From contig CAWCPZ010000010.1 of assembly GCA_963797635.1 (NCBI GenBank), positions 204,909 to 268,908 on the forward strand: a stretch of DNA of 64,000 nt. The letters are read 5' to 3'. The notes beneath the pieces are model-generated. The model was not told the DNA's origin, searched no databases, and saw only the letters and a list, made by a program, of their open reading frames with translations. The stretch comes from an uncultured Actinomycetes bacterium. Its GTDB lineage: Bacteria > Actinomycetota > UBA4738 > HRBIN12. How positions within the stretch are numbered: the stretch's first letter is position 1; the number at the start of each line of letters is the position of its first letter. This document shows, piece after piece, positions 1 through 64,000 of this stretch. Position numbers and translations under genes: made by a program.

Positions 1-598
1 CACGGTGATGCCCTGGTCGTGCACCAAGCGCTGCAACGCCGCCACGACGTGTTCGGCGCCTTGCGGATCGAGCTGGGACGTCGGCTCGTCCAGCACCAGG
101 ATCCGAGGGCCGGCCGCCAGCGCCGCCGCGATCGCGACCCGTTGACGCTCACCGCCGCTCAACGTGCGGACGCTGCGGGCGCGCAACGGTTCGATGTCGA
201 GCAGATCGAGCGTCTCCTCCACGCGCCGGCGCATGTGCGCGGGATCGACGCCCAGGTTCTCCATGCCGTACGCGAGTTCGTCCTCGACGCGATCGAGCAC
301 GAACGAGGCGCCCGGATCCTGCGGCACGAACGCCACCGCGTCGGCGAGCTTGCGCGGCGGGAACTCCAGCGTGTCGCGACCGTCCACCGTCACCCGGCCC
401 CGGAAGGTTCCGCCGGTGAAGTGCGGCACCAGGCCGTTCGAGGCCCGCAACAAGGTGGACTTGCCGGCGCCGGTCGGGCCCACCGCCAGCGCGAACGTGC
501 CTTCGTCGATGTCGAGCGTGACCTCGGTGAGCGCGTCGCGCGACGTGTCCGGATAGCGGAACCGCACGTCCTCGAAGCGCAGGGCGTGATCGCTCATC
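1..598 (-). CDS. ECF/cobalt-type ABC transporter ATP-binding protein (EcfA/CbiO-like), 5'-partial at the window edge
   Basis: The reverse-complement translation gives MSDHALRFEDVRFRYPD...GPTGAGKSTLL...LSGGERQRVAIAAALAAGPRILVLDEPTSQLDPQG... with Walker A, ABC signature and Walker B motifs. The ATG lies at about 596-598 and the frame runs off the window start. It is not in the ORF track because it is open-ended. Confidence 0.8.
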
Positions 599-1379
599 CG
601 TCGGCCTTCTGCCGGGGGAGGACGCCGGGCACGGCCAGCAGGGCGATCGTGGCGAGCAGCACCGGCTCGGCGTCCGGCCAGGTGAGCGGGAACGTCGACG
701 GATGGAGGCCGCCACGCCCGGTGAACGCCGCCACCATGAACACCCCCGCCGCCACCAGGGCGCACACGGTCATGACCACGGCACCCGTGGACCATCGCGC
801 CGGCCGGTAGCGCGACCGTCGCCCGCGGCCGTGGCCCCGCGCGTCCATGCTCTCGGCGAGGGTCACGGCCTCGTCCATCCCGGTCTCCAACACGGGGACG
901 GCGAGCGCGGGGAGGGTTCGCCAGCCGGCGGTGCGCAGGCCCCGCATGCGTTGGGCCTCACGCACCTGGCCCACCATGGCGATCGTGCGCGGGGCGATCG
1001 AGAGCGCGAGCGCCGCCGCGAGCGCGGGCTCGTGGAACCGGCGCGGCGCCAACCGCACCACGCCGAACGGATCGGTCACCGCGTTGAAGGTGCCGAACAC
1101 CACCAGCAGGGTGGCGAGCCGCGCACCTTCCAGCGCCGCGAACGCCACGCTGCTGGCGTCGACCGTCCCGAAGAACACCAGCGCCGTGCGCACCGCCATC
1201 GTCACCAGCCCTGCGATCGCGAAGACCCGGAAGGAGCGAGCCATCGGCCCCGGGATCCGCTGCGCGGCGTAGACGAACCACGCCACCGCCACGATCATCG
1301 CCAGGTAGAACGGATCGGTCGTGGTGAACGTCACCAGCCCGGCGCAGGTCGCCCACACGAGCCAGGCCGCCGGGTGCAT
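594..1379 (-). CDS. energy-coupling factor transporter transmembrane protein EcfT (CbiQ family)
   Basis: 261-aa polytopic membrane protein with the EcfT-like C-terminal motif ...ESMDARGHG. Its stop overlaps the start of the downstream ATPase, as expected for coupled ECF T and A genes. Confidence 0.75.
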   Translation of the reverse strand: MHPAAWLVWATCAGLVTFTTTDPFYLAMIVAVAWFVYAAQRIPGPMARSFRVFAIAGLVTMAVRTALVFFGTVDASSVAFAALEGARLATLLVVFGTFNAVTDPFGVVRLAPRRFHEPALAAALALSIAPRTIAMVGQVREAQRMRGLRTAGWRTLPALAVPVLETGMDEAVTLAESMDARGHGRGRRSRYRPARWSTGAVVMTVCALVAAGVFMVAAFTGRGGLHPSTFPLTWPDAEPVLLATIALLAVPGVLPRQKADG

Positions 1380-1384
1380 CCTGC

Positions 1385-2290
1385 TATCCGCCTCCGCGGG
1401 AGATCTGTCGCCGTCGCAGGAACCAGCCGCCCGCGCCCAGCGCGGCGACCGCCACGAGGGCCAGCAGGGCGCCCATCGGAGGGCCGCCGCCGCGCGTCGT
1501 CGGCGACGCCGGCCGCCAGCGCGGTCACGGGCGAGGCCTCCACGACCTCACCGGTGGACGGATCCACCTGGGGGGAACGGTCCTTGGCGTCGTCTCCGTG
1601 GGACCCGTTCGGACCGGAGGACCCGTGGGGGGACGCGGACGCGTCGGTGCCGGGCGTCGACGTCGCACCGTCGGGTCCCGAACCGGTTCCTCCGGCGGTC
1701 CCGCCGTTCCCGTCGCCGTGCCCGCCGGTTCCACCGCCGTTGCCGTCACCGTCGCCACCTCCGCCGGGCGACGGTGGAGGCGTCGGTGACGGGGTCGAGT
1801 CCTTGCAGACGTCGTCGAACCCGAGCGCGGGCGGAGCGGCGTGCGTGGTGCCCGAGTCGCCCGAGCCCCACACCCACCCTTCCATGTCGCCGTCACCGAT
1901 CGAGGCCGAACCCGCCCCCGAACCGGCCCAGCTCCATCCGCCGGAGCCGTTCCCGTGCCAGTACCCCCAGAAATCCGGATAGGAGCCGAAGCAGTCGCCG
2001 CCGCTCGCGCCCACCCCGGCGAGCTGGCACACCGCCTGTCCACCGAACCCGAGCTGGTACTGCAGCCCGAACTGCGAGCCGGCGAGCTGCACCAGGTGGA
2101 TGCCGGTCACGCTCGATGCATCGAGGGCCACGCAATACGTCGTGGTCTGCGACCCCGTGTTCACGACGAGGGCCGCATGCGAGGCGCCGGACGCTTCAGC
2201 GGCGCACGCCGGAGCCGATCCCGCCACCGCCGGCGCCAAGGCCGGGAGGGCGAGGATCAGACCGAACGTGAGCGTCCGCAGGCGACGCAT
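1385..2290 (-). CDS. SCO2322-family secreted Gly/Pro-rich protein with a C-terminal membrane anchor; apparent frameshift near 1470
   Basis: N-terminal signal peptide (MRRLRTLTFGLILALPALAPAVAG), a conserved HAALVVNTGSQTTTYCVALD...FWGYWHG domain, then a Gly/Pro/Thr-rich linker. A neighbouring frame encodes a terminal TM helix (MGALLALVAVAALGAGGWFLRRRQ) followed by a stop, so the printed ORF probably has a 1-nt indel. Confidence 0.55.
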
Positions 2291-2293
2291 GGC

Positions 2294-3292
2294 TCAGCAG
2301 GCCCCCGTCGCCGGCGCCGGCCCCGCGACGGGCCCGCTCAGCGGGAACGGCGTGCGCAACAGCCCGGGGATCGCGCCGATCGTGGCTCCCACGTCGGGAT
2401 CGCCCTTCACGTCGCCGTCCCACGTGTAGGCCCACGCGCCGCATGCCGGGTACTGCAACGTGCGCAACGACTTCAGGCCACCGGTCGGGATCGGCTCGCC
2501 GCCGGCGATGTAGGCCTGGAGCACCAGGCCGGTCGAGTTCGCGTCGGTGGCGATGAACGCGGTCGAGTAGGACCAGCCGTCGTGGCCCGGATCGCGCACC
2601 GTCTCGAAGAACGCGAAGGGGTCCGATCCCCACGATGTGCGGTCAGCGGCAGCCAGCGCCTGCACGACGTAGGAGGTGGAGTTCGAATCCGAGGTGAAGA
2701 AGTCGGTGCCCGAACCGTCGTCGCAGTGGTCGTCGTCCGTGCCGGGCGCGTAGGGGGCATCGTAGGACCACCCACCGTCGGGGCACTGTGCGTCCAGCAG
2801 CCAGCTGGTGACGGACGTGGCGGGCTTGACCCCGGCGGCCTCGATCGCGAGGACGCCGAGCGCCTGATCGAACACCGCCGCGTCATCGATGTGCCCGTCG
2901 TTGCCGATCTGCGAACGGATCGCCTGCAGCAGGTTCGTGCCGCCGAAGGTGCGGGGGTCACGGCCGACGGCCGACGCCGCCATGACCACCTTGGCCTGCA
3001 GGCCCACGCCGGTGACGTTGCCCGCCGCCACCTGGCGGCGGAGGTAGCCGAGCGCCTCGCGCATCGCAGGGCGGCCGGACCCGGTGGCCACGAAGGCCAG
3101 GACCGCGTCGGCGGTCGACCCGATCGGTGAGAACGCCGGGATCGAGCCGTTCGGTCGCTGCATGCCGGCGATGAACCCGGTGCCGCGTTCGGCTCGCTGT
3201 TGATCGGTGAGCGCTGCCGACGCCGATGCGGGAAGCATCACGACAGCCAAGGACAAGCAGGCGGCGACGATGCGCCGAGCGTTCGGGGCCAC
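2294..3292 (-). CDS. prenyltransferase/squalene-oxidase repeat-containing secreted protein (terpenoid-cyclase-like alpha/alpha toroid fold)
   Basis: Start is GTG at 3292, preceded by the RBS GGAAAGGAG. The signal peptide is ...RRIVAACLSLAVVMLPASASA, and the body carries repeated QxxDGGW/GWSY-type motifs typical of prenyltransferase alpha-alpha repeats. The track's 2294..3340 ORF has an N-terminal extension I rejected. Confidence 0.7.
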   Translation of the reverse strand: MAPNARRIVAACLSLAVVMLPASASAALTDQQRAERGTGFIAGMQRPNGSIPAFSPIGSTADAVLAFVATGSGRPAMREALGYLRRQVAAGNVTGVGLQAKVVMAASAVGRDPRTFGGTNLLQAIRSQIGNDGHIDDAAVFDQALGVLAIEAAGVKPATSVTSWLLDAQCPDGGWSYDAPYAPGTDDDHCDDGSGTDFFTSDSNSTSYVVQALAAADRTSWGSDPFAFFETVRDPGHDGWSYSTAFIATDANSTGLVLQAYIAGGEPIPTGGLKSLRTLQYPACGAWAYTWDGDVKGDPDVGATIGAIPGLLRTPFPLSGPVAGPAPATGAC

Positions 3293-3414
3293 GAGTGGCT
3301 CCTTTCCGGGCGTCCATCGCGCCCTCACGGAACGGACCACCCGATGAGGATCGACGTCGGCGCCCGGATCGGCGCCGGCGGCCCGTCCCCGTTCCTCGAG
3401 GGTCGTTCAGCCGA

Positions 3415-3545
3415 TGCGTCGCGCAGGGCGGCCTGGCTCGCACACGTGACGCTGGTGAGCGCCGGTGTGCCTACAGTTGCGGGACAGCGCCGGAATCTGA
3501 CCGGCTTCGCCTCCGCGACGCGGTGTGTTCCGCACGCTAGCAGAC
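3415..3545 (-). ncRNA. cobalamin (B12) riboswitch in the leader of the ECF operon
   Basis: The minus-strand sequence ...GCGGAGGCGAAGCCGGTCAGATTCCGGCGCTGTCCCGCAACTGTAGGCACACCGGCGC...GAGCCAGGCCGCC matches the B12-element core (GGGAA..GGTGnnAnTCC..CnGnCCCGCnACTGT) and the 3' B12 box (GAGCCAGGnnnCC). It sits about 125 nt upstream of the GTG start at 3292, with a GC-rich hairpin (GGCGCCGATCCGGGCGCC) in between. Confidence 0.65.
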
Positions 3546-3733
3546 CCGCGCGGAGGCCCGCCACTCGTGCATGGGTTCACGGTTCCGGCCCGGCATCCGG
3601 ACCCAAGTCCCGACTTTCGACCTAGGGAATCGGGGTATCGCTGGACAGAGCCTCGGGTATAGGTTCGTGCAGAACGCACACGCGAGCCCGGCCCGGAACG
3701 CGGGTCGATCGCCGCGAAAGGAGCTTCTCCGAG

Positions 3734-5434
3734 ATGACCCGATACCTCTGCGTCGACCCGAGCCACACGCTGGGCGGTGAACCCGCTGCCATCGACCTGA
3801 CCGCCCAGGTCCGCCTCGAGCGCGAGTTCCTGCCGCGTGAATCCGCCTATCTCGCCGATTCCGGCGACGTGATCCGCCGGGTGAACGACCTCGGCGAGGT
3901 CGACGGCGCCCTGCGCGCGGCCGCCGTGCGCCGCATCCTCACCGGCACCACCACCCCGCTCGACGCGCCCGTGGTGTTGGTGGCCGGCGACCGGACCGAA
4001 CGCGTGCCCGGCCTCTACGAGATGGACGAACTCCGTCGCAGCGAGCGATCGGTGGCGTCCCTGCTCGATCGGTACGCCCAGACGAGCCTGGCCCGCGAAG
4101 GCTCGGAGGATCTCGTGGTGCTGCGCGATCAGCAGCCGCCCTTGCGACCGGACGGATCCACGGTGCAGCCCGGTCAAGGCCCCACCGTGCAGTCAGCACC
4201 CATCAGCCCCATGGTGGAGACGGTGTCGATCCCGGAGGTCCGGTCGGACGAGGCGATCGTGTTGCCGCAGGGCGTCTACCCCGTGCTCGAACTCGCGACG
4301 CGGCTCGCCGAAGCCGACGTCGAGACCGATTCGCTCGTCGACGTGATCCATGCCACGCCCTCGTACGGCTCGCTCGCCACCGAGGAGTCGCACCGTCCCT
4401 GGCGCGTGATCGTGGAGTGTCCCGTCGCCACCGGCGAACCGTTGACCCGTCACCAGATGATCTTCACGGGCACCGGCGAGACCGAACCCGTCGAGGTGCT
4501 CGGCACGCCCGCCGTCGGCAACGACGTGGTCCTGGACACCGCCGCCTCGAAGGAAGCGGTGATGCCGTTCCCGGCCCGGCGGGCCGAACGCGGTCTGCAG
4601 ATCGCATTGCTGGCTGCCGCGTTGATCGCGGCCGCCGTGCTCATCATCACCTGGATCTCCGGCGGGCTCGCGCTCGCGGTGCGGGAGACCCCCGTGTGGC
4701 TCGGCCTGTCGGTGACCCTGGGCGTCGCCGCGATGGCGGTGGGGTTGGTGGCGCTGGCGTCGCGGTCGGACGCCGAGGGCAACACCAACGACACGTTCGT
4801 GTTGCGCCGCCACTACGCGAGCCGCATCGACATGCTGTGGTACGCCACGCTGGCCACCGCCGTGCTGTTCTCCCTCTCGGTCGCCGCCGGCGTGATCCCG
4901 CCGATCCTGGCGTCCGAGACGCCGGTGCCGTCGGCGGCGATCACGTTCGACGCCGGCCGCGCGCTGGTGACGGCCACGGTGCAGGTCCAGACCCAGGGTC
5001 TGGCCACCGACCAACCGGTCACCGTCCAGATGCGTCAGTACAGCTCCGAGACGAGCAACGGCATCCTCATCGGTCTCGTCACCTCCACCGGCGATCCCTC
5101 CGGGGACACGGTGATCGGGGAGACGGTCTCGCTCGATGCCGGGGCTCGCTACATGAGCGTGCAGGTCATCATGGGCAACGATCCGGTGACGACGTGCACA
5201 CCGCTCGAAGCCGGCGGCCCAGGCTGCACCGTGGTGTCGGTGCCGCCGCTCGGCGCGGGCATCGTGCGGTTGGTGCCGGCCACCTCGGCGCTCGACGTGA
5301 TCGCGGCGACGGAGCCCACGACCAGCCCGGTCGTGCCGACGCCGTCCACCTCGGGCATCCCGACCCCGTCCGCCTCGGTGCCGACCTCGGCCGTCCCGAC
5401 GACGACGCTGAGCCCGTCCGCCTCGCCGTTCTAG
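3734..5434 (+). CDS. hypothetical membrane protein (cytoplasmic N-domain, 2 TM helices, extracytoplasmic domain, Pro/Thr/Ser-rich C-terminal tail)
   Basis: Single uninterrupted 566-aa ORF. Hydrophobic segments lie at about aa 290-340. The C-terminus is TTSPVVPTPSTSGIPTPSASVPTSAVPTTTLSPSASPF. No recognisable catalytic motif. Confidence 0.5.
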   Translation: MTRYLCVDPSHTLGGEPAAIDLTAQVRLEREFLPRESAYLADSGDVIRRVNDLGEVDGALRAAAVRRILTGTTTPLDAPVVLVAGDRTERVPGLYEMDELRRSERSVASLLDRYAQTSLAREGSEDLVVLRDQQPPLRPDGSTVQPGQGPTVQSAPISPMVETVSIPEVRSDEAIVLPQGVYPVLELATRLAEADVETDSLVDVIHATPSYGSLATEESHRPWRVIVECPVATGEPLTRHQMIFTGTGETEPVEVLGTPAVGNDVVLDTAASKEAVMPFPARRAERGLQIALLAAALIAAAVLIITWISGGLALAVRETPVWLGLSVTLGVAAMAVGLVALASRSDAEGNTNDTFVLRRHYASRIDMLWYATLATAVLFSLSVAAGVIPPILASETPVPSAAITFDAGRALVTATVQVQTQGLATDQPVTVQMRQYSSETSNGILIGLVTSTGDPSGDTVIGETVSLDAGARYMSVQVIMGNDPVTTCTPLEAGGPGCTVVSVPPLGAGIVRLVPATSALDVIAATEPTTSPVVPTPSTSGIPTPSASVPTSAVPTTTLSPSASPF

Positions 5435-5446
5435 CGGTGTCTCGGA

Positions 5447-6307
5447 TCAGGTGAGGCGCGGCGGTTCCTCGCCGCCGGCTTCGCCTTGGAGGAAGCGCTC
5501 GATCTCGGTGGCGAGTTCGTCGCCGGTCGGCACGCCCTCGCTGCCCGTCATCGACTCCAACCGGTCCAGGTAGGACCGCGCGTCCTCGTCGGCGTCGACG
5601 GCGGCGTCCAGACGCGTCCGCTGGTCGATCGCGGTCTCGGCCAGTTCGCCGAGCGGCACCTCGATGCCCAGGTGACGATCGAGCTGGGCCAGCAACGCGA
5701 TGGCGCCCGGCGCGAACGGTCCGCCCACGTAGTGGGGGACCTGCGCGTAGAACCCCACGGTGGGCAGGCCCGAGGACTGCATCGACATCTCCACCACGGA
5801 CAATGCGGCCGCCGGGACCCGGAGCAAACCGGCGGGGCCCTGTTCGACGTCGTCGGCCAGGAGGCCTTCGGCGGAGGCCGTGCCGAACACCGACACCGCG
5901 CGCGTGTGCGGGACCGCGGCGGGGATCGCGCCCAGGCTGATCCACTGCAGGGCGCCGAGCCGCAGCGCGATCTCGGACGCCGATGCCGCGAGTTCGCGCC
6001 AGCGGAAGTCCGGCTCGGGTCCCCGCAGCACCAGCACGTCGCGTCCGTCGATCGTGCGGCGTCCCACGGAGATCTCCGGCCAATCCAGATGGGTGAGCGT
6101 GCCGTCCACCACGTCCAGCACGGGACGCCGGGAGCGGTAGTCGAACACCGCGTCGGGATCGATCGTGGCGATCGTCTCGGCGCCTTCCGCCAGTCGTTCC
6201 GCCGCAGCCGATGCCGCGCCGCCCGCGTCGATCCAGCCGTCGAAGGCGCCCACGAGCACCGGCGCCACCAGGGCGGGGACATCGTCGCGGAGTCGGAAGA
6301 GCGTCAC
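5447..6307 (-). CDS. PAC2 (proteasome assembly chaperone 2-like) family protein
   Basis: MTLFRL...PVLVGAFDGWIDAGGAA... is the N-terminal signature of actinobacterial PAC2-family proteins. 286 aa. Confidence 0.75.
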   Translation of the reverse strand: MTLFRLRDDVPALVAPVLVGAFDGWIDAGGAASAAAERLAEGAETIATIDPDAVFDYRSRRPVLDVVDGTLTHLDWPEISVGRRTIDGRDVLVLRGPEPDFRWRELAASASEIALRLGALQWISLGAIPAAVPHTRAVSVFGTASAEGLLADDVEQGPAGLLRVPAAALSVVEMSMQSSGLPTVGFYAQVPHYVGGPFAPGAIALLAQLDRHLGIEVPLGELAETAIDQRTRLDAAVDADEDARSYLDRLESMTGSEGVPTGDELATEIERFLQGEAGGEEPPRLT

Positions 6308-6368
6308 CCCGACAGCTTAGGTCGTCGCGCCGCGAGCGCCGCAACCCGCCTGTGATGGGTGGGCTAGG

Positions 6369-6983
6369 GTGAACGGCTCCATGGTGTCCTATCCCGCCGA
6401 CCGCGGCTTCGACGATTCCTACCTGGGCGTGCCGCCCTGGGACATCGGCCGGCCCCAGCGGGAGGTCGAGGCGCTGATCGCTGCGGGCCGGTTCGAGGGG
6501 CCGGTACTCGATGCCGGGTGCGGCACGGGCGAGAACGCGCTCGCGATGGCCCGGCAGGGCGAGGCGGTGTTGGGCATCGACGCCTCGCCGCGGGCGATCG
6601 GCAAGGCGATCGACAAGGCACGCGAGCGCGGCTTGGAGCGCGCCGAGTTCCTGGTGGCGGACGTGTTCGCGCTCGAAGGGCTCGGCCGCACGTTCGACTC
6701 GGCGCTCGACTGCGGCCTGTTCCACGTGTTCGACGACCACGAACGGCCGGTGTACGCGGCGAGCCTGGCCGGCGTGGTGAACCCCGGGGGCACGTTGCAC
6801 CTGCTCTGCTTCAGCGAGCGCGAGCCGCTGGGATGGGGTCCCCGGCGCGTCACCGAGGCCGAGCTCCGCGCGACGTTCGACGACGGATGGTCGGTGACCG
6901 AGATCGTCCCGGCGGTGTTCGAGACCAACCGGGACGACGGCGACGTCCGGGCCTGGAGGGCGACGATCCGCCGAACGGGGTAA
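6369..6983 (+). CDS. class I SAM-dependent methyltransferase
   Basis: Carries the VLDAGCGTGENAL glycine-rich SAM-binding motif I and an acidic motif II (LVADVF). 204 aa, GTG start. Confidence 0.8.
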   Translation: MNGSMVSYPADRGFDDSYLGVPPWDIGRPQREVEALIAAGRFEGPVLDAGCGTGENALAMARQGEAVLGIDASPRAIGKAIDKARERGLERAEFLVADVFALEGLGRTFDSALDCGLFHVFDDHERPVYAASLAGVVNPGGTLHLLCFSEREPLGWGPRRVTEAELRATFDDGWSVTEIVPAVFETNRDDGDVRAWRATIRRTG

Positions 6984-7018
6984 GGGAAGGCCGCGCATGT
7001 GCCGATGCCCTGGGACAC

Positions 7019-7798
7019 ATGGCTCTTCGACGTCGGATCCGGTGTGCTTCCGAACGCGGCAGCGTGGCCCAGACGCTCGCGCTCGCGATGCTGGTGTTCG
7101 TGATCGCGGCCGGTGCCGGGCTGCTGGGCGCGATGGGCCGACTCGATCGACCCTCGGCGAGCGCTCCTTCGCCCGTGCCGGTGATCGACGAGGATGACGC
7201 CGTCGGACTCCTCCGGGTGCATTGCATCGAGCGCGGCGCCGGCATCGAGGTTCCCGCCGTCAACGCCAAGGCCGACGGGGTCCACGTGGCGATCGAGGGG
7301 ACCGAGGGCCAGAAGGTGTTCTTCCAGTCGGATGCGGGACTGGTCTACCCGATGCAGTTGCGTGAGAACGGGGGAACGTTCGAGCTCCCGCTGCCTCCGG
7401 GCTCGTGGCACGCCACGTGCGCTCCCGAGGGCTCGAGTGCACCGGCCCCGAGCTCCGGCGCCGGGTTCGTCGTGACCGACCCGGCATCCCGCTACGTGTC
7501 CTACCAGCCCGAGTGCCCGCTCGACGAGACCGGCCAGCAGCTCAACGGAGAACTTCCCACCAGTTTCGTCCAGGATCAGGACACGGCCATCCGCGAGGTC
7601 CTCGCGGACGACGGCCTCCTCGAGGGTGACCTCATCGAACGCGCCGGCTACCGCAAGTCGATCCCGGGCCAGGACCCGCCGAACCCGATGGCGTTCCGCG
7701 TGATGCGTGGCGACACCGTCGTGGGCGCGTTCGAAGCGATGGAGGGACCCGATGGGTGGACCTACTTCATGGGCGGGTGCCTGAACTCCGAAGGCTGA
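7019..7798 (+). CDS. hypothetical secreted/membrane-anchored protein
   Basis: I moved the start to the ATG at 7019 (MALRRRIRC...TLALAMLVFVIAAGAGLLGA signal-anchor), because the track ORF 6518..7798 would overlap the methyltransferase. Contains conserved Cys residues and no known domain. Confidence 0.5.
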   Translation: MALRRRIRCASERGSVAQTLALAMLVFVIAAGAGLLGAMGRLDRPSASAPSPVPVIDEDDAVGLLRVHCIERGAGIEVPAVNAKADGVHVAIEGTEGQKVFFQSDAGLVYPMQLRENGGTFELPLPPGSWHATCAPEGSSAPAPSSGAGFVVTDPASRYVSYQPECPLDETGQQLNGELPTSFVQDQDTAIREVLADDGLLEGDLIERAGYRKSIPGQDPPNPMAFRVMRGDTVVGAFEAMEGPDGWTYFMGGCLNSEG

Positions 7799-7805
7799 TC
7801 CGTGT

Positions 7806-8171
7806 TCACCGGTCGCGTTCGGCCACGATCGTCCGCAGCGTCGACATCGCGTTCATCGCCGGTGGGAACCCCGCGATCACCGCCGTCTGCATGATGACCT
7901 CGCCGAGTTCCTGCGGCGTGAGGCCTGCTTTGAGCGAGGCCCGCAGGTGCTGAGGGAGCTGGGCGGACCGGCCGAGCGACACCAGCGCCGCCACCGTCAC
8001 GAGTTCCCGGTCGCGCGTCGAGAGTTCGCTGCGGCGGTAGACGTCGCCGTAGACGACCTCGACGATCATGCGGCCCAGGTCGCCGAGCCCCTCGACGGCG
8101 GCCAGCGCCTTCTCGTCGTGGACCTCCAGGAACCGCGCGCGGCCGCGTTCGTATCGATCGTCGTCGCTCAT
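7806..8171 (-). CDS. carboxymuconolactone decarboxylase (CMD/AhpD-like) family protein
   Basis: 121-aa protein. The stretch ...DRELVTVAALVSLGRSAQLPQHLRASLKAGLTPQELGEVIMQTAVIAGFP is typical of the CMD/AhpD core helix. Confidence 0.75.
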   Translation of the reverse strand: MSDDDRYERGRARFLEVHDEKALAAVEGLGDLGRMIVEVVYGDVYRRSELSTRDRELVTVAALVSLGRSAQLPQHLRASLKAGLTPQELGEVIMQTAVIAGFPPAMNAMSTLRTIVAERDR

Positions 8172-8222
8172 GGGTGGACGCTACCGTCTCGGGTCGGTCC
8201 CGTCCTGCGCTAGGGTCGGGCC

Positions 8223-8693
8223 ATGTCGACGGACTTCGTTCCCGAAGGGTTCACGCCGCCGGACGGCCTGATCGCCGAGGCGTTCGTCCTGGAGCCCCTC
8301 GGGCCGCAGCACAACGAGGCCGATCACGCCGCGTGGATGTCGAGCATCGAACACATCCACGCGAGCCCCGGGTTCTCCGACGACTTCGACGACGACCCCG
8401 ACCCCTGGCCGCGGCCGATGAGCCTGGAGCAGAACCTGTCCGATCTCGAGCAACACGCGAAGGATTTCCAGGACCGTGTGGGATTCACGTACACGGTGCT
8501 CGATCCCGTGGATCGCGACGTGATCGGGTGCGTCTACCTCTACCCGTCGCCCCTCGACGGCGTGGACGTGCGTGCCCGATCCTGGGTGCGGCGCTCGCGC
8601 GCCGAGCTGGACGAGCCGCTTCGGCGTGCGGTCCGGGCATGGCTCGGCGGCCCGGAGTGGCCGTTCGAGCGGATCGACTACGCCGCGGGCTGA
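8223..8693 (+). CDS. small GNAT-like N-acetyltransferase family protein (conserved actinobacterial)
   Basis: 156 aa containing ...FVLEPLGPQHNEADHAAWMSSIEHIHASPGF, a motif recurrent in about 160-aa actinobacterial proteins annotated as GNAT-like. Confidence 0.5.
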   Translation: MSTDFVPEGFTPPDGLIAEAFVLEPLGPQHNEADHAAWMSSIEHIHASPGFSDDFDDDPDPWPRPMSLEQNLSDLEQHAKDFQDRVGFTYTVLDPVDRDVIGCVYLYPSPLDGVDVRARSWVRRSRAELDEPLRRAVRAWLGGPEWPFERIDYAAG

Positions 8694-8701
8694 CCCACCC
8701 G

Positions 8702-9532
8702 CTAGCGCAGCGTTGCGGCATCGGCGAACGCGGCCGCACCCACGTGGCCGACCGTGCGGAAGCCCACGCGTTGGTACACCCGCGCGATGTCCTCGCCGCC
8801 CGCCGACAGGAACACCGTCCCCACCCCGCGATCGATGGCGTCCTCCACCAACGCCGAGGTCACCGCGGCCCCCAGGCCGCGTCGCCGGTAGGCCGGCAGA
8901 CACGCCACGCCGGTGATCTCCGTGGCGCCCCCGAAGGGCTGGTGGCTCCCACTCGCGACCGGGATCCCGCCGACGGTGGCCACCGCCATCGACGTGAACC
9001 CGTCGCGGATCCGGTCGGCCGTGAACTCGAGCGTGCCCGCGGGGATCGCCGCCGCGGCCGTGGGCAACGCCTCGATCCCGGCCTCACCCACATCGGTGCC
9101 CGGCGCGCCGAAGCCCACCGTGGCGACGGCGACGGCGGTCGCGAGGTCGTCCTCGGGGCCGACGATCCGGACGTCGACCTCCCCGTCCTCCGGGCCGACC
9201 GTTCGGAACCCGTCGAGCGGCAGATGCATCAGCGGCATCTCGCTCACCTCGAGCCCCGCGGCCTCCGTGGCGTCGCGGACCCCGGGGGCGAGGTCGGCCA
9301 CCCATTCGAACTCCTGCGGCTGGCCGAGTTCGCGTTGGCGGGCGAGCACGGCTTCCACGCTGTCCACGTCGAACTGGGTCTGGCCCGGCGTCGGTCGCGC
9401 GTAGTAGCGCCACCCGTTGCCGGTGTTGATGAACAGGGTGAAGGGGCCGAACTCCTCGGTGATGGTGACGCCGCGCGGCACACCGTCGAGGTAGGCGTCG
9501 ATGCGCTGCAGGAGCGGGTTGGCTTCGGCCAT
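8702..9532 (-). CDS. GNAT family N-acetyltransferase (two-lobed)
   Basis: The C-terminal half carries an acetyl-CoA binding motif (GVACLPAYRRRGLGAAV). 276 aa. Confidence 0.7.
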   Translation of the reverse strand: MAEANPLLQRIDAYLDGVPRGVTITEEFGPFTLFINTGNGWRYYARPTPGQTQFDVDSVEAVLARQRELGQPQEFEWVADLAPGVRDATEAAGLEVSEMPLMHLPLDGFRTVGPEDGEVDVRIVGPEDDLATAVAVATVGFGAPGTDVGEAGIEALPTAAAAIPAGTLEFTADRIRDGFTSMAVATVGGIPVASGSHQPFGGATEITGVACLPAYRRRGLGAAVTSALVEDAIDRGVGTVFLSAGGEDIARVYQRVGFRTVGHVGAAAFADAATLR

Positions 9533-9585
9533 GCGTGCAGGCTACGAGGTCGGCGATGTCGTGGCGGCGGACTAGCATCGGCGGC

Positions 9586-10017
9586 ATGAGCGTTCCGGCC
9601 AAGATCAACATCGTCACCCTGGGGGTCGCCGACATCGAACGGGCGGCCGCGTTCTACTCCGCGCTGGGGTGGGAACGATGCGCTTCCGGTGGTGACGAGA
9701 TCACCTGGTTCCGCACCAACGGCGCCTACCTGGGGTTGTTCGGCTACGCCTCGCTGGCGGCCGACGCCGACCTGCCTCCGGAGCCTCGCGCGCCGTTCGG
9801 CGGCATCACGCTGGCGATCAACGTCGAGGCCGAGCAGGCCGTCACCGACGCGCTCGATGCCGCGGTCGCCGCGGGCGGCACGCTGCTGAAGGCCGCCGAA
9901 CGCATGGACTGGGGCGGGTTCTCCGGCTACTTCGCCGATCCCGACGGGCATCCGTGGGAGGTCGCCTTCAACCCGTTCTTCCCGATCGGGGCCGACGGGT
10001 CGATCACGATCGACTGA
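9586..10017 (+). CDS. VOC (glyoxalase/bleomycin-resistance/dioxygenase) family protein
   Basis: Start is the internal ATG (MSVPAKINIVTLGVADIERAAAFYSALGWE...). The beta-alpha-beta-beta-beta module pattern matches the VOC fold. Confidence 0.75.
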   Translation: MSVPAKINIVTLGVADIERAAAFYSALGWERCASGGDEITWFRTNGAYLGLFGYASLAADADLPPEPRAPFGGITLAINVEAEQAVTDALDAAVAAGGTLLKAAERMDWGGFSGYFADPDGHPWEVAFNPFFPIGADGSITID

Positions 10018-10020
10018 GCG

Positions 10021-10944
10021 TCAGTACCGGGCGCCTTCGGCGACGGGCAGCGCGTCCAGATCGGCCAGGTCCTCGGGTGAGAGCACGAGGTCGCCGGCGG
10101 CCAGGTTCTCCTCCAGGTAGCGCCGACGCTTCGTGCCGGGGATCGGCAGCACGTGCTCGCCCTGGGCCAACGTCCACGCGAGCGCGACCTGCGCGGGCGT
10201 GGCGCCCACGCGTTCGGCCACCTCGCGAACCCGCGCCACGATGGCCTGGTTCGCGTCGACCGCCTCGGCGGTGAAGCGCGGATTGTTCGACCGGAAGTCG
10301 GACTCGTCGAAGCTCGCCGCCGAGATCGCCCCCGTGAGGAACCCGCGCCCCAGCGGGGAGAACGGCACGAACCGGGCGCCGTGCTCGGCGCACCAGGGCA
10401 CGATGTCCGCGAGCGGATCGCGCGTCCACAGGCTCATCTCCGATTGGATCGCCGCGACCGGATGGATCGCGTGCGCCCGTTCGGCCTCCGCGACCGTGAC
10501 CTCCGAGAGCCCGAGGGCTCGCACCTTGCCGGCGCCGACGAGTTCGGCCATCGCGCCCCAGGTCTCTTCGACGGGGACGTTCGGATCGATGCGGTGGAGG
10601 TAGTAGAGGTCGACCACATCGGTGCGCAGCCGTCGGAGGGAAGCGTCGATCGCCGACCGCACGTGTTGAGGGCTCGCGTCGCGGTCGAGCGGGTAGCCGC
10701 CGTTCGGTCCCACGAGCAGGCCCACCTTGGTGGCCACCTCCACGCGGTCGCGGCGGTCGTGGATGGCCGCGCCGACGAGCTCCTCGTTGGAGAACGGGCC
10801 GTACACATCGGCGGTGTCGAGCATCGGGGCACCCAGGTCGATGGCGCGGTGGATCACGTCGACCGGGTCATCGTCGGCCTCGGCATCGACGTAGCCGAAG
10901 CTCATCGGCATGCACCCCAGCCCGATCCTGGCGGTTCCTCCCAT
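10021..10944 (-). CDS. aldo/keto reductase
   Basis: 307 aa with AKR signatures (DTADVYG, ...LYYLHRID..., GLSEV..., IPGTKRRRYLEEN). Confidence 0.9.
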   Translation of the reverse strand: MGGTARIGLGCMPMSFGYVDAEADDDPVDVIHRAIDLGAPMLDTADVYGPFSNEELVGAAIHDRRDRVEVATKVGLLVGPNGGYPLDRDASPQHVRSAIDASLRRLRTDVVDLYYLHRIDPNVPVEETWGAMAELVGAGKVRALGLSEVTVAEAERAHAIHPVAAIQSEMSLWTRDPLADIVPWCAEHGARFVPFSPLGRGFLTGAISAASFDESDFRSNNPRFTAEAVDANQAIVARVREVAERVGATPAQVALAWTLAQGEHVLPIPGTKRRRYLEENLAAGDLVLSPEDLADLDALPVAEGARY

Positions 10945-11093
10945 GCATGCACCCTATCGCCGCCTCCACGAAGCGCCGCTGTAGTCCGGTCGGGGGGACC
11001 CCGTCCGGCCCAACGCGACTCGGCCCATCGGCCTTGGGGTTTGGGCTGTGCGCCCGATGTGTGCCGGTGTCCTCCGATGGGAAGGTCGACACG

Positions 11094-12179
11094 ATGGTCT
11101 TGGGTGAGGGGGAGCCGGTCGTTGACGTCGTTCGCGGCGTCGTGTCGCTGCCCGACCTGCCCGCTCCCGCCCTCACCGATCATCTCCCCGAAGGCCCCTC
11201 ATGGCGCTATGAACCGGACTGGGACGGACTGCGCGTCGTGGTGCACCGGCGTGCGGGGCACACCGTGTTGGTGTCCGACCGGGGGAAGGCGATGGACCGC
11301 TACTTCCCCGAGGTGGTGCGGCACGCGTCACGCCTTCCCCTCGACTGCACGGTGCGCGGTTCGATCGTGGTGGTTCGGCGGTCCGGGTTCTCCTTCGATC
11401 GTCTGCGGTTGCGGATCCACCCCTCGGAGGCGCGGGTCGCCGAACTCACCGAGCGCTGGCCCGCCACGCTCGTGCTGACCGACCTGCTGTCGCGCGACAC
11501 CTGGGATCTGCGGCCGTGCGACCTCTCGGCGCGGCGCTTGCTGCTGGTCTCGATCGCGGAGGATTCGGACATCCCCGCGGCCTCGGCCGACCTCGGCCAG
11601 CTGGCAGCCGGCACGCCGGTCGTCGTGACGCCGCACACGCCGTTCGTCAGTTTCGCGATCCGGTGGCTCGAGGACCGGGACGAATCCGGGCGCGACGGCG
11701 TGATCGCGCGAGCGATGGACGGGGTCACGATGGTGCGGGTGCCCAGGCTCCGAACGGCGACCTGCGTGGTGACCGGGATCCGGCGCGAAGGCTCCGGCCC
11801 GCCGCACGCCTTGCGCCTGGGGCTCTACGACGGCGATGCCCTGGTCGACGTGGGGCGGACCACGTCGCTCCGTGGGTCGAGGGAGCGGCGCGGAGCGGCG
11901 CTCGCGCTCGCAGGTCTCGAGCGTGACACCCGGGCCGTGAACGGATGGATCGACGTCCGCCCCGAGATGGCCTGCGAGGTGACGTTCGCACGGCTGCGCG
12001 GGCGACGGTTCCGATCGGCGGCGCGGTTCATGCGGTGGCTGCCGGCGATGGATCCGCAACGATGCACGCTGCAGCAGTTCGACGCGATGGCACCGCCTCC
12101 GCCGGCAGCCCGCCGACGATCACGACGTGATCCGCCTCGACGTCTGAGGCTCGCCGTCAGCGCACCACCTTCGTGTTGA
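11094..12179 (+). CDS. ATP-dependent DNA ligase (LigC-like) homolog lacking the catalytic lysines (predicted inactive)
   Basis: Start at the ATG 11094 (MVLGEGEP...). It aligns along its full length to the LigC-type adenylation and OB domains. Motif I reads YEPDWDGLR (D where the adenylated K should be), motif III reads DCTVRGSIVVV (not DGExV), motif IV reads DGVIAR (K to R), and motif V reads MVRVPR (KxK to RxP). The C-terminal ...FRSAARFMRWLPAMDPQRCT is retained. Confidence 0.7.
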   Translation: MVLGEGEPVVDVVRGVVSLPDLPAPALTDHLPEGPSWRYEPDWDGLRVVVHRRAGHTVLVSDRGKAMDRYFPEVVRHASRLPLDCTVRGSIVVVRRSGFSFDRLRLRIHPSEARVAELTERWPATLVLTDLLSRDTWDLRPCDLSARRLLLVSIAEDSDIPAASADLGQLAAGTPVVVTPHTPFVSFAIRWLEDRDESGRDGVIARAMDGVTMVRVPRLRTATCVVTGIRREGSGPPHALRLGLYDGDALVDVGRTTSLRGSRERRGAALALAGLERDTRAVNGWIDVRPEMACEVTFARLRGRRFRSAARFMRWLPAMDPQRCTLQQFDAMAPPPPAARRRSRRDPPRRLRLAVSAPPSC

Positions 12180-12835
12180 ACATCGCGGTGTCCAACGCGC
12201 CCAACTCGCGGAGCCAGATCAGGAGATGAGCCTCCATGGCGCGAGCCGCGGTGATGTCGCCCAGATCGAGGATGTCCCGCCACCCGAAGGACTCCAGGAT
12301 CGCGGTGACCTCGGCCTTGGCGTCGGCGTCGTTGCCGCACAGCGGGATCGTGTGGTCGCCGCCGGCGAGGGCGCCCGGGTCGGTCATCAGCGCCGCCGTC
12401 ATCGTGTTCCACACCTTCACGAATCGAGCCTGCGGGAAGGGCGGCCTGCAACCGTTCGCCGAGCGAATCGGTGTTGGCGACGAACAAGCTGGGCGGCCAA
12501 CCCGACGCGTGGTCGATCGGGTTGGACGCGTCGAGCACGATCGTCCCGGTGAGGTGCTCGCCCCCGGCGCTCAGCGCGGCCTCGGAGCCTTCACCGTCGG
12601 TGGCGTTCACGACGATCTCGCCGTGGGCCATCGCGTCGGCCTGGGTCGTGAGCCCGATCTCCGGGTGCTCCGCCTTCCACTGCGCGAACGGTGGGTTCCC
12701 CATGGCGTCGCCCTCGGTGCGCGCCATCAACGCCTCGACGTCGCGCGTCCCGATCACGACGTCATGGCCTTTCTGGGTGAAGCCCTGCGCCAAGGTCCGT
12801 CCGACGGTTCCCGTGCCCACGATGCCGACCTGCAT
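12157..12835 (-). CDS. NADPH-dependent F420 reductase-like NAD(P)-binding oxidoreductase; frameshifted near 12425
   Basis: The N-terminal part (MQVGIVGTGTVGRTLAQGFTQKGHDVVIGTRD...) and the C-terminal part (MKVWNTMTAALMTDPGALAGGDHTIPLCGNDADAKAEV...) are in adjacent frames. Deleting one C in CTTCCCGCA restores ...QAALPQARFVKVWNTM. Confidence 0.65.
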
Positions 12836-12959
12836 CTGCCGCTCCCTTCGTCGTGGCACCATCTTGGGACATGCCCCACGTTCCGACTCCCGGGCCCGTC
12901 GCGCACCTGTCGTGGATCGAGGGGTGACCTTCCCGCCCGTCTCGCGCTACGGTTCACCC

Positions 12960-13370
12960 ATGACGGCGAAAGGAAGCGGCACGCCGGAAGACCCGTGGGT
13001 GTTGCAGACGCCCAGCCTCCAGTCGGAGTACCTGATGGCTCGGGCGCCGGACGCGGATCCGCCGGCGCTGATCTGCACGGTCGGCAAGACCGAACTGCGC
13101 TATCACCTGCGGGCGATCGAGGACCTGCACGCGATGTTGGTGGCCCACGGCGACTGGATGCCGCTGGGCAACGCCGACGAGCAGAAGCCCGCGAAGGACG
13201 GCACGGTCGAAGCATGGGCTCGCTCGACCGACAACCCGGTGGGCGGGTGGTACGGATTGAAGAAAGGGTTGCGCGGGCGCTTCGGCAACTACGTGCCGCC
13301 GGTGCTCGAGGTGCTGGGTCTCGCCGAGGTGGAGCACAACCCCCGCAACAACCGGATGCGCGCTATCTGA
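12960..13370 (+). CDS. conserved actinobacterial hypothetical protein
   Basis: Start at ATG 12960 (MTAKGSGTPEDPWVLQTPSLQSEYLMARAPDADPPALI...NPVGGWYGLKKGLRGRFGNYVPPVLEVLGLAEVEHNPRNNRMRAI). The upstream part of track ORF 12471..13370 is antisense to the reductase gene. Confidence 0.55.
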   Translation: MTAKGSGTPEDPWVLQTPSLQSEYLMARAPDADPPALICTVGKTELRYHLRAIEDLHAMLVAHGDWMPLGNADEQKPAKDGTVEAWARSTDNPVGGWYGLKKGLRGRFGNYVPPVLEVLGLAEVEHNPRNNRMRAI

Positions 13371-13464
13371 CTGCGCACAGTTGTGTGCGACCTGACGGCG
13401 CACCGTCGTGGGCGACCTGACATAGGCTGATCGCAGCCCGTGTTCCCCGAAGGAAGGACGCCCC

Positions 13465-13767
13465 ATGACCACCGTCGGACTCCTCGTTCGCCTCAAAGCC
13501 AAGGAAGGCAAGGAGCGGGAGGTGCAGCGGTTCCTCGAGTCCGGGCGCACCCTCGTCGAGGCCGAACCCGCCACCACCGCCTGGTTCGCGATCAAGCTGG
13601 GGCCGTCGGAGTTCGGGATCTTCGACGCCTTCCCGGACGATGCCGGACGCCAGGCCCACCTCGCCGGTCGCGTCGCCGAGGCGCTCATGGCCCAGGCCGA
13701 CGACCTGCTGTCCGAGCCTCCGGACATCCAGCCGGTCGACGTGCTCACCGAGAAGCTTCCCGGCTGA
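13465..13767 (+). CDS. antibiotic biosynthesis monooxygenase (ABM)/putative quinol monooxygenase family protein
   Basis: 100 aa, starting MTTVGLLVRLKAKEGKEREVQRFLESG...AWFAIK, with a ferredoxin-like ABM pattern. Confidence 0.7.
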   Translation: MTTVGLLVRLKAKEGKEREVQRFLESGRTLVEAEPATTAWFAIKLGPSEFGIFDAFPDDAGRQAHLAGRVAEALMAQADDLLSEPPDIQPVDVLTEKLPG

Positions 13768-13818
13768 CCCGTCGCCGTTCACCACGTAGCCTTCACCCTG
13801 TCCGAACCGAAGGAGGGC

Positions 13819-14295
13819 GTGATGCGGTGGTGGGTGGTGCTGCACGTGGTGATCGCGTTCGGGTTCGTCGCCGGCCTCATCGGCCGCGACATCACCCTCG
13901 CGAAGGCGCGTTCCACCGATGACCTGGGCCAGGTGGGGGCGCTCGTCGGCCTGGCGTCGCGGTTCGAGAAGCTGCTCGTGATCCCCGGGTCGTTCGCCGT
14001 GCTGGTAGCGGGCTTGATCGCGATGGTGGCGCAGGGCCGCTCGCTCACCGGCCCACGGAACGGCTGGCTCGTGGTGTCCCTGGTGCTGTTCGTGGCGCTG
14101 TTCGCTTTGGTGCCGACGGTGTTCCTGCCGCGAGGGAAGGTGTTCGATGCGGCGCTCGAGGATGCGACGGCGAAGGGCACGATGACGCCGGAGCTCCAGC
14201 GGGCGTTCGCCGATCCGGTGGTGGCGTTCGCTCGGAACGCCGAGCTGGTCGCGGTGGTCGTGATCATCGCGCTGATGGTGGCCAAGCCGTTCTGA
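13819..14295 (+). CDS. DUF2269 family membrane protein
   Basis: 158 aa with 4 TM helices, starting MMRWWVVLHVVIAFGFVAGLIGRD..., which matches the DUF2269 architecture. Confidence 0.65.
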   Translation: MMRWWVVLHVVIAFGFVAGLIGRDITLAKARSTDDLGQVGALVGLASRFEKLLVIPGSFAVLVAGLIAMVAQGRSLTGPRNGWLVVSLVLFVALFALVPTVFLPRGKVFDAALEDATAKGTMTPELQRAFADPVVAFARNAELVAVVVIIALMVAKPF

Positions 14296-14301
14296 CCTGC
14301 G

Positions 14302-14787
14302 TCACGCCCGGCGGCCGGCGTCGAGGAACCCGTCGTGGTCGTCGCCCAGCAGGAACCGTGGCCCGCTGCCGTTGACGCTCGCGGCGTCCTCGGGGTTGTA
14401 CAGGCGGCAGGTGGCGAGCGACAGGCAGCCGCAGCCGATGCAGCTGGTGAGGTCGTCGCGCAGCGCCTCGAGGTCGGCGATGCGTTCGTCAAGCCCGCGT
14501 CGCCAGGTGCGGGAGAGCTTGGCCCATTGCGCCTTCGTCGGGGCTCGGTCGGGCGGCAGCGTGGCGAGCGCCCCGGCGACATCGTCCAGGGAGAGCCCCA
14601 CACGTTGCGCCGCACGGATGAACGCGAGGCGCCGCAGCGTGTGTCGCGCGAACGCCCGCTGGTTGCCCGGCGTCCTCGTGGACGTGACCAATCCCTCGGC
14701 TTCGTAGAAGCGGATCGCCGAGGTGGCGAGGCCGCTCCGTTCCGCGACCTCACCGATCGCCAGCAGGTCGTCGCGGCCCTTCGTCAT
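14302..14787 (-). CDS. soxR: redox-sensitive transcriptional activator SoxR (MerR family, [2Fe-2S])
   Basis: Start at ATG 14787 (MTKGRDDLLAIGEVAERSGLATSAIRFYEAEGL...), with RBS GGAGGTG. Contains a MerR HTH and the SoxR-specific cluster motif CIGCGCLSLATC. Confidence 0.85.
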   Translation of the reverse strand: MTKGRDDLLAIGEVAERSGLATSAIRFYEAEGLVTSTRTPGNQRAFARHTLRRLAFIRAAQRVGLSLDDVAGALATLPPDRAPTKAQWAKLSRTWRRGLDERIADLEALRDDLTSCIGCGCLSLATCRLYNPEDAASVNGSGPRFLLGDDHDGFLDAGRRA

Positions 14788-14809
14788 CGCGGTCACCTCC
14801 GCGCGGGGC

Positions 14810-14840
14810 TTGACTTCAAGTGAACTTGAAGTTCTAGGGT
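14810..14840 (+). promoter_or_regulatory. SoxR-box promoter: TTGACT-(19 bp spacer containing the palindrome ACTTCAAGTGAACTTGAAGT)-TAGGGT
   Basis: The sequence is ttgacttcaagtgaacttgaagttctagggt. An 18/20 perfect inverted repeat sits between a -35 and a -10 hexamer with the 19-bp MerR-type spacer. It closely resembles the E. coli soxS operator CCTCAAGTTAACTTGAGG. It lies 9 nt upstream of the transketolase ATG and is divergent from soxR. Confidence 0.7.
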
Positions 14841-14848
14841 TCGTCGTC

Positions 14849-15538
14849 ATGGATACCACGACCGATCCCCTGACGCACGTGCGTGCGCTGATGGCGCGGG
14901 CCACCGGCGACGAGAAGCACGACGAGAGCACCACGTCGACCCTCGATGCCCTCTGGGTCCTCTACGACCGGGTCCTGCGCATCGATCCCGCGCATCCGGA
15001 CGCCGAGGATCGGGACCGGTTCATCCTGAGCAAGGGACATGGTCCCGCGTCGCTGTACGCGATCTTGGCGGCGAAGGGGTTCTTCCCGCCCGAGTGGCTC
15101 GACACGTTCCTCGATCACGACGGACGCCTCGGCTCGCACCCGGACCGCATGCAGGTGCCCGGCATCGAGGCTTCGACCGGCTCGCTCGGTCACGGGTTCC
15201 CGATGGCGGTGGGTGTGGCGCAGGCGTTGCGGGCGAAGGGCCGCCCGGACACCCGGGTGGTCGTCCTCACGGGTGATGCCGAGCTCAACGAGGGCTCCAA
15301 CTGGGAAGCCGTGATGCTGGCGCCCAACCTCCGCTTGGGCAACCTCACCTGGCTCATCGTCGACAACCACAGCTCCTCGTGGCCGATGGGACCGTGGGAC
15401 GCCTGGCTGCCCCCGTTCGGATGGGACGTGCGCGTCGTCGACGGTCACGATCACGACGCACTGGCGGCGGCGCTCGGGGTTCGTCACGCGGAACAGCCGG
15501 TGGCGGTCGTCGCGGACATCCCGGAGGGGGAGTGGTGA
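14849..15538 (+). CDS. transketolase, N-terminal (TPP-binding) subunit of a split transketolase
   Basis: Start at ATG 14849 (MDTTTDPLTHVRAL...). Contains ...RFILSKGHGPASLYA..., GSLGHGFPMAVG and GDAELNEGSNWEA. Its stop overlaps the next start (TGATG). Confidence 0.85.
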   Translation: MDTTTDPLTHVRALMARATGDEKHDESTTSTLDALWVLYDRVLRIDPAHPDAEDRDRFILSKGHGPASLYAILAAKGFFPPEWLDTFLDHDGRLGSHPDRMQVPGIEASTGSLGHGFPMAVGVAQALRAKGRPDTRVVVLTGDAELNEGSNWEAVMLAPNLRLGNLTWLIVDNHSSSWPMGPWDAWLPPFGWDVRVVDGHDHDALAAALGVRHAEQPVAVVADIPEGEW

Positions 15539-16415
15539 TGGCCGCCATGCGTGAGGCGTTCGCCGCCACGGCCACCGACCTGCTCGAAGCCGACGAGCGG
15601 GTGGCCATCGTGCTCGCCGACATCAGCGAGACCCTGCTGAGCGCGCGCGATCCGGCACGATCCCCTTCGCGCCGTCAACGTGGGGATCGCCGAGCAGACC
15701 ATGGTGGGCGTCGCGGCCGGGTTCGCCATGGAGGGGTTCCATCCGATCGCGCATTCGCTGTCGCCGTTCATGGCCGAGCGCCCCTACGAGCAATTGAAAC
15801 TCGACTTCGGCTATCAGGGCCTCGGCGGGACCTTCGTGGGCTCGGGCGGCTCCTACGACTACGCCGGAGAAGGCGCGACCCATCATTCGCCGGCGGACGC
15901 GTCGCTGATGCTCGCGATCCCGCGCATGCAGGTGCTGGTGCCGGGTCACGGACGTGAGGTGGACCAACTGCTTCGGGCGGTGGTGGCGAACGGCGAGCCC
16001 ACCTACGTGCGCACGAGCCTGGCGACGAACGACGAACCCCACGACGTGGCACCCGGCCGGCTCGAGGTGATCCGTCGCGGCGACGGACCCACGGTGGTGG
16101 CGTTCGGGCCCGATGCTCACGCGCGCGCTGGAGGCGACCGCCCACCTGGACGCCACGGTGGTGTACGCCACGAGCCTCGAGCCGTTCGACGGTGCGACGC
16201 TCCGCGAGCTCGCCGGAGACGCCCCCGACGTCGTGGTCGTCGAGCCCTGGTACGAGGGCACCGCGGCCGCCGTGATCACGGCCGTGTTCGCCGATGTGGC
16301 GGTTCGCCTGCGGTCCATCGGGGTTCCACGCCGGTTCATCCATCGCTACGGCACGTGGCAGGAGCTCGACGCCTCCTTGGGCATGGACGCCACGGGTATC
16401 CGAGCACGCCTGTGA
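15538..16415 (+). CDS. transketolase, C-terminal (pyrimidine-binding) subunit; two apparent +1 frameshifts (about 15665 and 16112)
   Basis: Three consecutive frames carry MAAMREAFAATATDLLEADERVAIVLADISETLL / VNVGIAEQTMVGVAAGFAMEGFHPIAHSL...PTVVAFGP / MLTRALEATAHLDATVVYATSLEPFDGATL...IGVPRRFIHRYGTWQEL. Deleting one C at each junction (tcccc, gggccc) restores a continuous transketolase C-terminal protein. Confidence 0.7.
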
Positions 16416-16472
16416 CGCAAGCGATCCGGTGACCCTCTCAGGTCGCCGGAGCGGGGCGTCGATGCTCCAAGC

Positions 16473-18515
16473 ATGCAGGAAGCGCAGCGTTCGACCGATG
16501 CCCTCGTGGACCCGGCCCAGCTGTTCGCGGCCGGTCCCGAGGCGCTGCTCGTCGTGCGCGAAGGCCGGATCGCCTGCGCGAACGAACGCGCACTCGATCT
16601 GGTCGGGCGCCCGATCGCCGGTCTCGACCTCCACGAGGTGATCCCCGATTGGCGCGCGGCACCCGACGATGCCGTGCCGTTCGAGGCGATGCTCCGCTGT
16701 GCGGACGGCGAACTCGCGATCGAGGTGCGCGTCCGCGAGCTCGAGGACGGGGTCACGGTGGCGTCGCTGCGAGACGCCCGCGCGCTGATCGCCGGTCGCG
16801 AGGCCGAAGCCGCGCTCGCCGATGCGGAGGAGCGCTATCGCGGCCTCGTGGAACAGATCCCCGCCGTGGTCTACGCCGACGACGGCAACGTCACCACCTA
16901 CGTCAATCCGCAGATCGAGCACATCCTGGGCGTCACGCCGCAGGCCTATCGGGACGATCCGAACATGTGGCTGCGCATGGTGCATCCGGACGACCGGGAG
17001 ACGGTCGAGTCGCAGAGCCAGGCGTTCATCGACGGCGTCGGGGGCGATCTCGCCGACTACCGGATGATCCGTCCCGACGGCGGGATCGTCTGGGTGCGCG
17101 ACCGCGCCTACGCCCACCGCGATGACGACGGCCGCGTGCTGTGGGAGCACGGCATCCTGTTCGACGTCACCGAGCTGAAGGAAGCCGAAGCGCGGATCGC
17201 GCACATGGCGTTCCACGACGGCCTCACCGGGCTCGCCAACCGGGAGCTCTTCGAAGAGACGCTGGCGCTCGCCGTGCAGCGCGCGAAGCGCGACGGGACG
17301 GTGGTCGCCGTCCTGTACCTGGACCTGGACAACTTCAAGCTGGTGAACGACTCGCTCGGCCACCATGCGGGCGACCGGCTGTTGATCCAGCTCGCCGACC
17401 GGCTCAGCGCCTGCACGCGCGACACCGACCTGGTGGCGCGGCAGGGCGGCGACGAGTTCCTCATGCTGCTCGCCGACCTCGGCCACGCCGACTACGTCGA
17501 GGCGATCCGGGCCGTCACCGACCGCGTGTACGAGGCGATGGCCGCGCCGTTCGACCTGGAGGGCACGGAGTTCTTCGCGCGGGGCTCCATCGGCATCAGC
17601 GTGCATCCCCACGACGCGCACGACGTCGAGACCCTGATGCGCAACGCCGACGTCGCGATGTACCGCGCGAAGCGGCTCGATCCCGGCGGCCACGCCTTCT
17701 TCGCCGCCGATGCCGACGACGCGCAGGACCGGTTGTCGTTCGCCACCCGCCTCCGGCAGGCGGTCGAGGACGAGAGCTGGTTGTTGCACTACCAACCGGT
17801 CATCGATCTCGCCGACCGGCGCATCGTGGGCGCCGAGGCGCTGATCCGCTGGGACGACGTCGCGGCCGGCATCGTCCCGCCCGGGGAGTTCATCCCCGTG
17901 GCGGAGGAACTCGGCCTGATCGAAGCGATCGGTGACTGGGTGGTGGACGAGGTCGCGCGGCAGCAACGTCGATGGATCGATGCCGGGCTCCACCTGGAGG
18001 TCTCGTTCAACCTGTCGCCGCGGCAGATGTGGACGCCTCGCCTCGGCGAACGGCTGATCGGCAAGCTCCACGACGCGGGGGTCGACCCTTCGTGCATGCA
18101 GGCCGAGATCACCGAGACCAGCGCGATGGCCGACCCCGAACGGACCCAGCGCATCCTGCGCGAGCTCCACGGGTGCGGTCTCCGGCTCGCGCTCGACGAC
18201 TTCGGCACCGGGTACTCCTCGCTCGCCCGTCTGAAGCACATGCCGGTCGACGTGTTGAAGATCGACCGCGAGTTCGTGCGGCACGTCGACAAGGACGTCC
18301 GATTGGCGGGGATGGTGCGAGCGATGATCCAGGTGGCCCAGAGCCTGGACATGGTGCCGCTCGCCGAAGGCGTCGAGACCGAAGGCGAGTACATCTTCCT
18401 GCGGTCGAACGGCTGTCGCCTGGCGCAGGGTTTCTGGTTCGCCCACCCGATGGCGGCCCGTGACTTCGAGCGGCTGGCCACCTCGGGCGAACCCCTCGGC
18501 CCGTCCACGATCTGA
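16473..18515 (+). CDS. PAS-PAS-GGDEF-EAL diguanylate cyclase/phosphodiesterase
   Basis: 680 aa. GGDEF motif: RQGGDEFLML. EAL motif: EALIRW..., DDFGTGYSSL. Two N-terminal PAS-like segments. Confidence 0.9.
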   Translation: MQEAQRSTDALVDPAQLFAAGPEALLVVREGRIACANERALDLVGRPIAGLDLHEVIPDWRAAPDDAVPFEAMLRCADGELAIEVRVRELEDGVTVASLRDARALIAGREAEAALADAEERYRGLVEQIPAVVYADDGNVTTYVNPQIEHILGVTPQAYRDDPNMWLRMVHPDDRETVESQSQAFIDGVGGDLADYRMIRPDGGIVWVRDRAYAHRDDDGRVLWEHGILFDVTELKEAEARIAHMAFHDGLTGLANRELFEETLALAVQRAKRDGTVVAVLYLDLDNFKLVNDSLGHHAGDRLLIQLADRLSACTRDTDLVARQGGDEFLMLLADLGHADYVEAIRAVTDRVYEAMAAPFDLEGTEFFARGSIGISVHPHDAHDVETLMRNADVAMYRAKRLDPGGHAFFAADADDAQDRLSFATRLRQAVEDESWLLHYQPVIDLADRRIVGAEALIRWDDVAAGIVPPGEFIPVAEELGLIEAIGDWVVDEVARQQRRWIDAGLHLEVSFNLSPRQMWTPRLGERLIGKLHDAGVDPSCMQAEITETSAMADPERTQRILRELHGCGLRLALDDFGTGYSSLARLKHMPVDVLKIDREFVRHVDKDVRLAGMVRAMIQVAQSLDMVPLAEGVETEGEYIFLRSNGCRLAQGFWFAHPMAARDFERLATSGEPLGPSTI

Positions 18516-18623
18516 CCCAACCTGGATCGAGCCGGGGACGCCGGCACCTCGACGTGCGTTGAGCGCGGTGTCCCCGGTGCCTGGGACGATGGCGGGCACC
18601 CACCATCCAAGGAGCGTGATCAC

Positions 18624-19010
18624 GTGCCCCGCACCACCGTCGAGTTCGAGGTCACCGGCTGGGAACCCGCAGACGCCGATGAGCATCCTGACGGGCTCGT
18701 CCTGGGCCGCGCCGTCGTCCGCAAGGTGTTCCGAGGGGACCTCGACGCCACCAGCGTCGCCGACCTGCTCACCGTGGGCCGCGGGGACGACGGGCTCGCC
18801 TACACCGCGATCGAACGCGTGGAAGGGACCTTCGCGGGACGATCGGGCACGTTCGTGATCGTGCACGGCGCGGCCGAGCCGAAGCCTCCCGCGCGCGGCA
18901 CGATCGTGGCGGGCGCCGGTACCGGCGACCTCGCGACCCTTCGCGGCACGGTCGAGATCGAGCACGATGACCGAGGCGCCCGGTTCACGTTCGACTACGA
19001 GATGGACTGA
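18624..19010 (+). CDS. DUF3224 domain-containing protein
   Basis: 128-aa beta-rich protein (MPRTTVEFEVTGWEP...FVIVHGAAEP...). GTG start. Confidence 0.55.
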   Translation: MPRTTVEFEVTGWEPADADEHPDGLVLGRAVVRKVFRGDLDATSVADLLTVGRGDDGLAYTAIERVEGTFAGRSGTFVIVHGAAEPKPPARGTIVAGAGTGDLATLRGTVEIEHDDRGARFTFDYEMD

Positions 19011-19043
19011 ACGCTACCCCCCACCGCTCCCTAGGATGGTGCG

Positions 19044-19751
19044 ATGACCGAGCGGGAACGGGGCCCTTCCATCTCGAGCGAGACGGCGAGCGAAGGCCGT
19101 CACCGGATGCGCGATATGGACACGCACACCCGAACGGACCTGATCACGATCGCCGTCGGTGTCCTGGTGCTGGTGGGGTGCGCCCTGCTCGCACGCAACG
19201 ACCTCACCGACGCCGAGGTCTGGATCTTCCAGGCGGCCAACGAACTCCCGCAGGGCTACCACGCGTTCGTGTGGCCGTTCATGCAGTACGGCACGTTCAT
19301 CACGATCCCGGTCCTGGCGCTGATCGCGTTCGCGTTCCGGCGGTTCCGCCTGGGGTGGGCGTTGCTGCTGGCCGGCACGAGCGTCTACCTGCTGGCCCTG
19401 GTCGCGAAACAGGCCGTCGAACGCGGGCGCCCCGGATGGCTCCTCAAGGGGGTCGAGACGCGCGAACGGTTCGGCGCCGAGAGCCTCGGGTTCCCGTCGG
19501 GGCACGCGGCGGTGGCCGCTGCCCTCACCGTGGTGGTGGCGGTGCATCTGTCGAAACGCTGGGCGATCGCGGCGGTGATCTTGGCCTGCGTGGTCATGTT
19601 CGGGCGGATGTACGTGGGTGCTCACCTGCCGCTGGATCTGGTGGGCGGCGCCGCACTGGGAGCGATCGCGGGCGGCGTGGCGAACCTGCTCATCCCGCCG
19701 AGGCCCCGACAGCATCCTGAGGGAGCGAGCGAGCACCACCGCGAACCGTGA
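19044..19751 (+). CDS. phosphatase PAP2 family membrane protein
   Basis: Multi-TM protein with PAP2 motifs (KQAVERGRP ... PSGH ... SRMYVGAHLPLD). Confidence 0.75.
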   Translation: MTERERGPSISSETASEGRHRMRDMDTHTRTDLITIAVGVLVLVGCALLARNDLTDAEVWIFQAANELPQGYHAFVWPFMQYGTFITIPVLALIAFAFRRFRLGWALLLAGTSVYLLALVAKQAVERGRPGWLLKGVETRERFGAESLGFPSGHAAVAAALTVVVAVHLSKRWAIAAVILACVVMFGRMYVGAHLPLDLVGGAALGAIAGGVANLLIPPRPRQHPEGASEHHREP

Positions 19752-19797
19752 TGCTGACCCACTTCCGGTGGCGCCCCGATCGGGTCAGGATCGGCTC

Positions 19798-21876
19798 GTG
19801 GTGAACCGTCTGCAGGAGTCCTCGAGAGCCCGAACGATCGCGTGGGTCGTGGGGGTGGTATCGGTCGTCCTGATCGTGGCCTCCCTGATCATCATGTACC
19901 TCGATCGAGGGGTCCCGTTGCCCGAGGACGTCACCACGGGAGACCTCAGCTACGGCTTGGACGTGCTGGTGAACATCTTCGTCCCGGTCATCGGCGTCGT
20001 GCTCGCGACGCGCCGTCCCAGCAGTCCGATCGGGTGGATGTTCCTGCTGGCGGGGTTCTTCCTCGGCCTGGGCAGCTTCACGCAGCAGTACGCCATCCGA
20101 GGCCTGATCGTCGAACCCGGCTCCCTGCCGCTGGTCTACGGCGTCGCCTGGGTGGCGAACTGGTCGTGGGCGATCCCGATCGGGGTGTTGCCGTTGCTGT
20201 TCCTGCTGTTCCCCGACGGTCGCCTGCCGTCGGAGCGGTGGCGATGGGTGGCATGGTTCGACGCCGTCGTCATCGCCGCCCTCACCGTGGGGGCGATGAT
20301 CCTGGCGGCGCTCGAGTGGAGTACCCCGTTCTCCGCCGATCCGGGCGAGGCCTCCGGCTCCTTGAGCGCCGCCGCGATCGTCACGTTCGGTATCAGCTTC
20401 CTCCTGATCCTGGTGTGCCTGCCCGTGTCGTTCGTGGGTCTCGTGACGCGGTTCCGACATTCACGCGGCGAGGAGCGGCTCCAACTCAAGTGGTTCGTCA
20501 CCGCGGCCGCGTTCGTCGCGGCATCGTTCGCGGTGACCGGCATCTTCGACGGCGCCGAGCTCCTCTCGACCTTCTCGCTGCTCTTCCTCTACGCATCGAT
20601 CGCGATCGCGGTGTTGAAGTACCGGCTGTACGACATCGATGTCGTGATCGGCAGGGCCGTGGTGTTCGCGGTGCTGGCGGCATTCATCACGATCGTCTAC
20701 ATCGGGCTCGTCGTCGGCGTCGGCACGCTGGTCGGCAACGATCGGAGTCCACTGCTCTCCGCGGTGGCCGCCGCGGTGGTGGCCGTGGCCTTCCAACCGG
20801 TGCGTGAACGCGCGCGACGGCTGGCCAACCGCGTGGTCTACGGCAAGCGCGCGACCCCGTACGAAGTGCTCGCCGGCTTCGCCGAGCGTGCGAGCGAGAC
20901 CTACTCCACCGACGACGTGCTGCCGCGGCTGGTCCGTGTGTTGGCCGAAGGGATCGGCGCCGAGCGTGCCACCGTGTGGCTGGCCGTGGGTTCGGAGCTC
21001 CGGCCCGCGTCGTCCTGGCCCGACGGCGCGACGGCCTCGCCGGTCCTTCGCCGGAGCGGTTCCGATCAGGACCTCCCGGCGTTCCCCGACCGGGAGCGGG
21101 CGTTCCCCGTCCGTCACGGCGGCGAACTGCTTGGCGCGATCAGCGTCGTGACGCCGCCGACCGAACCGCTGGGACCCGATCGTGAGCGTCTGGTGTCCGA
21201 CGTCGCCGCGCAGACCGGGTTGGTGCTGCGCAACGTGCGGCTGATCGAGGACCTTCGCGAGTCGCGCCGCCGCATCGTCGCCACGCAGGATGTTCGGGCG
21301 AAGGCGTTGGAGCGGAACATCCACGACGGTGCGCAGCAACAACTGGTGGCGCTGGCGGTGAAGCAGCGTCTCGCGGAGTCCCTGGTGGATCGCGATCCGG
21401 CGCAGGCCAAGTCGATGCTGGCCGACATCCAGGCCGAGACCCACGACGCGCTCGAGAACCTGCGAGACCTGGCCCGCGGGATCTATCCGCCGTTGCTGGC
21501 CGACCAAGGGCTCGCGGCAGCGTTGCAGGCCCAAGCTCGCAAGTCGGTGGTGCCGGTCGATGTCCATGCCGACGGGATCGGCCGATGTTCCCAGGAGGTC
21601 GAGTCGGCGGTGTACTTCTCCTGCCTGGAAGCGATGCAGAACGTGGCCAAGTACGCGAACGCCTCGCACGTGACGATCGACCTCGAGGAGTCGGGTGGCT
21701 CGCTGCGGTTCACGGTGGTGGACGACGGGATCGGCTTCGACCTCGGCGCGACGTCCTACGGCACCGGCCTCCAGGGGATGGCCGACCGTCTCGACGCCAT
21801 CAGTGGCTCGCTCGAGGTTCGCAGCGCCCCGGGCGGCGGGACGACGATCGAAGGCATGGTGCCGCTCGGCGCCTGA
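19798..21876 (+). CDS. sensor histidine kinase (multi-TM sensor, GAF domain, HisKA_3 + HATPase); no adjacent response regulator
   Basis: GTG start at 19798 after the PAP2 stop. Six or more TM helices, a GAF-like region (ATVWLAVGSELRP...HGGELLGAISVV), the H-box IHDGAQQQLVAL, and an ATPase region (VYFSCLEAMQNVAKYA...DDGIGF...GTGLQGMADRL). Confidence 0.8.
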   Translation: MVNRLQESSRARTIAWVVGVVSVVLIVASLIIMYLDRGVPLPEDVTTGDLSYGLDVLVNIFVPVIGVVLATRRPSSPIGWMFLLAGFFLGLGSFTQQYAIRGLIVEPGSLPLVYGVAWVANWSWAIPIGVLPLLFLLFPDGRLPSERWRWVAWFDAVVIAALTVGAMILAALEWSTPFSADPGEASGSLSAAAIVTFGISFLLILVCLPVSFVGLVTRFRHSRGEERLQLKWFVTAAAFVAASFAVTGIFDGAELLSTFSLLFLYASIAIAVLKYRLYDIDVVIGRAVVFAVLAAFITIVYIGLVVGVGTLVGNDRSPLLSAVAAAVVAVAFQPVRERARRLANRVVYGKRATPYEVLAGFAERASETYSTDDVLPRLVRVLAEGIGAERATVWLAVGSELRPASSWPDGATASPVLRRSGSDQDLPAFPDRERAFPVRHGGELLGAISVVTPPTEPLGPDRERLVSDVAAQTGLVLRNVRLIEDLRESRRRIVATQDVRAKALERNIHDGAQQQLVALAVKQRLAESLVDRDPAQAKSMLADIQAETHDALENLRDLARGIYPPLLADQGLAAALQAQARKSVVPVDVHADGIGRCSQEVESAVYFSCLEAMQNVAKYANASHVTIDLEESGGSLRFTVVDDGIGFDLGATSYGTGLQGMADRLDAISGSLEVRSAPGGGTTIEGMVPLGA

Positions 21877-22016
21877 TCCTGGGCGGAGGCCGGCTCCATC
21901 TCAGGATCGATATCCGGAGATCGGCTGGAGCTTGCGAGGTCCCGACATACCAGAAGCGATATGTCGCCTGAGCGCGCCCGAAGTCGCGAAGCAGGTGTGG
22001 GACCATCGGATGACGC

Positions 22017-23091
22017 ATGGAGATCGGCCTCTACACCTTCGCGGAGCTCTACCCCGACCCGCAGACCGGGGAGACGATCAGTGCCGAGCAGCGGATGCGG
22101 AACCTGCTGGAGGAGGTCGAGCTCGCCGACCAACTCGGCCTGGACGTCTTCGGCGTCGGTGAACATCACCGGCCGGACCTGATCGTGTCCTCGCCCGCGG
22201 TGGTGCTGGCCGCCGCAGCGCAGCGCACCGAGCGCATCCGGCTCACCAGCGCGGTGAGCGTGATCAGCTCCGATGACCCGGTCCGGGTGTTCCAGGACTT
22301 CGCGACGCTCGACCTCCTGTCGGGCGGACGCGCCGAGATCATGGCGGGCCGCGGCTCCTTCACGGAGTCGTTCCCGTTGTTCGGCTACGACCTCAACGAC
22401 TACGACGAGCTGTTCGAGGAGAAGCTGAAGCTGTTGATCGCGCTCCGTGAGGACGAACGCCTCACGTGGTCGGGCCGGCATCGTTCGCCGCTGGACGGCC
22501 GGGTGGGCGTCTATCCCCGCCCCGTGCAGGATCCGCTGCCGATCTGGGTCGCCGTGGGTGGCGCACCGGAATCGGCGTTCCGCGCCGGCACGCTGGGCCT
22601 GCCGATGGCGATCGCCATCATCGGGGGCCTGGCCGAGCGGTTCGCGCCCTTCGCCGAACTCCACCACGACGCGGCGCGCCAGGCCGGGTTCGATCCCGTT
22701 CCCCCGATCAGCATCAACTCCCACGGCTACATCGCGGAAACCACCGAGCAGGCGATCGAGGAATCGTTCCCCTACGTGGCCGCGATGATGAACACGATCG
22801 GCAAGGAACGCGGCTGGCCGCCGATGACCCTGGACCAGTACGCGGCGAGCGCCACCCTTCACGGTGCGAACTTCGTCGGCTCGCCACAGGACGTGATCGA
22901 CAAGATCCTGTTCCAGTACGACGTGTTCCACCACGACCGGTTCCTGGTGCAGTTCAGCGTAGGCACGCTGCCGCACGACAAGCTGATGCGCTCGATCGAG
23001 CTCCTGGGCAAGGAAGTCGTGCCCGTCGTGAAGCAGGAACTCGCCCGCCGCCAGGCCGAGTCGCTCCGTGGCTACCAGCCGAGCGCGGTGA
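22017..23091 (+). CDS. LLM-class (luciferase-like) flavin-dependent oxidoreductase, likely F420- or FMN-dependent; 3' end uncertain
   Basis: Starts [54 protein letters not shown].... The printed frame has no stop until 23369 and would run 300 bp into the convergent ATPase gene. A stop exists at 23089-23091 in the adjacent frame, so I suspect a terminal frameshift. Confidence 0.6.
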
Positions 23092-23593
23092 CGATCTGGA
23101 GTGCGACCTCGCGGATGGAGCCGACGTTCTCGAAGGTGAGATCGCCGACGGTGTCGCCGCGGCCCTCGGCCACCTGTCGTTCGGCTTCGGCCAGGTCGTC
23201 CTGCCGTCCAGCCGTCACCGATACGGAGAGCCGGCGTTCGATCTCGTCGAAGGGGAGCGTGAGCCGGACCACCGTGAGCGGCATCGCGAGCGCGGCCCGC
23301 AGGTCGTCCACGTCGCGCTGGGTCTCCATCATGCGCGCCAGCGCGAACCGGCGGACGCCCGTGTCGTAGTAGTTGCCCACGACGGCGTCGACGTTCTTCA
23401 GCATCACGGGCATCCCCGCCCAATGGTCGCCGCCCGAACCAGGGTCGAACCAGCTCAGCCAGTCGAGGTCGATCGCGCCGTAGCGCACGCCGCGCGCTTC
23501 GAGGATGTCGGCGATCTCCTCGATCGCCGAGGTCTTGCCCGTGCCGAAGGCGCCGGTGACCAGCACGGCTTCGGCGTCGGGGCGATCGGCCAT
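23072..23593 (-). CDS. small P-loop NTPase (AAA/kinase-like ATP-binding protein)
   Basis: 173 aa with Walker A ([19 protein letters not shown]) and Walker B-like (IDLDWLSW) motifs. Confidence 0.6.
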
Positions 23594-23599
23594 CGGGGC

Positions 23600-24049
23600 C
23601 TAGCGAGCCTTGCCTTCGCGGAGCAGCGACATGGACTTGTCGATCCGGCGCTGCCGCGTCTCGGCGGCCTTCGCGCCTTCGATCGACTCCACGTGCCAGC
23701 GTTGCAGGCTGTAGCTCAGACCGCCGAAGAACGCCTCCGCCGAGGGTTCCGCGGCGAGCGCGGCGGCGAAGTCCTCCGGGACCTCCACCTCCCGCGGTGC
23801 GGTGTCGAGCGTGACCTCGACGTCGACCACGTCGCCGGCCGACACGCCCGCGGCCGTCCGGTGCTCGGCGCTCAACGGGAGCATGAACACGTCGCCGTAG
23901 GCTGCCACCGTGCTTCGGTAGGTGTGCGCACCGATCGTGACCTGCACGGGCGGTCGCTTGCCCTTGCCGAGTTCCTCGACGACCTTGGCGGGGACCGGGA
24001 TGCCCGTGGCGGTCTTGCCGTTCAGCTGGATCGTGGCGCGGAATCGCAT
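23600..24049 (-). CDS. YdeI/OmpD-associated family protein (DUF1905 + DUF1801)
   Basis: Start at ATG 24049 (MRFRATIQLNGKTATGIPVPAKVVEELGKGKRPPVQVTIGAHTYRS...). The C-terminal LSYSLQRWHVESIEGAKAAETRQRRIDKSMSLL is typical of this family. Confidence 0.65.
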   Translation of the reverse strand: MRFRATIQLNGKTATGIPVPAKVVEELGKGKRPPVQVTIGAHTYRSTVAAYGDVFMLPLSAEHRTAAGVSAGDVVDVEVTLDTAPREVEVPEDFAAALAAEPSAEAFFGGLSYSLQRWHVESIEGAKAAETRQRRIDKSMSLLREGKAR

Positions 24050-24063
24050 GGCGACATCTTCGC

Positions 24064-24853
24064 TCAGCCGAAGAACTCCTCCAACACGGGAGCCATGGCC
24101 TCGTCCGTGACGCCGTGCGTCTGGCCCTCGAGCGTTCGGTAGCGGGCGTTGGGCAGGACCGTCGCCAACGCACGTGCCGCGTTGCGCGCCCAATCGGGAC
24201 TCGCGCCGCCGTCCATCACCAGGGTCGGCATCGTCACGGTGGCCCACCGCTCACCCTGGAGCGGGCGGCCCGTCATCGTGTCGCCCATGACCCTGCCGTC
24301 GTAGACCAGGGTGTGCGCCATCGCTTCCATGGCCGGCCAGAACGGCGCGCTCCGCATCGACGCCACGGTGTCGGCCGGCGCCGCCGCCCCCGTGGTCATG
24401 AAGTACTCGACGGCATCGCCTCGCCGGTCCCCGGCCACGAGATCGGTGAGCTGTGCCACGTAGTCCGGCGGGAGCGGGGGGCGGCTGTCGTCCACGACGA
24501 ACGGCGGTTCGTAGAGCGCGAGCCGATCGATCGGGAGGCCCCGGGATGCGGCTTCGAGCGCGAGGACGGCGCCGGAGGAGTGCCCGTACACGCACGCCCG
24601 GCCGCCGGCGACCTCGAGCACGGCCGCGAGGTCCTCCACCTCACGCTCGACGGCGTACGGCGCGGTGTCGCCGCTCGATCCACGTCCCACGACGGTCGTA
24701 GACGAACACGTCGCACCGCGCGGACAGGAGGGTCGCGAGCGGTGACATCGCCGCGGCGGTCGTGAGCGCGCCACCCACGAACACGACCGCGGGACCGGCG
24801 CCCGATCGATCGAACGCGATCGTGGCGCCGTCCCGCGACCGGACGTCGTTCAC
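24064..24853 (-). CDS. alpha/beta hydrolase; frameshifted near 24690
   Basis: The N-terminal part (MNDVRSRDGATIAFDRSGAGPAVVFVGGA...CDVFVYDRRG) and the rest (RGSSGDTAPYAVEREVEDLAAV...VYGHSSGAVLALEAA...) are in adjacent frames. Deleting one G in cgtcgtggga restores the frame. It is a paralog of the gene at 32836..33612. Confidence 0.65.
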
Positions 24854-26229
24854 GCCGGGTCTCTCGGCGGGATGTTCTGGTTCAGGTGGAACAGGTTGGT
24901 CGGGTCGTACCTGGTCTTGATCTCCGTGAGGCGCTCCCAGGTGGGTCCGGGGTAGGCGTCGTGCACCCGTTCAGCACCTTCGTCGTTCACGAAGTTGACG
25001 TAGGCGCCGTGGTCATCCTGCAGCAGCGCCTGGTGGAACGCCTCGACCCATGCCTCCCGGTCCCCCCGTTGATCCGGGTGGTCGACGAAGGCGGCCAGGT
25101 TCACCATGATCTTGCTGCCGCGGTGCGCGAATGCGGTCGCATCGGCCGGGACCCGAGCGATGGCGCCACCGAGCACCCGGAGTTGTGCGACCCGCATCGA
25201 GGCATCGGACGCCTCGAGGTGTTCGAGGATCGTCTCCGCGACCGAGTGGTCGATGCCGTCGACGAACATCGTGCGGCTGATGGCGACAGGGTGGTAGTCC
25301 TCGTCCTCGGGCATGTACATCTGCGGGTACGGGATCGCCCCCAGCATGTCGGCGATGGGCTCCGCCAAGGCTCGGAACGGTGCCAGCGCCCGTTCGCCCG
25401 CCTCGGCCTCGCCCGCGAACGTCATGAAGGCCAGCACCACCAGCGTGCCCTGCACGGCCTCCGGTACGAACGGCGCCGGGGGTGCGGGCATCACGTTCGC
25501 GATCGTCGAGAGCTCATCGGGAGCGCGGTCCGCCTCGGCGATGAATCCGGCGATCACATCGGCGGACGCGGGCAGCATCAACATGCCGCCCACCACGGTC
25601 CCGACCGGATGCAGGCGCAACTGCAGCCGGGTCACCACACCGAAGTTGCCGCCGCCTCCGCGGATCGCCCAGAACAGATCGGGCTCGTGGTCGGCGTCGA
25701 CCTGCCGGATCCGGCCGTCGGCGGTGACCACCTCGGCGGCGAGCAGATCGTCGATCGTCATGCCGTACTTGCGTGACAGGAACCCGACGCCGCCGCCAAC
25801 CGTGATGCCGCCGATCCCGACCGACCCGGCGTCGCCGAAGCCGGTGGCGAGGCCGTGCGTGCCGGCCTCGGCGGTGTACTCGGCGGCGGTCAGGCCCGGT
25901 TGCACCCACGCCGTGCGGGCATCCACATCGATCTCGAGCGCCCGCAGATCTCGCAGATCGAGCAGGATGCCGCCCTCGGTCGTGCTGTGACCCGCACCGC
26001 TGTGACCGCCGCTCCGGACGGCGAGTTCGACGCCGGTCTCGCTGGCGAACATCACCGTCCGCGCCACGTCGTCGGCATCGGCCGCCATCACGATGGCCGC
26101 CGGCCGGCGGTCGATCCCGCCCATGAAGGCGGTGCGCCGCTCGTCGTAGTCGTCGTCGCCGGGCACGATCACCCGGCCGCGAACGCGGTCGTCCAGGTGT
26201 GATCGCGTGATCGTGGGTTGCGTCGTCAT
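24850..26229 (-). CDS. FAD-binding oxidoreductase (PCMH-type FAD domain, BBE/vanillyl-alcohol-oxidase-like)
   Basis: 459 aa with FAD-binding motifs (...VRSGGHSGAGHSTTEGGILLDLR..., ...IRGGGGNFGVVT...). Its stop is coupled to the downstream hydrolase start. Confidence 0.85.
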   Translation of the reverse strand: MTTQPTITRSHLDDRVRGRVIVPGDDDYDERRTAFMGGIDRRPAAIVMAADADDVARTVMFASETGVELAVRSGGHSGAGHSTTEGGILLDLRDLRALEIDVDARTAWVQPGLTAAEYTAEAGTHGLATGFGDAGSVGIGGITVGGGVGFLSRKYGMTIDDLLAAEVVTADGRIRQVDADHEPDLFWAIRGGGGNFGVVTRLQLRLHPVGTVVGGMLMLPASADVIAGFIAEADRAPDELSTIANVMPAPPAPFVPEAVQGTLVVLAFMTFAGEAEAGERALAPFRALAEPIADMLGAIPYPQMYMPEDEDYHPVAISRTMFVDGIDHSVAETILEHLEASDASMRVAQLRVLGGAIARVPADATAFAHRGSKIMVNLAAFVDHPDQRGDREAWVEAFHQALLQDDHGAYVNFVNDEGAERVHDAYPGPTWERLTEIKTRYDPTNLFHLNQNIPPRDPA

Positions 26230-26239
26230 GGTTCCCTCC

Positions 26240-26725
26240 TCAGTCGTCGTCGTCGTGCCGCGCCTTCAGGCTCTCGCCCTGCTGCTTGCCCACGACACCC
26301 TTGAGCGTGTCGAGGTAGTCGGGCCAACCGCCCATGAAGTCGTCGCGGTCCTCTTCGCGCTCGAACCCGGTCTGCACCATCGTGAGCAGCGTCTTGCCGT
26401 CCTGGTCCTCGAAGGTGAGCGTCATCTCGGTGTCGACCGAGCGCCCACCCCATTCGGCGACCTTCATGGAGTGCCGGAACACCAGACGGTGCGGTCGATC
26501 CACCACGGTGAACACGCGCGTCTCGACGTCGGGCTCGACCCCTTCGGGCCCCATCGAGTAGGTGGAGGTGCCGCCCACGCGGACGTCCGTCTCGGCTCGT
26601 TGGATGGCCCACCCCTCGGTGCCTTCACCGTGGAGTTCCGCTTGGTTGGCGGGATCGGTGAACGCGTCGAAGACCACCTCGGGTGGCGCGTCGTAGAGGC
26701 GTTCCAGTCGCAGTTCGTAGGTCAT
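26240..26725 (-). CDS. SRPBCC family protein (AHSA1/Aha1-like activator of Hsp90 ATPase homolog domain)
   Basis: Start at ATG 26725 (MTYELRLERLYDAPPEVVFDAFTDP...). This is the usual partner of the upstream ArsR. Confidence 0.75.
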   Translation of the reverse strand: MTYELRLERLYDAPPEVVFDAFTDPANQAELHGEGTEGWAIQRAETDVRVGGTSTYSMGPEGVEPDVETRVFTVVDRPHRLVFRHSMKVAEWGGRSVDTEMTLTFEDQDGKTLLTMVQTGFEREEDRDDFMGGWPDYLDTLKGVVGKQQGESLKARHDDDD

Positions 26726-27063
26726 CGGTTCCCCTTCCCTTCCTTCGTGCGTTCGACGATCTGGCCCAGCCGGTCGAAGCGACGCTCCCACTGCAGCCGG
26801 TACACCTCGATCCACCGCGAAACCTCATCCATATCCCCGGCCTCGAGACGGCATTCACGTGTGCGCCCCTTTTTCTCGGTGGTCACGAGCCCGGCTCCTT
26901 CGAGGATGCGGATGTGCTTCATGACGCCGGGCAGCGAGATGGCAAGCGGGCGAGCGAGTTCGCTGATCGATGCCGGCCCGAACGACAGGCGCTCGAGGAT
27001 GTCGCGGCGCCTCGGGTCCGAGAGCGCCGAGAACGTCCGGTCGAGGGTCTGAGACTGAACCAT
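26722..27063 (-). CDS. ArsR/SmtB family transcriptional regulator
   Basis: Start at ATG 27063 (MVQSQTLDRTFSALSDPRRRDILERLSFGPASISELARPLAISLPGVMKHIRILEGAGLV...), which contains the winged-helix ArsR motif. Its stop overlaps the start of the SRPBCC gene. Confidence 0.8.
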   Translation of the reverse strand: MVQSQTLDRTFSALSDPRRRDILERLSFGPASISELARPLAISLPGVMKHIRILEGAGLVTTEKKGRTRECRLEAGDMDEVSRWIEVYRLQWERRFDRLGQIVERTKEGKGNR

Positions 27064-27133
27064 CTGGTTAAGTATCGCCGTCGAGGGCCGAAGCGTCAAC
27101 CGGTCAACGCGTCCCGCCGAATCGTTCCTCGGG

Positions 27134-28327
27134 ATGACGCCGGGCGCCCGGCGGACCGTTACCGTCCAGGTCGTGGAACGACGCACGTGGTGGGAGCGCC
27201 TGCGCGGGATCAACCCGCTGGTGGTGGACGGGCTCCTCGCCGCGACGATCCTGGGGCTCTCCCTCTTCGCAGCGACCCTCGGTCCCGAGCCGGTCGACCG
27301 CCGCGATCCCGACGCCTTCGCGTTCCTCCTGATCGTTCTCGGATGCGTGCCGCTCATGTTCCGCCGTCGGGCCGCTCTGCCGGTGCTGTGGATCGTGTGC
27401 GCATCGGCGATCGCCTATGCAGCGTTCGGCTACCCGGACAACCTGGTCGTGTCGCTGGTGCTGGCGACCTACACCGCCGCCTCGCTTGAACCGCGTGAGC
27501 GGGTCCGCACCCTCGTGGCACCGGTCGCGCTGGTGGCCGGGATCGCGGCGCAGCTCGCCGCGCAGACCGGCTTCAACTGGCTCGAGGTCGTGGGCGGCGT
27601 GACCTTCTCGGTGGCGATCCCCATCGCCGTCGGTCGCGCGGTCTTCAACCGTCGGCGGCGCCTGCGCGAGGATCGGGAACGGATGGCCCACGATGCCGTC
27701 GTGCAGGAACGGGCCCGCATCGCCCGTGAGCTGCACGACGTCGTCGCGCACGCGATGAGCGTGATGATCGTCCAGGCCGGAGCCGCCAGGACCGTGGTCG
27801 AGCGCGATCCCGGTGAGGCAGCGCGGGCCCTTCGTCGGATCGAAGACACCGGCCGGTTCGGCATGGCCGAGATGCGCCGGCTGATCGGGGTGTTGAAAGC
27901 CGGAGATGAGGAAGCCGAGCTGATGCCCCAGCCGGGACTCGCACAGCTCGACCAGCTGCTCGAGACCGTTCGGAGCGCCGGCTTGCCCGTCGAGGCCGTG
28001 ACCGAGGGCACACCCCGGCCGCTGCCTCCCGGTGTCGAGCTCACCGCCTACCGCGTCGTGCAGGAGGGATTGACGAACGTGCTGAAGCACGCCGGCGGTG
28101 CGCATGCCCGCGCCACGGTGCGCTACGAGGAGGACGCGATCGCGGTGGAGGTGGCCGACGACGGTCGCGGGGCGGTCGTCGACCCGAACGGCACGCCCGG
28201 CCACGGCCTGCTCGGCATGCGCGAGCGGGTCGCGGTGTTCGACGGCACGCTCGAGACCGGCGCCAGAGCGGGCGGCGGCTTCGTGCTGCGCGCCCGGATC
28301 CCGCTGGACGCCGAGGTGGATGGATGA
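27134..28327 (+). CDS. sensor histidine kinase (HisKA_3/NarL-type partner)
   Basis: N-terminal TM helices, H-box ([23 protein letters not shown]) and ATPase region ([13 protein letters not shown]...DDGRG...[11 protein letters not shown]). Confidence 0.8.
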
Positions 28328-28980
28328 GCACCACGGTGTTGATCGCGGACGACCAGGCCCTGATGCGGGGTGGGTTCCGCATGATCATCGACGCCGAACC
28401 CGATCTCGAGGTGGTGGGCGAGGCGATCGACGGCGCCGACGCCGTGCGGGGGTTCGAGCGGCTGCGGCCGAACGTGGTCGTGATGGACGTACGGATGCCC
28501 ACGATGGACGGGATCGAAGCCACCAGGCGCATCACCGACGCGGAGCCCGACGCGAAGATCCTGATCCTCACGACGTTCGATCTGGACGAGTACGTGTTCC
28601 AGGCGCTGCGTGCGGGTGCGAGCGGGTTCCTGCTGAAGGACCGTCCGCCCGAGGAACTGGTGGAGGCGATCCGGATCGTGGCGAGCGGCGACGCGCTGTT
28701 GGCTCCATCGATCACCAGGAGGCTCATCGAGGAGTTCTCCCGGCGACCCGTGGCGCCCGCTCCACCCGCCGAGCTGGCCGAGCTCACCGACCGCGAACGG
28801 GAGGTGCTGGTGCTGATGGCGCGAGGACTGTCGAACGCCGAGATCGCCGCCCAGCTCTTCGTCGCCGAGACCACGGTGAAGACCCACGTGGGCCGGGTGT
28901 TGCACAAGCTCCGGTTGCGTGACCGCGCGCAGGCCGTCGTCCTGGCGTACGAATCCGGCCTGGTCCAACCGGGCGCGTAG
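28324..28980 (+). CDS. response regulator, LuxR/NarL family
   Basis: REC domain ([14 protein letters not shown]...VMDVRMP) plus C-terminal LuxR HTH ([36 protein letters not shown]). Translationally coupled to the kinase. Confidence 0.9.
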
Positions 28981-29029
28981 TCGGCCCGCCGCCACGGGCG
29001 TCCTCCTGGGGGATGACCTCCGAACGGTA

Positions 29030-29052
29030 CCGGGGGCCGACGCGGCCCCCGG
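29030..29052 (+). terminator. GC-rich hairpin (CCGGGGGCC-GACGC-GGCCCCCGG) between the TCS and ABC genes; possible intrinsic terminator or attenuator
   Basis: Perfect 9-bp stem with a 5-nt loop and no U-tract, as is common for high-GC actinobacterial terminators. Lies 50 nt after the RR stop. Confidence 0.3.
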
Positions 29053-29105
29053 CCACCCGCTCCTAGCGTGGAACCCGACGGGAAGTCCACGTGAAGGAGA
29101 GGACG

Positions 29106-30056
29106 ATGATGAGCACCATCGAGGCGGGTCCCGGACCGGCGGACCTTCGGCACGACGCACCGGGATCGCCGGCCATCGTTGCGAGGGGACTCACGAAGCG
29201 CTTCCGCGCGGTCACGGCCGTCGACGACCTCAGCTTCGAGGTTCGACCGGGTCGGGTGACCGGGTTCCTGGGACCGAACGGCGCCGGGAAGAGCACGACG
29301 TTGCGGATGCTCCTGGCCTTGGTGAAGCCCACGTCCGGCACGGCCACCGTGCTGGGCCTGCCGTACGCGAGCCTGGCCCAGCCCACCCTCGCCGTCGGCG
29401 CCGTGCTGGAGGTCCAGAGCTTCCATCCGCTGCGCACCGGGCGGAACCACCTCCGGGTGCTCGCCGCCGCCGCGGGGTTGCCCGACGCGAGGGTCGCCGA
29501 GGTGTTGGACCAGGTGGGCCTGACCGATGCGGCCGACCGCAAGGCCGGGGGATATTCGCTCGGCATGCGGCAGCGCCTCGGGTTGGCCGGCGCGCTGCTC
29601 GGCGATCCACAGGTGCTGATCCTGGACGAACCGGCGAACGGCCTGGACCCCCAGGGCATCCGGTGGCTGCGCGAGTTCCTGCAGTGGTTCGCGGGTCGGG
29701 GCAACGCGGTGCTGGTGTCGAGTCATCTGTTGTCGGAGATGGCGCTGATGGCCGACGACGTGATCGTGATCGACCACGGACGGCTGATCCGCCAGGGCAC
29801 GGTGGCCGAGCTCACGGCCGGCGGTTCGCACCTGCGGGTCGCCTCGCCCGACCACGACGCGCTGGGTCGCGCCCTGATCGCGGCCGGCCTGGAACCACGG
29901 GCCGACGACGAGGGGGGCTACCTGCTCGAGTCCGCCGACCCCGAGCGGATCGGGCGGATCGCGCTCCAAGCAGGGGTGGCGCTGTCACGGCTGAGCATCG
30001 AGGAGACGAGCCTCGAGGACGCGTTCCTCGAGATGACGGAAGGGATCGGACGATGA
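29106..30056 (+). CDS. ABC transporter ATP-binding protein (ABC-2/DrrA-like)
   Basis: Walker A (GPNGAGKSTTLRML), signature (LGMRQRLGLA) and Walker B (ILDEPANGLD) motifs. Start at ATG 29106. Confidence 0.85.
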   Translation: MMSTIEAGPGPADLRHDAPGSPAIVARGLTKRFRAVTAVDDLSFEVRPGRVTGFLGPNGAGKSTTLRMLLALVKPTSGTATVLGLPYASLAQPTLAVGAVLEVQSFHPLRTGRNHLRVLAAAAGLPDARVAEVLDQVGLTDAADRKAGGYSLGMRQRLGLAGALLGDPQVLILDEPANGLDPQGIRWLREFLQWFAGRGNAVLVSSHLLSEMALMADDVIVIDHGRLIRQGTVAELTAGGSHLRVASPDHDALGRALIAAGLEPRADDEGGYLLESADPERIGRIALQAGVALSRLSIEETSLEDAFLEMTEGIGR

Positions 30057-30793
30057 GGTACGCGATGAGGTCGGAGTTCCGCAAGCTGATGACCACCCGA
30101 ACCGTGTGGGGTCTGCTCGCCGGGGTCGTGGTCTTGACCGGGCTGGGCGCCTGGGGAACGCTGCTCGGCCCGAACACGGTGGCCGGCGCGGCGTTGGAGA
30201 CGCTGCCGCTGTTCATCGCCGCGATCGTGGCCGTCACCGTGATGGCCCTGGTGCTCGGGGTGCGCACGTACACCGACGAGGCCCGGCACGGTTCGATCGT
30301 GCCCACGCTGCTCGCGACCCCGGAGCGCCGTCGCGTGATCGCCGCCAAGCTCGTCGTCGTGTCGGGAGCCGCCGCGGTCTTCGCGATCGTTGCCGCGGTC
30401 GTGGGAGCCGGCTTCGGCGCGATCTGGTTCGCGGCACATGGGACCGCGCTCACGGTCGGTGCGGGTGCCCTGGCACTGCTGGTGGGCAAGATCGTGCTGA
30501 TCGCGATGGCCTGGTCGATGATCGGTCTGGGCGTGGGATCGGCGGTGGGCCATCAGGTGGCCGCCATCGTCGGCTCGCTGATCTACCTGTTGGTGGTCGA
30601 GGACCTGATCGGGGCGCTCCTGCCGGGCGTGGCGAAGTTCCTTCCCAGCAACGCCGCCGACTCCGCGGTCGGGATGTGGGCCTCCGACGCCAACCTCTTG
30701 GCGCCCGCGCTGGGAGCGCTGCTGTTGGCGGCGTGGGTCGCGGCCTTCGTCGTGGCAGGGACGAGCCGATTGCAGCATCGGGACATCAGCTGA
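30053..30793 (+). CDS. ABC-2 family transporter permease
   Basis: Start ATG 30053 overlaps the ATPase stop. 246 aa with 6 predicted TM helices. Confidence 0.7.
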   Translation: MRYAMRSEFRKLMTTRTVWGLLAGVVVLTGLGAWGTLLGPNTVAGAALETLPLFIAAIVAVTVMALVLGVRTYTDEARHGSIVPTLLATPERRRVIAAKLVVVSGAAAVFAIVAAVVGAGFGAIWFAAHGTALTVGAGALALLVGKIVLIAMAWSMIGLGVGSAVGHQVAAIVGSLIYLLVVEDLIGALLPGVAKFLPSNAADSAVGMWASDANLLAPALGALLLAAWVAAFVVAGTSRLQHRDIS

Positions 30794-30821
30794 TCAACGG
30801 TCGTGAGACGATGCCTGGGTC

Positions 30822-32070
30822 GTGAGCAACGTCCACCATCCACGTCTCCAGGCGGTGGCCGAGGAAGACCGGGTCACGCAGATCGAGCTGTTCTTCGATC
30901 TGGTGTTCGTGTTCGCGATCACCCAGGTGACGGCGTTGATGGCGGACGACCTGACAGCCCGCGGCGTGCTCCGCGGGCTGTTGGTGTTGTCGCTCCTGTG
31001 GTGGTGCTGGGTGGGCTACGCCTGGCTCGGCAACGTGGTGCGGGCCGACGAAGGGCTGGGCCGCGTCACGATGTTCGCGGGGATGGCCGCCATGTTCGTG
31101 ATGGCGCTCAGTCGTGCCGGAGGCCTTCGTCGACAACCCGGAGGGTGGCCTGAGCGGTCCGGTGGTGTTCGCGTTCGCGTACCTGGCCGTGCGGTTGCTG
31201 CATCTCACGATCTTCTGGCTCGCCGCCGGCTCGAACCTCGACTCCGGCCTGCAGGGACAGCTGATCCGGTTCGCGCCCTCGGTGCTCGGGAGCACGGCGC
31301 TGCTGCTGGTCGCGTCACAGCTCGAAGGCCGCGCGCAGACCCTCACGTGGGTGGCGGTCATCGTGGTGGATCTCGGCGGCACGCTGCTCGCGGGCGCCTC
31401 CGGCTGGCGGCTGAACTCCGCGGCGCATTTCGCCGAGCGACACGGCCTGATCATCATCATCGCGTTGGGGGAATCGATCGTGGCGATCGGCCAGGGCGTG
31501 GCCCGGGAACCGATCTCGTGGCCCGTGATCGCCGCGTCCGTCCTGGGGCTGACGGTGGCGGGCTGCCTGTGGTGGGCCTACTTCGACGTGATCTCGTTGA
31601 TCGCCGAGCGGGTGTTGCGTCGCGCACAGGGCGAGGCGCGCACGCGGCTCGCGCGCGACGCCTACAGCTACTGGCACCTGCCGATGATCGCCGGCATCGT
31701 CCTGCTCGCGCTCGGCCTGAAGAAGGTGCTGGAGTACGTCAGCGACACGAGCCACCACACGTTGTCCGAGGCGCTCGACCCGCTCCCGCTGGCGGCCTTG
31801 TACGGGGGGGTCGCGCTCTTCCTGCTGGGGCACGTGGCGTTCACCTACCGGGTGGAGCACCTCGTGAAGGTCCAGCGGGTGGTGACCGCGCTCGTGGTGC
31901 TCGCGCTGATCCCGCTCGCCGCGCAGATCCCGGCGCTGGCGGCGCTCACGCTGGTGGCGGTCATCCTGGTGGCGCTGATCGCGTTGGAATCGGTGTGGTT
32001 CCGCGACTCACGCGAGCGCATCCGCCACGAGGAGGACGACGCGATCTCGCACCTTCAGCACGGCGGCTAG
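30822..32070 (+). CDS. low temperature requirement protein LtrA-family membrane protein; frameshifted near 31110
   Basis: N-terminus MSNVHHPRLQAVAEEDRVTQIELFFDLVFVFAITQV... is typical of LtrA. The continuation (VPEAFVDNPEGG...LLHLTIFWLAAG...) is in the adjacent frame (track ORF 31114..32070). Confidence 0.65.
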
Positions 32071-32100
32071 CGCCAGCTCGCGCGGCGAGTGTCGAGCTGC

Positions 32101-32778
32101 TCAGGTCCCGGGCGCACGCACGCCGACCTCGTCGAGGTGGGCGAGCAGGTCCGCGGGATCCGCGTACACGCGATAGGCGCCCGCGCGGGCGAGTTCCTCT
32201 TCGCCGTAGCCGCCGGACAGCAGCCCCACGCCGAGTGCGCGGGCGCGCCGCGCGGCGAGCAGGTCCCACACGCTGTCGCCCACCACCACGGAGTCCTCGA
32301 TGTCGGCCCCGAGCTGTTCGGCGGCCGCCAGGAACAGGTCCGGATCGGGCTTCGCGTGCGCCACCTGGTCGCGGGTCACCACCGGCACCCCGTCGGGCAC
32401 ACCGAGCAACGCGATCATGGGCGCCGCGCTCTCGATGTAGCCGCTCGTCGCGATCGACCATCGGACGCCGTACTCGGTGAGCGTCGCCAGCAGGTCGATC
32501 GCCCCCGGCAGGGGCCGCACCTGGTCCAGTCGCTCCGCGTAGGCCTCGGCGTGATACCGACGGAGCAGGTCGGCGTCCTCGGGCGTCACGGGCCGACCGG
32601 TCTCGCGCAGCATCGCGTTGGCGAGCAGACCGCCGCTCATGCCGATCCGCCGGTGGATACGCCACACGGACAGGTGGATGCCGTCACGCGCCAGGGCTTC
32701 CTGCCAGGCGAGCACGTGGTGATAGACGCTGTCCATCAGCGTGCCGTCCAGATCGAACAGGAACGCGGGACCGGCCAT
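32101..32778 (-). CDS. HAD family hydrolase (phosphatase / beta-phosphoglucomutase-like)
   Basis: Motif I (FLFDLDGTLMDS), motif II (SIATSG), and motif III/IV (K...GDSVWD). Confidence 0.8.
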   Translation of the reverse strand: MAGPAFLFDLDGTLMDSVYHHVLAWQEALARDGIHLSVWRIHRRIGMSGGLLANAMLRETGRPVTPEDADLLRRYHAEAYAERLDQVRPLPGAIDLLATLTEYGVRWSIATSGYIESAAPMIALLGVPDGVPVVTRDQVAHAKPDPDLFLAAAEQLGADIEDSVVVGDSVWDLLAARRARALGVGLLSGGYGEEELARAGAYRVYADPADLLAHLDEVGVRAPGT

Positions 32779-32835
32779 GTCTGAGCACTCTAGGCCGTGC
32801 GTGGACCCGCTGCCTGGGCGAACCCGAGCAGGCGG

Positions 32836-33612
32836 TCAGGCGGCGAAGAACGCCTCCAGCGCAGGCGTGATGACCGAGGGATCGACGTCGTGCGTCTGCC
32901 CCTCCAGCAGACCGTGCTGTCCGTTCGGGAGCAGGTCGGCCATCGCTCGGGCCGTCTGATCCATCCACGGGAAGCTCGCGCTCCCCGCCAGGACCAGCGT
33001 GGGGGTCGAGACCGACGCGACGAGCTCGGTGGGCATGGTGTAGTCGCCCATCACGGTGGCGTCGTAGGCCAACGTGTGCGCCAGGGCCTCCGTGGGACCC
33101 CAGAACGGCGCGTTCTTCGCCTGGGCGACGAACTCGTCGGGCATGCCCACCACCTTCGACATGAAGAACTCGACCGCGTCGCCACGACGATCCTCGGCCA
33201 CGAGTCGCCGGTAGGTCTCCGCCGTGTCGGCCGGAGGGCGCGGGAGCCCCTCCGGGATGTAGGGCGGCTCCCACAGGGCGAGCTTCGTGATGCTGTCGAG
33301 CTTCGCCGCCGCCTTCAGCGCCAGCACCGCCCCCGAGGACGTGCCGTACAGGAACGCCGAGCCCCCGGCCGCGTCGACGACCGCGGCGATGTCTTCGATC
33401 TCACGGTCCACGGCGTAGGGCTGGGTGTCACCGCTGTCGCCGCGACCACGGCGGTCGTAGTTGAAGGCCGTGTGGTCGGCCGCCAGCAGCTCGGCAACCG
33501 GTGCGTTCGACATGCGGTCCACCGACCCGCCGCACACCAGGACCACGGGAGGGCCTTCGCCGAGCCGGTCGTAGCCGATCGCCGTGCCGTCGTTCGATGT
33601 CACGTGTTCCAT
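32836..33612 (-). CDS. alpha/beta hydrolase (paralog of 24064..24853)
   Basis: Start at ATG 33612 (MEHVTSNDGTAIGYDRLGEGPPVVLVCGG...YDRRGRGDSGDTQPYAVDREIEDIAAVVDAAGGSAFLYGTSSGAVLALKAA). Nucleophile elbow GTSSG. Confidence 0.75.
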   Translation of the reverse strand: MEHVTSNDGTAIGYDRLGEGPPVVLVCGGSVDRMSNAPVAELLAADHTAFNYDRRGRGDSGDTQPYAVDREIEDIAAVVDAAGGSAFLYGTSSGAVLALKAAAKLDSITKLALWEPPYIPEGLPRPPADTAETYRRLVAEDRRGDAVEFFMSKVVGMPDEFVAQAKNAPFWGPTEALAHTLAYDATVMGDYTMPTELVASVSTPTLVLAGSASFPWMDQTARAMADLLPNGQHGLLEGQTHDVDPSVITPALEAFFAA

Positions 33613-34139
33613 CAGCTGTCCCCGTCCTGGTCGTGACGCGCCTTCAGGGTCTCGCCGCCGACGTGCTCGGCGAGCCGGTCGAAGAAGATCAGCGAGCCGC
33701 GCATCGCGCGGGAGTACTCGTCCGCCGGCAGGTTGCCGCCGCGCTGGGTGAACGTCATCTCGGTGCGGCCGTCGCCGATGTCCTTGAACTCGGCGGTCAG
33801 GACCTCGACGTTGCTGGTGGTGCCACCGGGGTCCGCCAGCGTCATGACCACGCGCTCGGGTTCCACGACCTCCCGGAACTCCCCCGCGAAGGGGATCTCG
33901 ATCTTGTCGGGACCGTGCAGCATCACGGCGCTCCACGCGCCGCCGGGCCGTGCGTCCATCTCGATGCGGTCGAGCGGGATCGAGGAACCGTGCTCACCGA
34001 ACCAGGTGGCGAAGCGTTCGGGCTCGGTCCACGCCTTGAACACGAGCTCGCGCGGGGCGTCGAACACGCGCACGATCTCGATGCCGTTGCCGTCGCTGTG
34101 GGCGGAGACGACGCCTTCGGGTGGGGTCTGATCAGCCAT
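33612..34139 (-). CDS. SRPBCC family protein (AHSA1 domain)
   Basis: Start at ATG 34139 (MADQTPPEGVVSAHSDGNGIEIVRVFDAPRELVFKAWTEPERFATWFG...). Confidence 0.75.
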   Translation of the reverse strand: MADQTPPEGVVSAHSDGNGIEIVRVFDAPRELVFKAWTEPERFATWFGEHGSSIPLDRIEMDARPGGAWSAVMLHGPDKIEIPFAGEFREVVEPERVVMTLADPGGTTSNVEVLTAEFKDIGDGRTEMTFTQRGGNLPADEYSRAMRGSLIFFDRLAEHVGGETLKARHDQDGDS

Positions 34140-34470
34140 CGGTGGCTCCTTCCTGGATCGATCGGAGATGGTCCTCGAGGCGGTCGAACCGGGGCTCCCA
34201 GAACCGACGGTAGTGGTCCAGCCATGCGGAGACGTCCCCGAGCGGGGCGGCATCCAAACGGCACGGGCGCCATTGTGCGACCCGCCCCCGGGTGATCAGC
34301 GTGGCGCCCTCCAACACGGTGAGGTGTTTGGACACCGCCTGCAGGCTGATCGGGAACGGTTCGGCCAGCTGGCTGACGGTGGCCTCTCCTTCGGACAGGC
34401 GGGACAGGATCGCCCGCCGCGTGGGGTCGGCGAGCGCCCCGAACGTGGTGCTGAGTTGGTCGACCGCCAT
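34132..34470 (-). CDS. ArsR/SmtB family transcriptional regulator
   Basis: MAVDQLSTTFGALADPTRRAILSRLSEGEATVSQLAEPFPISLQAVSKHLTVLEGATLI..., overlapping the start of the downstream AHSA1 gene. Confidence 0.8.
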   Translation of the reverse strand: MAVDQLSTTFGALADPTRRAILSRLSEGEATVSQLAEPFPISLQAVSKHLTVLEGATLITRGRVAQWRPCRLDAAPLGDVSAWLDHYRRFWEPRFDRLEDHLRSIQEGATDG

Positions 34471-34534
34471 CGCGAGATGCCTTCTTCCGTTAATCAACCG
34501 TTAGGTTGAACATAGAGCAACGCAAGGAGTTCCG

Positions 34535-36187
34535 TCAACGTTGATCGTCGTGGGTGGCGCTGACCGAGAGCAACTCGAAGGCTTCGGTCGGCTCACGCTT
34601 GCCCTTCAGGTCGGCCAGCCCCATCGGCCGCACGTCGACGATCACGTCGGGCTCGGTGTTGACCTCGTCCAGGGTCCGGCCGGCGATCGTGATGTGGCCC
34701 GGGGTCGAGAGGGTCTGCAGACGGGCGGCGACGTTGGTCGTGTCGCCGATCACCGAGAACGACCGTTGCGACCCGGCGCCCACGTTGCCGATCACGGCCA
34801 CCCCCGTGTTCACGCCGACACGGAACCGCGGCCAGTCCTCGGACGCGCGCACCTCCGTGGAACGGTCGCGGATCGCGATCGCCGCCCGCACCGCTCTCGC
34901 CGCATGGTCGGGCTGGTCGCCGAGCGCGTTGAACACCGCGAGCACGGCGTCGCCGGCGAACCGTTCGATCAATCCGCCCTCCTCGTCGACGACGAACGGC
35001 ACCACGACACCCCAGTACGCGTTCAACATCTCGATCACCTCTGCCGCCGGCCGGTCCTCGGAGAACGTGGTGAACCCGGAGAGATCCGCGAACAACACGG
35101 TGACCTCCTGCTCCTGCCCGCCCAGCTGCGCGAGCTCGGGTTCGGCGTCGAGACGGTCGGCCAGGTGCGGGCTGACGTACTGGCGCAGCAGCCGGTCCAT
35201 CCGCGCGAGCTCGCGCGCCGAGTCCGTCATGACGGCCACCTGGTCGCCGGTGAACCCTTGCTGACGGAGTTCCTCGCCGGTGCTGCCGAGGGTCCCCGAG
35301 GCGTCGGCACGCACGAGCTCGGCGAGCGCGGCCGATTGCCGATGGTCGAGCCGCTCCAAGGTGCGTTCCAGGTAGATGCCGCCGAAGGTTCCCGACGCGG
35401 TGCGCGCATGGCGGTACTCGTGCCGGGCAGCGAGCACGATCGTGGCGAACGCGATCGCCATCAGCACGTGCCACTCCCACCACGATGCCTGCCACGCGCG
35501 CCCGAACGCCATGGCGATCAGGGCCTCGGCGAGGAACACGAACGCCACCGCGACGGCCAGCGGAAGGGGGCGGCGGCGTGTGCGATAGATCCGCAGGTAC
35601 CGCCACGCCGCGAACAGGTAGGCCGCCACGGCGAACGGCAGCAGGACCAGCAGCCACGGCGCGCGTTCGGACTCGATCACGCGATCGAGCGGTCCGAACC
35701 CGGCCACCGAGGCCGTCGCCCACACGATCAACACGACGACCAGGCCCACGCGCATCGGCGCCTGCAGCCGACGCAGCGTCGCCTCGGTGCGCTCGTCCAT
35801 CTCGATCGCGGAGAGCGCCGCGAACCCCGCGGCCAGGATGAGTCCGGCGGGGGTGGCCAGCACGAACCCGCCGTTCGGCCCGTCGAGCACCACGCCGGGT
35901 GTGGCGAGCGCGTGCAACGCCAGGAACCCCGCGCTCGTGAGCAGCACCATCGACACCAGGAAGAGCCGTTCGTCGCCGCTCCGCCGCGCGACCTCGCTCA
36001 CGATCAGGCCGAGGGCCACGTTGAGCAGGGCGACGCCGAACACGAGCCAGAAGTGCGATGGATGGTGCTCCCAATGCACGTCGAGCGACGGGAACCCCAG
36101 CATCAGGGCCAGTCCCGCGAGCGGGACGATCAGTGCGGCCGCGAGGAACCAGGGTGAGGGCCCCGCGGTGCGGGACGCGTGTTCCAT
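34535..36187 (-). CDS. membrane-anchored class III adenylate/guanylate cyclase
   Basis: N-terminal 6-TM domain followed by a cyclase homology domain (VTVLFADLSGFTTFSE...RFAGDAVLAVF...VGVNTGVAVIGNVGA...SVIGDTTNVAARL). Same strand as, and immediately downstream of, the HK at 36230. Confidence 0.8.
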   Translation of the reverse strand: MEHASRTAGPSPWFLAAALIVPLAGLALMLGFPSLDVHWEHHPSHFWLVFGVALLNVALGLIVSEVARRSGDERLFLVSMVLLTSAGFLALHALATPGVVLDGPNGGFVLATPAGLILAAGFAALSAIEMDERTEATLRRLQAPMRVGLVVVLIVWATASVAGFGPLDRVIESERAPWLLVLLPFAVAAYLFAAWRYLRIYRTRRRPLPLAVAVAFVFLAEALIAMAFGRAWQASWWEWHVLMAIAFATIVLAARHEYRHARTASGTFGGIYLERTLERLDHRQSAALAELVRADASGTLGSTGEELRQQGFTGDQVAVMTDSARELARMDRLLRQYVSPHLADRLDAEPELAQLGGQEQEVTVLFADLSGFTTFSEDRPAAEVIEMLNAYWGVVVPFVVDEEGGLIERFAGDAVLAVFNALGDQPDHAARAVRAAIAIRDRSTEVRASEDWPRFRVGVNTGVAVIGNVGAGSQRSFSVIGDTTNVAARLQTLSTPGHITIAGRTLDEVNTEPDVIVDVRPMGLADLKGKREPTEAFELLSVSATHDDQR

Positions 36188-36229
36188 CGAGCCATCATGC
36201 AGGGTCGTCGCGGTCGTCCGCATCGCCCA

Positions 36230-37318
36230 TCAGGCCGACGGGATGGTGAACGCGATCGTGGTGCCGCCGGCGGCCGAGGGCCGGGCCTCGATCGCCCCAC
36301 CGTGCGCCGCAACCAGGCGCTTGGCGATCGCGAGCCCGAGTCCCGTCCCGCCGGCATCGGCCGACGTCACGAACCGGTCGAACACGAACGGCAGCTGGTC
36401 GAGGTCGATCCCCGGGCCCGTGTCGTCGACCTCGAACGTGGCGCTCGACGGGGTCGTCGCGACGCGGATCGTGACGGTGCCGTCCGGCGGGGTGTGCCGG
36501 ATCGCGTTCGTCAGCAGGTTGGTCAACACCTCCGAGAGGCGGACGGGGTCGGCCTCGATCGTGCCGTCCGTTCCGGCATCGGCCGCGATCGTCAGCGTGA
36601 CGCCGGCGTCGTCAGCCATGGACCGGAACGCCGTGGCGACGTCACCGGCGAGAGCCCGAGGGTCGACGGTCTCACGGTGCAGCTCGAGCACGCCGGCCTC
36701 GGCCATGGAGAGCGTGCGCAGATCCTCCAGGAGGCGATCCATCACGACGGTCTCCTCCACCAGGGGACGCAGCCGTTCGGCATCGGCAGGGTAGAGGCCG
36801 TCGAGCATGCCCTCCACGGTGCCGCGGATCACCTGCAGCGGTGTCCGGAGCTCATGCGCGACGTCGGCCAGCAACTCGCGGCGCCGCGCTTCGTCGGTCT
36901 CGAGACGTTCGGTCATCTGGTTGAAGCTGGACGTCAGCCGCCCCAGCTGCCGCGAACCCGTGACCTCGACCCGGGTGGTGTAGTCGCCGCCGGCCACGCG
37001 GTCGGCGGCGTCCATCAACGTGCCGATCGCGCGCGTGTTCCGCCAGAGCCAGCGCGCGCTCGCGATCAACGCCGCGATGACGGCGAGGGCGAGCGGCACC
37101 GTCACGATGGGGTGCGGCGCGTTGCCGCCGAACGCGGACGCCACCACCGTCGCGAGCGCCGCCACCAGCAGGACCACCAGGACCAGCACGGCGATCGCTC
37201 CCCGGCGGAACCGTCGTCCTGCGTCGAACCCCGGGCGTCCTCGGCCCGCCCACGGCGGCGGTCCATCCCAGTCCGGACCGCGCCAGGGCGCCCCGCGGCG
37301 GTCGTCGTGCTCAGGCAT
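36230..37318 (-). CDS. sensor histidine kinase (TM-HAMP-HisKA-HATPase, OmpR-type partner)
   Basis: H-box (LADVAHELRTPLQVIRG) and ATP lid (LTNLLTNAIRHT...DDTGPGI...GTGLGLAIAKRLV). Confidence 0.85.
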   Translation of the reverse strand: MPEHDDRRGAPWRGPDWDGPPPWAGRGRPGFDAGRRFRRGAIAVLVLVVLLVAALATVVASAFGGNAPHPIVTVPLALAVIAALIASARWLWRNTRAIGTLMDAADRVAGGDYTTRVEVTGSRQLGRLTSSFNQMTERLETDEARRRELLADVAHELRTPLQVIRGTVEGMLDGLYPADAERLRPLVEETVVMDRLLEDLRTLSMAEAGVLELHRETVDPRALAGDVATAFRSMADDAGVTLTIAADAGTDGTIEADPVRLSEVLTNLLTNAIRHTPPDGTVTIRVATTPSSATFEVDDTGPGIDLDQLPFVFDRFVTSADAGGTGLGLAIAKRLVAAHGGAIEARPSAAGGTTIAFTIPSA

Positions 37319-37991
37319 CGGCGAACCGGTAGCCGACGCCGTGCACGGTGAGCACGTAGCGCGGGTGTCCCACCTCGGGCTCGATCTTGCGACGCAGGTT
37401 CTTCACGTGCGCGTCGATCGCGCGCTCGTACGTGTCGACCGTGACGCCGTGCAGGGCATCCAACAGCTGGCCGCGCGTGAACACCCTGCCCGGTTCACGG
37501 ACGAACGTCGCCAGGAGCTGGAACTCCGTGGGGGTGAGGTCGACCGCGCGCCCGTCCACGCGAGCGCGCATCTTCGGCAGGTCGACCTCCACGCCGGCGG
37601 CACGCATCACTTCGGCTCCGGCCGTGGTGCCGTTCGTGCGCCGCAGGACCGCACGCACCCTGGCCACCAGCTCCTTGGGACTGAAGGGCTTGACGAGGTA
37701 GTCGTCGGCGCCGAGCTCGAGCCCGACGATGCGGTCGGATTCCTCACCGCGCGCGGTGAGCATCACGATCGGCGTGGCCGACGTGCGGCGGAGCTCACGC
37801 GCGACGTCGAGGCCGTCCATCCCCGGCAACCCGAGGTCCAGCACCACGAGGTCGGGACGATCGCCCCGGGCACTGGCGAGCGCCGCCGAGCCGTCGCCCA
37901 CCACGGTCACTTCGAACCCGGCGACCTCGAGGTAGTCGCGCAACGTCCGCGCGATCTGCATCTCGTCTTCGACCACCAGGATCCGCTGCAT
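37311..37991 (-). CDS. response regulator, OmpR/PhoB family
   Basis: REC (ILVVEDEMQIARTL...VVLDLGLPGMDG) plus winged-helix (LTPTEFQLLATFVREPGRVFTRGQLL...GYRF). Confidence 0.9.
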   Translation of the reverse strand: MQRILVVEDEMQIARTLRDYLEVAGFEVTVVGDGSAALASARGDRPDLVVLDLGLPGMDGLDVARELRRTSATPIVMLTARGEESDRIVGLELGADDYLVKPFSPKELVARVRAVLRRTNGTTAGAEVMRAAGVEVDLPKMRARVDGRAVDLTPTEFQLLATFVREPGRVFTRGQLLDALHGVTVDTYERAIDAHVKNLRRKIEPEVGHPRYVLTVHGVGYRFADA

Positions 37992-38056
37992 GGGGCGAGC
38001 CTCTCTCGCGAGACGGGCGGAGGCAACCGTGCCTCCGCCCGCGCCTCGCGACCTCG

Positions 38057-38467
38057 TCAGCCTGCAGGCGATGCCTCGGCCGGCGGTGTGTCGCCGTGCT
38101 CACGCTGATGCCACTCGCGAGCTCGTTCCTCGAACCGGCGCCGGCCCTCCTCGTTCCAGGGTCCCGGCCCGTAGCCTCCGGGCCCGCCTCGGCCCCAGCG
38201 ACCCGCTCCCCGCATGATCCCGCCGATCAGGAAGAACGCCCCGATCAGGAACAGCGGGAACAGGAAGAACCCCGGGAAGAACCCGCGATGCTCGTCGCCC
38301 ACCACGTGCACGACCTGGACCTCCTGGCCGTTGTCCTGGGCGACCTGCACCTGCTCGATGCCCTGGGCGATGCCGTTGCGCTCGCCCGCGTTGTACGCGC
38401 CGACCCCGATGCCGATCCCCGCGAGGATCACCACCACCACTGCCACGATCCCGATACCACGACGCAT
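38057..38467 (-). CDS. small hypothetical membrane protein (2 TM, Gly-rich C-terminal tail), first gene of the RR-HK-cyclase operon
   Basis: 136 aa. TM1 at IGIVAVVVVILAGIGIGV, TM2 at FFPGFFLFPLFLIGAFFLIGGI, then GAGRWGRGGPGGYGPGPW. Lies 65 bp upstream of the response regulator on the same strand. Confidence 0.45.
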   Translation of the reverse strand: MRRGIGIVAVVVVILAGIGIGVGAYNAGERNGIAQGIEQVQVAQDNGQEVQVVHVVGDEHRGFFPGFFLFPLFLIGAFFLIGGIMRGAGRWGRGGPGGYGPGPWNEEGRRRFEERAREWHQREHGDTPPAEASPAG

Positions 38468-38584
38468 GTCGTACCTCCTCGTCTCGCGTCTGCCTCCACG
38501 TTGGCGCCCAGATGTGAACCGTTCGTGAAGGACGTAGGGAGGTTCATCGGGTGCCTCCCTGGCCCTCGAGGCAGCACCAGGCGT

Positions 38585-39031
38585 ATGGTCGAGGTCCAGG
38601 TCATGCCCGCATCGGAACCACGCCGTATGGAACGGGAGGCGATGGCGATGGTCGGTGAGATGACCGCGGTACTGCAGGGCATGTTCGGTGCTCTCGACAA
38701 ATCCGATCCCGAGATGGCGCTTGCCTCGATCGGTGCCGATGCGCAGGGCATCGACGAGATCTCACGTCGATGGATGCGAGGGCCCGGTGAGGTCACCCGG
38801 TACGTCCGTGAACTCTTCGGCATCGCCGAGGACGTCCACTCCGAGATGCACGACGTGCACGAAGTCGACTGGGGCGAGACCGGCGTCGTCACCTTCTGGC
38901 TGGAACAGGACTACACGCTGGACGGCGACCGAGGACACGTGTCCGCGCCCACCACCGCGGTGCTGCGACGCGAGGGCGGGGCCTGGAAGCTGGCGTTGTT
39001 CCACTCCCTGCCCCTGCCGCCGGAGCCGTAG
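38585..39031 (+). CDS. nuclear transport factor 2 (NTF2-like/SnoaL/DUF4440) family protein
   Basis: Start at ATG 38585. The 5' part of the track ORF is antisense to the small membrane protein. Contains ...GADAQGIDEISRRWMRGPGEV...TFWLEQDYTLDGDRGHVSAPTTAVLRREGGAWKLALFHS, consistent with an alpha+beta cone. Confidence 0.55.
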   Translation: MVEVQVMPASEPRRMEREAMAMVGEMTAVLQGMFGALDKSDPEMALASIGADAQGIDEISRRWMRGPGEVTRYVRELFGIAEDVHSEMHDVHEVDWGETGVVTFWLEQDYTLDGDRGHVSAPTTAVLRREGGAWKLALFHSLPLPPEP

Positions 39032-39042
39032 ACACCGGCCGA

Positions 39043-39549
39043 TCAGGGAAGCGGGTCGAGATCCTCGGCCGGGTCGATCTGCCAGTGGTTGCAGTGCAGG
39101 GTCGTTCCGCGGAACTCGAACGCCTCCTGCCCGATCAGCGTGAAGCCGAGCGACCGGCAGATGCCGTTGGAGGGCGCGTTGGTGATGGCGGGGAAGGCGT
39201 GGATGGTGCCCCAGCGACCGTCCGCACGGGCGCGTTCCAGCAGCGCCGCCACCGAGCGCTTGCCAACGCCCTGGCCTTGGAACTCGGGCAGCACGCCCCA
39301 GCCGATCTCGCTGAACGGCGCGTCGTCGTCGTGACTCCAGATGCACACCGATCCCATGGCCTCGCCGTCGTCGGATTCGACCACGACGATCCACGAGGTG
39401 TCGGTGTTCACCGCGGCGACATCCTCCGCGAGCTTGCCCGGGATCTCCTCCCGTGGTTGCGGACCGCCGAGCTCGGTGTTCATGACCGGGTCGCAGCGCA
39501 GGCGCTCCCACAGCGCGAGGTCATCGGGTCCGACGTCCCGGAGCTTCAT
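39043..39549 (-). CDS. GNAT family N-acetyltransferase
   Basis: Acetyl-CoA site LPEFQGQGVGKRSVAALLERA. 168 aa. Confidence 0.75.
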   Translation of the reverse strand: MKLRDVGPDDLALWERLRCDPVMNTELGGPQPREEIPGKLAEDVAAVNTDTSWIVVVESDDGEAMGSVCIWSHDDDAPFSEIGWGVLPEFQGQGVGKRSVAALLERARADGRWGTIHAFPAITNAPSNGICRSLGFTLIGQEAFEFRGTTLHCNHWQIDPAEDLDPLP

Positions 39550-39589
39550 CCCAGCATCTTGCCACGGGCTCTGGCGGCGCAGGCCGTCG

Positions 39590-39976
39590 TCAGCGGCCGT
39601 TGATGTGCAGGATGTTGCCGTCCGGATCCTTGAACCACACGCCCTTGAAGCCGTCGGCGACGTGGACGTCTCCGTCCAGCGTGAGGCCCGGCAGGTCGTA
39701 GTGCTCGAACGTGACGCCCTTGGTGGTGAGGTCCTTGAAGATCGTGTCGAAGTCCTCGCCCACCGACCACGCCAGCGCGTTCGCCTGGTTCGTTCCGGCG
39801 TAGGCGGACTCGTAGACCATGATCGGGGTCTGCCCGCTGCGGTAGTTCACCATCCCGTCCTGGTCAGCCGCGTCGGCTACGAACCCCAGCGTTCCTTCGT
39901 AGAACGATCTCGCTGTGGTGACGTCCTTCACGGCGAGCATCGCCGTCGCATCCATCTCGTTCAGCATCCACATCAC
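39590..39976 (-). CDS. VOC family protein (glyoxalase-like)
   Basis: 128 aa, ...AVKDVTTARSFYEGTLGF..., with two beta-alpha-beta-beta-beta halves. Confidence 0.75.
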   Translation of the reverse strand: MMWMLNEMDATAMLAVKDVTTARSFYEGTLGFVADAADQDGMVNYRSGQTPIMVYESAYAGTNQANALAWSVGEDFDTIFKDLTTKGVTFEHYDLPGLTLDGDVHVADGFKGVWFKDPDGNILHINGR

Positions 39977-40085
39977 TCCTTCAACCCGTCGATACCCAGG
40001 ACCGCGTCATCCGAAGCGCGTCGTCCGTGGCTGGGAGTACGCTCGGGATCTCGTGGGTATCCACGGATCGAAGGGAGTGATCGAC

Positions 40086-40469
40086 ATGGGCAAGGTCGTG
40101 CATTTCGAGATCCCCACCGACGATCTCGAGCGGGCGAAGACCTTCTACGGATCGGTCTTCGGATGGCAGTTGCAGACGATGAACATGGGCGAAGAGGACT
40201 ACACGATCGCGATGACGGGCCCCGTCGACGAGAAGACCCAGCGCCCCACGGAGCCGGGTTCGATCAACGGCGGCATGACGCAGCGTGGCGGCTCGATCCC
40301 GGCGCCGGTCATCACGATCGAGGTCGACGCGATCGATGACTCGCTGAAGCAGATCGAAGCCGGAGGGGGCGGCGTCGTGCAAGCCCGCACCGAGATCCCG
40401 GGCATGGGCGCGTTCGCCTACTTCACGGACAGCGAGGGCAACGTCATGGGGTTGTGGGAGACCGTTTGA
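40086..40469 (+). CDS. VOC family protein (glyoxalase-like)
   Basis: Start at ATG 40086 (MGKVVHFEIPTDDLERAKTFYGSVFGWQL...GMGAFAYFTDSEGNVMGLWE). Confidence 0.75.
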   Translation: MGKVVHFEIPTDDLERAKTFYGSVFGWQLQTMNMGEEDYTIAMTGPVDEKTQRPTEPGSINGGMTQRGGSIPAPVITIEVDAIDDSLKQIEAGGGGVVQARTEIPGMGAFAYFTDSEGNVMGLWETV

Positions 40470-40542
40470 GGTCTCGCAGCCGCTGACACCGACTCCCAGC
40501 CGGCTCGCGAGCCGGCGCGGGGGAGTGGGAAGATACGCGGCC

Positions 40543-42469
40543 ATGGAGTCCGCGTTCGAAGCACCCACGGCCGAGCTGTTGCTGGACACGAAGACGCCGG
40601 CGGAGCTGGCGCTCTCGCCCGACGGATCGAAGCTGGCGTTCTCGTTGCACGCGACCGTCGCCGACGTCGGGTCCTATGTCCCGTGCGATCTCTACGTGGT
40701 GGATACCGGATCCGACGCCGACCCGGTGCAGCTCACCGACGGGGCGTTCGCCGACGTGCTGCCGGCCTGGTCGCCCGACGGTTCCCGGCTGGCGTTCCTG
40801 TCCGATCGCATCACGTCCGGGCATCAACTGCCGTACACGATGCCGGCCGGCGGTGGCGAACCGACGCTGGCGGCCACGCTCGACCGGTTCGGCCGAGAGC
40901 GTCGCGTGGTCGGGCGACGGGAACCGTCTCCTGGTGCTCGCCGCCGATCCCGGTTCCTACGGGCTGGACTGGGGAGCGCGTGCGGTCCGTGGCGCCGAGC
41001 CCGAGTCCGATCCGATCGTGCGGCGGCCGGGCGATGCGCGGCGCCGACTGTTCCTGATCGACCTCGGATCCGGAGACGTCACGGAGGTGGGTCCGCCCGA
41101 CCTCAGCATCTGGGAGGTGGACTGGGACGGCGATCACACCGCGGTGGCGGTCGTCGCCACCGATCACACGGGATCGGGCTGGTACCAGGGCGTGGTGGCG
41201 CGGCTCGATCTGCAGGCGCGCACCGCACACACGCTCTACGAGCCCGAGTGGCAGATGGAGGGGTTGGAACGCTCGCCCGACGGCACCCGTGCGCTGATCG
41301 TGGAGGGATACGCCAGCGACCATGGGCTGCTCGCCGGCAGCATCATGGTGATCGACGTCGCGACCGGCGAGACCTCCGATCCCTGGCCCGACCTGCAGTC
41401 GGTGGGCCTGGCGTCGTGGTGCGACGACGATTCGATCTGGTACGCGAGCACCGACGGCACCGGGAACGCCTGCGGCCGCATCTGGCTCGACGGCCGGCAG
41501 GAGGAACGCTGGCGCGACGACGCGTTCATCGGCGACGCCGTCACCACCCCGGCCTGCGTGATCAGCGAGGGTGCCGCCGACGTGTGGACCACCCACCAGG
41601 CGCACGCCACACCGCCCGAGCTCGCGCGGTTCGACCACGACACCGGTTCCTGGGTGCGCCGCACCTCGTTCAACGACCACATCGTGCGCGGGCGCGTGTT
41701 CCCCGACGCACGCACGATCCGGTGGATGGGCGAGGGCGACGTCGAGATCGAGGGCGTGTTGATGACGCCGCACGGCGCGGAGGGGCCGCTGCCGCTGATC
41801 GTCGGCGTCCACGGCGGTCCCACGTGGAACTGGGGGTCCTACTTCTCCGATTCCGAACCGAACGCGGTGCTGCTGGCCTCGGCGGGCTACGCGTGTCTGC
41901 TGCCGAACCCGCGCGGGAGCATCGGGCGCGGCCACGTCTTCAACCAGGGCGTGATCGGCGACGGGGGCGGGATCGACTTCCGCGACATCATGGCCGGGGT
42001 CGACCACGTGATCGCCGAGGGCATCGCCGACCCCGACCGGTTGGGTATCGCGGGCTTGTCCTACGGCGGCTACATGGCGGCGTGGGCGGTTGGCCAGACC
42101 GACCGGTTCGGCGCGAGCGTCGCGATGTCGGTGGTGTCGAACTACCTCTCGTTCCACCTCACCTCGGAGGTGTGGTGGTACGACCACGCGATCCTCGAGG
42201 GCGACTGGCACGACCCGGCGAGCCAGTACATGGACCGCTCACCGGTGACGCACGCACACAAGGGGTCGACACCCACGCTGATCCTGCAGGGTGCGATCGA
42301 CCGGTGCACCCCGGTGAGCCAGGCCGACGAGCTGTTCACCGCGATCGCCGAGACCGGCACCGAGGTCGAGCTGGTGGTCTACCCGCGCGAAGGCCACGTG
42401 CCGCTCGAACGCGGCCACGCCCTCGATGCGATCCGGCGAACGCAGGAGTGGTTCGACCGCCACCTGTAG
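40543..42469 (+). CDS. S9 family peptidase (prolyl oligopeptidase/dipeptidyl-peptidase-like: beta-propeller + alpha/beta hydrolase); frameshifted near 40890
   Basis: The N-terminal 115 aa (MESAFEAPTAELLLDTKTP...WSPDGSRLAFLSDR...) are in the frame of track ORF 40525. The remainder (SAESVAWSGDGNRLLVL...GLSYGGYMAAWAV...catalytic GxSxGG, D, H) is in the frame of track ORF 40676. One extra C near GACCGG. Confidence 0.75.
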
Positions 42470-42888
42470 TCGATCAGGTCGCGATCCGCGGCAGCGGGGC
42501 GTTCCTGCAGGACCCAGCCGTTGCCGTCGGGGTCGCTGAAGAACACCCATGAGTTCCACGGGCCACCCTTGCCGTCGGCGAGCCCGTCCTCCGTGAAGTG
42601 CTGGACCGGGCTGACGTCGACGCCGCGGCCGGCGAGTTCCTCGCGAGCGGCTTCGATGTCGTCCACGACCAGCTGCGGCCCCTGGAGCGAACCGGGTTCG
42701 GACCTGGTGATCCCCGTGCCCACCATGATCGAGCAGGCCGAACCCGGCGGCGTCAGCTGGACCACCCGGATGCTCTCCATCGGCGAGTCGTCGACATCGA
42801 CGACGAAGCCGAGCTGGTCGGCGTAGAACGCCTTGGCGCGGTCCACGTCGGTCACGGGCACGGGGAGCAACTCGAGCTTGTAGTCCAT
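42379..42888 (-). CDS. VOC family protein (paralog of 50603..51034); C-terminus possibly frameshifted
   Basis: Start at ATG 42888 (MDYKLELLPVPVTDVDRAKAFYADQLGF...). It is 27 aa longer than the paralog, with a non-conserved tail that overlaps the convergent peptidase gene. Confidence 0.65.
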   Translation of the reverse strand: MDYKLELLPVPVTDVDRAKAFYADQLGFVVDVDDSPMESIRVVQLTPPGSACSIMVGTGITRSEPGSLQGPQLVVDDIEAAREELAGRGVDVSPVQHFTEDGLADGKGGPWNSWVFFSDPDGNGWVLQERPAAADRDLIDYRWRSNHSCVRRIASRAWPRSSGTWPSRG

Positions 42889-42911
42889 GCGATGCGTCTC
42901 CTTCTCGTCGG

Positions 42912-43394
42912 TCAGGCTGCGGCGTCGGCCGCCTCCTCCAACACTTTGACCTCGATCTTCTGCATCTGCAGCATGGCCTGCATCGCCGCTTGCGAGCGAG
43001 CGGGGTTGGGGTCGCTCAGCAACTCGCCCATCCGCTCGGGGACGATCTGCCAGCTCAGACCGAACCGGTCCTTGAGCCATCCGCATTGACCCTCTTCGCC
43101 GCCGTCGGCGGTGAGCTGGGCCCAGAAGCGGTCGACCTCGTCCTGGTCCTTGCAGCTCACGTGGAACGACACCGCTTCGGTGAACGGGAACTGCGGCCCG
43201 CCGTTGATGGCCATGTACTCCTGACCGGCGAGCCGGAAGAACACCAGCGCCACGTTGTCGCCGCTGGGGGTGCCGTCGAGGCGCTCCACCCGCGTCACCT
43301 CGGCATCGTCGAAGAGCGACACGTAGAAGTTGGCGGCTTCCTCCGCCTGGGTGTCGAACCACAGGCATGGGGTGATCTTCTGCATCGGATCCAC
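42912..43394 (-). CDS. VOC family protein (PhnB-like / 3-demethylubiquinone-9 3-methyltransferase-domain type)
   Basis: Starts MDPMQKITPCLWFDTQAEEAANFYVSLF...; the ITPCLWF pattern is characteristic of PhnB-like proteins. Confidence 0.7.
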   Translation of the reverse strand: MDPMQKITPCLWFDTQAEEAANFYVSLFDDAEVTRVERLDGTPSGDNVALVFFRLAGQEYMAINGGPQFPFTEAVSFHVSCKDQDEVDRFWAQLTADGGEEGQCGWLKDRFGLSWQIVPERMGELLSDPNPARSQAAMQAMLQMQKIEVKVLEEAADAAA

Positions 43395-43426
43395 CTTTCT
43401 GTCGGTGCGAAGCGATCGTCGCTCCG

Positions 43427-43927
43427 CTACGAATCGTGGCGAGCCTTCAGGGACCCACCCTGCTTCTCGAGGAGTTCCTCCAGCTGGTCGTAGCCCTGGG
43501 ACATGCCGTCGGCCATCCCCGACTGCACCATCGCGTCGCGGGCTTCGACCGACTGGAACAGCGAGTTCGTGCGGACGATCGTCCGGCCGTCGCGCTCTTC
43601 GAGCACCATGGTGTCCAGCGAGACGTGGCCGGGTGCGCCCTCGAACTCGAACGTCTGCACGAAGCCGTCGGGCGAGGGGTCGTTGTGGAACACCCCGTGG
43701 AACCCGTAGGAGTTGCCGTCACCATCGCTGTGGATGTAGCGCCAACTGCCGCCGGCACGCGGCTCGAACCGCTCGATCGTCATCGTGTAGCCGCGCGGTC
43801 CCAGCCACTGCGCCAGCAGGTCGGCTTCCGTGAACGCCCGGAGGATCAGTTCGCGCGGTGCATCGAACTCCCGCTCGGTGAGGATCTGCGGAACGCCGGG
43901 TTCGGCGGTGACCTTGAGTTCGGTCAT
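43427..43927 (-). CDS. SRPBCC family protein (AHSA1 domain)
   Basis: Start at ATG 43927 (MTELKVTAEPGVPQILTEREFDAPRELILRAFTEADLLAQW...). Confidence 0.75.
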   Translation of the reverse strand: MTELKVTAEPGVPQILTEREFDAPRELILRAFTEADLLAQWLGPRGYTMTIERFEPRAGGSWRYIHSDGDGNSYGFHGVFHNDPSPDGFVQTFEFEGAPGHVSLDTMVLEERDGRTIVRTNSLFQSVEARDAMVQSGMADGMSQGYDQLEELLEKQGGSLKARHDS

Positions 43928-44319
43928 GACGTGCTCCTTCCTGTCGGATCGCTCCCCGGGTCGGGGTCGGGCGATCGGTCGGTGTCCTGCTCCTGCAGCG
44001 CCGCGAGGACCTCGTCGAGCCGCTCGTAGCGTTCTTCCCAGAACTCGCGGTAGGCAGTCAGCCACTCGGTGGCGTCCTGCAAGGGCTTGGCCCGCAGGTG
44101 GCTCAGGCGGGCGGTGGCGCGCCGGGTCCGGGTGATGAGGCCCGCGCGCTCGAGCACCTTGAGGTGGCGCGAGATCGCGGGCTGCGACATCTCGAACGGC
44201 GCCACCAGTTCGGCGACGGTGGCCTCGCCCTGCGTGAGGCGGGCCAGGATCGACCGACGCGTGGGGTCGGCCAGCGCCCCGAACACCGCATCGAGCTGAT
44301 CGTCCGTCGTCACCATCAT
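43924..44319 (-). CDS. ArsR/SmtB family transcriptional regulator
   Basis: Starts MMVTTDDQLDAVFGALADPTRRSILARLTQGEATVAELVAPFEMSQPAISRHLKVLERAGLI.... Its stop overlaps the AHSA1 start. Confidence 0.8.
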   Translation of the reverse strand: MMVTTDDQLDAVFGALADPTRRSILARLTQGEATVAELVAPFEMSQPAISRHLKVLERAGLITRTRRATARLSHLRAKPLQDATEWLTAYREFWEERYERLDEVLAALQEQDTDRSPDPDPGSDPTGRSTS

Positions 44320-44399
44320 GGATAACGTCTCCCTTATAGAACGACGATAGTTATACATGCCTGGACGGTGCTCCGTCAAGGCGTTTCGACATGGAGGCG

Positions 44400-45070
44400 T
44401 CAGGAGGGCTGCGGTTGCTCGCGATGCGTGACGTGGGCGATCAGCACCACGATGACGGTGACGATCCCGATCGGGATGCCGGTCATGACGAACCCGCCGA
44501 AGGGCACGCCCACCGGATGCAGCGACGCGAGGAGCGTGAGACGCCGAGCGTCGTTCGCGGCGTCGTAGCCCGCACCGCCCAGCGATTCCACGAACGAACC
44601 GAACGCGGCCAGCGCCAGCAACGTCAGCACCATGCCGCGGAACAACGCGATGCCCGAACCGGGAACCGGATGCCACCGGAACGCGAGCGCGGCGAACAGC
44701 GCCAGGCCGATCACGCCGGTGAGCAGATGGAACACGGCGTGTCCTCGCGCCTCACCGACGGCGACGAAGGCCGCGGCGACGAGCGCGGCGACGCCCAGGA
44801 CGGCGTCGATCGTGAACGCGATGCGCGCGAGCCGTTCGCCGCGAGCGGGGTCACGCGGACCGTCTCCCCGGCTCGCGGTTGCGGGTTCGTTCCAGGCCGA
44901 TCACCAGGAGCACGGCGCCGAGCCGCGAGCAACCCCAGCGTCGCCAGCGGGAACGAGGAGGACCCGGCGAGGGCCGTGGAGGCCCCGACCAGGAGGCATA
45001 CGCCTCCAGCCGCGATGAGGATCCGGTCCGATCGCATGCTTCGAGTGTGCGCGGGCAGGGCCTTCATCAC
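44400..45070 (-). CDS. hypothetical polytopic membrane protein; apparent frameshift near 44880 joins track ORFs 44711..45070 and 44400..44735
   Basis: N-terminal MMKALPAHTRSMRSDRILIAAGGVCLLVGASTALAGSSSFPLATLGLLAA (frame 1) continues in the next frame as ...GERLARIAFTIDAVLGVAALVAAAFVAVGEARGHAVFHLLTGVIGLALFAALAF... All hydrophobic helices; no known motif. Confidence 0.4.
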
Positions 45071-45208
45071 GATCGGGAGAACACCTCTCGTATCGGGGTG
45101 GAGGCACCACCCGCGACCCGTTCACCGAGTCGTCACACAACACCCCCTCCACAGAACTGCAGCAACGCGCTAGGTTGAAGATCTCGAGGGCACGGAAGGG
45201 GAACCCGC

Positions 45209-46066
45209 ATGGCACAGGCCACCGGAGCCAGCAAGCCCGACACCATCGTGATGGTCCACGGACTGTGGATGACCGGCCGGAGTTGGGAGCACTGGAAGGA
45301 GCGCTACGAGGCGCGCGGGTACACGGTCCACACCCCCGGCTGGCCGGGGTTCGACGTGGAGGTCGAAGCGTTGAACGCCGATCCCTCGCCGATGGACGAC
45401 CTCCACGCCGACGAGGTGATCGATTCGTACGAGGCGTTCATCAAGGGCCTGCCGACCTCGCCCATCATCATGGGCCACTCGCTCGGCGGCGCCGTGACGC
45501 AGGTCCTGCTGAACCGCGGCCTGGGCTGCGTCGGGGTCGGCGTCTCGGCTGCCACGGTGAAAGGCGTTCGCGATCTCCCGTTCTCCACGTTGAAGGCCGC
45601 CGCGCCGGCGCTGAACCCGTTCAAGCGAGGCAAGCCGGTGCCGCTCACCGAGAAGGAGTTCCACTACGCGTTCGCCAACACGACCACGATCGAGGAGTCG
45701 AACGAGTGGTACAAGCGCTACTGCGTCCCGGCGGCCACGGGCGTGCTCGCCGACATCGCGCTGGCCAACCTGCACCGGAACCCGCCCACCGAGGTCGACT
45801 TCGCGAAGGAAGGCCGCATCCCGTTGCTGTTCATCGGGTTCGGCGAGGACCACGTCGTGCCGCCCAAGGCCACGATGCACAACGAGCGCAAGTACGACGA
45901 CTCCGTCTCGATCACCGAGTACCACGAGTTCGAGGGCCGTCCCCACTTCCCTGGAGCCCAGGGGTGGGAGGAGGTCGCCGACTACGCGATCGATTGGGCC
46001 GAGCGGCACGCCGGGCTCACCGTGGCCGATCACGACGCCGCCGGCGACCCGACGACTACCGCATAG
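45209..46066 (+). CDS. alpha/beta hydrolase
   Basis: Starts MVHGLWMTGRSWEHW.... Nucleophile elbow GHSLGG. 285 aa. Confidence 0.75.
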   Translation: MAQATGASKPDTIVMVHGLWMTGRSWEHWKERYEARGYTVHTPGWPGFDVEVEALNADPSPMDDLHADEVIDSYEAFIKGLPTSPIIMGHSLGGAVTQVLLNRGLGCVGVGVSAATVKGVRDLPFSTLKAAAPALNPFKRGKPVPLTEKEFHYAFANTTTIEESNEWYKRYCVPAATGVLADIALANLHRNPPTEVDFAKEGRIPLLFIGFGEDHVVPPKATMHNERKYDDSVSITEYHEFEGRPHFPGAQGWEEVADYAIDWAERHAGLTVADHDAAGDPTTTA

Positions 46067-46116
46067 CGTTCATCGAAGCACCATCCGTTCGCCCGCATGA
46101 CCGGAAGGGGTTGGAC

Positions 46117-46512
46117 ATGGATGAGCACCCGAACGTCGCGATGGTGAGCGAGTTGATGGGCGCCATGGATCGGGGCGATGTCGCCTTCCTGGAGGACCAC
46201 ACCTCCGACGACATCGTGTGGCACACCGGCGGGAACAGTCGCGCCGCCGGCACGCGCCGAGGCAAGGACGAGGTTCGCCAGATGATGTCCGCGGTGACCG
46301 GCGACTCGATGAAGGTCCAGAACCACGCCATCCTCGGCGACGACGATCACGTCGTGGTGCTCGGTACCGCGAACGTCACGGCGCCCAGCGGCAAGAGCGC
46401 GGAATACAACTTCGTGAACGTGTTCCACGTCTCGGGCGGCAAGATCACCGAGGCCTGGGGCCTGGCCGAGAACGACGCGGTGACCGATCCCATCTGGGAC
46501 GAGTTCGCGTAG
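46117..46512 (+). CDS. nuclear transport factor 2 family protein (SnoaL-like)
   Basis: Start at ATG 46117 (MDEHPNVAMVSELMGAMDRGDVAFLEDHTSDDIVWHTGG...GGKITEAWGL). Confidence 0.65.
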   Translation: MDEHPNVAMVSELMGAMDRGDVAFLEDHTSDDIVWHTGGNSRAAGTRRGKDEVRQMMSAVTGDSMKVQNHAILGDDDHVVVLGTANVTAPSGKSAEYNFVNVFHVSGGKITEAWGLAENDAVTDPIWDEFA

Positions 46513-46600
46513 AACGCCGGTGGTATTGACCGGTTCAGCGTCGGAGGTGTAGTCCTTCATCTGGCTGCCCGCCGTAGCACCACGGAACGGAGGTTCAGCG

Positions 46601-46855
46601 ATGCCGGAGTTCATGGACGTGCACCGTGGCATGGAAGGGATCACGCCCGAAGGGCTGCTGGAGGCACACCGCGCCGACCTGGCGATCCAGGACGACGAGG
46701 CGTGCGTCTTCAAGCACGCGTGGGCCGATCCTGCGACCGGGCTCGTGTGGTGCCTGTCCGAAGCGCCGAACAAGGAAGCCGTCATGAAGATCCATGAGCG
46801 TGCCGGGCCACCCGACGGACGAGGTCTACCCGGTCCCCGTTCAGGCCTGATCGCG
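46601..46855 (+). CDS. SCO4226-family nickel-binding-like small protein (DUF4242); frameshifted near 46808
   Basis: Starts MPEFMDVHRGMEGITPEGLLEAHRADLAIQDDEACVFKHAWADPATGLVWCLSEAPNKEAVMKIHERAG. Removing one C in GGGCCACCC gives HPTDEVYPVPVQA and a stop at about 46855, which is the canonical C-terminus of this 85-aa family. Confidence 0.6.
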
Positions 46856-46863
46856 CGCCGGTA

Positions 46864-47061
46864 TCAGGTCTCGCGTTGGCTCGGTCGGCGCGGCGTGAAT
46901 TCGTCGCACGTGTCGCCGGCATGGATCACGCCGCGGACGAACCGACATCCACCCACCGACAGCCTGGGGAACATGAACTTGCACTCCGCGCACCGGACGG
47001 TGGGCTTGGGGGCCGGGCGGTAGTGGGCCGCCTCCTTCGAGAGACCTTGCACCTTCGGCAT
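46864..47061 (-). CDS. hypothetical small Cys-rich protein (CxxC...C...C, possible zinc ribbon)
   Basis: 65 aa, MPKVQGLSKEAAHYRPAPKPTVRCAECKFMFPRLSVGGCRFVRGVIHAGDTCDEF.... Lies 33 bp downstream of the serine hydrolase on the same strand. Coding status uncertain. Confidence 0.35.
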   Translation of the reverse strand: MPKVQGLSKEAAHYRPAPKPTVRCAECKFMFPRLSVGGCRFVRGVIHAGDTCDEFTPRRPSQRET

Positions 47062-47093
47062 CGGATCGCTCCTCCCCTCGAACGTGGTCGTCG

Positions 47094-48243
47094 CTAGGCC
47101 CTCGCCGAGCAGACCGCTCGTTCGAACACGTCACGAAGATCCACGAAGAGGTCCGGCAGCGTCGTCGGAGTGATCTGTCGGTTCACCGACACCACCGCCG
47201 AGCGACGCCCCGATCGGGTCGCCGCCATGAACTGCGTGAACCCGGACGTGTTCCCCGTGTGTCCGAACACGACCCCGCACCGCGTCCGGTACCGGAAGAC
47301 GGCGAGCCCGGCACGGTTCTGCCCGGGCCCCGTCGGTTCGGATCCGCCGTCGACGAAGGCGAACTGCGCCTGCTGGGTCGTCGCATCGAACAGCTGCCGG
47401 CCGATGTATCCGCGGATGAACCGGTTCTGGTCGAGTGGCGTGGACACGATGCCGCCGGAGGCCCACGACCAGCCGCTGGCGAGGAAGTTGGTCACGTCAT
47501 CCGGGGGATGATGGCCCTTCCACTGGTAGCCGTGCATGAACGGCGGTGGCATCGGAACACCTCGCGGAAGGGTGGTGTTCGCCAGTCCCAGCGGTCCGGT
47601 CACGAGGCGGGCCAGCAACTGCTCGTATCGCTCTCCCGTCGCGGCCTTGGCCATCAACCCGACCACGATGTTGTCGGAGTTCGAGTACTCGTAGGCACTG
47701 TCCGGCGGGAAGCGCAGGTCTTCATGCCTGAGATAGCTCAACAGCTTCCGGGGCGACGGGGCGTCGTGAGGGCTGGCGATGACCGCGTCGATGAAGGCCG
47801 TTGAATCCAGCACGTCGGGGATGCCGCTCGTGTGGTGGAGGGCCTGAGCCAACGTGACGGCGTGCCAGTCCGGGTTCGTCCAGGGAAGGAGCTCGCCGAC
47901 CGTGTCGTCGAGGGACATCACGCCCTCCTCGACCAGCGAAAGCGCCACGCCACCGCTGTACGCCTTGGCGGTGCTGGCGATCCGCATGTGCAACCACGGC
48001 CGCATGGGAGCGCCGGTCTTCAGGTTCGAGACACCGGCGCGGAACACGAGTCTGCGGTCGCCTCGTTGGACCACCGCGATCACGCCTGGCGGACCGTCGG
48101 GCCGAGCCACCAACGCGTCGATCCCCGCCTGCAATCGGTGGTCGGCGTAGTCACGCCCCGCCGAGGCCGAGGCAGGCGATGCGGTCGCGATGACACCGAC
48201 TGCGAGCGGCGATGATCAGGAGTGCGCGGGCGGGGGAACGCAT
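47094..48243 (-). CDS. serine hydrolase (beta-lactamase/D-Ala-D-Ala carboxypeptidase family) with a signal peptide; frameshift inside the signal peptide near 48190
   Basis: Mature region ...IASTAKAY... (SxxK), ...YSNSD..., ...HTGNTSG... (class C/PBP4-like motifs). The upstream frames give MRSPARALLIIA / LAVGVIATASPASASAGRDYADHRLQAGIDALV; one extra base separates them. Confidence 0.75.
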
Positions 48244-48295
48244 CTCGTCACTCTAGGAGCGGCGTTCAGCCACGGTCAAGGCGAGGCGGTCCCGC

Positions 48296-48721
48296 TCAGG
48301 CGGTGGCCGGTTCCATGAACATCCATCGATGCCCTTCGAGGTCGGCCGCGTTGTACAGGCGTCCGTACGGCTCGGTCTTCGGTTCGCGCAGGATCGTGGC
48401 GCCGGCCGCCCGAGCTCGCTCGCAGTGTGCGTCGACGTCGTCGACCGTGATGTGCACGCCGTTCACGATGAAGGGCACCTGCGACCAACGTGCTGCGTAG
48501 TCGCAGTGTTCCGCGTGGTGGGCAGGGCTCTCGTAGTCCTCGCCCGGCCATCCCAGGTAGACGAGCGCCCCGTCGAGTTCGATCTCGGCGTGCGAGACGC
48601 GACCGTCGTCGTCGGCGTATCGCTCACCGACCTCCCGGAACCCGAACGCGTCGCTCAGCCAGTCGACCGCTGCCGCGACATCCTCGTAGGACAACATCGG
48701 GATCGCTGCTCGCTCATTCAT
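48296..48721 (-). CDS. VOC family protein (glyoxalase-like)
   Basis: 141 aa, ...LSYEDVAAAVDWLSDAFGF...HITVDDVDAHCERARAAGATIL... Confidence 0.75.
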   Translation of the reverse strand: MNERAAIPMLSYEDVAAAVDWLSDAFGFREVGERYADDDGRVSHAEIELDGALVYLGWPGEDYESPAHHAEHCDYAARWSQVPFIVNGVHITVDDVDAHCERARAAGATILREPKTEPYGRLYNAADLEGHRWMFMEPATA

Positions 48722-48750
48722 GAAGGCACCGTACTCCGATGGCCTCGCGT

Positions 48751-49344
48751 TCAGCCCGAGATGGTGTAGGTCAGGTGGGTGGCGGTCGAGGAGACCCGCA
48801 CCGACTGCTGCACCAGCTCATGACGGCGGGCACCCTCGAACAGCGGCGTGCCGCCGCCGAGCACGATCGGCGAGAGATGGAGATGGAGTTCGTCCACGAA
48901 GCCGCCGTCGACGCACTGTCGAACGACGTCGGCGCCGCCCATGACGACCACGTCTTTGTCCCCCGCGGCGGCGCGGGCGTGCTCGAGCGCGGTCTCGAGC
49001 CCGTCGGTCTCGAACGAGAACCGCATGTCGAGCCGCACGTCAGCGGGAGCGGAGTGCGTCACGACGAAGAAGGGGGGCGTTGCCGCGAGGTTCGCGCCGT
49101 ATCCCATCTCATCGTTCCAACCGTGCGGTCCGTCCACGATGTCGAACAGGCGCCGGCCCATCACGACGGCGCCGGATGCTTCCGTGGCGTTCTTGAGTTC
49201 CTGGACATCGACCTCGTCGTCGCTGTCGATCGCCCAGGTGTGGAGCGGCTCTCCTCCGTGCCCCAGGCCGTGTGCGAGATCGGGCTCGGGGCCGGTCACG
49301 AACCCGTCGAGGGACATCGAGATATCGGCGATCACGTTGGTCAT
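48751..49344 (-). CDS. dihydrofolate reductase family protein (RibD C-terminal domain)
   Basis: Start at ATG 49344 (MTNVIADISMSLDGFVTGPEP...VVMGRRLFD...VVMGGADVVRQCVDGGFVDELHLHLSPIVLGGG...). Confidence 0.75.
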   Translation of the reverse strand: MTNVIADISMSLDGFVTGPEPDLAHGLGHGGEPLHTWAIDSDDEVDVQELKNATEASGAVVMGRRLFDIVDGPHGWNDEMGYGANLAATPPFFVVTHSAPADVRLDMRFSFETDGLETALEHARAAAGDKDVVVMGGADVVRQCVDGGFVDELHLHLSPIVLGGGTPLFEGARRHELVQQSVRVSSTATHLTYTISG

Positions 49345-49444
49345 GGGTGGCGCTCCTTCCAACACGCGGTCCGCGCGTGCTTGCGACCTCGTACCCAGGC
49401 GGCGCGCCGTCGAAGCATCGGGCCCTAGACTTCGTGACGTGGCG

Positions 49445-49987
49445 ATGCAGGAGCCGACACTGCGGGTGGCCACGGTCGATGACCTGGCCGCGATGGAGAT
49501 CCTGATGAAGGACTCGATCCGCGATCTGTTCCCCGCGGTGTACACGGCCGAGCAGACGCGATCGAGCGCCGAGTTCATCGGCGTCCCCGATCGGATGCTG
49601 GTCGAGGACGGCACGTTCTTCGTGATCGAGGCCGACGGTGAGCTGGTCGCATGCGGGGGATGGAGCCGGCGCGACAAGCTCTACACCGGTTCGGGCGAAA
49701 CAGCGACCGATGCACGGCTCCTGGATCCGGCGACCGAGCCCGCCCGCGTGCGGGCGATGTTCGTGCGGTCGGACTGGACCCGTCGCGGACTCGGCACGAT
49801 GATCCTCGAAGCGTCGGAGGCCGCGGCGGCGGCCGAAGGGTTCCGCTCGCTCTCGCTGATGGCGACCGAACCCGGGATCCCGCTCTACCAGCGGTACGGG
49901 TTCACGGTCGTCGACCGGGCACAGGTGCCGATGCCGGACGGATGCTCGATCACCTGCACCGCGATGGAGAAGCCGGTAGCCACCTGA
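49445..49987 (+). CDS. GNAT family N-acetyltransferase
   Basis: Start at ATG 49445 (MQEPTLRVATVDDLAAMEIL...MFVRSDWTRRGLGTMILEASEAAAAAEGF). Confidence 0.7.
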   Translation: MQEPTLRVATVDDLAAMEILMKDSIRDLFPAVYTAEQTRSSAEFIGVPDRMLVEDGTFFVIEADGELVACGGWSRRDKLYTGSGETATDARLLDPATEPARVRAMFVRSDWTRRGLGTMILEASEAAAAAEGFRSLSLMATEPGIPLYQRYGFTVVDRAQVPMPDGCSITCTAMEKPVAT

Positions 49988-50028
49988 CAGCCTCGGCGGT
50001 CGGCATCGATGTGCGAACCTTGCTTCTC

Positions 50029-50601
50029 ATGGGGATCACGCAGTACTACACGGCAACCACGATCGATGGCTACATCGCCGACGAGCACAACTCGTTGAGC
50101 TGGCTCTTCGAGGTGCCGGCGGGCGACGACGAGGTGGGGCATGAGGTGCGGTTCGCCGCGTTCATGGCCGACGTCGGGGCGATCGTGATGGGCTCGACCA
50201 CCTTCGAGTGGGTCGTCGAGCACGAACAGCTCCTCGAGCACCCGGAGAAGTGGCGTGCGTTCTACGGCGACACCCCGACCTGGGTGTTCACGCATCGCGA
50301 CCTCCCGAGCTTCGAGGGTGCGGACATCCGGTTCGTGCAGGGCGACGTTCGACCGATCCATGCGGCGATGGTCGAGGCGGCCGGCGACAAGAACATCTGG
50401 ATCGTCGGCGGTGGGGAACTCGTGGGGCAGTTCGCCGATGCGGGATTGCTCGACGAGATCCAGCTGAGCATCGCGCCGGTGACGCTGGGTGCAGGCGCGC
50501 CGCTCCTACCGAGACGCCTGCTCGCGTCCGACCTCACGCTGGTGAACCTGGAACGGCAGGGGCAGTTCGTGTCCGCGACCTACCGGGTCGGGAGCGCGTA
50601 G
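50029..50601 (+). CDS. dihydrofolate reductase family protein (RibD C-terminal domain)
   Basis: Start at ATG 50029 (MGITQYYTATTIDGYIADEHNSLSWL...IVMGSTTFEW...IWIVGGGELVGQFADAGLLDEIQLSIAPVTLGAG). Confidence 0.75.
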   Translation: MGITQYYTATTIDGYIADEHNSLSWLFEVPAGDDEVGHEVRFAAFMADVGAIVMGSTTFEWVVEHEQLLEHPEKWRAFYGDTPTWVFTHRDLPSFEGADIRFVQGDVRPIHAAMVEAAGDKNIWIVGGGELVGQFADAGLLDEIQLSIAPVTLGAGAPLLPRRLLASDLTLVNLERQGQFVSATYRVGSA

Positions 50602-50602
50602 G

Positions 50603-51034
50603 TCACTCGGCGCCGAAGCGACCGCGGGCATCCTCCGGGATCAATGGCTTGTCGGCGCGCACCCGCAACTCCTGCACGGCCCACGTGTTGCCGTCGGGGT
50701 CGGCGAAGCCGAAGAACGTGCCGCCGTCGTCCGGGCTGAACTGCATGATCTCGCTCGCCTCCACGCCGCGGTCGAGCAGTTCCTGCCGAGCGGCCTGTGC
50801 ATCGGGCACGACGAGCTGCAGCCCTTTCATCGAACCGGGCTCCATCTCGCGTTGCGGCGGCAGGTCGCCGAACACGATCGAACAGCCCGAGCCGTTCGGC
50901 GTGAGTTGCACCACGTGCATCTGCTCGTTCTTCGTGTCGTGGTCGAGGTGGAAGCCCACCTTGTCGCGGTAGAACGCGATCGATGCGTCGATGTCGCTGA
51001 CGGGAAGCACGACGACTTCAAGTGTCCAGTCCAT
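50603..51034 (-). CDS. VOC family protein (paralog of 42379..42888)
   Basis: Starts MDWTLEVVVLPVSDIDASIAFYRDKVGFHLDHD... Confidence 0.7.
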   Translation of the reverse strand: MDWTLEVVVLPVSDIDASIAFYRDKVGFHLDHDTKNEQMHVVQLTPNGSGCSIVFGDLPPQREMEPGSMKGLQLVVPDAQAARQELLDRGVEASEIMQFSPDDGGTFFGFADPDGNTWAVQELRVRADKPLIPEDARGRFGAE

Positions 51035-51062
51035 GGGTCTCCTTCATCGATGGTCGCTCGTG

Positions 51063-51830
51063 CTACCGAGCGTACGTCACGCGGCTGGTTGTCGCTGCCC
51101 GGTATCCCAGGTACACGGTGCCGTTGCGGAAGCGACGCTCGTCCAGCAGCTCGAGGTCCAGCCGAACGTCGTCGGGGAGCCAAGGGTTGCCACCGCCCAC
51201 GATCACGGGGGCGACGAGGATCCGGAACTCGTCGACCAACCCGGCGCGGATCGGGTAGCGCCTGATTCACCGAGCTTGTGGCTTCCCGGTACCCCAGGTG
51301 CACCGTGCCGTTGCGGAAGCGACGCTCGTCCAGCAACTCGAGGTCCAGCCGGACGTCATCGGGGAAGCCAAGGGGTGCCACCGCCCACGATCACGGGCGC
51401 GAGAGGCACCGGTAGCGTCCACTAACCCTGCGCGGATGGCGTGGGCAGCGAGGCCGGGGCCACCGATGCCGATGTCCGCGCCGGACGATGCCTTCATCTC
51501 CCGGATGGCGGCGGGATCGAACACGGACTCGAGACGCGTTCGCTCGCTGCGAACCTCCGTGAGCGTCGTGGAGAACACCACCTTGTCCGCCGCGCGCCAG
51601 ATCTGCTGGTAGTCCCGCAGGTACGGCGCCTCGGCGGCCAGGTCCATCGTCTCCCAGGCCACCATCACCTCGTACATGCGTCGCCCGTACAGGTAGGTCC
51701 CGACCGGTCGTTCGAGATCGTTGACGAAGGTGTGCACCTCATCGTCGGGCTCGGCCCAGTCGAAGTTCCCGTCGCGGTCGGCGATGTAGCCGTCGAGCGA
51801 GGCGAGCACCGAGTAGATCAGGTCAGCCAT
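51063..51830 (-). pseudogene. dihydrofolate reductase family (RibD C-terminal domain) gene interrupted by a degenerate tandem copy of its own 3' end
   Basis: The body (MADLIYSVLASLDGYIADRDGNFDW...IGIGGPGLAAHA) runs to about 51440 and then reads through a decayed copy of the C-terminal segment to a stop at 51267. An intact, in-frame copy of the C-terminus (IRAGLVDEFRILVAPVIVGGGNPWLPDDVRLDLELLDERRFRNGTVYLGYRAATTSRVTYAR*) follows at 51063..51260. Confidence 0.55.
51092..51440. repeat. imperfect tandem direct repeat (2 x about 170 bp, roughly 90% identity over the first 115 bp) covering the 3' coding end of the DHFR-family gene
   Basis: Copy 1 starts near 51092 with ccggtatcccaggtacacggtgccgttgcggaagcgacgctcgtccagcagctcgaggtccagccgaacgtcgtcgggga.... 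Copy 2 starts near 51277 with ccggtaccccaggtgcaccgtgccgttgcggaagcgacgctcgtccagcaactcgaggtccagccggacgtcatcgggga.... Copy 2 carries indels that break the frame. Confidence 0.6.
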
Positions 51831-51841
51831 GGATGAGGGTC

Positions 51842-52306
51842 CTACGAGTGTGGGTCCGGGGCCCACCCCGTGCGCTCGACCGACCACGTGAGCTCGCCGG
51901 TCGTGCACGTGCCGCCGCCCTGTGCGTAGCTCATCTCCAGCGTTCCTTCGCCGTGGCGCCACCGCAGGGTGCCGGCCACCAGGTCGCCGCTCTCGGTGAT
52001 CGCGAACGAGCGGTCGTGGTCCAGCCGGCGTCCGGGATAGGCCAGCCAGGAGATGCCGATCTCATCACCGCCGCCTTCGTCGCACGTGAACGCCAGCCGC
52101 TCGAAACCGAGCTTGCGCAAGAAGAGCCGTCCGTTGTCCCGCCGCAGGACGCTCGCGACGACGGTGTCGCCGGTCGAGAGTTCGCCGCGGTACTTGATGA
52201 TCCTGGCGGCGGACGCGGTCGCCGGCAGCGCGATCAGCACCAGCAACGCCGCGGCGATGCCGACCGTGGCGCGTCGTGCGAACGTGCGGTCAGTCTTGCG
52301 CTGCAT
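51842..52306 (-). CDS. hypothetical secreted protein
   Basis: Start at ATG 52306 (MQRKTDRTFARRATVGIAAALLVLIALPATASAARIIKYRGEL...), which has a signal peptide. About 130-aa mature domain with conserved Cys residues. Lies immediately upstream of the DHFR-family gene on the same strand. Confidence 0.5.
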   Translation of the reverse strand: MQRKTDRTFARRATVGIAAALLVLIALPATASAARIIKYRGELSTGDTVVASVLRRDNGRLFLRKLGFERLAFTCDEGGGDEIGISWLAYPGRRLDHDRSFAITESGDLVAGTLRWRHGEGTLEMSYAQGGGTCTTGELTWSVERTGWAPDPHS

Positions 52307-52778
52307 CAGACGAGGGTACCCCCGCCGGTGCCGGGAACGGGTCTTTGAACGTGAACGCTGTCGGCGACGGACCGTGCTGCCGGAGGTGCTCGAGCCGTTC
52401 CTCGGCCTCCGCGAGGGTTGGCGTGGTGCCTGCCGGGATCCACCACAACGCGCTGATGAGTTGCGGCATCGACTCGAACCATTCCTTGCGCCGTCGCAGC
52501 ACATCGGCGTGACCGCTCCGGAAGACGAAATGGCGCAGCGCCTCGAGTGAGCTCCAGACCGACATGTTGACGATCAGCCGGTCATCGCCGAACGCGCGGA
52601 TGCCGGTGGCGTCGCCGTCCTCGGTCTGCAGTCGCCACACGAAGCCCGGCGCGGCGTCGGCGAGCGCATTGACCGGTTCCAAGCGTTCGACGAACCCCGC
52701 CAGCTGTTCGGAATCCAGCGGCGCCTGCGGAAGGGCGATGTTCACCTGCGCCAGGTGATAGCCGTCGGTCCCGCCCAT
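52290..52778 (-). CDS. DUF3291 domain-containing protein
   Basis: Starts MGGTDGYHLAQVNIALPQAPLDSEQLAGFVERLEPVNALADAAPGFVWRLQ..., the typical DUF3291 N-terminal motif. Confidence 0.65.
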   Translation of the reverse strand: MGGTDGYHLAQVNIALPQAPLDSEQLAGFVERLEPVNALADAAPGFVWRLQTEDGDATGIRAFGDDRLIVNMSVWSSLEALRHFVFRSGHADVLRRRKEWFESMPQLISALWWIPAGTTPTLAEAEERLEHLRQHGPSPTAFTFKDPFPAPAGVPSSDAAQD

Positions 52779-52805
52779 CGCGCGAACCTAGCATCCGGAT
52801 CAGCG

Positions 52806-53789
52806 TCAGACGCGGCGGTGGCGGATCCACCACACGGTGGCCGCCGCCACGGCGATCGCCATCGCGAGGAAGATCGCCGTCTCGATCGCCTGGAAGGTCC
52901 AGAAGCGATCCGCGGGGTGGAACAGCTCCAGGTTGTAAGCGCCGCGTCCCACGTCGGCGAAGCATGCGGCATCGGCCGGCGGACAGATGCGCTGTCCGCC
53001 CATGGCCCGTTCACCGTTGGCGCGGAAGACCGCACCCACGCCGGGACCGCCGCCACCGTAGAGCCAGTCGCCGAGCAGGCGGTTCGGCGCGCGTTCGGTC
53101 ACGACCGGATACGTGCGCTCGAGGTGCTCCATGAACCGGGGGCGCAGGTAGACCGCGATGCCGAACCGCACCAGCACGAACCCGAGGATGGTGAGGGCCA
53201 TCGCCTTCACGGTCTTCGCCGTGACCGCTCCGATGAACGCGGCCAGCAGGGCCGCGAACACGGCGTATCCCACCGGGACCAGCCCCTGCTGGTCGTAGAT
53301 CAGCCACTGGAACCGATCGCCGGTCGCGGCGTTCAGCGGGCCGTACCACCAGGTGGCCAGCGCGGCGACGATGCCCACGGAGCAGGCGGTCACGAGCGCC
53401 ACGAACCCCAGCTGCGTCCACGCCCAGCGTCGCCGTGACACACCTTGGGTCCAGACCAACGAGACCGTGTCGTCGGCGAGTTCGCGCGCGATCGCGGGCG
53501 CTCCCCAGAACACACCGATCACCAGCGGCACGAAGGTGAAGGCGGTCAATCCCAACAGCCGCATCGGGAAGAACCGTGCCGCGAACGCCTGCGCCTCGTC
53601 CTGGCAACCGCCCGACACCGGCACGAACCTGGCGCCGTCCAGGTTCGCGATGCAGGCGGCCAGCCCATCGGCGTGGAACGTGTTCGCCATCGACCGCCCG
53701 GTGATGAACAGCACGGCCGCCGCGGCGACCAGCGCGGCAGCGGTGGCGAGGATCGCTCCCCGACGCTGACGCCATGCCAGCCAGATCAC
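52806..53789 (-). CDS. ABC transporter permease (ABC-2 type with a large extracytoplasmic loop)
   Basis: GTG start at 53789 overlaps the ATPase stop (GTGA). 327 aa. N-terminal TM (ILATAAALVAAAAVLFI), a loop of about 60 aa, then 5 more TM helices. Confidence 0.65.
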   Translation of the reverse strand: MIWLAWRQRRGAILATAAALVAAAAVLFITGRSMANTFHADGLAACIANLDGARFVPVSGGCQDEAQAFAARFFPMRLLGLTAFTFVPLVIGVFWGAPAIARELADDTVSLVWTQGVSRRRWAWTQLGFVALVTACSVGIVAALATWWYGPLNAATGDRFQWLIYDQQGLVPVGYAVFAALLAAFIGAVTAKTVKAMALTILGFVLVRFGIAVYLRPRFMEHLERTYPVVTERAPNRLLGDWLYGGGGPGVGAVFRANGERAMGGQRICPPADAACFADVGRGAYNLELFHPADRFWTFQAIETAIFLAMAIAVAAATVWWIRHRRV

Positions 53790-54670
53790 GTCGAGTCCTC
53801 CGGGCCGGGGAGCGTGCCCGCGTCGGGCGCGCCGAGGTAGGCGAGCACGAGGTCCTCGAGCGAGATCGGGTGCGTCTCCCATCCCGGCGAGCGCATCGGT
53901 CCGTCCATCCGCACCGTCAACGAACGCTGTCGTTCGGTTCGCTGCGAGGTGACGACGGTGACGCCGTCGGGAGCCGGTCCGTCCGCCGGTCCGATGAACA
54001 CGGCGTGCGAGGCCAGCAGATCGTCGACGTCGCCGAGCACCTGTACCCGCGAGTCGGACAGGATCACCAGGTAGTCGCAGCGATGTTCCAGATCGGCGAT
54101 CACGTGTGAGGAGAGCAGCACCGTCAGTTCGCTCGCGGCGACCTCGCCCATGAGCTCGGCCAGGAAGGTCCGCCGGGCCAGCGGATCGAAGCTCGCCACC
54201 GGTTCGTCGAGCACCAACAGTTCCGGTCGTTTCGCGAGCGCCATCGTCAGGGAGACCTGCGCGCGTTGCCCGCCGGAGAGCTCGCCGGTCCGACGCTCGA
54301 GCGGGATCGAGAGCTTCGCGAGACGTTCGGAGGCCGACGTCGGGTCCCACCGGTCGCCGTTCAGCCGGCGGCCCAACTCGAGATGATCGGCGACGGTCAG
54401 GTCGCGATACAGCGGCGTCTCCTGCGCGACGAACCCGACGCGAGCGAGCGACTCGGCGTCGTCGCGCGGCGCCTGGCCGAACACCGAGACCGAGCCTCGC
54501 GTCGGGCGGCGCAGTCCCACGGCCAGCCGCATCAGGGTCGTCTTGCCGGCGCCGTTCGGGCCTACGACCGCGGCAACCCGTCCGCGAGGGACCGAGAGCG
54601 TGCAGTCGCGGAGCGCCCACGTGCGGCCATAGCGTTTCGCGAGGCCGGTGGTCTCGAGCGCGACGCTCAC
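53786..54670 (-). CDS. ABC transporter ATP-binding protein
   Basis: GTG start at 54670 overlaps the GntR stop. Walker A (GPNGAGKTTLMRL), signature (LSGGQRAQVSL) and Walker B (LLVLDEPVASFD) motifs. Confidence 0.85.
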   Translation of the reverse strand: MSVALETTGLAKRYGRTWALRDCTLSVPRGRVAAVVGPNGAGKTTLMRLAVGLRRPTRGSVSVFGQAPRDDAESLARVGFVAQETPLYRDLTVADHLELGRRLNGDRWDPTSASERLAKLSIPLERRTGELSGGQRAQVSLTMALAKRPELLVLDEPVASFDPLARRTFLAELMGEVAASELTVLLSSHVIADLEHRCDYLVILSDSRVQVLGDVDDLLASHAVFIGPADGPAPDGVTVVTSQRTERQRSLTVRMDGPMRSPGWETHPISLEDLVLAYLGAPDAGTLPGPEDST

Positions 54671-55059
54671 GCGACGCCCTCCTGCTCGAACGCATGCAGC
54701 GTCGTGCCGAACAGCGCCTCGATGTCCTCGGGCTCGAGGCCGGCATCGCGGGCCTTCTGCAACCAGGCGTGCAACGAGCGACGCAGCGCGGCGTGGCTCG
54801 CGAGCGAGGGACCGGCGAGGGACCGCACGACGAACGTCCCCTGCCCGGGCCGTCCTTCGACCAGCCCTTCGTGTTCGAGCTGTCGGTAGGCCTTCAGCAC
54901 CGTGTTGGGATTGATCGCCACCGACTCGGCCACTTCTCGCACGGTGGGGAGTTGGTCTCCGGGTTCCAGCAGCCCTGTCCGGAGTGCCTGCCGGACCTGA
55001 TCCACGAGCTGCAGGTAAGGCACGACGTTGGAACGACCATCGAGCCGGAAACCGATCAT
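54667..55059 (-). CDS. GntR family transcriptional regulator (short YtrA-like subfamily)
   Basis: 130 aa. HTH region PGDQLPTVREVAESVAINPNTVLKAYRQLEHEGLV. First gene of the GntR–ABC ATPase–permease operon. Confidence 0.8.
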   Translation of the reverse strand: MIGFRLDGRSNVVPYLQLVDQVRQALRTGLLEPGDQLPTVREVAESVAINPNTVLKAYRQLEHEGLVEGRPGQGTFVVRSLAGPSLASHAALRRSLHAWLQKARDAGLEPEDIEALFGTTLHAFEQEGVA

Positions 55060-55154
55060 GGGAGCTCCTCACCTCTATTGTCCTAGCATCATAGGACATT
55101 CGTGCAAAGCGAGAGGTTCGATCGCCGCCGCATCACCGTCCACGTCGCATACGC

Positions 55155-56162
55155 GTGGAACCGATCGCGAGTTCGGAACGTAGTCACCCCGTGCACCGCC
55201 GCCGCGTGATCTCGTGCTGCCTGGGAACGATCCTGGTGGCCGCGGCCTGCACGAGTGCGACCGACCGCGATGGTGCGCCGTCGGCCGCCGGGGTCGTCCA
55301 GCCGTCGCCGAGCGAGAGCGTCGATGACGGCTGCTCCATGCCGGACGAGCTCCGGCCGCCCCCGCCGACGAACGCGCTGCGCGGGCGCATCGCCTACGGG
55401 CAGGGCACCAGCGAAGTGATGATCCTGGACCTGGCCACCGGCAGGACCACGCAGATCACGTCCAGAGAGGGGAGCAAGGGCTGGGACTTCGACCCGTCGT
55501 TCTCACCGGACGGTCGCACGATCACCTACCGCTCGGAGTATCCCGACGATGCCGAGATCCGTACGGTCGACCTCGACACCGGTGAGGATCGAGCCCTCAC
55601 CGACAACCTCGATGAGGATTGGTCGCCGGCCTACTCACCCGACGGACGGACGATCGCGTACGCGACGGATCGTGGCGGTTCCACGACGCACATCGCGGTG
55701 ATGCCGGCGGGCGGAGGTGAGACGACGGTCCTCGCGCGCAGCGTGCAGGGCGAATACCCGACCTGGTCCCCCGACGGCGAGCAGATCGCCTTCGCATCAC
55801 AGGTGGGGTCCGGCTACGAGATCTTCGTGGTGCCCGCGGACGGGAGTGGCACGCCGGAGCGCCTCACCGAGGACTCGGCACACAACTTCCTGCCCGCGTG
55901 GTCACCGGATGGCTCCACGATCGTCTTCCAGTCGAACCGTTGCGCGAAGGGCGAGCGGACGGACCTCTACGCGATGGATGCCGACGGATCGAACCTGCGC
56001 CGGCTCACGAAGGGGTTCGCCGAGCAGCCGACCTGGTCGCCCGACGGACGATGGCTCGCCTTCAACTCCTTCGACGGTCTCGCCGTCATGGACGCCCGAG
56101 GCGGCGAGGCGCGCTCGCTCGGCCTCGGCACCGGCACCCTCCCCGATTGGATCGATCCGTAG
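55155..56162 (+). CDS. TolB-like PD40 beta-propeller repeat lipoprotein
   Basis: Lipoprotein-like signal (ISCCLGTILVAAACTSA) and five repeats of the ...SPDG..IAF.S.R.G..EI... PD40 motif. Confidence 0.7.
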   Translation: MEPIASSERSHPVHRRRVISCCLGTILVAAACTSATDRDGAPSAAGVVQPSPSESVDDGCSMPDELRPPPPTNALRGRIAYGQGTSEVMILDLATGRTTQITSREGSKGWDFDPSFSPDGRTITYRSEYPDDAEIRTVDLDTGEDRALTDNLDEDWSPAYSPDGRTIAYATDRGGSTTHIAVMPAGGGETTVLARSVQGEYPTWSPDGEQIAFASQVGSGYEIFVVPADGSGTPERLTEDSAHNFLPAWSPDGSTIVFQSNRCAKGERTDLYAMDADGSNLRRLTKGFAEQPTWSPDGRWLAFNSFDGLAVMDARGGEARSLGLGTGTLPDWIDP

Positions 56163-56265
56163 CACGTCATGGCCGCATTGCGCCGCCGCGCACCGGCGAC
56201 CTAGACTCGCCCGCACGTCGGCCCGGTGGCCGGGTCGCATGCAGCCCGACGGAGGGAGCGCGCCG

Positions 56266-57138
56266 ATGCGGAAGTTCTCAGCGGTGGTCGTGGCCGCGAC
56301 CCTGCTCATCTCGATGCTCCAGGGCGCGATGCCGGCAGCGCACGCGGGCGGCGGCGCACCCACCTACTACCTCGCGCTCGGTGACTCCCTCGCCGCGGGC
56401 TTCCAACCCGGCAAGGGCGAGACGCCCGGCTACGTCGGGATGCTGTGGCGAAGCGTCCGCAAGGACCAGATCTCCTCGCTCGAACTTCGCAACGTCGGGT
56501 GTTCCGGCGAGACGAGTGGCTCCCTGATCACCGGCAACCACTCGCCGTGTCACTACGCGGCGGGCTCACAGCTGAACGCGGCGGTGGACTTCCTGGAAGC
56601 GCATGTCGGGGAGGTCGCGTTCGTCACGATCGACATCGGCGCGAACGACATCGTGAGTCGGTGCTTCGGTCCCAGCGGTCTGATCCCCACGTCCTGTGCC
56701 ACCGATCTGCGTCCCGGGCTCAAGCACCGCGTGCGTGCCATCGTGGATGCCCTGGCCGCCGCGGCGCCCGGCGTGCCGATCGTCGGGATGACGTACTACG
56801 ACCCGTTCCTCGGCCTCTGGGGTCTGATCCCCGGCGGTCGCGCGCTGGCACATGCTGATCAGCGCGCGTGGACGGTGTTCAACGATGCGCTCACGAGTGC
56901 CTACGGGCACGCCGGCGCGACCGTCGCCGATGTGGCGACGACGTTCCGGATCGACGACTTCGACCACACCGTGGTGGTGCCGGGTCGCGGCCGGGTACCG
57001 GTGAACGTCGCGCTCGCTTGCCGATGGACGTGGTTCTGCTCGGCCAGGCATACGTTCGACGTGCACGCGAACCGAACCGGCTACCGCAAGATCGCGACCA
57101 CGTTCCACCGGGTCCTGAAGCCGCTGCTCCCGACCTAG
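56266..57138 (+). CDS. SGNH/GDSL hydrolase family protein (secreted)
   Basis: Start at ATG 56266 with a signal peptide (MRKFSAVVVAATLLISMLQGAMPAAHA). GDS motif (YLALGDSLAAG), block III (GAND), and a C-terminal DxxH region. Confidence 0.7.
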   Translation: MRKFSAVVVAATLLISMLQGAMPAAHAGGGAPTYYLALGDSLAAGFQPGKGETPGYVGMLWRSVRKDQISSLELRNVGCSGETSGSLITGNHSPCHYAAGSQLNAAVDFLEAHVGEVAFVTIDIGANDIVSRCFGPSGLIPTSCATDLRPGLKHRVRAIVDALAAAAPGVPIVGMTYYDPFLGLWGLIPGGRALAHADQRAWTVFNDALTSAYGHAGATVADVATTFRIDDFDHTVVVPGRGRVPVNVALACRWTWFCSARHTFDVHANRTGYRKIATTFHRVLKPLLPT

Positions 57139-57195
57139 GCCCGATCCGGAGCAGCAGGCCGTTTCACGAAGCCGCGCTTCGGGGAAGTCAGGGCC

Positions 57196-58446
57196 ATGGG
57201 CGGTGAGGGAACCTACTCCAACGCGGGGCGGACGTTCTCGGCGGCGGACCTGGTCGATGAGACCGGGGTCACGTTCGCCGAGATCAAGTGGCTGACGATG
57301 ATCGGTGTGCTGCACCCGTCATCGCCGGACCGGTTCGGCCCCGGTGACGTCTTCCGCGTGAAGATGATCGCCGCGATCCTCGACGCCGGCTTCACGACCG
57401 AGCAGGTCAGCGGCGTGGTCGCGGAGGGCAAGCTCAACCTCGATCACGTCGACAACTACGTCGTGGTCGATCCGTCGCCGCGGTCCGACCGAACCTTCGA
57501 GACGTTCGCCGCGAGTCTCGGCGAGGGCCCTGCAGCGGCGATCCCCGGCCTCTATCGGATGCTGGGACTTCCGGAACCCGATCCCGCGGCGCCGATCGAC
57601 CGCAACGAGGAGATGATGTGGCGAGCGTTCTTCGACGGGTGGGCTCTGGCGCCGGACGACGACACGATGTTCCGAGCGGCCCGCCTGATCGGAGACGGAA
57701 CCCGCGACGGCGCGTTGGGGTGGGGCAAGCTCTTGGAGGAGCAGATCGCCGGCCCGGCCCGCGACCGGTTCTTCCGAGGCGAGGTCGATCGCTATCCCCT
57801 CGAGGTGGTCGACGCCGTCGGGAAGGTGATCCGGCTCGTGCCGGTGATGATGCGCTGGCTGGTGCAGCGCTACATCGAGCAGCAGGTGGTCGGCGGCATC
57901 GTCGACGGCTTCGAGTCGCTCCTGGCGGCGAGCGGCATGGCGCCGTCTCCGGAAGCTCCGCCACCACCGGCCGTGGTGTTCGTCGACATCGCCGGCTACA
58001 CGCAGCTCACCGAGGAGCAGGGCGACGAGCTCGCGGTCCGGCTCGCAGCCTCACTGCAATCGCGTGCCGAGACCGTGGCCGCCGCGCACGACGGGCGGCT
58101 GATCAAACTGATCGGCGACGGCGCGATGCTGCGCTTCGACGATGCACAGAGCGGGGTGTCCGCGGCGTTGGAGTTGGTCGAGACCTTGGATGACGACCCC
58201 GGCATCGGCGCGCACGCAGGCGTCCACGCGGGACCCGTCGTGGAGCGCGATCGCGATCTGTTCGGTCGCACGGTGAACCTCGCCTCCCGCATCGCCGACG
58301 TCGCGTCTCCCGGCGAGGTCGTCGTGAGCGAAGACGTCGCCGTCACGGTGCAAGACGACCCGGCGTTCGACCTCGAGCCGATCCAGGCCGTGTCGCTGAA
58401 GGGCGTCGCCGAACCGTTGCCGTTGTTCCTCGCGACCGCTGGCTGA
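57196..58446 (+). CDS. class III adenylate/guanylate cyclase domain protein with a MerR-like HTH N-terminus
   Basis: The N-terminus (FSAADLVDETGVTFAEIKWLTMIGVL) resembles a MerR HTH. The C-terminal CHD carries VVFVDIAGYTQL...LIKLIGDGAM...AGVHAGPVVERD...GRTVNLASRI. Confidence 0.7.
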   Translation: MGGEGTYSNAGRTFSAADLVDETGVTFAEIKWLTMIGVLHPSSPDRFGPGDVFRVKMIAAILDAGFTTEQVSGVVAEGKLNLDHVDNYVVVDPSPRSDRTFETFAASLGEGPAAAIPGLYRMLGLPEPDPAAPIDRNEEMMWRAFFDGWALAPDDDTMFRAARLIGDGTRDGALGWGKLLEEQIAGPARDRFFRGEVDRYPLEVVDAVGKVIRLVPVMMRWLVQRYIEQQVVGGIVDGFESLLAASGMAPSPEAPPPPAVVFVDIAGYTQLTEEQGDELAVRLAASLQSRAETVAAAHDGRLIKLIGDGAMLRFDDAQSGVSAALELVETLDDDPGIGAHAGVHAGPVVERDRDLFGRTVNLASRIADVASPGEVVVSEDVAVTVQDDPAFDLEPIQAVSLKGVAEPLPLFLATAG

Positions 58447-58485
58447 ACCGTAGAGTGGCACGTCCGACCCAAGGGGGACGCTGCG

Positions 58486-59295
58486 ATGACGACGCCAGTG
58501 ACGACGGGCACCGTGCCGGTGAACGGGCTCGAGATGTACTACGAGATCTACGGCGAGGGCCAGCCGTTGGTGCTGCTGCACGGCGCCTTCTCGGCGATCG
58601 ACTCGTCGTTCGGCGCGCTGATCCCGGGCCTGGCCGAAGGTCGCAAGGTCATCGGGTTCGAGTTGCAGGCCCACGGGCGCACGGCCGACATCGACCGTCC
58701 GCTGAGCAACGAGGCCATGGCCGACGACGTCGCCGCCGCGATCGAGCAGATGGAGCTCGGGCCGGTCGACCTCTACGGCTACAGCATGGGGGCGTTCGTG
58801 GCGCTGCTGGTCACGCTCCGTCACCCCCAGCTGGTGCGCAAGCTCGTGTTCATGTCGGCGACCTACACCATGAGCGGTGTCCATCCCGGTCTGATGGAAG
58901 GCCTGGGCGAGATGACGCCCGAGATGATGTACGGCTCGGAGTGGCACGAGGAGTACATGCGGATCGCGCCGCGCCCCGAGGACTTCGAGACGCTGTTCGC
59001 GAAGAAGACCGCGATGGATCAGGGCTACCAGGACCAGCGGGACGAGGACATCGCGGCGATCGAGGCCCCGACGCTCGTGATCATCGGCGACTCCGACCTG
59101 GTGCGTCCCGAACACGCGGTGGAGATGTTCCGCCTGCTCGGGGGCGGGGTGTTCGGCGACATGCCGCCCGGCATGCCGGTATCGCAACTCGCGGTGATAC
59201 CGGGGGCGTCGCACGTCTCCATCCGGTTACGCGCCGATCTCCTGGTGCCCATCGTCACGACGTTCCTCGATGCCCCGATGCCGGAGCGCGACTGA
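58486..59295 (+). CDS. alpha/beta hydrolase
   Basis: Contains HGAFSA and the nucleophile elbow GYSMGA. 269 aa. Confidence 0.8.
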   Translation: MTTPVTTGTVPVNGLEMYYEIYGEGQPLVLLHGAFSAIDSSFGALIPGLAEGRKVIGFELQAHGRTADIDRPLSNEAMADDVAAAIEQMELGPVDLYGYSMGAFVALLVTLRHPQLVRKLVFMSATYTMSGVHPGLMEGLGEMTPEMMYGSEWHEEYMRIAPRPEDFETLFAKKTAMDQGYQDQRDEDIAAIEAPTLVIIGDSDLVRPEHAVEMFRLLGGGVFGDMPPGMPVSQLAVIPGASHVSIRLRADLLVPIVTTFLDAPMPERD

Positions 59296-59310
59296 CGGCG
59301 TGGCTCAGGC

Positions 59311-59748
59311 TCAGGCGACCGGTTCGAGGACGAAGACCGGGATCTGCCGGTCGGTCTTCTTCTGGTAGTTCGCGTAGTCGGGCCAGGCTTCGACGGCGCG
59401 ATCCCACCACAGCGTCTTCTCGTCGCCGGTGACCTCGCGCGCGGTGTAGTCGCGTTTCGTCGCGAGATCCTGCAGCTCGACGTGCGGGTTCGCCTTGAGG
59501 TTGAAGTACCAGACCGGGTGCTCGGGGGCGCCACCGAGCGACGCGACCACCGCGTAGGTGCCGTCGTGTTCGACGCGCATCAGCGGGGTCTTGCGGATCT
59601 TGCCGCTCTTCGCGCCGACGGACGTCAGCACGATCACGGGGCGACCCTTCATGTCGCCGCCCTTCTCGCCGTTCGTGGCTTCGTAGCGCTCGACCTGCTT
59701 CCGCGCGTATCGGGCTTTGCTGGGTTCGTACTCGCCGGTCAGGGGCAT
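59311..59748 (-). CDS. nitroreductase-family deazaflavin (F420H2)-dependent oxidoreductase (Ddn-like)
   Basis: Start at ATG 59748 ([88 protein letters not shown]...), which is the canonical Ddn-family sequence. Confidence 0.75.
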
Positions 59749-59794
59749 GTCGCGGACCTCCTTGTCCTCAAGAGCAGGATAGGGCCGTCGAAGG

Positions 59795-60676
59795 TCAGCG
59801 CCCGGGCTGCACGAGACGAGCGAGGACGTCGGGCCAGTGGCCATCGACGACGTCGATGTGCTCCGCGCCGGGGAGGACGATCAGTTGCGAGCCGGCGATC
59901 CGGTCGGCGTACCAACGCCCGTGGGAAAGCGGGCAGCGCTCGTCGTTCTCGCCGTACCACAGCATGGTCGGGGCAACGACGTCGCCGAGGTCGATGTCCC
60001 AGGCGCCGCCCCATGCGAGGTTGTCCATCACCCCGCCGTCGACGTTCGCCAGCACGAGCCGCATGTTCTCGCGCCAGAGTGCGCGGTAGCGATCATCGCC
60101 GACGAACGGGGCCGTCTCGCCGGCGATGATGTCGTCGACGGCGTCATCGAGCGTGGCGAAGCGGCCGAACTCCTCCTCCCACTGGCCTCGGGATCCTTCC
60201 CACGCGCCGTCGAGATCTCCCGCATCCAGGAGTGCCAGCATCGCTCGTTCCTCGGGGAGGGACGACGGCTCGTCGAGCAGGCGCCAGGGGCCGACGCCTC
60301 CCACCACACCGAGGGCTCGCACGCCGTCGGGATCGGCGATCGCGGTGGCCACGGCGAACGGTCCGCCACCGGAACATCCGACGACGGCGTAGTCGTCGAG
60401 GCCGAGATGATTCGCGAGGGCGGCCGTATCTCGTCCCACCGCCAACAGGCTCGCCGTGCGCAGCGTGGTCGAGCCGCCGTAGCCGGGACGACTCACCGAC
60501 ACCAGCCGCACGCCGGCCTCGACGGCAGCTTCGTGACCCCACCGCCCCATCACGCGCGTCGACGGGGTGCCCGGGTGGTAGACGACGCCCACGCCGTCAG
60601 CGTCGCCGCCCTCCCAGTACTCGATGATCCTGCCGTCCGGGAGGACGTGGCTCCCATCATGCCCGGGTGTTGCCAC
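59795..60676 (-). CDS. alpha/beta hydrolase
   Basis: Nucleophile elbow GCSGGG. 293 aa. Confidence 0.75.
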
Positions 60677-60699
60677 GAGCCGATGCTACGCCGGGACCG

Positions 60700-61380
60700 T
60701 CAGGCCGATCGATCCTTCGCACGCTCCAGACCGTCGAGCATCAGGTCCAGGGCGAACTCGAATTCGAACTGGTCGTCGCAACCCGGGCCGACGACGGACT
60801 GGCCGTCGTGGGAGACGGTGAGGAACAGCTCGTAGATCGAGGGGTAGACGTCGGCCATCTGTCCCCACATCTCCGCCTCGGCCGCCGGGTCGGTGTCGGC
60901 GCTGTCGTTGAACAGCTCCTGCGAGAAGCCCATCAGGCGACTGCCCATCGCGTGCACGGCGTGGTGCGTCAGGTCCATCGAGAAGCCGCCGGTGCGGAAC
61001 ATGCCGATCATCGAATCCATGTAGGCGAGCACCGTGGGGGTCGGCTCGGTGCGCGACTCCATCACGCGCGACGCCCACGGGTGGCGGAGCAGCGCGCGGC
61101 GCGCCGACAGGATCCGCTCTCGGATCGCCGCCTTCCACCCCAGCTCGGTGGCGGGCGGATCGATCTGGGCGATCACGACGTCGATCATGCCGCCGAGCAG
61201 TTCGTCCTTGCCGGCGACGTGCTTGTAGAGCGCCATGGGCACGACGCCCAGCTCCTGCGCGATCTTCCGCATGCTGACGCCCTCGACCCCGTCCCGGTCC
61301 GCCAGGGCTACGGCGGTCTGCAGGACGCGCTCCCGGCTCAGGGGAAGTCGGGGAGCAGCTTCATCGATCTGCGTCGCCAT
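60700..61380 (-). CDS. TetR/AcrR family transcriptional regulator
   Basis: N-terminal HTH (VSMRKIAQELGVVPMALYKHVAGKDELL). 226 aa. Confidence 0.85.
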   Translation of the reverse strand: MATQIDEAAPRLPLSRERVLQTAVALADRDGVEGVSMRKIAQELGVVPMALYKHVAGKDELLGGMIDVVIAQIDPPATELGWKAAIRERILSARRALLRHPWASRVMESRTEPTPTVLAYMDSMIGMFRTGGFSMDLTHHAVHAMGSRLMGFSQELFNDSADTDPAAEAEMWGQMADVYPSIYELFLTVSHDGQSVVGPGCDDQFEFEFALDLMLDGLERAKDRSA

Positions 61381-61426
61381 GCGGCCAACCTTCTCTCATC
61401 GGGCGCCACCACGCCCAGGACTTGAC

Positions 61427-61479
61427 AGGTGTACGCCGTACACCTATGGTACGCCCATCGAGTGTACGGCGTACACCAC
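61427..61479. promoter_or_regulatory. pair of near-perfect palindromes (GGTGTACGCCGTACACC ... GTGTACGGCGTACACC), candidate TetR operators
   Basis: Two 16-17-bp self-complementary sites lie about 20 bp apart in the 130-bp TetR / MDR-dehydrogenase intergenic region. Confidence 0.5.
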
Positions 61480-61509
61480 CAAGAACACCAAGAACCCGGA
61501 GGAGATCTC

Positions 61510-62490
61510 ATGAAGGCGATCGTGCAGGATCGATACGGCACCCCCGACGTCCTGGAGTTCAGCGACATCGACGAGCCGGTGGTCGGCGAGGACGACGTCC
61601 TGGTCCGGGTCCGCGCCGCGGGATGTGGTCCGGACGTGTGGCACTTCATGACCGGACTGCCGTACCTCGCGCGACCGATGATCGGGTTCCGTGGGCCGAA
61701 GGTGCGCGTCCGCGGGTGGGATCTCGCCGGCACCGTCGAGGCGGTCGGCCCCAACGTCACGCGCTTCAAAGCCGGTGACGACGTCATGGGCACGTGCGAA
61801 ACGGGCTCCTTCGCCGAGGTCGCGGTCACGCCGCAGGACAAGCTGGTGCCGAAGCCGGCCAAGCTCACGTTCGAGCAGGCAGCGGCCATGCCGGTCTCCG
61901 GCTGCACCGCGTTCCAGGCCGTCAGCGACGTCGCCAAGGTGCGCGCAGGACAGAAGGTGCTGGTGATCGGCGCCTCGGGCGGCGTCGGCAACCTCGCCGT
62001 GCAGATCGCGAAGGCGCTCGGCGCCGAGGTCACGGGTGTGTGCAGCACCGCGAAGGCCGACCTGGTCCGATCGATCGGCGCCGACGACGTGATCGACTAC
62101 ACGCAGGAGGACTTCGCGGACGGGCGCAGGCGATGGGATGTGATCGTCGACACCGCCGGACGTCGCCCGCTGTCGAAGCTGCGGCGCGCGCTGGACTCGA
62201 AGGGGACCCTGGTGATCGTCGGTGGCGACGGGGGTGGCCGCTGGACCGGCGGGTTCTTCCGCGGCGTGCTCCGAGCGCCGCTGGTCTCGATGTTCGTCGG
62301 TCAGCGACTGCACGGGCTCTCCGTGAAGGAGGACCAGCCGACCCTCCTGGCACTGTCGAAGCTGATCGAGGCCGGCGACGTCACGCCGGTGATCGACCGC
62401 ACGTTCCCGTTGATCGAGGCGCCCGAGGCGATCCGCTACCTCGAGCAGGGCCATCCGGCCGGCAAGGTCGTCGTCACCGTCACGGCCTGA
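61510..62490 (+). CDS. NAD(P)-dependent zinc-type alcohol dehydrogenase / quinone oxidoreductase (MDR family)
   Basis: Start at ATG 61510 (MKAIVQDRYG...). GroES-like N-domain, Rossmann motif VLVIGASGGVGNLAVQIAK, and C-terminal GHPAGKVVV. Confidence 0.85.
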   Translation: MKAIVQDRYGTPDVLEFSDIDEPVVGEDDVLVRVRAAGCGPDVWHFMTGLPYLARPMIGFRGPKVRVRGWDLAGTVEAVGPNVTRFKAGDDVMGTCETGSFAEVAVTPQDKLVPKPAKLTFEQAAAMPVSGCTAFQAVSDVAKVRAGQKVLVIGASGGVGNLAVQIAKALGAEVTGVCSTAKADLVRSIGADDVIDYTQEDFADGRRRWDVIVDTAGRRPLSKLRRALDSKGTLVIVGGDGGGRWTGGFFRGVLRAPLVSMFVGQRLHGLSVKEDQPTLLALSKLIEAGDVTPVIDRTFPLIEAPEAIRYLEQGHPAGKVVVTVTA

Positions 62491-62496
62491 CCTGGC

Positions 62497-62970
62497 TCAG
62501 GGCATCGGCACCGGGATGCGGACGTCGGTCTCGCCGAGGATCCAGTGCTGCGTCGCGATCGCCTCGTACATGCGGAACTGGCGCGGCTCGGTGACGTCAT
62601 CGCGGCCCCAGGCCGAGAGCCCGTGTTCGACCGATGTCCGCGAGAAGATCTCGATGGCGTCGGCGAGTTCGTCGGCGGAGACCTGGTGCGCGACGGCCTC
62701 GAGGTAGACCGCTTGGCGCTCGGCCGGAGTGGTGCGCGAGTCGTAGATCACGATCGCGATCTCGGGCCGAGTCTCGATGTTGCGGGAATGGCGCGTCTCC
62801 GGCGACGAGACCCACAGGAACCGTCGGTGGTCGTCGGTCGCGAACCACACCGGGTTCGCCCACGGCGTGCCGTGCGCGTCGGCCGTCGCCATGGTCATGA
62901 ACCGGTTCGCGTCGATCACCGCGGTGACGACGGACCAGTGGTCGTTGGGGTCGCTCGTCGACATGCTCAT
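62497..62970 (-). CDS. pyridoxamine 5'-phosphate oxidase family (FMN-binding split barrel) protein
   Basis: Start at ATG 62970 (MSMSTSDPNDHWSVVTAVIDANRFMTMATADAHGTPWANPVWFATDD...). Confidence 0.65.
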   Translation of the reverse strand: MSMSTSDPNDHWSVVTAVIDANRFMTMATADAHGTPWANPVWFATDDHRRFLWVSSPETRHSRNIETRPEIAIVIYDSRTTPAERQAVYLEAVAHQVSADELADAIEIFSRTSVEHGLSAWGRDDVTEPRQFRMYEAIATQHWILGETDVRIPVPMP

Positions 62971-63303
62971 CCTTTCGCGGGCAGCGTGCCGGCGTAGCCC
63001 ACGCCGACACGAACCCACCGCTCGAGTTGGCGCTTGGTGCGGACGGCATCGTCGTCGACTCGCAGCCAGCCCTGCATCTGCCGTCCGCGCATCTCCATCG
63101 GTTGGACGCCCTTCGAGGCGAGCAAGGTCTCGGAGGTCTCGGGATCGGCACGCACCAGCAGGCCGCCCTGGCCGCTGGCGGCCACGGCCATGTTCCCGCC
63201 GATCAGGAACGCGAGGCCGCCGAACATCTTCTTCTCGGTCAGGTCGGCTTCGCCCTCGATCAGCGCTCCGGATCCTGGCGGCGAGGTGCTCGTCGTAGGC
63301 CAC
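62967..63303 (-). CDS. TfoX/Sxy N-terminal domain-containing protein; frameshifted near 63255
   Basis: The N-terminus MAYDEHLAARIRS (frame of track ORF 62497..63303) joins to ...EADLTEKKMFGGLAFLIGGNMAVAASGQGGLLVRADPETSETLL...MEMRGRQMQGWLRV (track ORF 62967..63227). Its stop overlaps the downstream start (ATGA). Confidence 0.6.
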
Positions 63304-63366
63304 GGCTCGATGCTACGACGGTGCTCGACCGTGTGTGTTCGCGACCGGATCGGGCCTCATCGTCGA

Positions 63367-63857
63367 TCAGTGATCGCTGGGTTCCGCCTGTTCCTCGGCG
63401 AAGTCGAACAGGTCGAGTTCGCCGGGCGACCGTCCCTCGGCGGTGAGCAGCGCTGCCGCTTCCGCGCGGTGCTGCGTCCCGTGGTTCACGACGTGCACCA
63501 GCATCTGCCACACGGGCACGCCTTCGTGGATGTGATCGACGAAGCCGTCGGTCACGGTCGGCAACCAGGCATCGACCGCCGACCATTCGGTGTCCCAGCG
63601 ATCGCGCAGGACGTCGACCGGCAGCAGGGGTTCGAGTTCCGGTTCGGGCCGCTCGCCGAATTGGCCGAATCCTGGAAGGCGTGGCGCCATCGCTGGGAGG
63701 CGCCGAGGTGATGGACGAGGATCGCGCCCAGCCCCCACTCGCCCACGACGTCCGTCCGCGCCCACACGGCAGGGTCCACTCCGTCGAGAACGTCCAGCAC
63801 CCGGAGCGTGGCCCATCGGTCGTAGGCGAACAGGAAACGGATCTCGTCGGCGTGCAT
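63367..63857 (-). CDS. DinB-family (DinB_2/DUF664-like) protein; frameshifted near 63665
   Basis: The N-terminus MHADEIRFLFAYDRWATLRVLDVLDGVDPAVWART...ILVHHLGASQRWRHAFQD continues in the adjacent frame as GQFGERPEPE...WQMLVHVVNHGTQHRAEAAALL.... Confidence 0.6.
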
Positions 63858-63960
63858 CGGCTACCACGGTAGTGCAGCGCGCATCAGATCGGTGGCGTCG
63901 ACGAGTGCGATGGCTCAGATTGGCATTGACATGGTGCCAAAGTGATGCCATAGTGCTGCC

Positions 63961-64000
63961 ATGGAACTTGACCCGTACATCGAATCGATCCACGAACAAC
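63961..64000 (+). CDS. start of an unidentified gene (MELDPYIESIHEQ...), truncated by the window end
   Basis: ATG at 63961, preceded by TTGACA (63927)-17 bp-CATAGT. Only 13 codons are visible. Confidence 0.25.
   Translation, partial: MELDPYIESIHEQ

What the first reader, a model, noticed from the sequence alone, without database searches (positions are those of the whole stretch)
1..3292. ECF-type importer with no S-component gene but two extracytoplasmic proteins (SCO2322-family anchored protein and a prenyltransferase-like alpha/alpha-toroid protein)
Canonical ECF transporters pair EcfA/EcfT with an integral-membrane S-component. Here the riboswitch-controlled operon encodes EcfT and EcfA plus a signal-peptide protein with a terpene-cyclase/prenyltransferase-like repeat fold, and a Gly/Pro-rich secreted protein that seems to end in a single C-terminal TM anchor. 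No 6-TM S-component ORF is visible (the operon runs off the window after ecfA, so a downstream S-gene cannot be excluded). This suggests an uncharacterised substrate-capture mode for a B12/cobalt-related ECF system. The alpha/alpha-toroid protein is a candidate extracellular corrinoid or metal binder.
Basis: inference. Interest (0 to 1): 0.8.

Follow-up and report, generated by a model that had tools for sequence, protein, structure and literature searches.

The report
B12 importer with split transcobalamin-like catcher
This is a vitamin-B12-regulated ECF uptake operon whose membrane S-component gene lies just past the window edge, and whose two secreted proteins look like the two halves of animal transcobalamin, a kind of system already predicted in 2007 and described in Lactobacillus sakei.

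Summary

The headline claim, an ECF importer with no S-component, comes from the window edge. In a contig 99% identical to the window, the operon continues with a fused EcfA-A' ATPase and then a 277-aa Pfam ECF_trnsprt S-component. In 65 of 66 related loci all five genes occur in this order. A profile of that S-component has one meaningful match among solved structures, CbrT, the vitamin-B12 S-component.

So this is best read as a "split transcobalamin" that captures corrinoid at the cell surface and feeds a CbrT-like ECF transporter. This kind of system was predicted by Burroughs et al. (2007), and the same five-part layout was reported in L. sakei (lsa1836-1840). I rate it a new actinobacterial member of a known, biochemically untested kind.

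In the window, a 1-nt insertion puts the anchor of the linker protein out of frame.

The parts
3432..3505 (-). Cobalamin riboswitch aptamer core. This is a local match to model positions 51-163. The full aptamer probably extends to about 3560.
   Evidence: RF00174 scores 31.5 bits, equal to the gathering score. The core 21-mer CCGGCGCTGTCCCGCAACTGT is identical in 66 of 78 upstream regions examined. Hits at or above the gathering score, 32-96 bits, occur at the same position in L027, L077, L056, L029, L046, L065, L070 and L081.
2294..3292 (-). Secreted alpha/alpha-toroid protein, 332 aa. It has an N-terminal signal peptide and four invariant Cys. It is the proposed counterpart of the transcobalamin alpha domain.
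1384..2290 (-). Cell-surface tethered transcobalamin-beta-like (SLBB) protein. It comprises a signal peptide, a domain of about 125 aa, a Gly/Ser/Pro/Asp linker of about 105 aa, and a C-terminal hydrophobic anchor with an RRR tail. In the window a 1-nt insertion near 1494 shifts the anchor (1384-1476) out of frame.
594..1379 (-). EcfT, the transmembrane coupling subunit, 261 aa.
   Evidence: Pfam CbiQ scores only 19.1 bits, below its gathering score. A profile of 20 orthologues matches only EcfT chains in the PDB, 5d3m_D at E 4.7e-16. A conserved 'DARGHG' stretch resembles what I recall as EcfT's Ala-Arg-Gly coupling motif (sequence seen; the motif assignment rests on my own knowledge).
1..597 (-). 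First 199 codons of a fused EcfA-EcfA' ATPase. It is about 522 aa in relatives and is cut by the window edge. The ATG overlaps the ecfT stop codon (ATGA).
   Evidence: ABC_tran scores 90.7 bits. TIGR04520 ECF_ATPase_1 gives E 1.3e-48. The full-length fused gene is followed by the S-component in L001 (10783-12361, then 12383-13216) and in L004.

Best explanation
The window holds the first four and a half genes of a five-gene operon repressed by cobalamin. The operon encodes a dedicated ECF-type corrinoid importer.

The transporter proper is EcfT, a fused EcfA-A' ATPase and a CbrT-like S-component. The S-component gene lies just beyond the window start.

Upstream of these are two exported proteins that together reproduce the two halves of animal transcobalamin:
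- a free alpha6/alpha6 toroid;
- a beta-grasp (SLBB) domain held at the cell surface by a flexible linker of about 105 residues and a C-terminal hydrophobic anchor.

Proposed mechanism:
1. When intracellular B12 is low, the riboswitch lets the operon be expressed.
2. The toroid and the tethered SLBB domain close around a corrinoid (cobalamin, cobinamide or another cobamide) in or above the thick actinobacterial wall.
3. The tether brings the complex to the membrane.
4. The ligand passes to the S-component, which topples in the ECF module and releases it inside at the cost of ATP.

What is shown here: gene content and order, B12 regulation, the folds, S-component homology to CbrT, and the existence of fused relatives.

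What is inferred: corrinoid binding by the pair, heterodimer formation, and hand-over to the S-component.
For: Operon content:
- L001 is 98.96% identical to the window over 5 kb. It continues with ecfAA' and a PF12822 S-component.
- All five genes are in the same order and on the same strand in 65 of 66 loci, including an Anaerolineae locus.

B12 control:
- RF00174 hits occur in the window and in eight relatives, from 32 to 96 bits. These include Anaerolineae (L077) and Ruminococcus (L081).
- The riboswitch core 21-mer is identical in 66 of 78 upstream regions.

Corrinoid specificity:
- The S-component profile has only one PDB match below E = 1, 6fnp_A (E 1.6e-6), the 182-aa membrane chain of ECF-CbrT. 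That transporter was shown to carry cobalamin and cobinamide (PMC5997447).

The two proteins work together:
- P0349 is toroid-SLBB-anchor in one chain, the transcobalamin domain order. P0345 is SLBB x2 followed by toroid.
- The two genes are adjacent in every locus.

Export:
- Both have signal peptides, and both have sets of invariant Cys.

Precedent:
- PMC1796856 predicted B12 scavenging by bacterial TC-like SLBB proteins, with or without a toroid, in CbiO/CbiQ operons.
- L. sakei lsa1836-1840 has the same five parts.
- The Ruminococcus locus L081 has true DUF4430 proteins (75 bits), a toroid, EcfT and an EcfAA'-S fusion behind a Cbl riboswitch.
Against: - There is no binding or transport data for any member of this actinobacterial family.
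- The SLBB domain has no sequence-level match to DUF4430 or to any PDB chain.
- The one homologous-looking system studied experimentally, in L. sakei, was linked to heme rather than B12 uptake.
- Cobalamin riboswitches also control cobalt transporters.
- The S-component itself was seen only in relatives, not in the window.
- I could not model the heterodimer or the ligand.
Confidence: 0.62

Rival explanations
1. One reading: an ECF module that lacks an S-component and relies on the two extracytoplasmic proteins alone to capture and deliver substrate.
For: No S-component ORF lies within window 1-3292.
Against: A PF12822 S-component gene directly follows ecfAA' in the 99%-identical contig L001 and in 65 of 66 related loci. 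In Ruminococcus it is fused to the ATPase.
Confidence: 0.02
2. The system imports heme or another non-corrin tetrapyrrole, as proposed for L. sakei lsa1836-1840. The B12 riboswitch would then reflect cross-regulation.
For: Deleting the similarly built L. sakei operon lowered heme uptake. Its authors docked heme between the alpha-like and beta-like proteins.
Against: Cbl riboswitch control is conserved in three phyla. The S-component's only solved relative is CbrT, whose transport is not competed by hemin. The best fold matches are cobalamin-binding domains.
Confidence: 0.1
3. The system imports cobalt ions for B12 synthesis. The secreted proteins would act as metal binders.
For: Cbl riboswitches commonly control cobalt importers (my own knowledge). 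A conserved acidic loop with His and Cys lies in the toroid (residues 185-197). A His-rich small ORF follows the operon in 23 of 66 loci.
Against: The S-component belongs to PF12822 and is CbrT-like. No NCBIfam cobalt or nickel S-component family matched it at E <= 1. No gene encoding a small CbiN-like membrane protein lies among the five genes. The SLBB and toroid folds match corrinoid carriers.
Confidence: 0.06
4. The toroid is an extracytoplasmic enzyme, related to terpene cyclases, prenyltransferases or glycoside hydrolases, that acts on an envelope lipid or glycan or processes corrinoids. It would be merely co-transcribed with the transporter.
Against: I saw no DxDD motif. In the TDDxHC loop the third Asp is not conserved. 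The protein is exported, away from prenyl diphosphates. It always sits next to the SLBB gene and is fused to it in relatives. The lone paralogue is also under B12 control.
Confidence: 0.08

Closest known systems
Latilactobacillus sakei lsa1836-1840 'ECF-like' system (Verplaetse et al., bioRxiv 10.1101/864751)
   Same: It has the same five parts: S-component, fused EcfA-A', EcfT, an exported protein like the transcobalamin beta domain, and an exported prenyltransferase-like protein like the alpha domain.
   Different: It is from Firmicutes. The authors assign heme uptake, and I found no mention of a riboswitch in the passages read. In the present system the SLBB protein belongs to a different sequence family (no DUF4430 match), carries a long linker with a C-terminal anchor, and the operon sits behind a Cbl riboswitch. 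I could not compare the sequences directly because the L. sakei proteins were not available to the tools.
Transcobalamin-like clade of the SLBB superfamily in bacteria (Burroughs, Balaji, Iyer, Aravind 2007, PMC1796856); Pfam DUF4430
   Different: The paper calls the clade a Gram-positive innovation. In the passages I read, its named toroid-fusion examples are from Bacillus and Desulfotomaculum. The Pfam DUF4430 model does not detect the present domain. Its homologues carry a different precomputed Pfam accession, PF28005, which is absent from the local library.
ECF-CbrT of Lactobacillus delbrueckii (PDB 6FNP; Santos et al. 2018, PMC5997447)
   Same: It is an ECF transporter whose S-component is the only meaningful solved relative of the S-component here (E 1.6e-6). 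It carries cobalamin and cobinamide using ATP.
   Different: CbrT shares a general ECF module and works without extracytoplasmic helper proteins in vitro. Here the module is dedicated and the ATPases are fused. The S-component is 277 aa with about 90 extra N-terminal residues and two extra predicted TM helices. Two exported proteins are co-encoded.
Mammalian transcobalamin, intrinsic factor and haptocorrin
   Same: An alpha6/alpha6 toroid and a beta-grasp domain with a hairpin insert sandwich one cobalamin. Both folds are found here.

Membership tests
ECF-type ABC importer (dedicated module) | EcfT transmembrane coupling subunit | tested here: met
   The profile of 20 orthologues matches only EcfT chains in the PDB (E 4.7e-16 to 3e-13). 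The single-sequence Pfam CbiQ score is below the gathering score (19.1 against 25).
ECF-type ABC importer (dedicated module) | EcfA/EcfA' ATPases | tested here: met
   ABC_tran scores 90.7 bits. ECF_ATPase_1 gives E 1.3e-48 on the 199 residues in the window. The full fused protein of about 522 aa is present in relatives.
ECF-type ABC importer (dedicated module) | Integral-membrane S-component | tested here: met
   It is not in the window. It is present directly downstream in L001 and L004 and in 65 of 66 loci. PF12822 scores 41.2 bits against a gathering score of 30.7, and 24 of 24 members match.
CbrT-type vitamin B12 S-component | Sequence homology to CbrT | tested here: inconclusive
   The profile matches 6fnp_A at E 1.6e-6, domain score 22.5 bits. 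It is the only PDB hit below E = 1. Single-sequence phmmer finds nothing. The match is distant and the protein has an extra N-terminal region.
CbrT-type vitamin B12 S-component | Binding and transport of cobalamin or cobinamide | not testable with these tools
   This needs transport or binding assays.
Transcobalamin-like SLBB / DUF4430 (PF14478) | Beta-grasp fold of the transcobalamin beta-domain type | tested here: met
Transcobalamin-like SLBB / DUF4430 (PF14478) | Match to the Pfam DUF4430 model | tested here: not met
   There is no DUF4430 hit at E <= 10. hhalign against a true DUF4430 domain from L081 gives probability 0.5%. More distant family members also lack it.
Transcobalamin-like SLBB / DUF4430 (PF14478) | Exported or anchored, next to or fused with an alpha/alpha toroid, in a CbiO/CbiQ operon | tested here: met
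   Signal peptide and C-terminal anchor. Gene adjacency. Fusions P0349 and P0345.
NCBIfam SCO2322_fam (NF040672) and SCO2321_fam (NF053823) | Score above the curated cutoff | tested here: not met
   SCO2322_fam scores 30.7 against 85. SCO2321_fam scores 92.7 against 300. These are related families, not the same ones.
Prenyltransferase / class II terpene cyclase alpha/alpha toroid | Alpha6/alpha6 toroid with QW-type repeats | tested here: met
Prenyltransferase / class II terpene cyclase alpha/alpha toroid | Catalytic DxDD motif or Zn site, with cytoplasmic or membrane access to prenyl substrates | tested here: inconclusive
   I found no conserved DxDD by inspecting the alignment columns. The protein is exported. 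No structure-based active-site check was possible.
Cobalamin riboswitch (RF00174) | Covariance-model score at or above the gathering score | tested here: met
   The window scores 31.5, equal to the gathering score and therefore borderline. Homologous elements at the same position in relatives score 32-96 bits.

The most novel reading that the evidence does not exclude
The toroid and the tethered SLBB domain form an obligate non-covalent 'bacterial transcobalamin' on a flexible leash. It captures corrinoids outside the membrane and docks on the extended N-terminal region of a CbrT-like S-component. That would make this an ECF transporter that depends on a binding protein, against the textbook rule that ECF systems need no extracytoplasmic binding protein. 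It would also be a living example of the split prokaryotic precursor of the animal B12 carriers.
Probability: 0.4. Interest if true: 0.6.

Novelty: new member of a known kind. Interest (0 to 1): 0.35.

Why it matters
ECF transporters are taught as importers that need no soluble binding protein. How Gram-positive bacteria catch scarce corrinoids outside the membrane is poorly known.

This operon shows that a large group of uncultured soil Actinomycetota pair a CbrT-like ECF transporter with a two-piece transcobalamin look-alike under B12 control. A profile search of the tethered domain found 2675 clusters of relatives at 50% identity.

That gives a clean, riboswitch-supported case in which to test a 2007 prediction that is still biochemically open. 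It could also help resolve whether the related L. sakei system is really a heme importer or a corrinoid importer.

It is not a new kind of system, and the S-less reading is wrong.

Tried and rejected
- Exact look-up of the toroid protein found no record. The EcfT look-up worked instead.
- Single-sequence Pfam scans of the toroid and the linker protein gave nothing.
- Profile searches of the SLBB family against PDB sequences gave nothing.
- hhalign of the SLBB profile against a Ruminococcus DUF4430 domain was negative, probability 0.5%.
- P0267 looked like a toroid-SLBB fusion. It is a frameshift or gene-call artefact, because a second signal peptide lies inside it. I rejected it as Rosetta-stone evidence.
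- The promoter and terminator consensus scan around the riboswitch found nothing. The expression platform is undefined.
- Rodionov et al. 2009 (PMC2612444) is not held, so the cbrS and cbrT definitions could not be read.
- Literature searches for SCO2321-SCO2324 found nothing relevant.
- A mir-2518 match at 3698-3765 (23.8 bits against a gathering score of 61) is chance.
- I considered a lipobox at the nearly invariant Cys29 of the SLBB protein and an LPXTG-type sortase signal at its C-terminus. Some homologues have I/V/A-P-S-x-G and are named LPXTG proteins by JGI. The window sequence has no such motif, so I describe only a hydrophobic anchor.
Full report
**What is in the window**

On the minus strand of 1-3600 lie, in order, five features.
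- A Cobalamin riboswitch match (RF00174) at 3432-3505. It scores 31.5 bits, exactly the gathering score, and covers model positions 51-163.
- A 332-codon gene at 2294-3292. Its GTG start lies 7 nt after GGAAAGGAG.
- A gene starting at 2290.
- A 261-codon gene at 594-1379.
- A gene starting at 597 that runs off the window.

The stop and start codons are 3-4 nt apart or overlap (ATGA at 594-597). This is one tightly coupled transcription unit.

**Identity of the transporter genes**

- The last gene is an ECF-type ATPase. ABC_tran scores 90.7 bits and TIGR04520 gives E 1.3e-48 on the 199 residues available.
- The 261-aa protein scores only 19.1 bits on Pfam CbiQ, below threshold.
- A profile of 20 orthologues of that protein matches only EcfT chains among all PDB sequences, at E 4.7e-16 to 3e-13. 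It is EcfT.

**The S-component**

An exact-sequence look-up of EcfT found a 698-kb metagenomic contig, L001. It is 98.96% identical to the window over 5 kb and collinear with it.

In L001, ecfT is followed by a fused EcfA-EcfA' gene of about 522 codons. That assembly breaks it with a frameshift. About 20 nt later comes a 277-codon gene for a multi-TM protein.
- The protein passes Pfam's gathering score for PF12822, the ECF transporter substrate-specific component (41.2 against 30.7 bits).
- A scan of one genome per species returned 78 loci. Almost all are from uncultured Actinomycetota. Single loci are labelled Anaerolineae, Planctomycetaceae, Acidobacteriota and Ruminococcus.
- tblastn with the five proteins shows toroid, linker protein, EcfT, EcfAA' and S-component in that order on one strand in 65 of the 66 loci with at least 5.4 kb after the first gene.
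- All 24 S-components scanned match PF12822.

The missing S-component is an effect of the window edge.

**Which S-component it is**

Single-sequence searches of the PDB find nothing. A profile of 24 orthologues has one meaningful hit, 6fnp_A (E 1.6e-6).
- 6FNP is the ECF-CbrT structure.
- The 182-aa membrane chain is neither the EcfT chain (listed separately) nor an ATPase. By elimination it is CbrT.
- ECF-CbrT transports cobalamin and cobinamide with ATP, and hemin does not compete (PMC5997447).
- The protein here has about 90 extra N-terminal residues with two further predicted TM segments.

**Regulation**

The borderline riboswitch score in the window is backed by relatives.
- RF00174 hits at or above the gathering score lie just upstream of the first gene in L027 (85.9 bits), L077 (61.4), L056 (35.2), L029 (96.3), L046 (95.1) and L065 (44.1). 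L077 is labelled Anaerolineae.
- The Ruminococcus locus L081 also has one (32.2 bits).
- The core 21-mer CCGGCGCTGTCCCGCAACTGT is identical 157-225 nt upstream of the gene in 66 of 78 upstream regions. The encoded proteins are only 40-75% identical.

B12 control of the operon is thus conserved across three phyla. I could not define the expression platform. The consensus scans found no promoter and no intrinsic terminator.

**The toroid protein**

- It has a signal peptide, which is its only hydrophobic segment.
- It has four invariant cysteines, including the C-terminal residue, which fits an exported, disulfide-bonded protein.
- The AF2 model is confident (pLDDT 92.4) and is an alpha6/alpha6 toroid.
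- At sequence level the family profile matches squalene-hopene cyclase through its QW-type repeats (E 2.9e-11).

On its own, the fold does not say what the protein binds.

**The linker protein**

In the window the long ORF (1331-2290) ends in an Arg-rich tail with no anchor. The anchor (MGALLALVAVAALGAGGWFLRRRQISRGGG) is a separate 30-codon ORF in another frame.
- Alignment with L001, L002 and L003 shows one extra base in the window near 1494, inside a GC run. Without it the protein is about 301 aa and ends in the anchor.
- Homologues all share this layout: signal peptide, a conserved domain of about 125 aa with invariant Cys and Trp, a low-complexity linker, a GGPP-x-G stretch, a hydrophobic segment and an RRR tail. 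The linker here is 105 residues, 29 of them Gly.
- The AF2 model of the N-domain has pLDDT 86.
  - then a drop to 7.1 or less for generic beta-grasp proteins.
- Sequence methods do not see this relationship. There is no Pfam DUF4430 hit and no PDB hit with the profile, and hhalign to a true DUF4430 domain is negative.
- NCBIfam SCO2322_fam scores 30.7 against a cutoff of 85. The family is related to the Streptomyces one but is not the same.

**Do the two exported proteins act together?**

- The two genes are adjacent in every locus.
- A profile search of 1.84 billion representatives found 2675 clusters of SLBB-domain relatives at E <= 0.001.
- P0349 is toroid, linker, SLBB, linker and anchor in one chain, the domain order of transcobalamin.
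- P0345 is a signal peptide, two SLBB domains and a C-terminal toroid.
- P0267, which looked like a third fusion, contains an internal signal peptide and frameshifted junk. I discarded it.

**Literature**

- Burroughs, Balaji, Iyer and Aravind (2007, PMC1796856) defined the transcobalamin-like clade of the SLBB superfamily. [quoted passage not shown] They noted that host genomes usually lack B12 synthesis enzymes, and they proposed B12 scavenging.
- A 2019 preprint on L. sakei (10.1101/864751) describes lsa1836-1840 as EcfS, fused EcfAA', EcfT, a transcobalamin-beta-like protein and a transcobalamin-alpha-like (geranylgeranyltransferase-like) protein. It reports that deleting the operon lowers heme uptake.
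- The Ruminococcus locus L081 found here shows the Firmicutes version directly. It has a Cbl riboswitch, a DUF4430 protein with a dockerin, a toroid with a dockerin, a membrane-anchored DUF4430 protein (75 bits), EcfT, and an 872-aa EcfAA'-S fusion.

I found nothing on the actinobacterial families.

**Interpretation**

The best reading is a B12-repressed, dedicated ECF corrinoid importer with a CbrT-like S-component. In front of it sits a two-piece, cell-surface, transcobalamin-like capture device.
- Shown here: gene content and order, B12 regulation, both folds, S-component homology, and fused relatives.
- Inferred: corrinoid binding, heterodimer formation and hand-over to the S-component.
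- Rivals: heme uptake, cobalt uptake, and an enzymatic role for the toroid. I rate each at 0.1 or less, for the reasons given in the rival entries.

**Verdict**

Its secondary idea, an extracellular corrinoid binder, is supported and sharpened.
- The system is a new actinobacterial, Cbl-riboswitch-controlled member of a kind predicted in 2007 and described in L. sakei.
- Corrinoid binding and transport by these proteins have not, in the papers I could search, been tested biochemically. That keeps some interest (0.35).

Noticed in passing
L001 13266-13499 (beyond the window start); same position in 23 of 66 loci: A His-rich ORF of about 77 aa with the conserved motif CGHEAV-x-HGDHVDY-x-H-x-GHRH lies 115-242 nt downstream of the S-component on the same strand. 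The motif occurs nowhere else in any frame of the loci. It has no Pfam or NCBIfam match. It may be a sporadic sixth gene, perhaps a metal-binding protein.
   Followed up: partly
L070 9667-10942: A lone toroid paralogue, 38% identical, has its own Cobalamin riboswitch (40.2 bits) and is not followed by SLBB or ECF genes. It is in the same MAG (BP_567) that carries the full operon in L065.
   Followed up: partly
L081 3497-10678 (Ruminococcus MAG): This is the Firmicutes version of the module. The toroid and one DUF4430 protein end in type I dockerin domains, which suggests attachment to a cohesin scaffold. A second DUF4430 protein is anchored N-terminally through an S/T/P-rich linker. EcfAA' is fused to the S-component in one 872-aa protein.
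   Followed up: partly
window about 1491-1495 (minus-strand gene 1384-2290): A one-base insertion relative to L001, L002 and L003 puts the C-terminal anchor out of frame. L001 has different frameshifts in the same gene and in ecfAA'. Assembly errors in these GC-rich runs are therefore plausible.
   Followed up: yes
L059 8584-8959, L064 5885-6307, L065 15010-15434: The RNase P RNA gene lies after the S-component gene in several relatives, within about 30-80 nt in L059 and L065 and about 730 nt in L064. In those genomes it marks the end of the operon.
   Followed up: no
S-component in L001 12383-13216: Compared with CbrT (182 aa), the S-component has about 90 extra N-terminal residues with two extra predicted TM segments (34-52 and 68-86). 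This could be a docking site for the exported proteins.
   Followed up: no
window 2720-2755 (toroid residues 185-197): A conserved acidic loop T-D-D-x-H-C-x-D-G...D has an invariant Cys190, a His189 conserved in 26 of 35 sequences, and lower model confidence. It is reminiscent of ligand-contacting or cobalt-coordinating loops, but I could not examine it structurally.
   Followed up: no
window 3698-3765 (+): A sub-threshold match to the mir-2518 microRNA family (23.8 bits against a gathering score of 61). I treat it as chance.
   Followed up: no

Follow-up and report, generated by a model that had tools for sequence, protein, structure and literature searches.

Roughly one quarter of the genes in the 64-kb stretch of DNA analysed here (the window) are disrupted by small extra bases, as alignment to relatives reveals, and we estimate from frame segmentation that a gene caller would split or truncate about 16 of its roughly 60 genes. 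Sequence comparison makes it highly probable (about 90%) that these lesions are long-read metagenome consensus errors and that the organism's real genes are intact; the pattern needs no biological explanation. A sequence-only reading of the window had listed 12 frameshifts and attributed them to sequencing or assembly error, not to pseudogenisation. All 12 are present, at positions that it gave to within about 25 nt, and the attribution is well supported by the absence of the lesions from independent assemblies, their bias towards insertion and the restoration of orthologues upon repair. At least three further genes are disrupted, namely those for a ligase (12104), a cyclase (5' end, 36208) and a RibD_C protein (51366-51415).

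The window comes from a metagenome contig whose source population is uncultured soil Actinomycetota of 70% G+C. Exact lesion positions were obtained by DNA alignment of the window to close relatives and are given below with their strand.

1493, minus strand: extra C in the gene 1384..2290 for an SCO2322-like secreted, C-terminally anchored protein.
12104, plus strand: ATP-dependent DNA ligase gene 10947/11094..12147, with an extra G close to its 3' end.
12440, minus strand: npdG-like F420/NADP oxidoreductase gene 12157..12835, with an extra G that turns GG into GGG.
15640, plus strand: extra A in the transketolase C-terminal-subunit gene 15538..16415, the first of its two lesions.
16112, plus strand: extra G, second lesion of the same transketolase gene.
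23058..23060, plus strand: stop codon TAG changed to GAG in the luciferase-like monooxygenase ORF 22017.., from a multiple alignment with six sibling contigs.
24685, minus strand: alpha/beta-hydrolase gene 24064..24853, with an extra T.
31113, plus strand: ltrA gene 30822..32070, with an extra C inside a 6-nt microregion.
36208, minus strand: adenylate cyclase gene 34535..36227+, with an extra T among its first codons, a lesion masked by an alternative ATG.
40881..40882, plus strand: S9 peptidase gene 40543..42469, with one base too many, reading CG against C or G in siblings.
42481, minus strand: extra G near the 3' end of a glyoxalase-family gene.
44872 and 44922, minus strand: two separate +1 insertions in the membrane-protein gene 44400..45067, from alignment to contig L085.
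46804, plus strand: SCO4226-like gene 46601..46850, with an extra C that turns C into CC.
48207, minus strand: beta-lactamase-family gene 47094..48243, with an extra C in the part that encodes the signal peptide.
51366..51415, minus strand: scrambled stretch (+1 at 51366, -1 at 51403 and 51415) in the RibD_C gene, about 51270..51873.
63269, minus strand: extra C in the TfoX_N gene 62967..63303.
63658..63665, minus strand: 8-nt insertion GAATTGGC in the DinB-family gene 63367..63857.

Altogether, 15 single-base insertions and one 8-nt insertion stand against two single-base deletions, both of which lie in one scrambled patch (51403 and 51415). The inserted single bases are G or C in 12 of the 15 cases, T in two and A in one. 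Outside genes, further +1 events, also unlisted earlier, occur at 16467, 45182 and 59772. Three lesions are not single-base indels: the 8-nt insertion (63658), the stop-codon substitution (23058) and the junction of a 188-nt duplication (51.1-51.4 kb). The earlier description of the frameshifts as single-base events is correct for most of them; 44400..45070 contains two +1 insertions and the lesion in 63367..63857 measures 8 nt. Both of the genes suspected of aberrant 3' ends do have them, 42379..42888 owing to a +1 (42481) and 22017.. owing to the substitution of TAG by GAG, with no indel.

When the extra bases are deleted, the proteins align end to end in one frame, with 89-99% identity to orthologues; such alignments, with no or almost no gaps, were obtained for 13 genes. 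The corrected proteins contain no further stops, and the shifted parts show no decay (97-99% amino acid identity to orthologues, 95-98% nucleotide identity) in a test of decay and selection that has low power for lesions private to the window. The disrupted genes are otherwise intact, as had been proposed, and splicing of adjacent frames does recover conserved proteins; Pfam and NCBIfam matches run across the junctions. Corrected lengths equal those of orthologues for LtrA (415 aa), the beta-lactamase (382 aa, the length of P0121, with a 97% match), the cyclase (564 aa, the length of P0001), TfoX (111 aa), the SCO4226-like protein (82 aa, as in L085) and the hydrolase (262 aa), and the DinB length is matched exactly.

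At the level of individual genes, the SCO2322-like protein without the C of 1493 has 301 aa and aligns over residues 1-301 to L093 (98.7%, no gaps), and the corrected ligase, which has an NCBIfam ligase match, keeps one frame through residue 399 of its alignment. The NCBIfam npdG match (1-202) crosses the junction at 12440. In the transketolase gene, Transket_pyr crosses the junction at 15640, Transketolase_C crosses that at 16112 and an NCBIfam match also runs across the junctions; the corrected subunit (293 aa) aligns without gaps to L005 and L006. Abhydrolase_6 crosses the junction at 24685, the corrected hydrolase being 98.5% identical to that of L173, and the corrected S9 peptidase aligns over residues 1-647 to L085 (98.5%, no gaps). 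Corrected LtrA is near-identical to the intact LtrA of L176, and the Pfam LtrA match spans 1-355 of 356 positions across the junction (E 3.8e-100). The Pfam match of the SCO4226-like protein likewise runs across its junction (1-76 of 76), and the spliced DinB-family protein has 98% identity to P0241 over 100% of its length, the corrected protein matching P0241.

The remaining lesions concern gene ends or less simple rearrangements. Through the +1 at 42481, seen by multiple alignment with L174, L175, L177 and L085, the true stop (42474-42476) falls out of frame and the ORF runs on to 42379; the corrected glyoxalase-family protein has 137 aa, compared with 135 aa in L085. With GAG at 23058, the ORF 22017.. 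gains about 100 codons and extends to 23369, overlying a convergent gene, and the orthologous monooxygenase of L007 ends 5 aa past the last aligned residue. The frame path of the membrane-protein gene 44400..45067 runs from -1 through -0 to -2, with a corrected ORF of 221-222 aa; the insertions at 44872 and 44922 are less firmly supported than those at other sites, as the sole relative, L085, is itself frameshifted here, and this gene is the exception to the single-frame alignments. The scrambled stretch of the RibD_C gene, where L085 is the only relative that covers 51366..51415, borders on an imperfect tandem duplication of 187-188 nt (51089-51214, 51276-51402). The 8-nt insertion (63658-63665) is a near-duplicate of flanking sequence.

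At 16 of 16 insertion sites the inserted bases are missing in at least one relative, and at 11 sites (1493, 12104, 12440, 15640, 16112, 24685, 31113, 36208, 40881, 63269 and 63658) at least two independent contigs lack the lesion. Thus the extra C of 1493 is absent from L093, L092, L126 and L094, the extra G of 12104 and extra A of 15640 from L005 and L006, and the extra T of 24685 from all six sibling contigs L172-L177. The extra T of 36208 is common to the window, L172 and L173, and is missing from L002 and L003 (both short-read), L001 and L174-L177, while six short-read contigs (L086-L091) lack both the extra C of 63269 and the 8-nt insertion. In short-read contigs from this or a sister species, no window lesion appears at any site covered: L093, L005, L006, L002, L003 and L086-L091, at 92-98% identity to the window, have intact genes at every window frameshift within 1-18.8, 32.2-40 and 57-64 kb, and over the same intervals they contain no coding frameshift where the window is intact. 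Relatives at 6.4-18.8 kb are only 92-93% identical, and the absence of lesions there is not a same-strain comparison. The closest assembly is 98.8% identical to the window, and among nine contigs with the exact HAD protein none is identical to it. Comparison of orthologous loci with related genomes, which had been suggested as a check, finds lesions missing and orthologues intact in the short-read contigs.

Eight long-read contigs of the same species, named contig_N and belonging to different ENA assemblies (ERZ25039xxx) that are probably Nanopore-only Flye and Medaka products, display this error signature elsewhere, each with its own set of lesions. The seven siblings counted are 96-99% identical to the window and carry 1, 3, 4, 12, 16, 23 and 91 private indels in a shared 17.4 kb (106 insertions versus 44 deletions), and two short-read contigs that cover 4-8 kb of this region have no private indels. 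The same genes are intact in L176 and shattered in L175. Among 96 private single-base sibling insertions, 73% are G or C. Indel load follows the assembly, not the lineage, and the technical signature is consistent between siblings and window.

The window would then belong to a long-read assembly, probably made from Nanopore data only, in which accurate reads had not been used to correct the consensus; platform and pipeline are judged from relatives. Its more distant GTDB relatives are MFD*.bin...contig_N MAGs of the MFD-LR catalogue, which is Nanopore-only and was built with Flye and one Medaka round (PMC12313526). Low read depth, or the merging of co-occurring strains, may have allowed spurious bases to enter the consensus, mostly as single G or C because the genome is G/C-rich, with a wrong base or a short duplicated stretch in a few places. 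Each extra base would shift the frame, and a gene caller would therefore split or truncate genes. Nanopore consensus indels are a known source of frameshifted gene calls, frameshifted or truncated calls being measured by the IDEEL test, and near-finished R10.4 genomes require about 40x coverage (PMC9262707); in the Microflora Danica long-read MAG catalogue the problem was checked via coding density (PMC12313526). As in Nanopore-only (Flye and Medaka) consensus sequences, otherwise intact genes are split here by 1-nt indels, the load varies strongly within a species and short-read assemblies are free of lesions. In contrast, the literature stresses homopolymers, whereas window events are mostly insertions outside runs, and several fall at strain-variable positions, which points to a mixed-strain or low-depth consensus rather than to homopolymer calling.

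Metagenome assemblers that merge haplotypes produce a chimeric consensus of co-occurring strains and small duplications where they switch haplotype, and the window shares several such features. It reads CG at 40881 where strains read C or G, seems to mix two haplotypes at 31106-31113 and 23052-23065, and has the imperfect 188-nt duplication with its scrambled junction at 51.1-51.4 kb. Sibling indels are also enriched near polymorphic sites: in noisy siblings, 17-50% of private indels lie within 2 nt of strain-polymorphic sites, against 12% expected. However, the enrichment is modest (23% versus 12%) and many insertions lie away from known polymorphisms; strain mixing could probably explain part of the lesion pattern only. 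Three lesions are atypical as consensus errors and could be genuine: the near-duplicate 8-nt insertion (63658), the loss of the stop codon at 23058 and the tandem duplication of 188 nt.

The extra bases had been placed mostly in 2-4-nt homopolymers and ascribed to a homopolymer-prone platform. Runs are indeed lengthened at 12104 (G to GG), 12440 (GG to GGG), 46804 and 63269 (C to CC) and possibly 44872, and indels in homopolymers are the best-known error of Nanopore consensus sequences (PMC9262707). Nevertheless, over-calling of short C/G runs by 454, Ion Torrent or older Nanopore chemistry is an unlikely source of the lesions. Only 4-5 of the 15 single-base insertions adjoin an identical base and 10-11 have different bases on both sides, such as A between G and G (15640) or T between G and C (24685 and 36208). 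By our estimate, about half of the bases inserted at random into a sequence of this composition would land beside an identical one, and hence there is no enrichment; siblings behave likewise, with 24% of the 96 insertions adjoining an identical base. Moreover, the runs before insertion were only 1-2 nt long, far under the lengths that trouble such platforms, and homopolymer errors go both ways, yet window errors are insertions. Neither the placement in runs nor the platform mechanism is supported, since most inserted bases lie outside runs in both window and siblings.

Somewhat less likely still is the reading in which a minority of lesions are real, the ltrA microregion (31106-31113) perhaps being a hypervariable or phase-variable contingency locus and 63658 and 23058 perhaps true strain polymorphisms. 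Several sibling long-read assemblies (L173, L001 and L175) have, like the window, extra bases in one 6-nt stretch of ltrA; the affected assemblies differ locally (CAGTC, CTCGC, CGTCC, CAGTCC), and L175 has +2, not +1. L172, L174, L176 and L177 have no extra base there, nor does the 87%-related L004; L176 and L004 encode an uninterrupted LtrA, and ltrA is broken in most sibling assemblies, L176 alone being intact. Downstream of the lesion, pN/pS is 0.10 between the window and L001, both of which have an extra base there. The contingency-locus reading follows from the gain of 1-2 bases, scrambled, in at least four independent assemblies, with the rest of the gene under purifying selection. This recurrence, which also concerns 36208, weighs against the consensus-error explanation, as it would require a systematic context-dependent error or real polymorphism, and if a minority of lesions were real the ltrA microregion would be the most interesting case.

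Genuine recent pseudogenisation, with about 20 real frameshifts arising from relaxed selection, a small population or a mutator phenotype, is very improbable. In its favour, the lesions stand in the deposited sequence, the 8-nt tandem-like insertion (63658) and the stop-loss substitution (23058) are of types familiar from natural mutation, and ltrA is broken in most siblings. Against this, shifted parts show no decay, corrected proteins are 97-99% identical to orthologues, and the low pN/pS persists downstream of the shared ltrA lesion. The load varies by assembly, from 1 to 91 private indels per 17.4 kb with none in short-read contigs, and insertions dominate the window lesions, whereas bacterial mutation is deletion-biased. 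Mycobacterium leprae is the textbook pseudogene-rich genome under reductive evolution. The window resembles genomes of this type in its many disrupted reading frames, but it lacks in-frame stops, deletions and decay, codon bias is kept in the shifted segments, and the lesions are almost all +1 and unshared with independent same-species assemblies.

Programmed ribosomal frameshifting or recoding at some sites, for example ltrA, where the shared position of the extra bases and the purifying selection downstream would suit it, has a negligible probability, given the five contigs without an extra base (two with uninterrupted LtrA), the absence of a conserved slippery motif in a local ltrA sequence that differs between affected assemblies, and the +2 of L175. 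For the window at large, programmed frameshifting finds no support either, orthologues being uninterrupted at every site.

The value of recognizing these lesions as consensus errors is practical, not biological. About one quarter of the genes of this contig would be annotated as fragments, fusions or pseudogenes, the rest of the genome bin would probably suffer the same misannotation, and the protein records of sibling contigs already include several truncated or fused products. The consequences are inflated pseudogene counts, distorted protein-length statistics and polluted protein databases. Homopolymer-aware fixes would miss most of the errors because these lie outside runs; the remedy is polishing with short reads or HiFi data, or frameshift correction guided by a reference. 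Only read-level evidence should be accepted for any claim that this lineage has lost genes.

The window has a G+C content of 68-72% along its entire length and encodes actinobacterial housekeeping and signalling functions (adenylate cyclases, a GGDEF/EAL protein, histidine kinases, hydrolases and transporters). At both the protein and the DNA level, its nearest relatives are without exception uncultured Actinomycetota from metagenomes of soil or sediment. A 24-kb megablast search of a plasmid collection returned short, distant matches only. Because all six frames are open in such G+C-rich DNA, lists of open reading frames (ORFs) are uninformative. For the same reason, and because any inter-sequence indel counts as a switch, a six-frame tblastn frame-switch screen of all ORFs of the fetched loci was too noisy and was dropped. 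It was replaced by base-level indel tables against related DNA, which served to place the lesions, and by a codon-usage model trained on clean ORFs, with which the window was segmented into coding frames. Each same-strand frame switch was classed by the presence of stop and start codons at the switch. Those at which the upstream stop lies well beyond the switch corresponded to the sites of an earlier sequence-only reading, plus a few extra ones. Other candidates (19700, 29079, 33616, 34132, 46049, 49940, 51873, 52317, 53793 and 54668) have both a stop and a start at the switch and are ordinary overlapping gene boundaries or noise; the arrangement at 33616/34132, 49940 and 29079 is identical in the relatives covering them.

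Related contigs used for comparison (type; part of the window covered; identity). Long-read-style contigs are those named contig_N in ENA assemblies ERZ25039xxx.
L093; short-read; 1-11385; 98.0%
L005, L006; short-read; 6.4-18.8 kb; 92-93%
L002, L003; short-read; 32.2-40.0 kb; about 97.5%
L086-L091; short-read; 57-64 kb; 94-97%
L001, L085 (parts of one 367-kb contig); long-read-style; 25-52.8 kb; about 95.5%
L172-L178; long-read-style; 22.1-42.8 kb; 95.7-98.8% for L172-L177

The exact HAD protein of the window is present in nine contigs, none of which is identical to the window (0/9). Synteny with the 367-kb sibling contig breaks at window 52800-56171 (L085 3132-6597), where the window alone carries a GntR-family regulator, an ABC ATPase and permease and one further gene, and the sibling about 3.4 kb of other genes.

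Lesions in the window (position; change; gene)
1493; +C; SCO2322-like
12104; +G; DNA ligase
12440; +G; npdG-like
15640; +A; transketolase C-subunit
16112; +G; transketolase C-subunit
23058-23060; TAG to GAG substitution, stop loss; monooxygenase, 22017..
24685; +T; alpha/beta-hydrolase
31113; +C; ltrA
36208; +T; first codons of a cyclase gene, masked by an alternative ATG
40881; +1; S9 peptidase
42481; +G, displacing the true stop out of frame; glyoxalase-family, 42379..42888
44872; +1; membrane protein, 44400..45067
44922; +1; membrane protein, 44400..45067
46804; +C; SCO4226-like
48207; +C; beta-lactamase family
51366, 51403, 51415; scrambled patch; RibD_C
63269; +C; TfoX_N
63658-63665; +8 nt, near-duplication; DinB-family

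In all, the window holds about 20 lesions, spread over some 16 genes. All 12 frameshifts listed by the sequence-only reading are real events in the indel tables, placed within about 25 nt of the positions it gave, and the 3' end of 42379..42888 is affected, as it had suspected. Its list was incomplete, missing 12104, 36208 and the RibD_C patch, and three entries need amendment: 44400..45070 holds two lesions instead of one, the DinB-family gene at 63367..63857 is disrupted by an 8-nt insertion and not by a single-base indel, and the aberrant 3' end of 22017.. is caused by a substitution.

The claim that removing the extra bases restores the frame held. After deletion, the proteins can be aligned to relatives over their entire length in a single frame, at 89-99% identity and with hardly any gaps or none. 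For six of them the corrected length equals that of the orthologue (LtrA 415 aa, cyclase 564, beta-lactamase family 382, hydrolase 262, TfoX_N 111, SCO4226-like 82). Spliced LtrA gives a single Pfam match across the junction (profile 1-355 of 356, E 3.8e-100); one Pfam match likewise runs through the junctions of the transketolase C-subunit (both junctions), the alpha/beta-hydrolase and the SCO4226-like protein, and NCBIfam matches are continuous for the npdG-like and transketolase proteins. The spliced DinB protein is 98% identical over its full length to a 191-aa database protein. Support is weakest for the membrane-protein gene 44400..45067, since its only available relative is itself frameshifted.

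Five observations decide between an artefact and biology. Comparison with orthologous loci, proposed as a check by the sequence-only reading, found related contigs without the lesions: every lesion covered by a short-read contig is absent from that contig, and none of the short-read contigs compared has a coding frameshift at a place left intact in the window. The window shows 15 single-base insertions and one 8-nt insertion against 2 single-base deletions, both of which fall in the scrambled RibD_C patch. Over 17.4 kb common to seven long-read siblings, each of different sample origin, private indels number 1 (L176), 3 (L174), 4 (L177), 12 (L173), 16 (L172), 23 (L001) and 91 (L175), comprising 106 insertions and 44 deletions; two short-read contigs covering 4-8 kb of this region have 0. 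Identical genes range from fully intact to shattered calls depending on the sibling contig, and lesion load tracks the assembly, not the lineage. The error signature is alike in siblings and window: among the siblings' private single-base insertions (n=96), 73% are G/C, in line with base composition, and 24% adjoin an identical base; in the window, 12/15 are G/C and 4-5/15 lie in runs. Downstream of the ltrA lesion, whose position is common to the window and L001, pN/pS is 0.10 and selection is intact. This combination of asymmetry, insertion bias, assembly-dependent load, common signature and intact selection is foreign to real pseudogenisation, and an assembly or sequencing artefact is strongly supported, as had been proposed.

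The homopolymer mechanism proposed with it does not fit. Some insertions do lie in runs, but most inserted bases have differing neighbours (e.g. A between G and G, T between G and C), and the few runs involved measure 1-2 nt before insertion. Low-depth and/or mixed-strain long-read consensus error is a better description. Strain mixing as a contributor has suggestive, though incomplete, support. The window has CG at 40881, where siblings have C or G; at 31106-31113 siblings divide cleanly into the haplotypes CAGT|GTG and GTCC|GTG, and assemblies with the fault resemble mixtures of the two that carry 1-2 additional bases; at 23052-23065 the window combines two haplotypes of the monooxygenase 3' end. 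In noisy siblings, 17-50% of private indels are no more than 2 nt away from a strain-polymorphic position, against 12% expected. Errors are patchy along contigs, which fits local depth drops or local strain mixing. Per-kb counts give no sign that ltrA is an exceptionally error-prone gene.

Two sites, 31106-31113 and 36208, are indel hotspots: 1-2 extra bases recur within the same few nucleotides in independent long-read assemblies of different samples (L173, L001, L175 and L172 besides the window), with the sequence locally scrambled. Both are clean in other assemblies of the species, and 36208 in short-read contigs too. ltrA is also split at one common place in L177 and L178, L177 lacking one base near 31137. 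To account for such recurrence, one needs a systematic miscall that depends on context or modification, or else a genuinely hypervariable site; the second is very improbable.

Three lesions, namely the near-duplication of 8 nt at 63658, the stop loss at 23058 and a 188-nt duplication at 51.1-51.4 kb, do not look like the classic consensus error of one base; they could be true polymorphisms or result from assembly joins. At 23052-23065, siblings form two haplotypes of the monooxygenase 3' end (RRQA-TAG or RRVTE-TGA). The window follows the first, but G replaces the T of TAG, and an apparent mixing of the two haplotypes produces the stop loss. This loss adds about 100 codons, which overlap the convergent gene 23072..23593. 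The RibD_C patch lies at the edge of an imperfect tandem direct repeat (51089-51214 and 51276-51402, spacing 187-188 nt, 91-93%) that duplicates the 3' end of the gene, with a scrambled junction at 51403-51415. L085, the only sibling contig covering it, has a single copy; haplotype merging, an assembly join or a real recombination scar could account for the repeat.

Small intergenic indels relative to close relatives occur at 3347, 5440, 16467, 45182, 58481-58482 and 59772. Some are probably further consensus errors, such as the +C at 16467, which lies immediately before the start of the GGDEF/EAL gene and which neither L005 nor L006 has; natural variation may account for others. A Cobalamin riboswitch match at 3432-3505 (-), scoring 31.5 bits (exactly the Rfam gathering score; partial model, 51-163), falls within the leader (390 nt) of the minus-strand operon 3340..1. 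The operon codes for a secreted repeat protein (no Pfam family scanned), the SCO2322-like protein, a membrane protein that we interpret as CbiQ-like, and an ABC ATPase. Relative to the 98%-identical L093, the window has an additional A at 3458 within the match, which may be another consensus error and may depress the score.

More distant relatives in the GTDB scan carry names of the form MFD*.bin...contig_N, which, together with the contig_N names, suggests the Microflora Danica long-read project as the origin of the ERZ25039xxx assemblies. Assembly in that project used Nanopore reads, Flye and one Medaka round, with no short-read correction (PMC12313526). Nanopore consensus indels are a known source of frameshifted gene calls, and near-finished genomes from R10.4 data need about 40x coverage (PMC9262707). 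Public sibling contigs (L001/L085, L172, L173 and L175) contain many private frameshifts, and protein collections already include the truncated or fused products; examples from siblings are a 545-aa cyclase with no Pfam match (P0041), a 522-aa kinase and regulator fusion (L001) and an 884-aa kinase-cyclase fusion (L178). The pattern in the window is a data-quality problem of an already known kind and not a biological feature.

Follow-up and report, generated by a model that had tools for sequence, protein, structure and literature searches.

The RF00174 riboswitches of the Cbl-I type, such as those of E. coli btuB and T. tengcongensis (4GMA), share several elements with the leader described here: the J3/4 GCGAA, P4/L4, the CCC of the P5 loop, the J5/6 AACUGUA, the B12 box GAGCCAGG..CCUGC and the four-way junction. 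Unlike them, the window (the whole 64-kb stretch of DNA analyzed here) has neither the P2 loop-stem-loop nor P7-P11, and it has a 33-nt P6 hairpin where the model has 62 positions. In the Cbl-II class, P1 and P3 are joined by a short J1/3 bulge or mismatch and P6 is a short hairpin, and the class includes RNAs selective for AdoCbl (IIb) as well as RNAs selective for HyCbl/MeCbl (IIa) (PMC7367189). The Cbl-II RNAs (RF01482, AdoCbl, IIb; env8-type AdoCbl-variant, IIa) resemble the window in having P1 and P3 fused into one arm that contains a small internal mismatch and in the short P6, and the RF01482 consensus is also matched by the 3' P13 hairpin of the window with its CGAGG-containing loop. 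In contrast, the junction and the B12 box of the window fit RF00174 better, and the RF01482 match was out-competed within the clan.

Compact switches have also been described in mycobacteria. In the M. tuberculosis ppe2 riboswitch, P1 and P3 are fused into one arm and P6 is truncated, and experiments on M. tuberculosis metE showed that a kissing loop blocks an anti-anti-TIR and reinforces the pairing of an anti-TIR with the translation initiation region (TIR) (PMC11260477). Like these RNAs, the leader in the window is actinobacterial and GC-rich, and it is predicted to be a translational OFF switch (PMC11260477). Unlike them, it has no evident upstream ORF and would regulate a transporter operon.

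On the transport side, genes for an ECF module and for proteins like the alpha and beta domains of transcobalamin lie together at the L. sakei lsa1836-1840 locus, for which heme uptake was proposed (10.1101/864751). As in the window, an ECF transporter is combined there with two extracytoplasmic proteins that resemble the prenyltransferase-like alpha domain and the beta domain of transcobalamin and haptocorrin; the L. sakei locus belongs to another phylum, and the accessible part of the report describes no riboswitch in front of it (10.1101/864751). In acI Actinobacteria, ECF modules are found downstream of riboswitches for cobalamin and AdoCbl (PMC5301498). These acI modules and ECF-CbrT of L. 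delbrueckii are like the operon in the window in being B12-linked ECF importers, the acI modules with the same riboswitch-plus-ECF logic.

Here we report that a minus-strand leader in the window is very probably a functional cobalamin riboswitch that controls an operon for an ECF transporter and two transcobalamin-like proteins. Since compact switches with a fused P1-P3 arm (mycobacteria) and similar operons (L. sakei, acI) have been published, both the RNA type and the operon type are already known, and the result is a solid annotation and no new kind of element.

The leader element and its Rfam match

On the basis of a core string and a B12 box, the original prediction assigned the leader of a minus-strand ECF transporter operon to the cobalamin riboswitches. 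Both strings are present on the minus strand where they had been placed, the core string GAGGCGAAGCCGGTCAGATTCCGGCGCTGTCCCGCAACTGTAGG at 3513..3470 and the B12 box string GAGCCAGGCCGCC starting at 3439. A search with the models of Rfam release 15 returned an RF00174 match at 3505..3432 on the minus strand with a score of 31.5 bits, which is exactly the gathering score of 31.5 (E-value, 3.2e-4 for the 64-kb window and 2.8e-6 for a 551-nt region). This was the sole Rfam match reported across the window; two weaker matches from the same clan (Cobalamin clan CL00101) were suppressed beneath it. The alignment is a local one: it reaches from position 51 to position 163 of the 189 in the model, and the 62 model positions of P6 are reduced to 23 nt. 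A B12 box of the rAGYCMGgAgaCCkGCc-like type lies 3' of P6 (Table 1). Being local and on the threshold, the RF00174 score alone is weak evidence for a riboswitch.

We then surveyed the loci of the gene-1 family, which consists of proteins of about 333 aa from uncultured Actinomycetota. With one genome per species, 80 loci with gene-1 relatives (38-93% identity) were collected, and nhmmer found a homologous element on the same strand in 77 of them. The element ends 100-125 nt before the gene-1 start in the relatives and 108 nt before it in the window. The three exceptions were a locus without upstream sequence, locus L032, which has an RF00174 match of 91.8 bits, and locus L024, which has a long-P6 motif. 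When the 20 shortest loci were searched with the Rfam models, a Cobalamin-clan riboswitch was called in 11, the top RF00174 scores being 91.8 and 90 bits. For L072 and L052 the best model was RF01482 (AdoCbl), unlike the window, for which it was RF00174. Since 77 of 80 loci have the element in front of the orthologous gene and the helices of the element covary, the RF00174 match is more than a chance hit, and the predicted identity of the leader is upheld.

A score exactly on the threshold, a match confined to model positions 51-163 and a frameshift in gene 2 downstream could also mark a decayed, non-functional relic, whose borderline local match would reflect erosion. We give this reading hardly any credence: more than 50 divergent leaders share the reduced architecture, their junction nucleotides do not vary and their P1/P3 and P6 carry compensatory changes, conservation of the platform extends to the Shine-Dalgarno sequence (SD), and the near-identical relative L001 has an intact operon.

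Table 1. Features of the riboswitch leader and the operon, in positions of the window
Feature	Position	Strand	Evidence or remark
Putative extended -10, TGC-TAGCGT (TGn + TANNNT)	3534..3542	-	Conservation in alignment A2
Cobalamin aptamer core, fused P1/P3 arm closing the P3-P6 four-way junction	3416..3521	-	RF00174 match, covariation
Outer helix, GCGUCGCG with CGCGACGC	3521..3514 with 3423..3416	-	8 bp
Inner arm, AGGCG with CG-CCU	3512..3508 with 3430..3425	-	After G/G mismatch
P4/L4 hairpin, GCCGG-UCAGAUU-CCGGC	3489..3505	-	RF00174 P4 posterior about 1; stem invariant in 57 leaders
P5/L5, GC-UGUCCC-GC	3479..3488	-	Invariant in 56 of 57 leaders
J5/6 AACUGUAGG and short P6 hairpin, 33-nt insert replacing the P7-P11 extension	3441..3478	-	RF00174 alignment, covariation
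B12 box, GAGCCAGGCCGCCCUGC	3423..3439	-	RF00174 consensus positions about 152-163; nearly invariant in 57 leaders
P13-type hairpin, CCCU-CGAGGAAC-GGGG, directly 3' of the aptamer	3387..3402	-	RNAalifold; 98% paired
Loop L13, candidate L5 kissing partner	3398..3391	-	
GAACGAC, proposed anti-anti-TIR	3402..3408	-	Can pair with GGUCCGUUC at 3338..3330
Variable GC hairpin, GGCGCC-GAUCCG-GGCGCC, palindrome GGCGCCGATCCGGGCGCC	3359..3376	-	Least conserved segment of the leader
CU-rich stretch, GAUCCUCAUC	3352..3343	-	
Proposed anti-TIR, GGUCCGUUCC	3338..3329	-	CGUUCC at least 90% conserved
Hairpin adjoining the SD, GGGCG-CGAUGGA-CGCCC	3308..3324	-	99.3% paired, nearly invariant including the loop
Translation initiation region: SD GGAAAGGAG (3307..3299), 6-nt spacer, GUG (3292..3290)	3290..3307	-	From sequence
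Gene 1, secreted 332-aa (alpha/alpha)6-barrel protein, proposed transcobalamin alpha-domain-like partner	2294..3292	-	
Gene 2, signal peptide, about 130-aa transcobalamin beta-domain-like fold, Gly/Pro linker, C-terminal TM anchor	1384..2290	-	
Gene 3, ECF T-component (CbiQ-like), 261 aa	594..1379	-	PF02361, E 1.1e-3, below cut-off
Gene 4, N-terminal 199 aa of fused double ECF ATPase, cut by the window edge	1..597	-	TIGR04520, 1.3e-48; PF00005, 1.6e-25

Covariation and architecture of the aptamer

The leaders of 57 loci were aligned (alignment A4), and a consensus fold was obtained with RNAalifold. In these 57 leaders, standard pairs filled 96.8% of the structure cells, compared with 37-44% when the partners were slid by 1-3 columns, and the covariation score was 0.150, compared with 0.02-0.05 in the slid controls. 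Compensatory changes were found in 20 pairs versus 7.3 +/- 1.3 in column shuffles, none of 500 shuffles reaching 20, among sequences that are related and thus not phylogenetically independent.

The compensatory changes cluster in the outer arm and P6. Compensation is seen in four of six pairs of helix 1 (13 sequences, for instance, have C-G in place of U-A) and in two of five pairs of helix 2, while the P6 pairs 65:102, 66:101, 67:100 and 68:99 have 20, 7, 4 and 16 compensatory sequences, respectively. P4, P5/L5, J5/6 and the B12 box are essentially invariant among the 57 leaders; the invariance of P4 and P5 makes them uninformative on covariation either way. A blind all-against-all scan of column covariation recovered the aptamer helices. 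The same scan did not find the long-range helix of the expression platform (see below) because of gapped columns, and a register-anchored test was needed for that helix.

All four helices from P3 to P6 are predicted, and P1/P3 and P6 carry the compensatory changes. The expectation that the leader would fold into P2-P6 thus holds for P3-P6, with covariation, and fails for P2, whose absence is normal for class II. The 8-bp helix followed by a G/G mismatch and AGG/CCU, together with the short variable P6 hairpin, matches the published definition of Cbl-II, and the P2 loop-stem-loop and large P7-P11 extension of Cbl-I are absent. By the definitions of PMC7367189, the window aptamer has the Cbl-II architecture and not that of Cbl-I. 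The P6 insert ranges from 12 to 48 nt and is freely variable in sequence in more than 60 orthologous leaders.

Directly 3' of the aptamer, we assigned the hairpin CCCU-CGAGGAAC-GGGG as P13/L13 because the RF01482 model has a 3' hairpin (consensus cugCuUCGAGGcAAaGcag) to which the L072 copy of this motif aligns. The three cytidines of L5 are the expected donor of a kissing loop (PMC11260477, PMC7367189). In the leaders, the CCC of L5 is invariant and P13 is present with a CGnGG loop that could serve as its partner; the GGAC of the invariant hairpin next to the SD would be a second candidate. Since L5 is invariant, covariation between L5 and L13 is absent and cannot confirm the kissing partner.

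Five orthologous loci (L024, L026, L032, L043 and L080) differ from this pattern. Their leaders have an insert of about 70 nt, CCACUGG...CCCGGGAAGG and a canonical GAGCCAGGAGACCUGCC box, which is the Cbl-I style. As judged from these motifs, the same operon is preceded by different aptamer classes in different lineages.

Form of the ligand

The original prediction had put the operon under adenosylcobalamin control. A cobalamin riboswitch stands, and specificity for AdoCbl does not follow, since the Cbl-II architecture includes both IIa and IIb RNAs; secondary structure does not reliably predict selectivity for AdoCbl over MeCbl or HyCbl.

A genuine switch of the Cbl-IIa kind, sensing methyl- or hydroxocobalamin instead of adenosylcobalamin, is possible but doubtful. 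It would agree with the absence from the window aptamer of the P2 arm and the P7-P11 extension, which make the adenosyl pocket of Cbl-I (PMC7367189). However, Cbl-IIb RNAs with an equally reduced periphery bind AdoCbl (PMC7367189), the L052 and L072 leaders score best with the AdoCbl model RF01482, and the window has the 3' hairpin motif of that model. The Cbl-I style of the five orthologous leaders also argues against it, because the same physiological signal is to be expected at all these loci.

Putative promoter and the limits of the RNA

The stretch upstream of the aptamer is variable in alignment A2 except for the pattern G-n-T-A-n-n-n-T, whose G, T, A and T alone reach a conservation of 90% or more. 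The -10 variants in the leaders are TAGCGT, TAGGAT, TACGAT, TATGGT, TAAGGT and TATCGT. This pattern is of the actinobacterial extended -10 box type and may serve as the promoter; a scan of the leader for the E. coli promoter consensus found nothing. Transcription would then begin near 3527, and with about 6 nt between this position and the aptamer there would be no room for a P2 arm.

A structural reading of the same region, with P1/P2 helices upstream of 3521, was rejected because the Rfam global alignments of relatives are full of non-canonical pairs there and the conserved TANNNT is promoter-like and not helical. We place the functional RNA at about 3527..3290 on the minus strand; the element as first delimited reached 3580 and so also includes the putative promoter.

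Conservation of the expression platform

Between the aptamer and gene 1, the conserved blocks are GGCUGAACGAn(C)CCUCGnGG, a CGUUCC that follows a stretch complementary to the first of these blocks, the hairpin GGGCG-CGnGGA-CGCCC and the SD GGAAAGGAG. The SD and its spacing are conserved in 56 leaders. A hairpin involving the spacer and the start codon had a marginal signal only (4.16 versus 3.89 +/- 0.10).

The register-anchored analysis revealed a long-range helix, GAACGnn/nnCGUUC (helix 6). Its 5-bp core GAACG/CGUUC is invariant, with one leader changed in a compensatory manner to GAGCG/CGCUC. Positions 6-8 are paired in 125 of 171 cases, compared with 103.7 +/- 3.5 in shuffled controls, and none of 2,000 shuffles reached 125. 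Five of the seven pairs of helix 6 have a compensatory change. In the RNAalifold consensus, GUUCC pairs with the GGAG of the SD, and the CU-rich stretch is an exact anti-SD in some leaders, for example CUCCUUUCCGGG in L044.

The GC palindrome at 3376..3359 had been proposed as a hairpin that could sequester or terminate. This idea finds no support in the leaders, in which the palindrome is the least conserved segment: its sequence and length vary freely, no U-tract follows it, and a search of 3150..3800 for terminator-like sites found 0. Many cobalamin riboswitches of Firmicutes are transcriptional, and the palindrome in the window, which lies between the aptamer and the start codon, does form a GC stem of 6 bp without mismatches. 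Even so, because the U-tract is absent and the hairpin is the most variable part of the leader, we rejected the palindrome as an intrinsic terminator and regard premature transcription termination at this site as very unlikely.

Proposed mode of switching

We propose that the leader is an OFF switch acting mainly on initiation of gene-1 translation. Without ligand, GAACGAC(CCUC) would pair with (GAGG)GUCGUUC, so that the anti-SD CGUUCC and the CU-rich stretch are kept off the SD. When cobalamin is bound, the L5 cytidines would kiss the P13 loop and stabilize P13. The 5' strand of P13 overlaps the extended anti-anti-TIR, and the anti-TIR would be freed to occlude the SD GGAAAGGAG. As a secondary layer, reduced translation may allow Rho-dependent termination or mRNA decay. 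Translational control fits the conserved platform of GAACGAC, GGUCCGUUCC and SD GGAAAGGAG, and translational OFF control is the most likely mode, for whose specific pathway we put the chances slightly better than even. Rho-dependent termination secondary to translational repression is possible and would be compatible with this explanation.

Constrained folding of the 57 leaders pointed in the same direction. The mean accessibility of the SD was 0.55 when GAACG:CGUUC was enforced and 0.34 when P13 was enforced with GAACG single-stranded, an effect that is partly built in by the constraint. The difference had the expected direction in 46 leaders and the opposite direction in 5, all of them related and so not phylogenetically independent. 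The two enforced states lie 4.9 and 6.0 kcal/mol above the unconstrained minimum and thus have similar energies. In unconstrained equilibrium folding, which is unreliable for GC-rich RNA, the SD was mostly paired, and blocking GAACG left this unchanged. We consider the constrained folding supportive of metE-like switching and not decisive.

A different partner for L5 was also considered, namely the G-rich block GGGGAC (3390..3385), which in the absence of kissing would mask the CU-rich anti-SD. This model was rejected. When GGGGAC was forced to be unpaired, the accessibility of the SD was essentially unchanged (0.27 versus 0.24), with 13 leaders down and 7 up. Homology with RF01482 makes it more plausible that the block forms the 3' strand of P13, and the model built on the metE-type logic fits better than capture of a G-rich block. 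Taken together, and with most weight on the claims of identity, the statement that the leader is a cobalamin riboswitch working by the proposed mechanism is likely to be correct.

The operon and its likely cargo

The genes of the operon are tightly packed: gene 2 starts 3 nt after gene 1, and the start of the ATPase gene at 597 overlaps the EcfT stop. In the window, gene 2 is frameshifted by a +1 insertion near 1493. The operon had been described as having four genes at 1..3292. It has five: the edge of the window cuts the ATPase gene, and the gene for the S-component lies beyond window position 1. The full operon of L001, which is 93% identical, encodes gene 1, gene 2 (301 aa), EcfT, a 525-aa fused ATPase containing two ABC domains and an S-component with a PF12822 match (2.2e-10). 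Synteny was complete in every locus with enough downstream sequence (72/72, 68/68, 68/68 and 67/67 for the successive genes, the 67 loci including the S-component). The parts of an ECF transporter, that is, a T-component, two ABC ATPase domains and an S-component together, are thus found from the window and L001 combined, with the S-component taken from L001.

The first two genes, treated as hypothetical in the original prediction, resemble the two halves, alpha and beta, of a binder of the transcobalamin type. The domain of gene 2 has a DUF4430-type fold like that of the beta domain that caps the corrin in this family of carriers, and its best matches in the PDB are the beta domains of transcobalamin, haptocorrin and intrinsic factor. 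The (alpha/alpha)6-barrel fold of gene 1 is nearer to terpene cyclases than to cobalamin carriers. No PF01122 or DUF4430 sequence match was found for gene 1 or gene 2, and a literature search on SCO2321-SCO2324 found nothing relevant. The S-component has no detectable sequence similarity to solved PDB chains, including CbrT, and in this respect differs from ECF-CbrT. ECF-CbrT is not known to have transcobalamin-like accessory proteins.

On this reading, the operon would provide two extracytoplasmic transcobalamin alpha/beta-like proteins and a dedicated ECF transporter (T, fused A-A' and S). A two-polypeptide clamp of the transcobalamin type feeding an ECF importer is the most economical interpretation, and the most probable role of the operon in uncultured Actinomycetota is the capture and import of B12-like cofactors. 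The riboswitch thus supports the suggestion that it gives a corrinoid-related functional handle on the operon. If the operon for corrinoid capture and uptake is under an OFF switch, B12 sufficiency would shut off uptake.

The T-component and the ATPase also resemble CbiQ and CbiO, and cobalt transporters are commonly under the control of B12 riboswitches. The transporter could accordingly import cobalt ions, or heme, as was proposed for the homologous L. sakei system (10.1101/864751), with the riboswitch merely coupling metal or tetrapyrrole supply to B12 status. We consider this improbable. The S-component is of the PF12822 type and not CbiM/CbiN, the gene-2 domain matches the beta domains of cobalamin carriers above anything else in the PDB, and a cobalamin riboswitch before the operon at essentially every evaluable locus points to a corrinoid. 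In addition, acI genomes without B12 synthesis keep such a module (PMC5301498). Unlike the heme proposal for L. sakei, the fused A-A' ATPase, the order alpha-beta-T-AA'-S and the riboswitch of the window argue for a corrinoid.

Implications of a proposed B12-acquisition system in Actinomycetota

The most far-reaching form of this proposal has, in our estimate, an even chance of being right. It holds that a secreted alpha-barrel protein and a membrane-anchored beta protein form a split transcobalamin that clamps corrinoids and passes them to an ECF transporter with an S-component unrelated to CbrT, that the riboswitch marks corrinoid and not heme as the cargo, and that aptamer classes have been interconverted at a single locus. 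If true, the B12 carrier fold of vertebrates would have its prokaryotic counterpart in the two proteins. The near-universal riboswitch would identify corrinoids, and not heme, as the cargo of this family of ECF transporters with transcobalamin-like proteins, and the orthologous leaders of Cbl-I and Cbl-II style would document class interconversion at one locus.

For annotation, the lesson is that a local RF00174 match at the threshold can be a bona fide class-II-like switch. The more than 55 aligned leaders form a natural series in which P6 varies in length between 12 and about 70 nt and both aptamer and platform are conserved, and they should be useful for studying changes in peripheral elements and in class under constant regulation of the operon.

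The riboswitch also provides independent regulatory evidence on the cargo of ECF transporters with transcobalamin-like proteins. The choice between cobalamin and heme was left open in the single studied example, and the riboswitch argues for a corrinoid. With this assignment, genes annotated as "hypothetical" in uncultured soil and freshwater Actinomycetota become a testable B12-acquisition system.

The second gene of the operon and the surrounding genes

Gene 2, which encodes a protein resembling the transcobalamin beta domain, was compared with its counterpart in locus L001, a 93%-identical close relative with a complete operon, and with P0121, a 99%-identical metagenomic protein. Both comparisons show that the gene in the window carries an extra nucleotide (a +1 insertion) in a GCGGCGGCGG run at position ~1493 and is out of frame past residue 266. 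Because of this insertion, the C-terminal membrane anchor lies in a different frame. The insertion may be either an assembly error or the mark of a genuine pseudogene.

Two further genes in the window, the divergent 566-aa ORF and the adjacent PAC2-family gene, have no obvious connection to the riboswitch operon. The 566-aa ORF matched no Pfam family above the cut-off, the NrsF match being weak (E = 3e-3). Five related loci contain a bacterial class A RNase P RNA (237-279 bits) at a distance of ~5 kb past the end of the operon, and none was detected within the 64-kb window.

Coordinates of features in the window and in related loci
Feature	Locus	Position	Strand	Remark
Gene 2 ORF	window	2290..1331	-	corrected stop 1386..1384
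Hairpin GGGCG-CGAUGGA-CGCCC	window	3308..3324	-	immediately 5' of SD
566-aa ORF	window	3734..5434	+	divergent; predicted membrane segments
PAC2-family gene	window	5447..6307	-	PF09754, 1.5e-44; adjoins 566-aa ORF
Pyridox_ox_2 gene (PNPOx-like, FMN-binding fold)	L001	8843..9514	+	downstream of S-component
MFS transporter gene	L001	9511..10698	+	downstream of S-component
RNase P class A RNA	L052	6383-6761
RNase P class A RNA	L061	7597-7954
RNase P class A RNA	L063	5885-6307
RNase P class A RNA	L064	5981-6383
RNase P class A RNA	L073	7517-7895

Elements around the SD sequence

The hairpin abutting the SD sequence is near-invariant across 57 leaders, including its loop. A mere spacer hairpin would be expected to drift. 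The GGAC of the SD-abutting hairpin could pair with the GUCC of the invariant aptamer loop L5, making it an alternative candidate for the kissing partner.

In the window (3290..3302, minus strand) and at the corresponding sites of 56 loci, the spacer between the SD sequence and the start frequently contains the complement of the opening codons (GCCAC/GUGGC, GCCC/GGGC and AGCA/UGCU), a hint of a start-codon hairpin. The signal is marginal: the longest stem averaged 4.16, compared with 3.89 +/- 0.10 when partners were shuffled (3/500).

Riboswitch classes at the orthologous locus

The riboswitch upstream of the gene 1 homolog is Cbl-II-like with a short P6 in most loci, namely in the window and in over 60 others. 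In five loci (L024, L026, L032, L043 and L080), the five-gene operon is instead preceded by a Cbl-I-style riboswitch with a P6 extension of ~70 nt, a canonical B12 box and a score of ~90 bits with the Cobalamin model RF00174. The leaders of L052 and L072 scored best with the AdoCbl model, RF01482. Since the same operon is fronted by Cbl-I-style riboswitches in five loci and by Cbl-II-like ones in most, the results suggest that riboswitch classes have interconverted at an orthologous locus.
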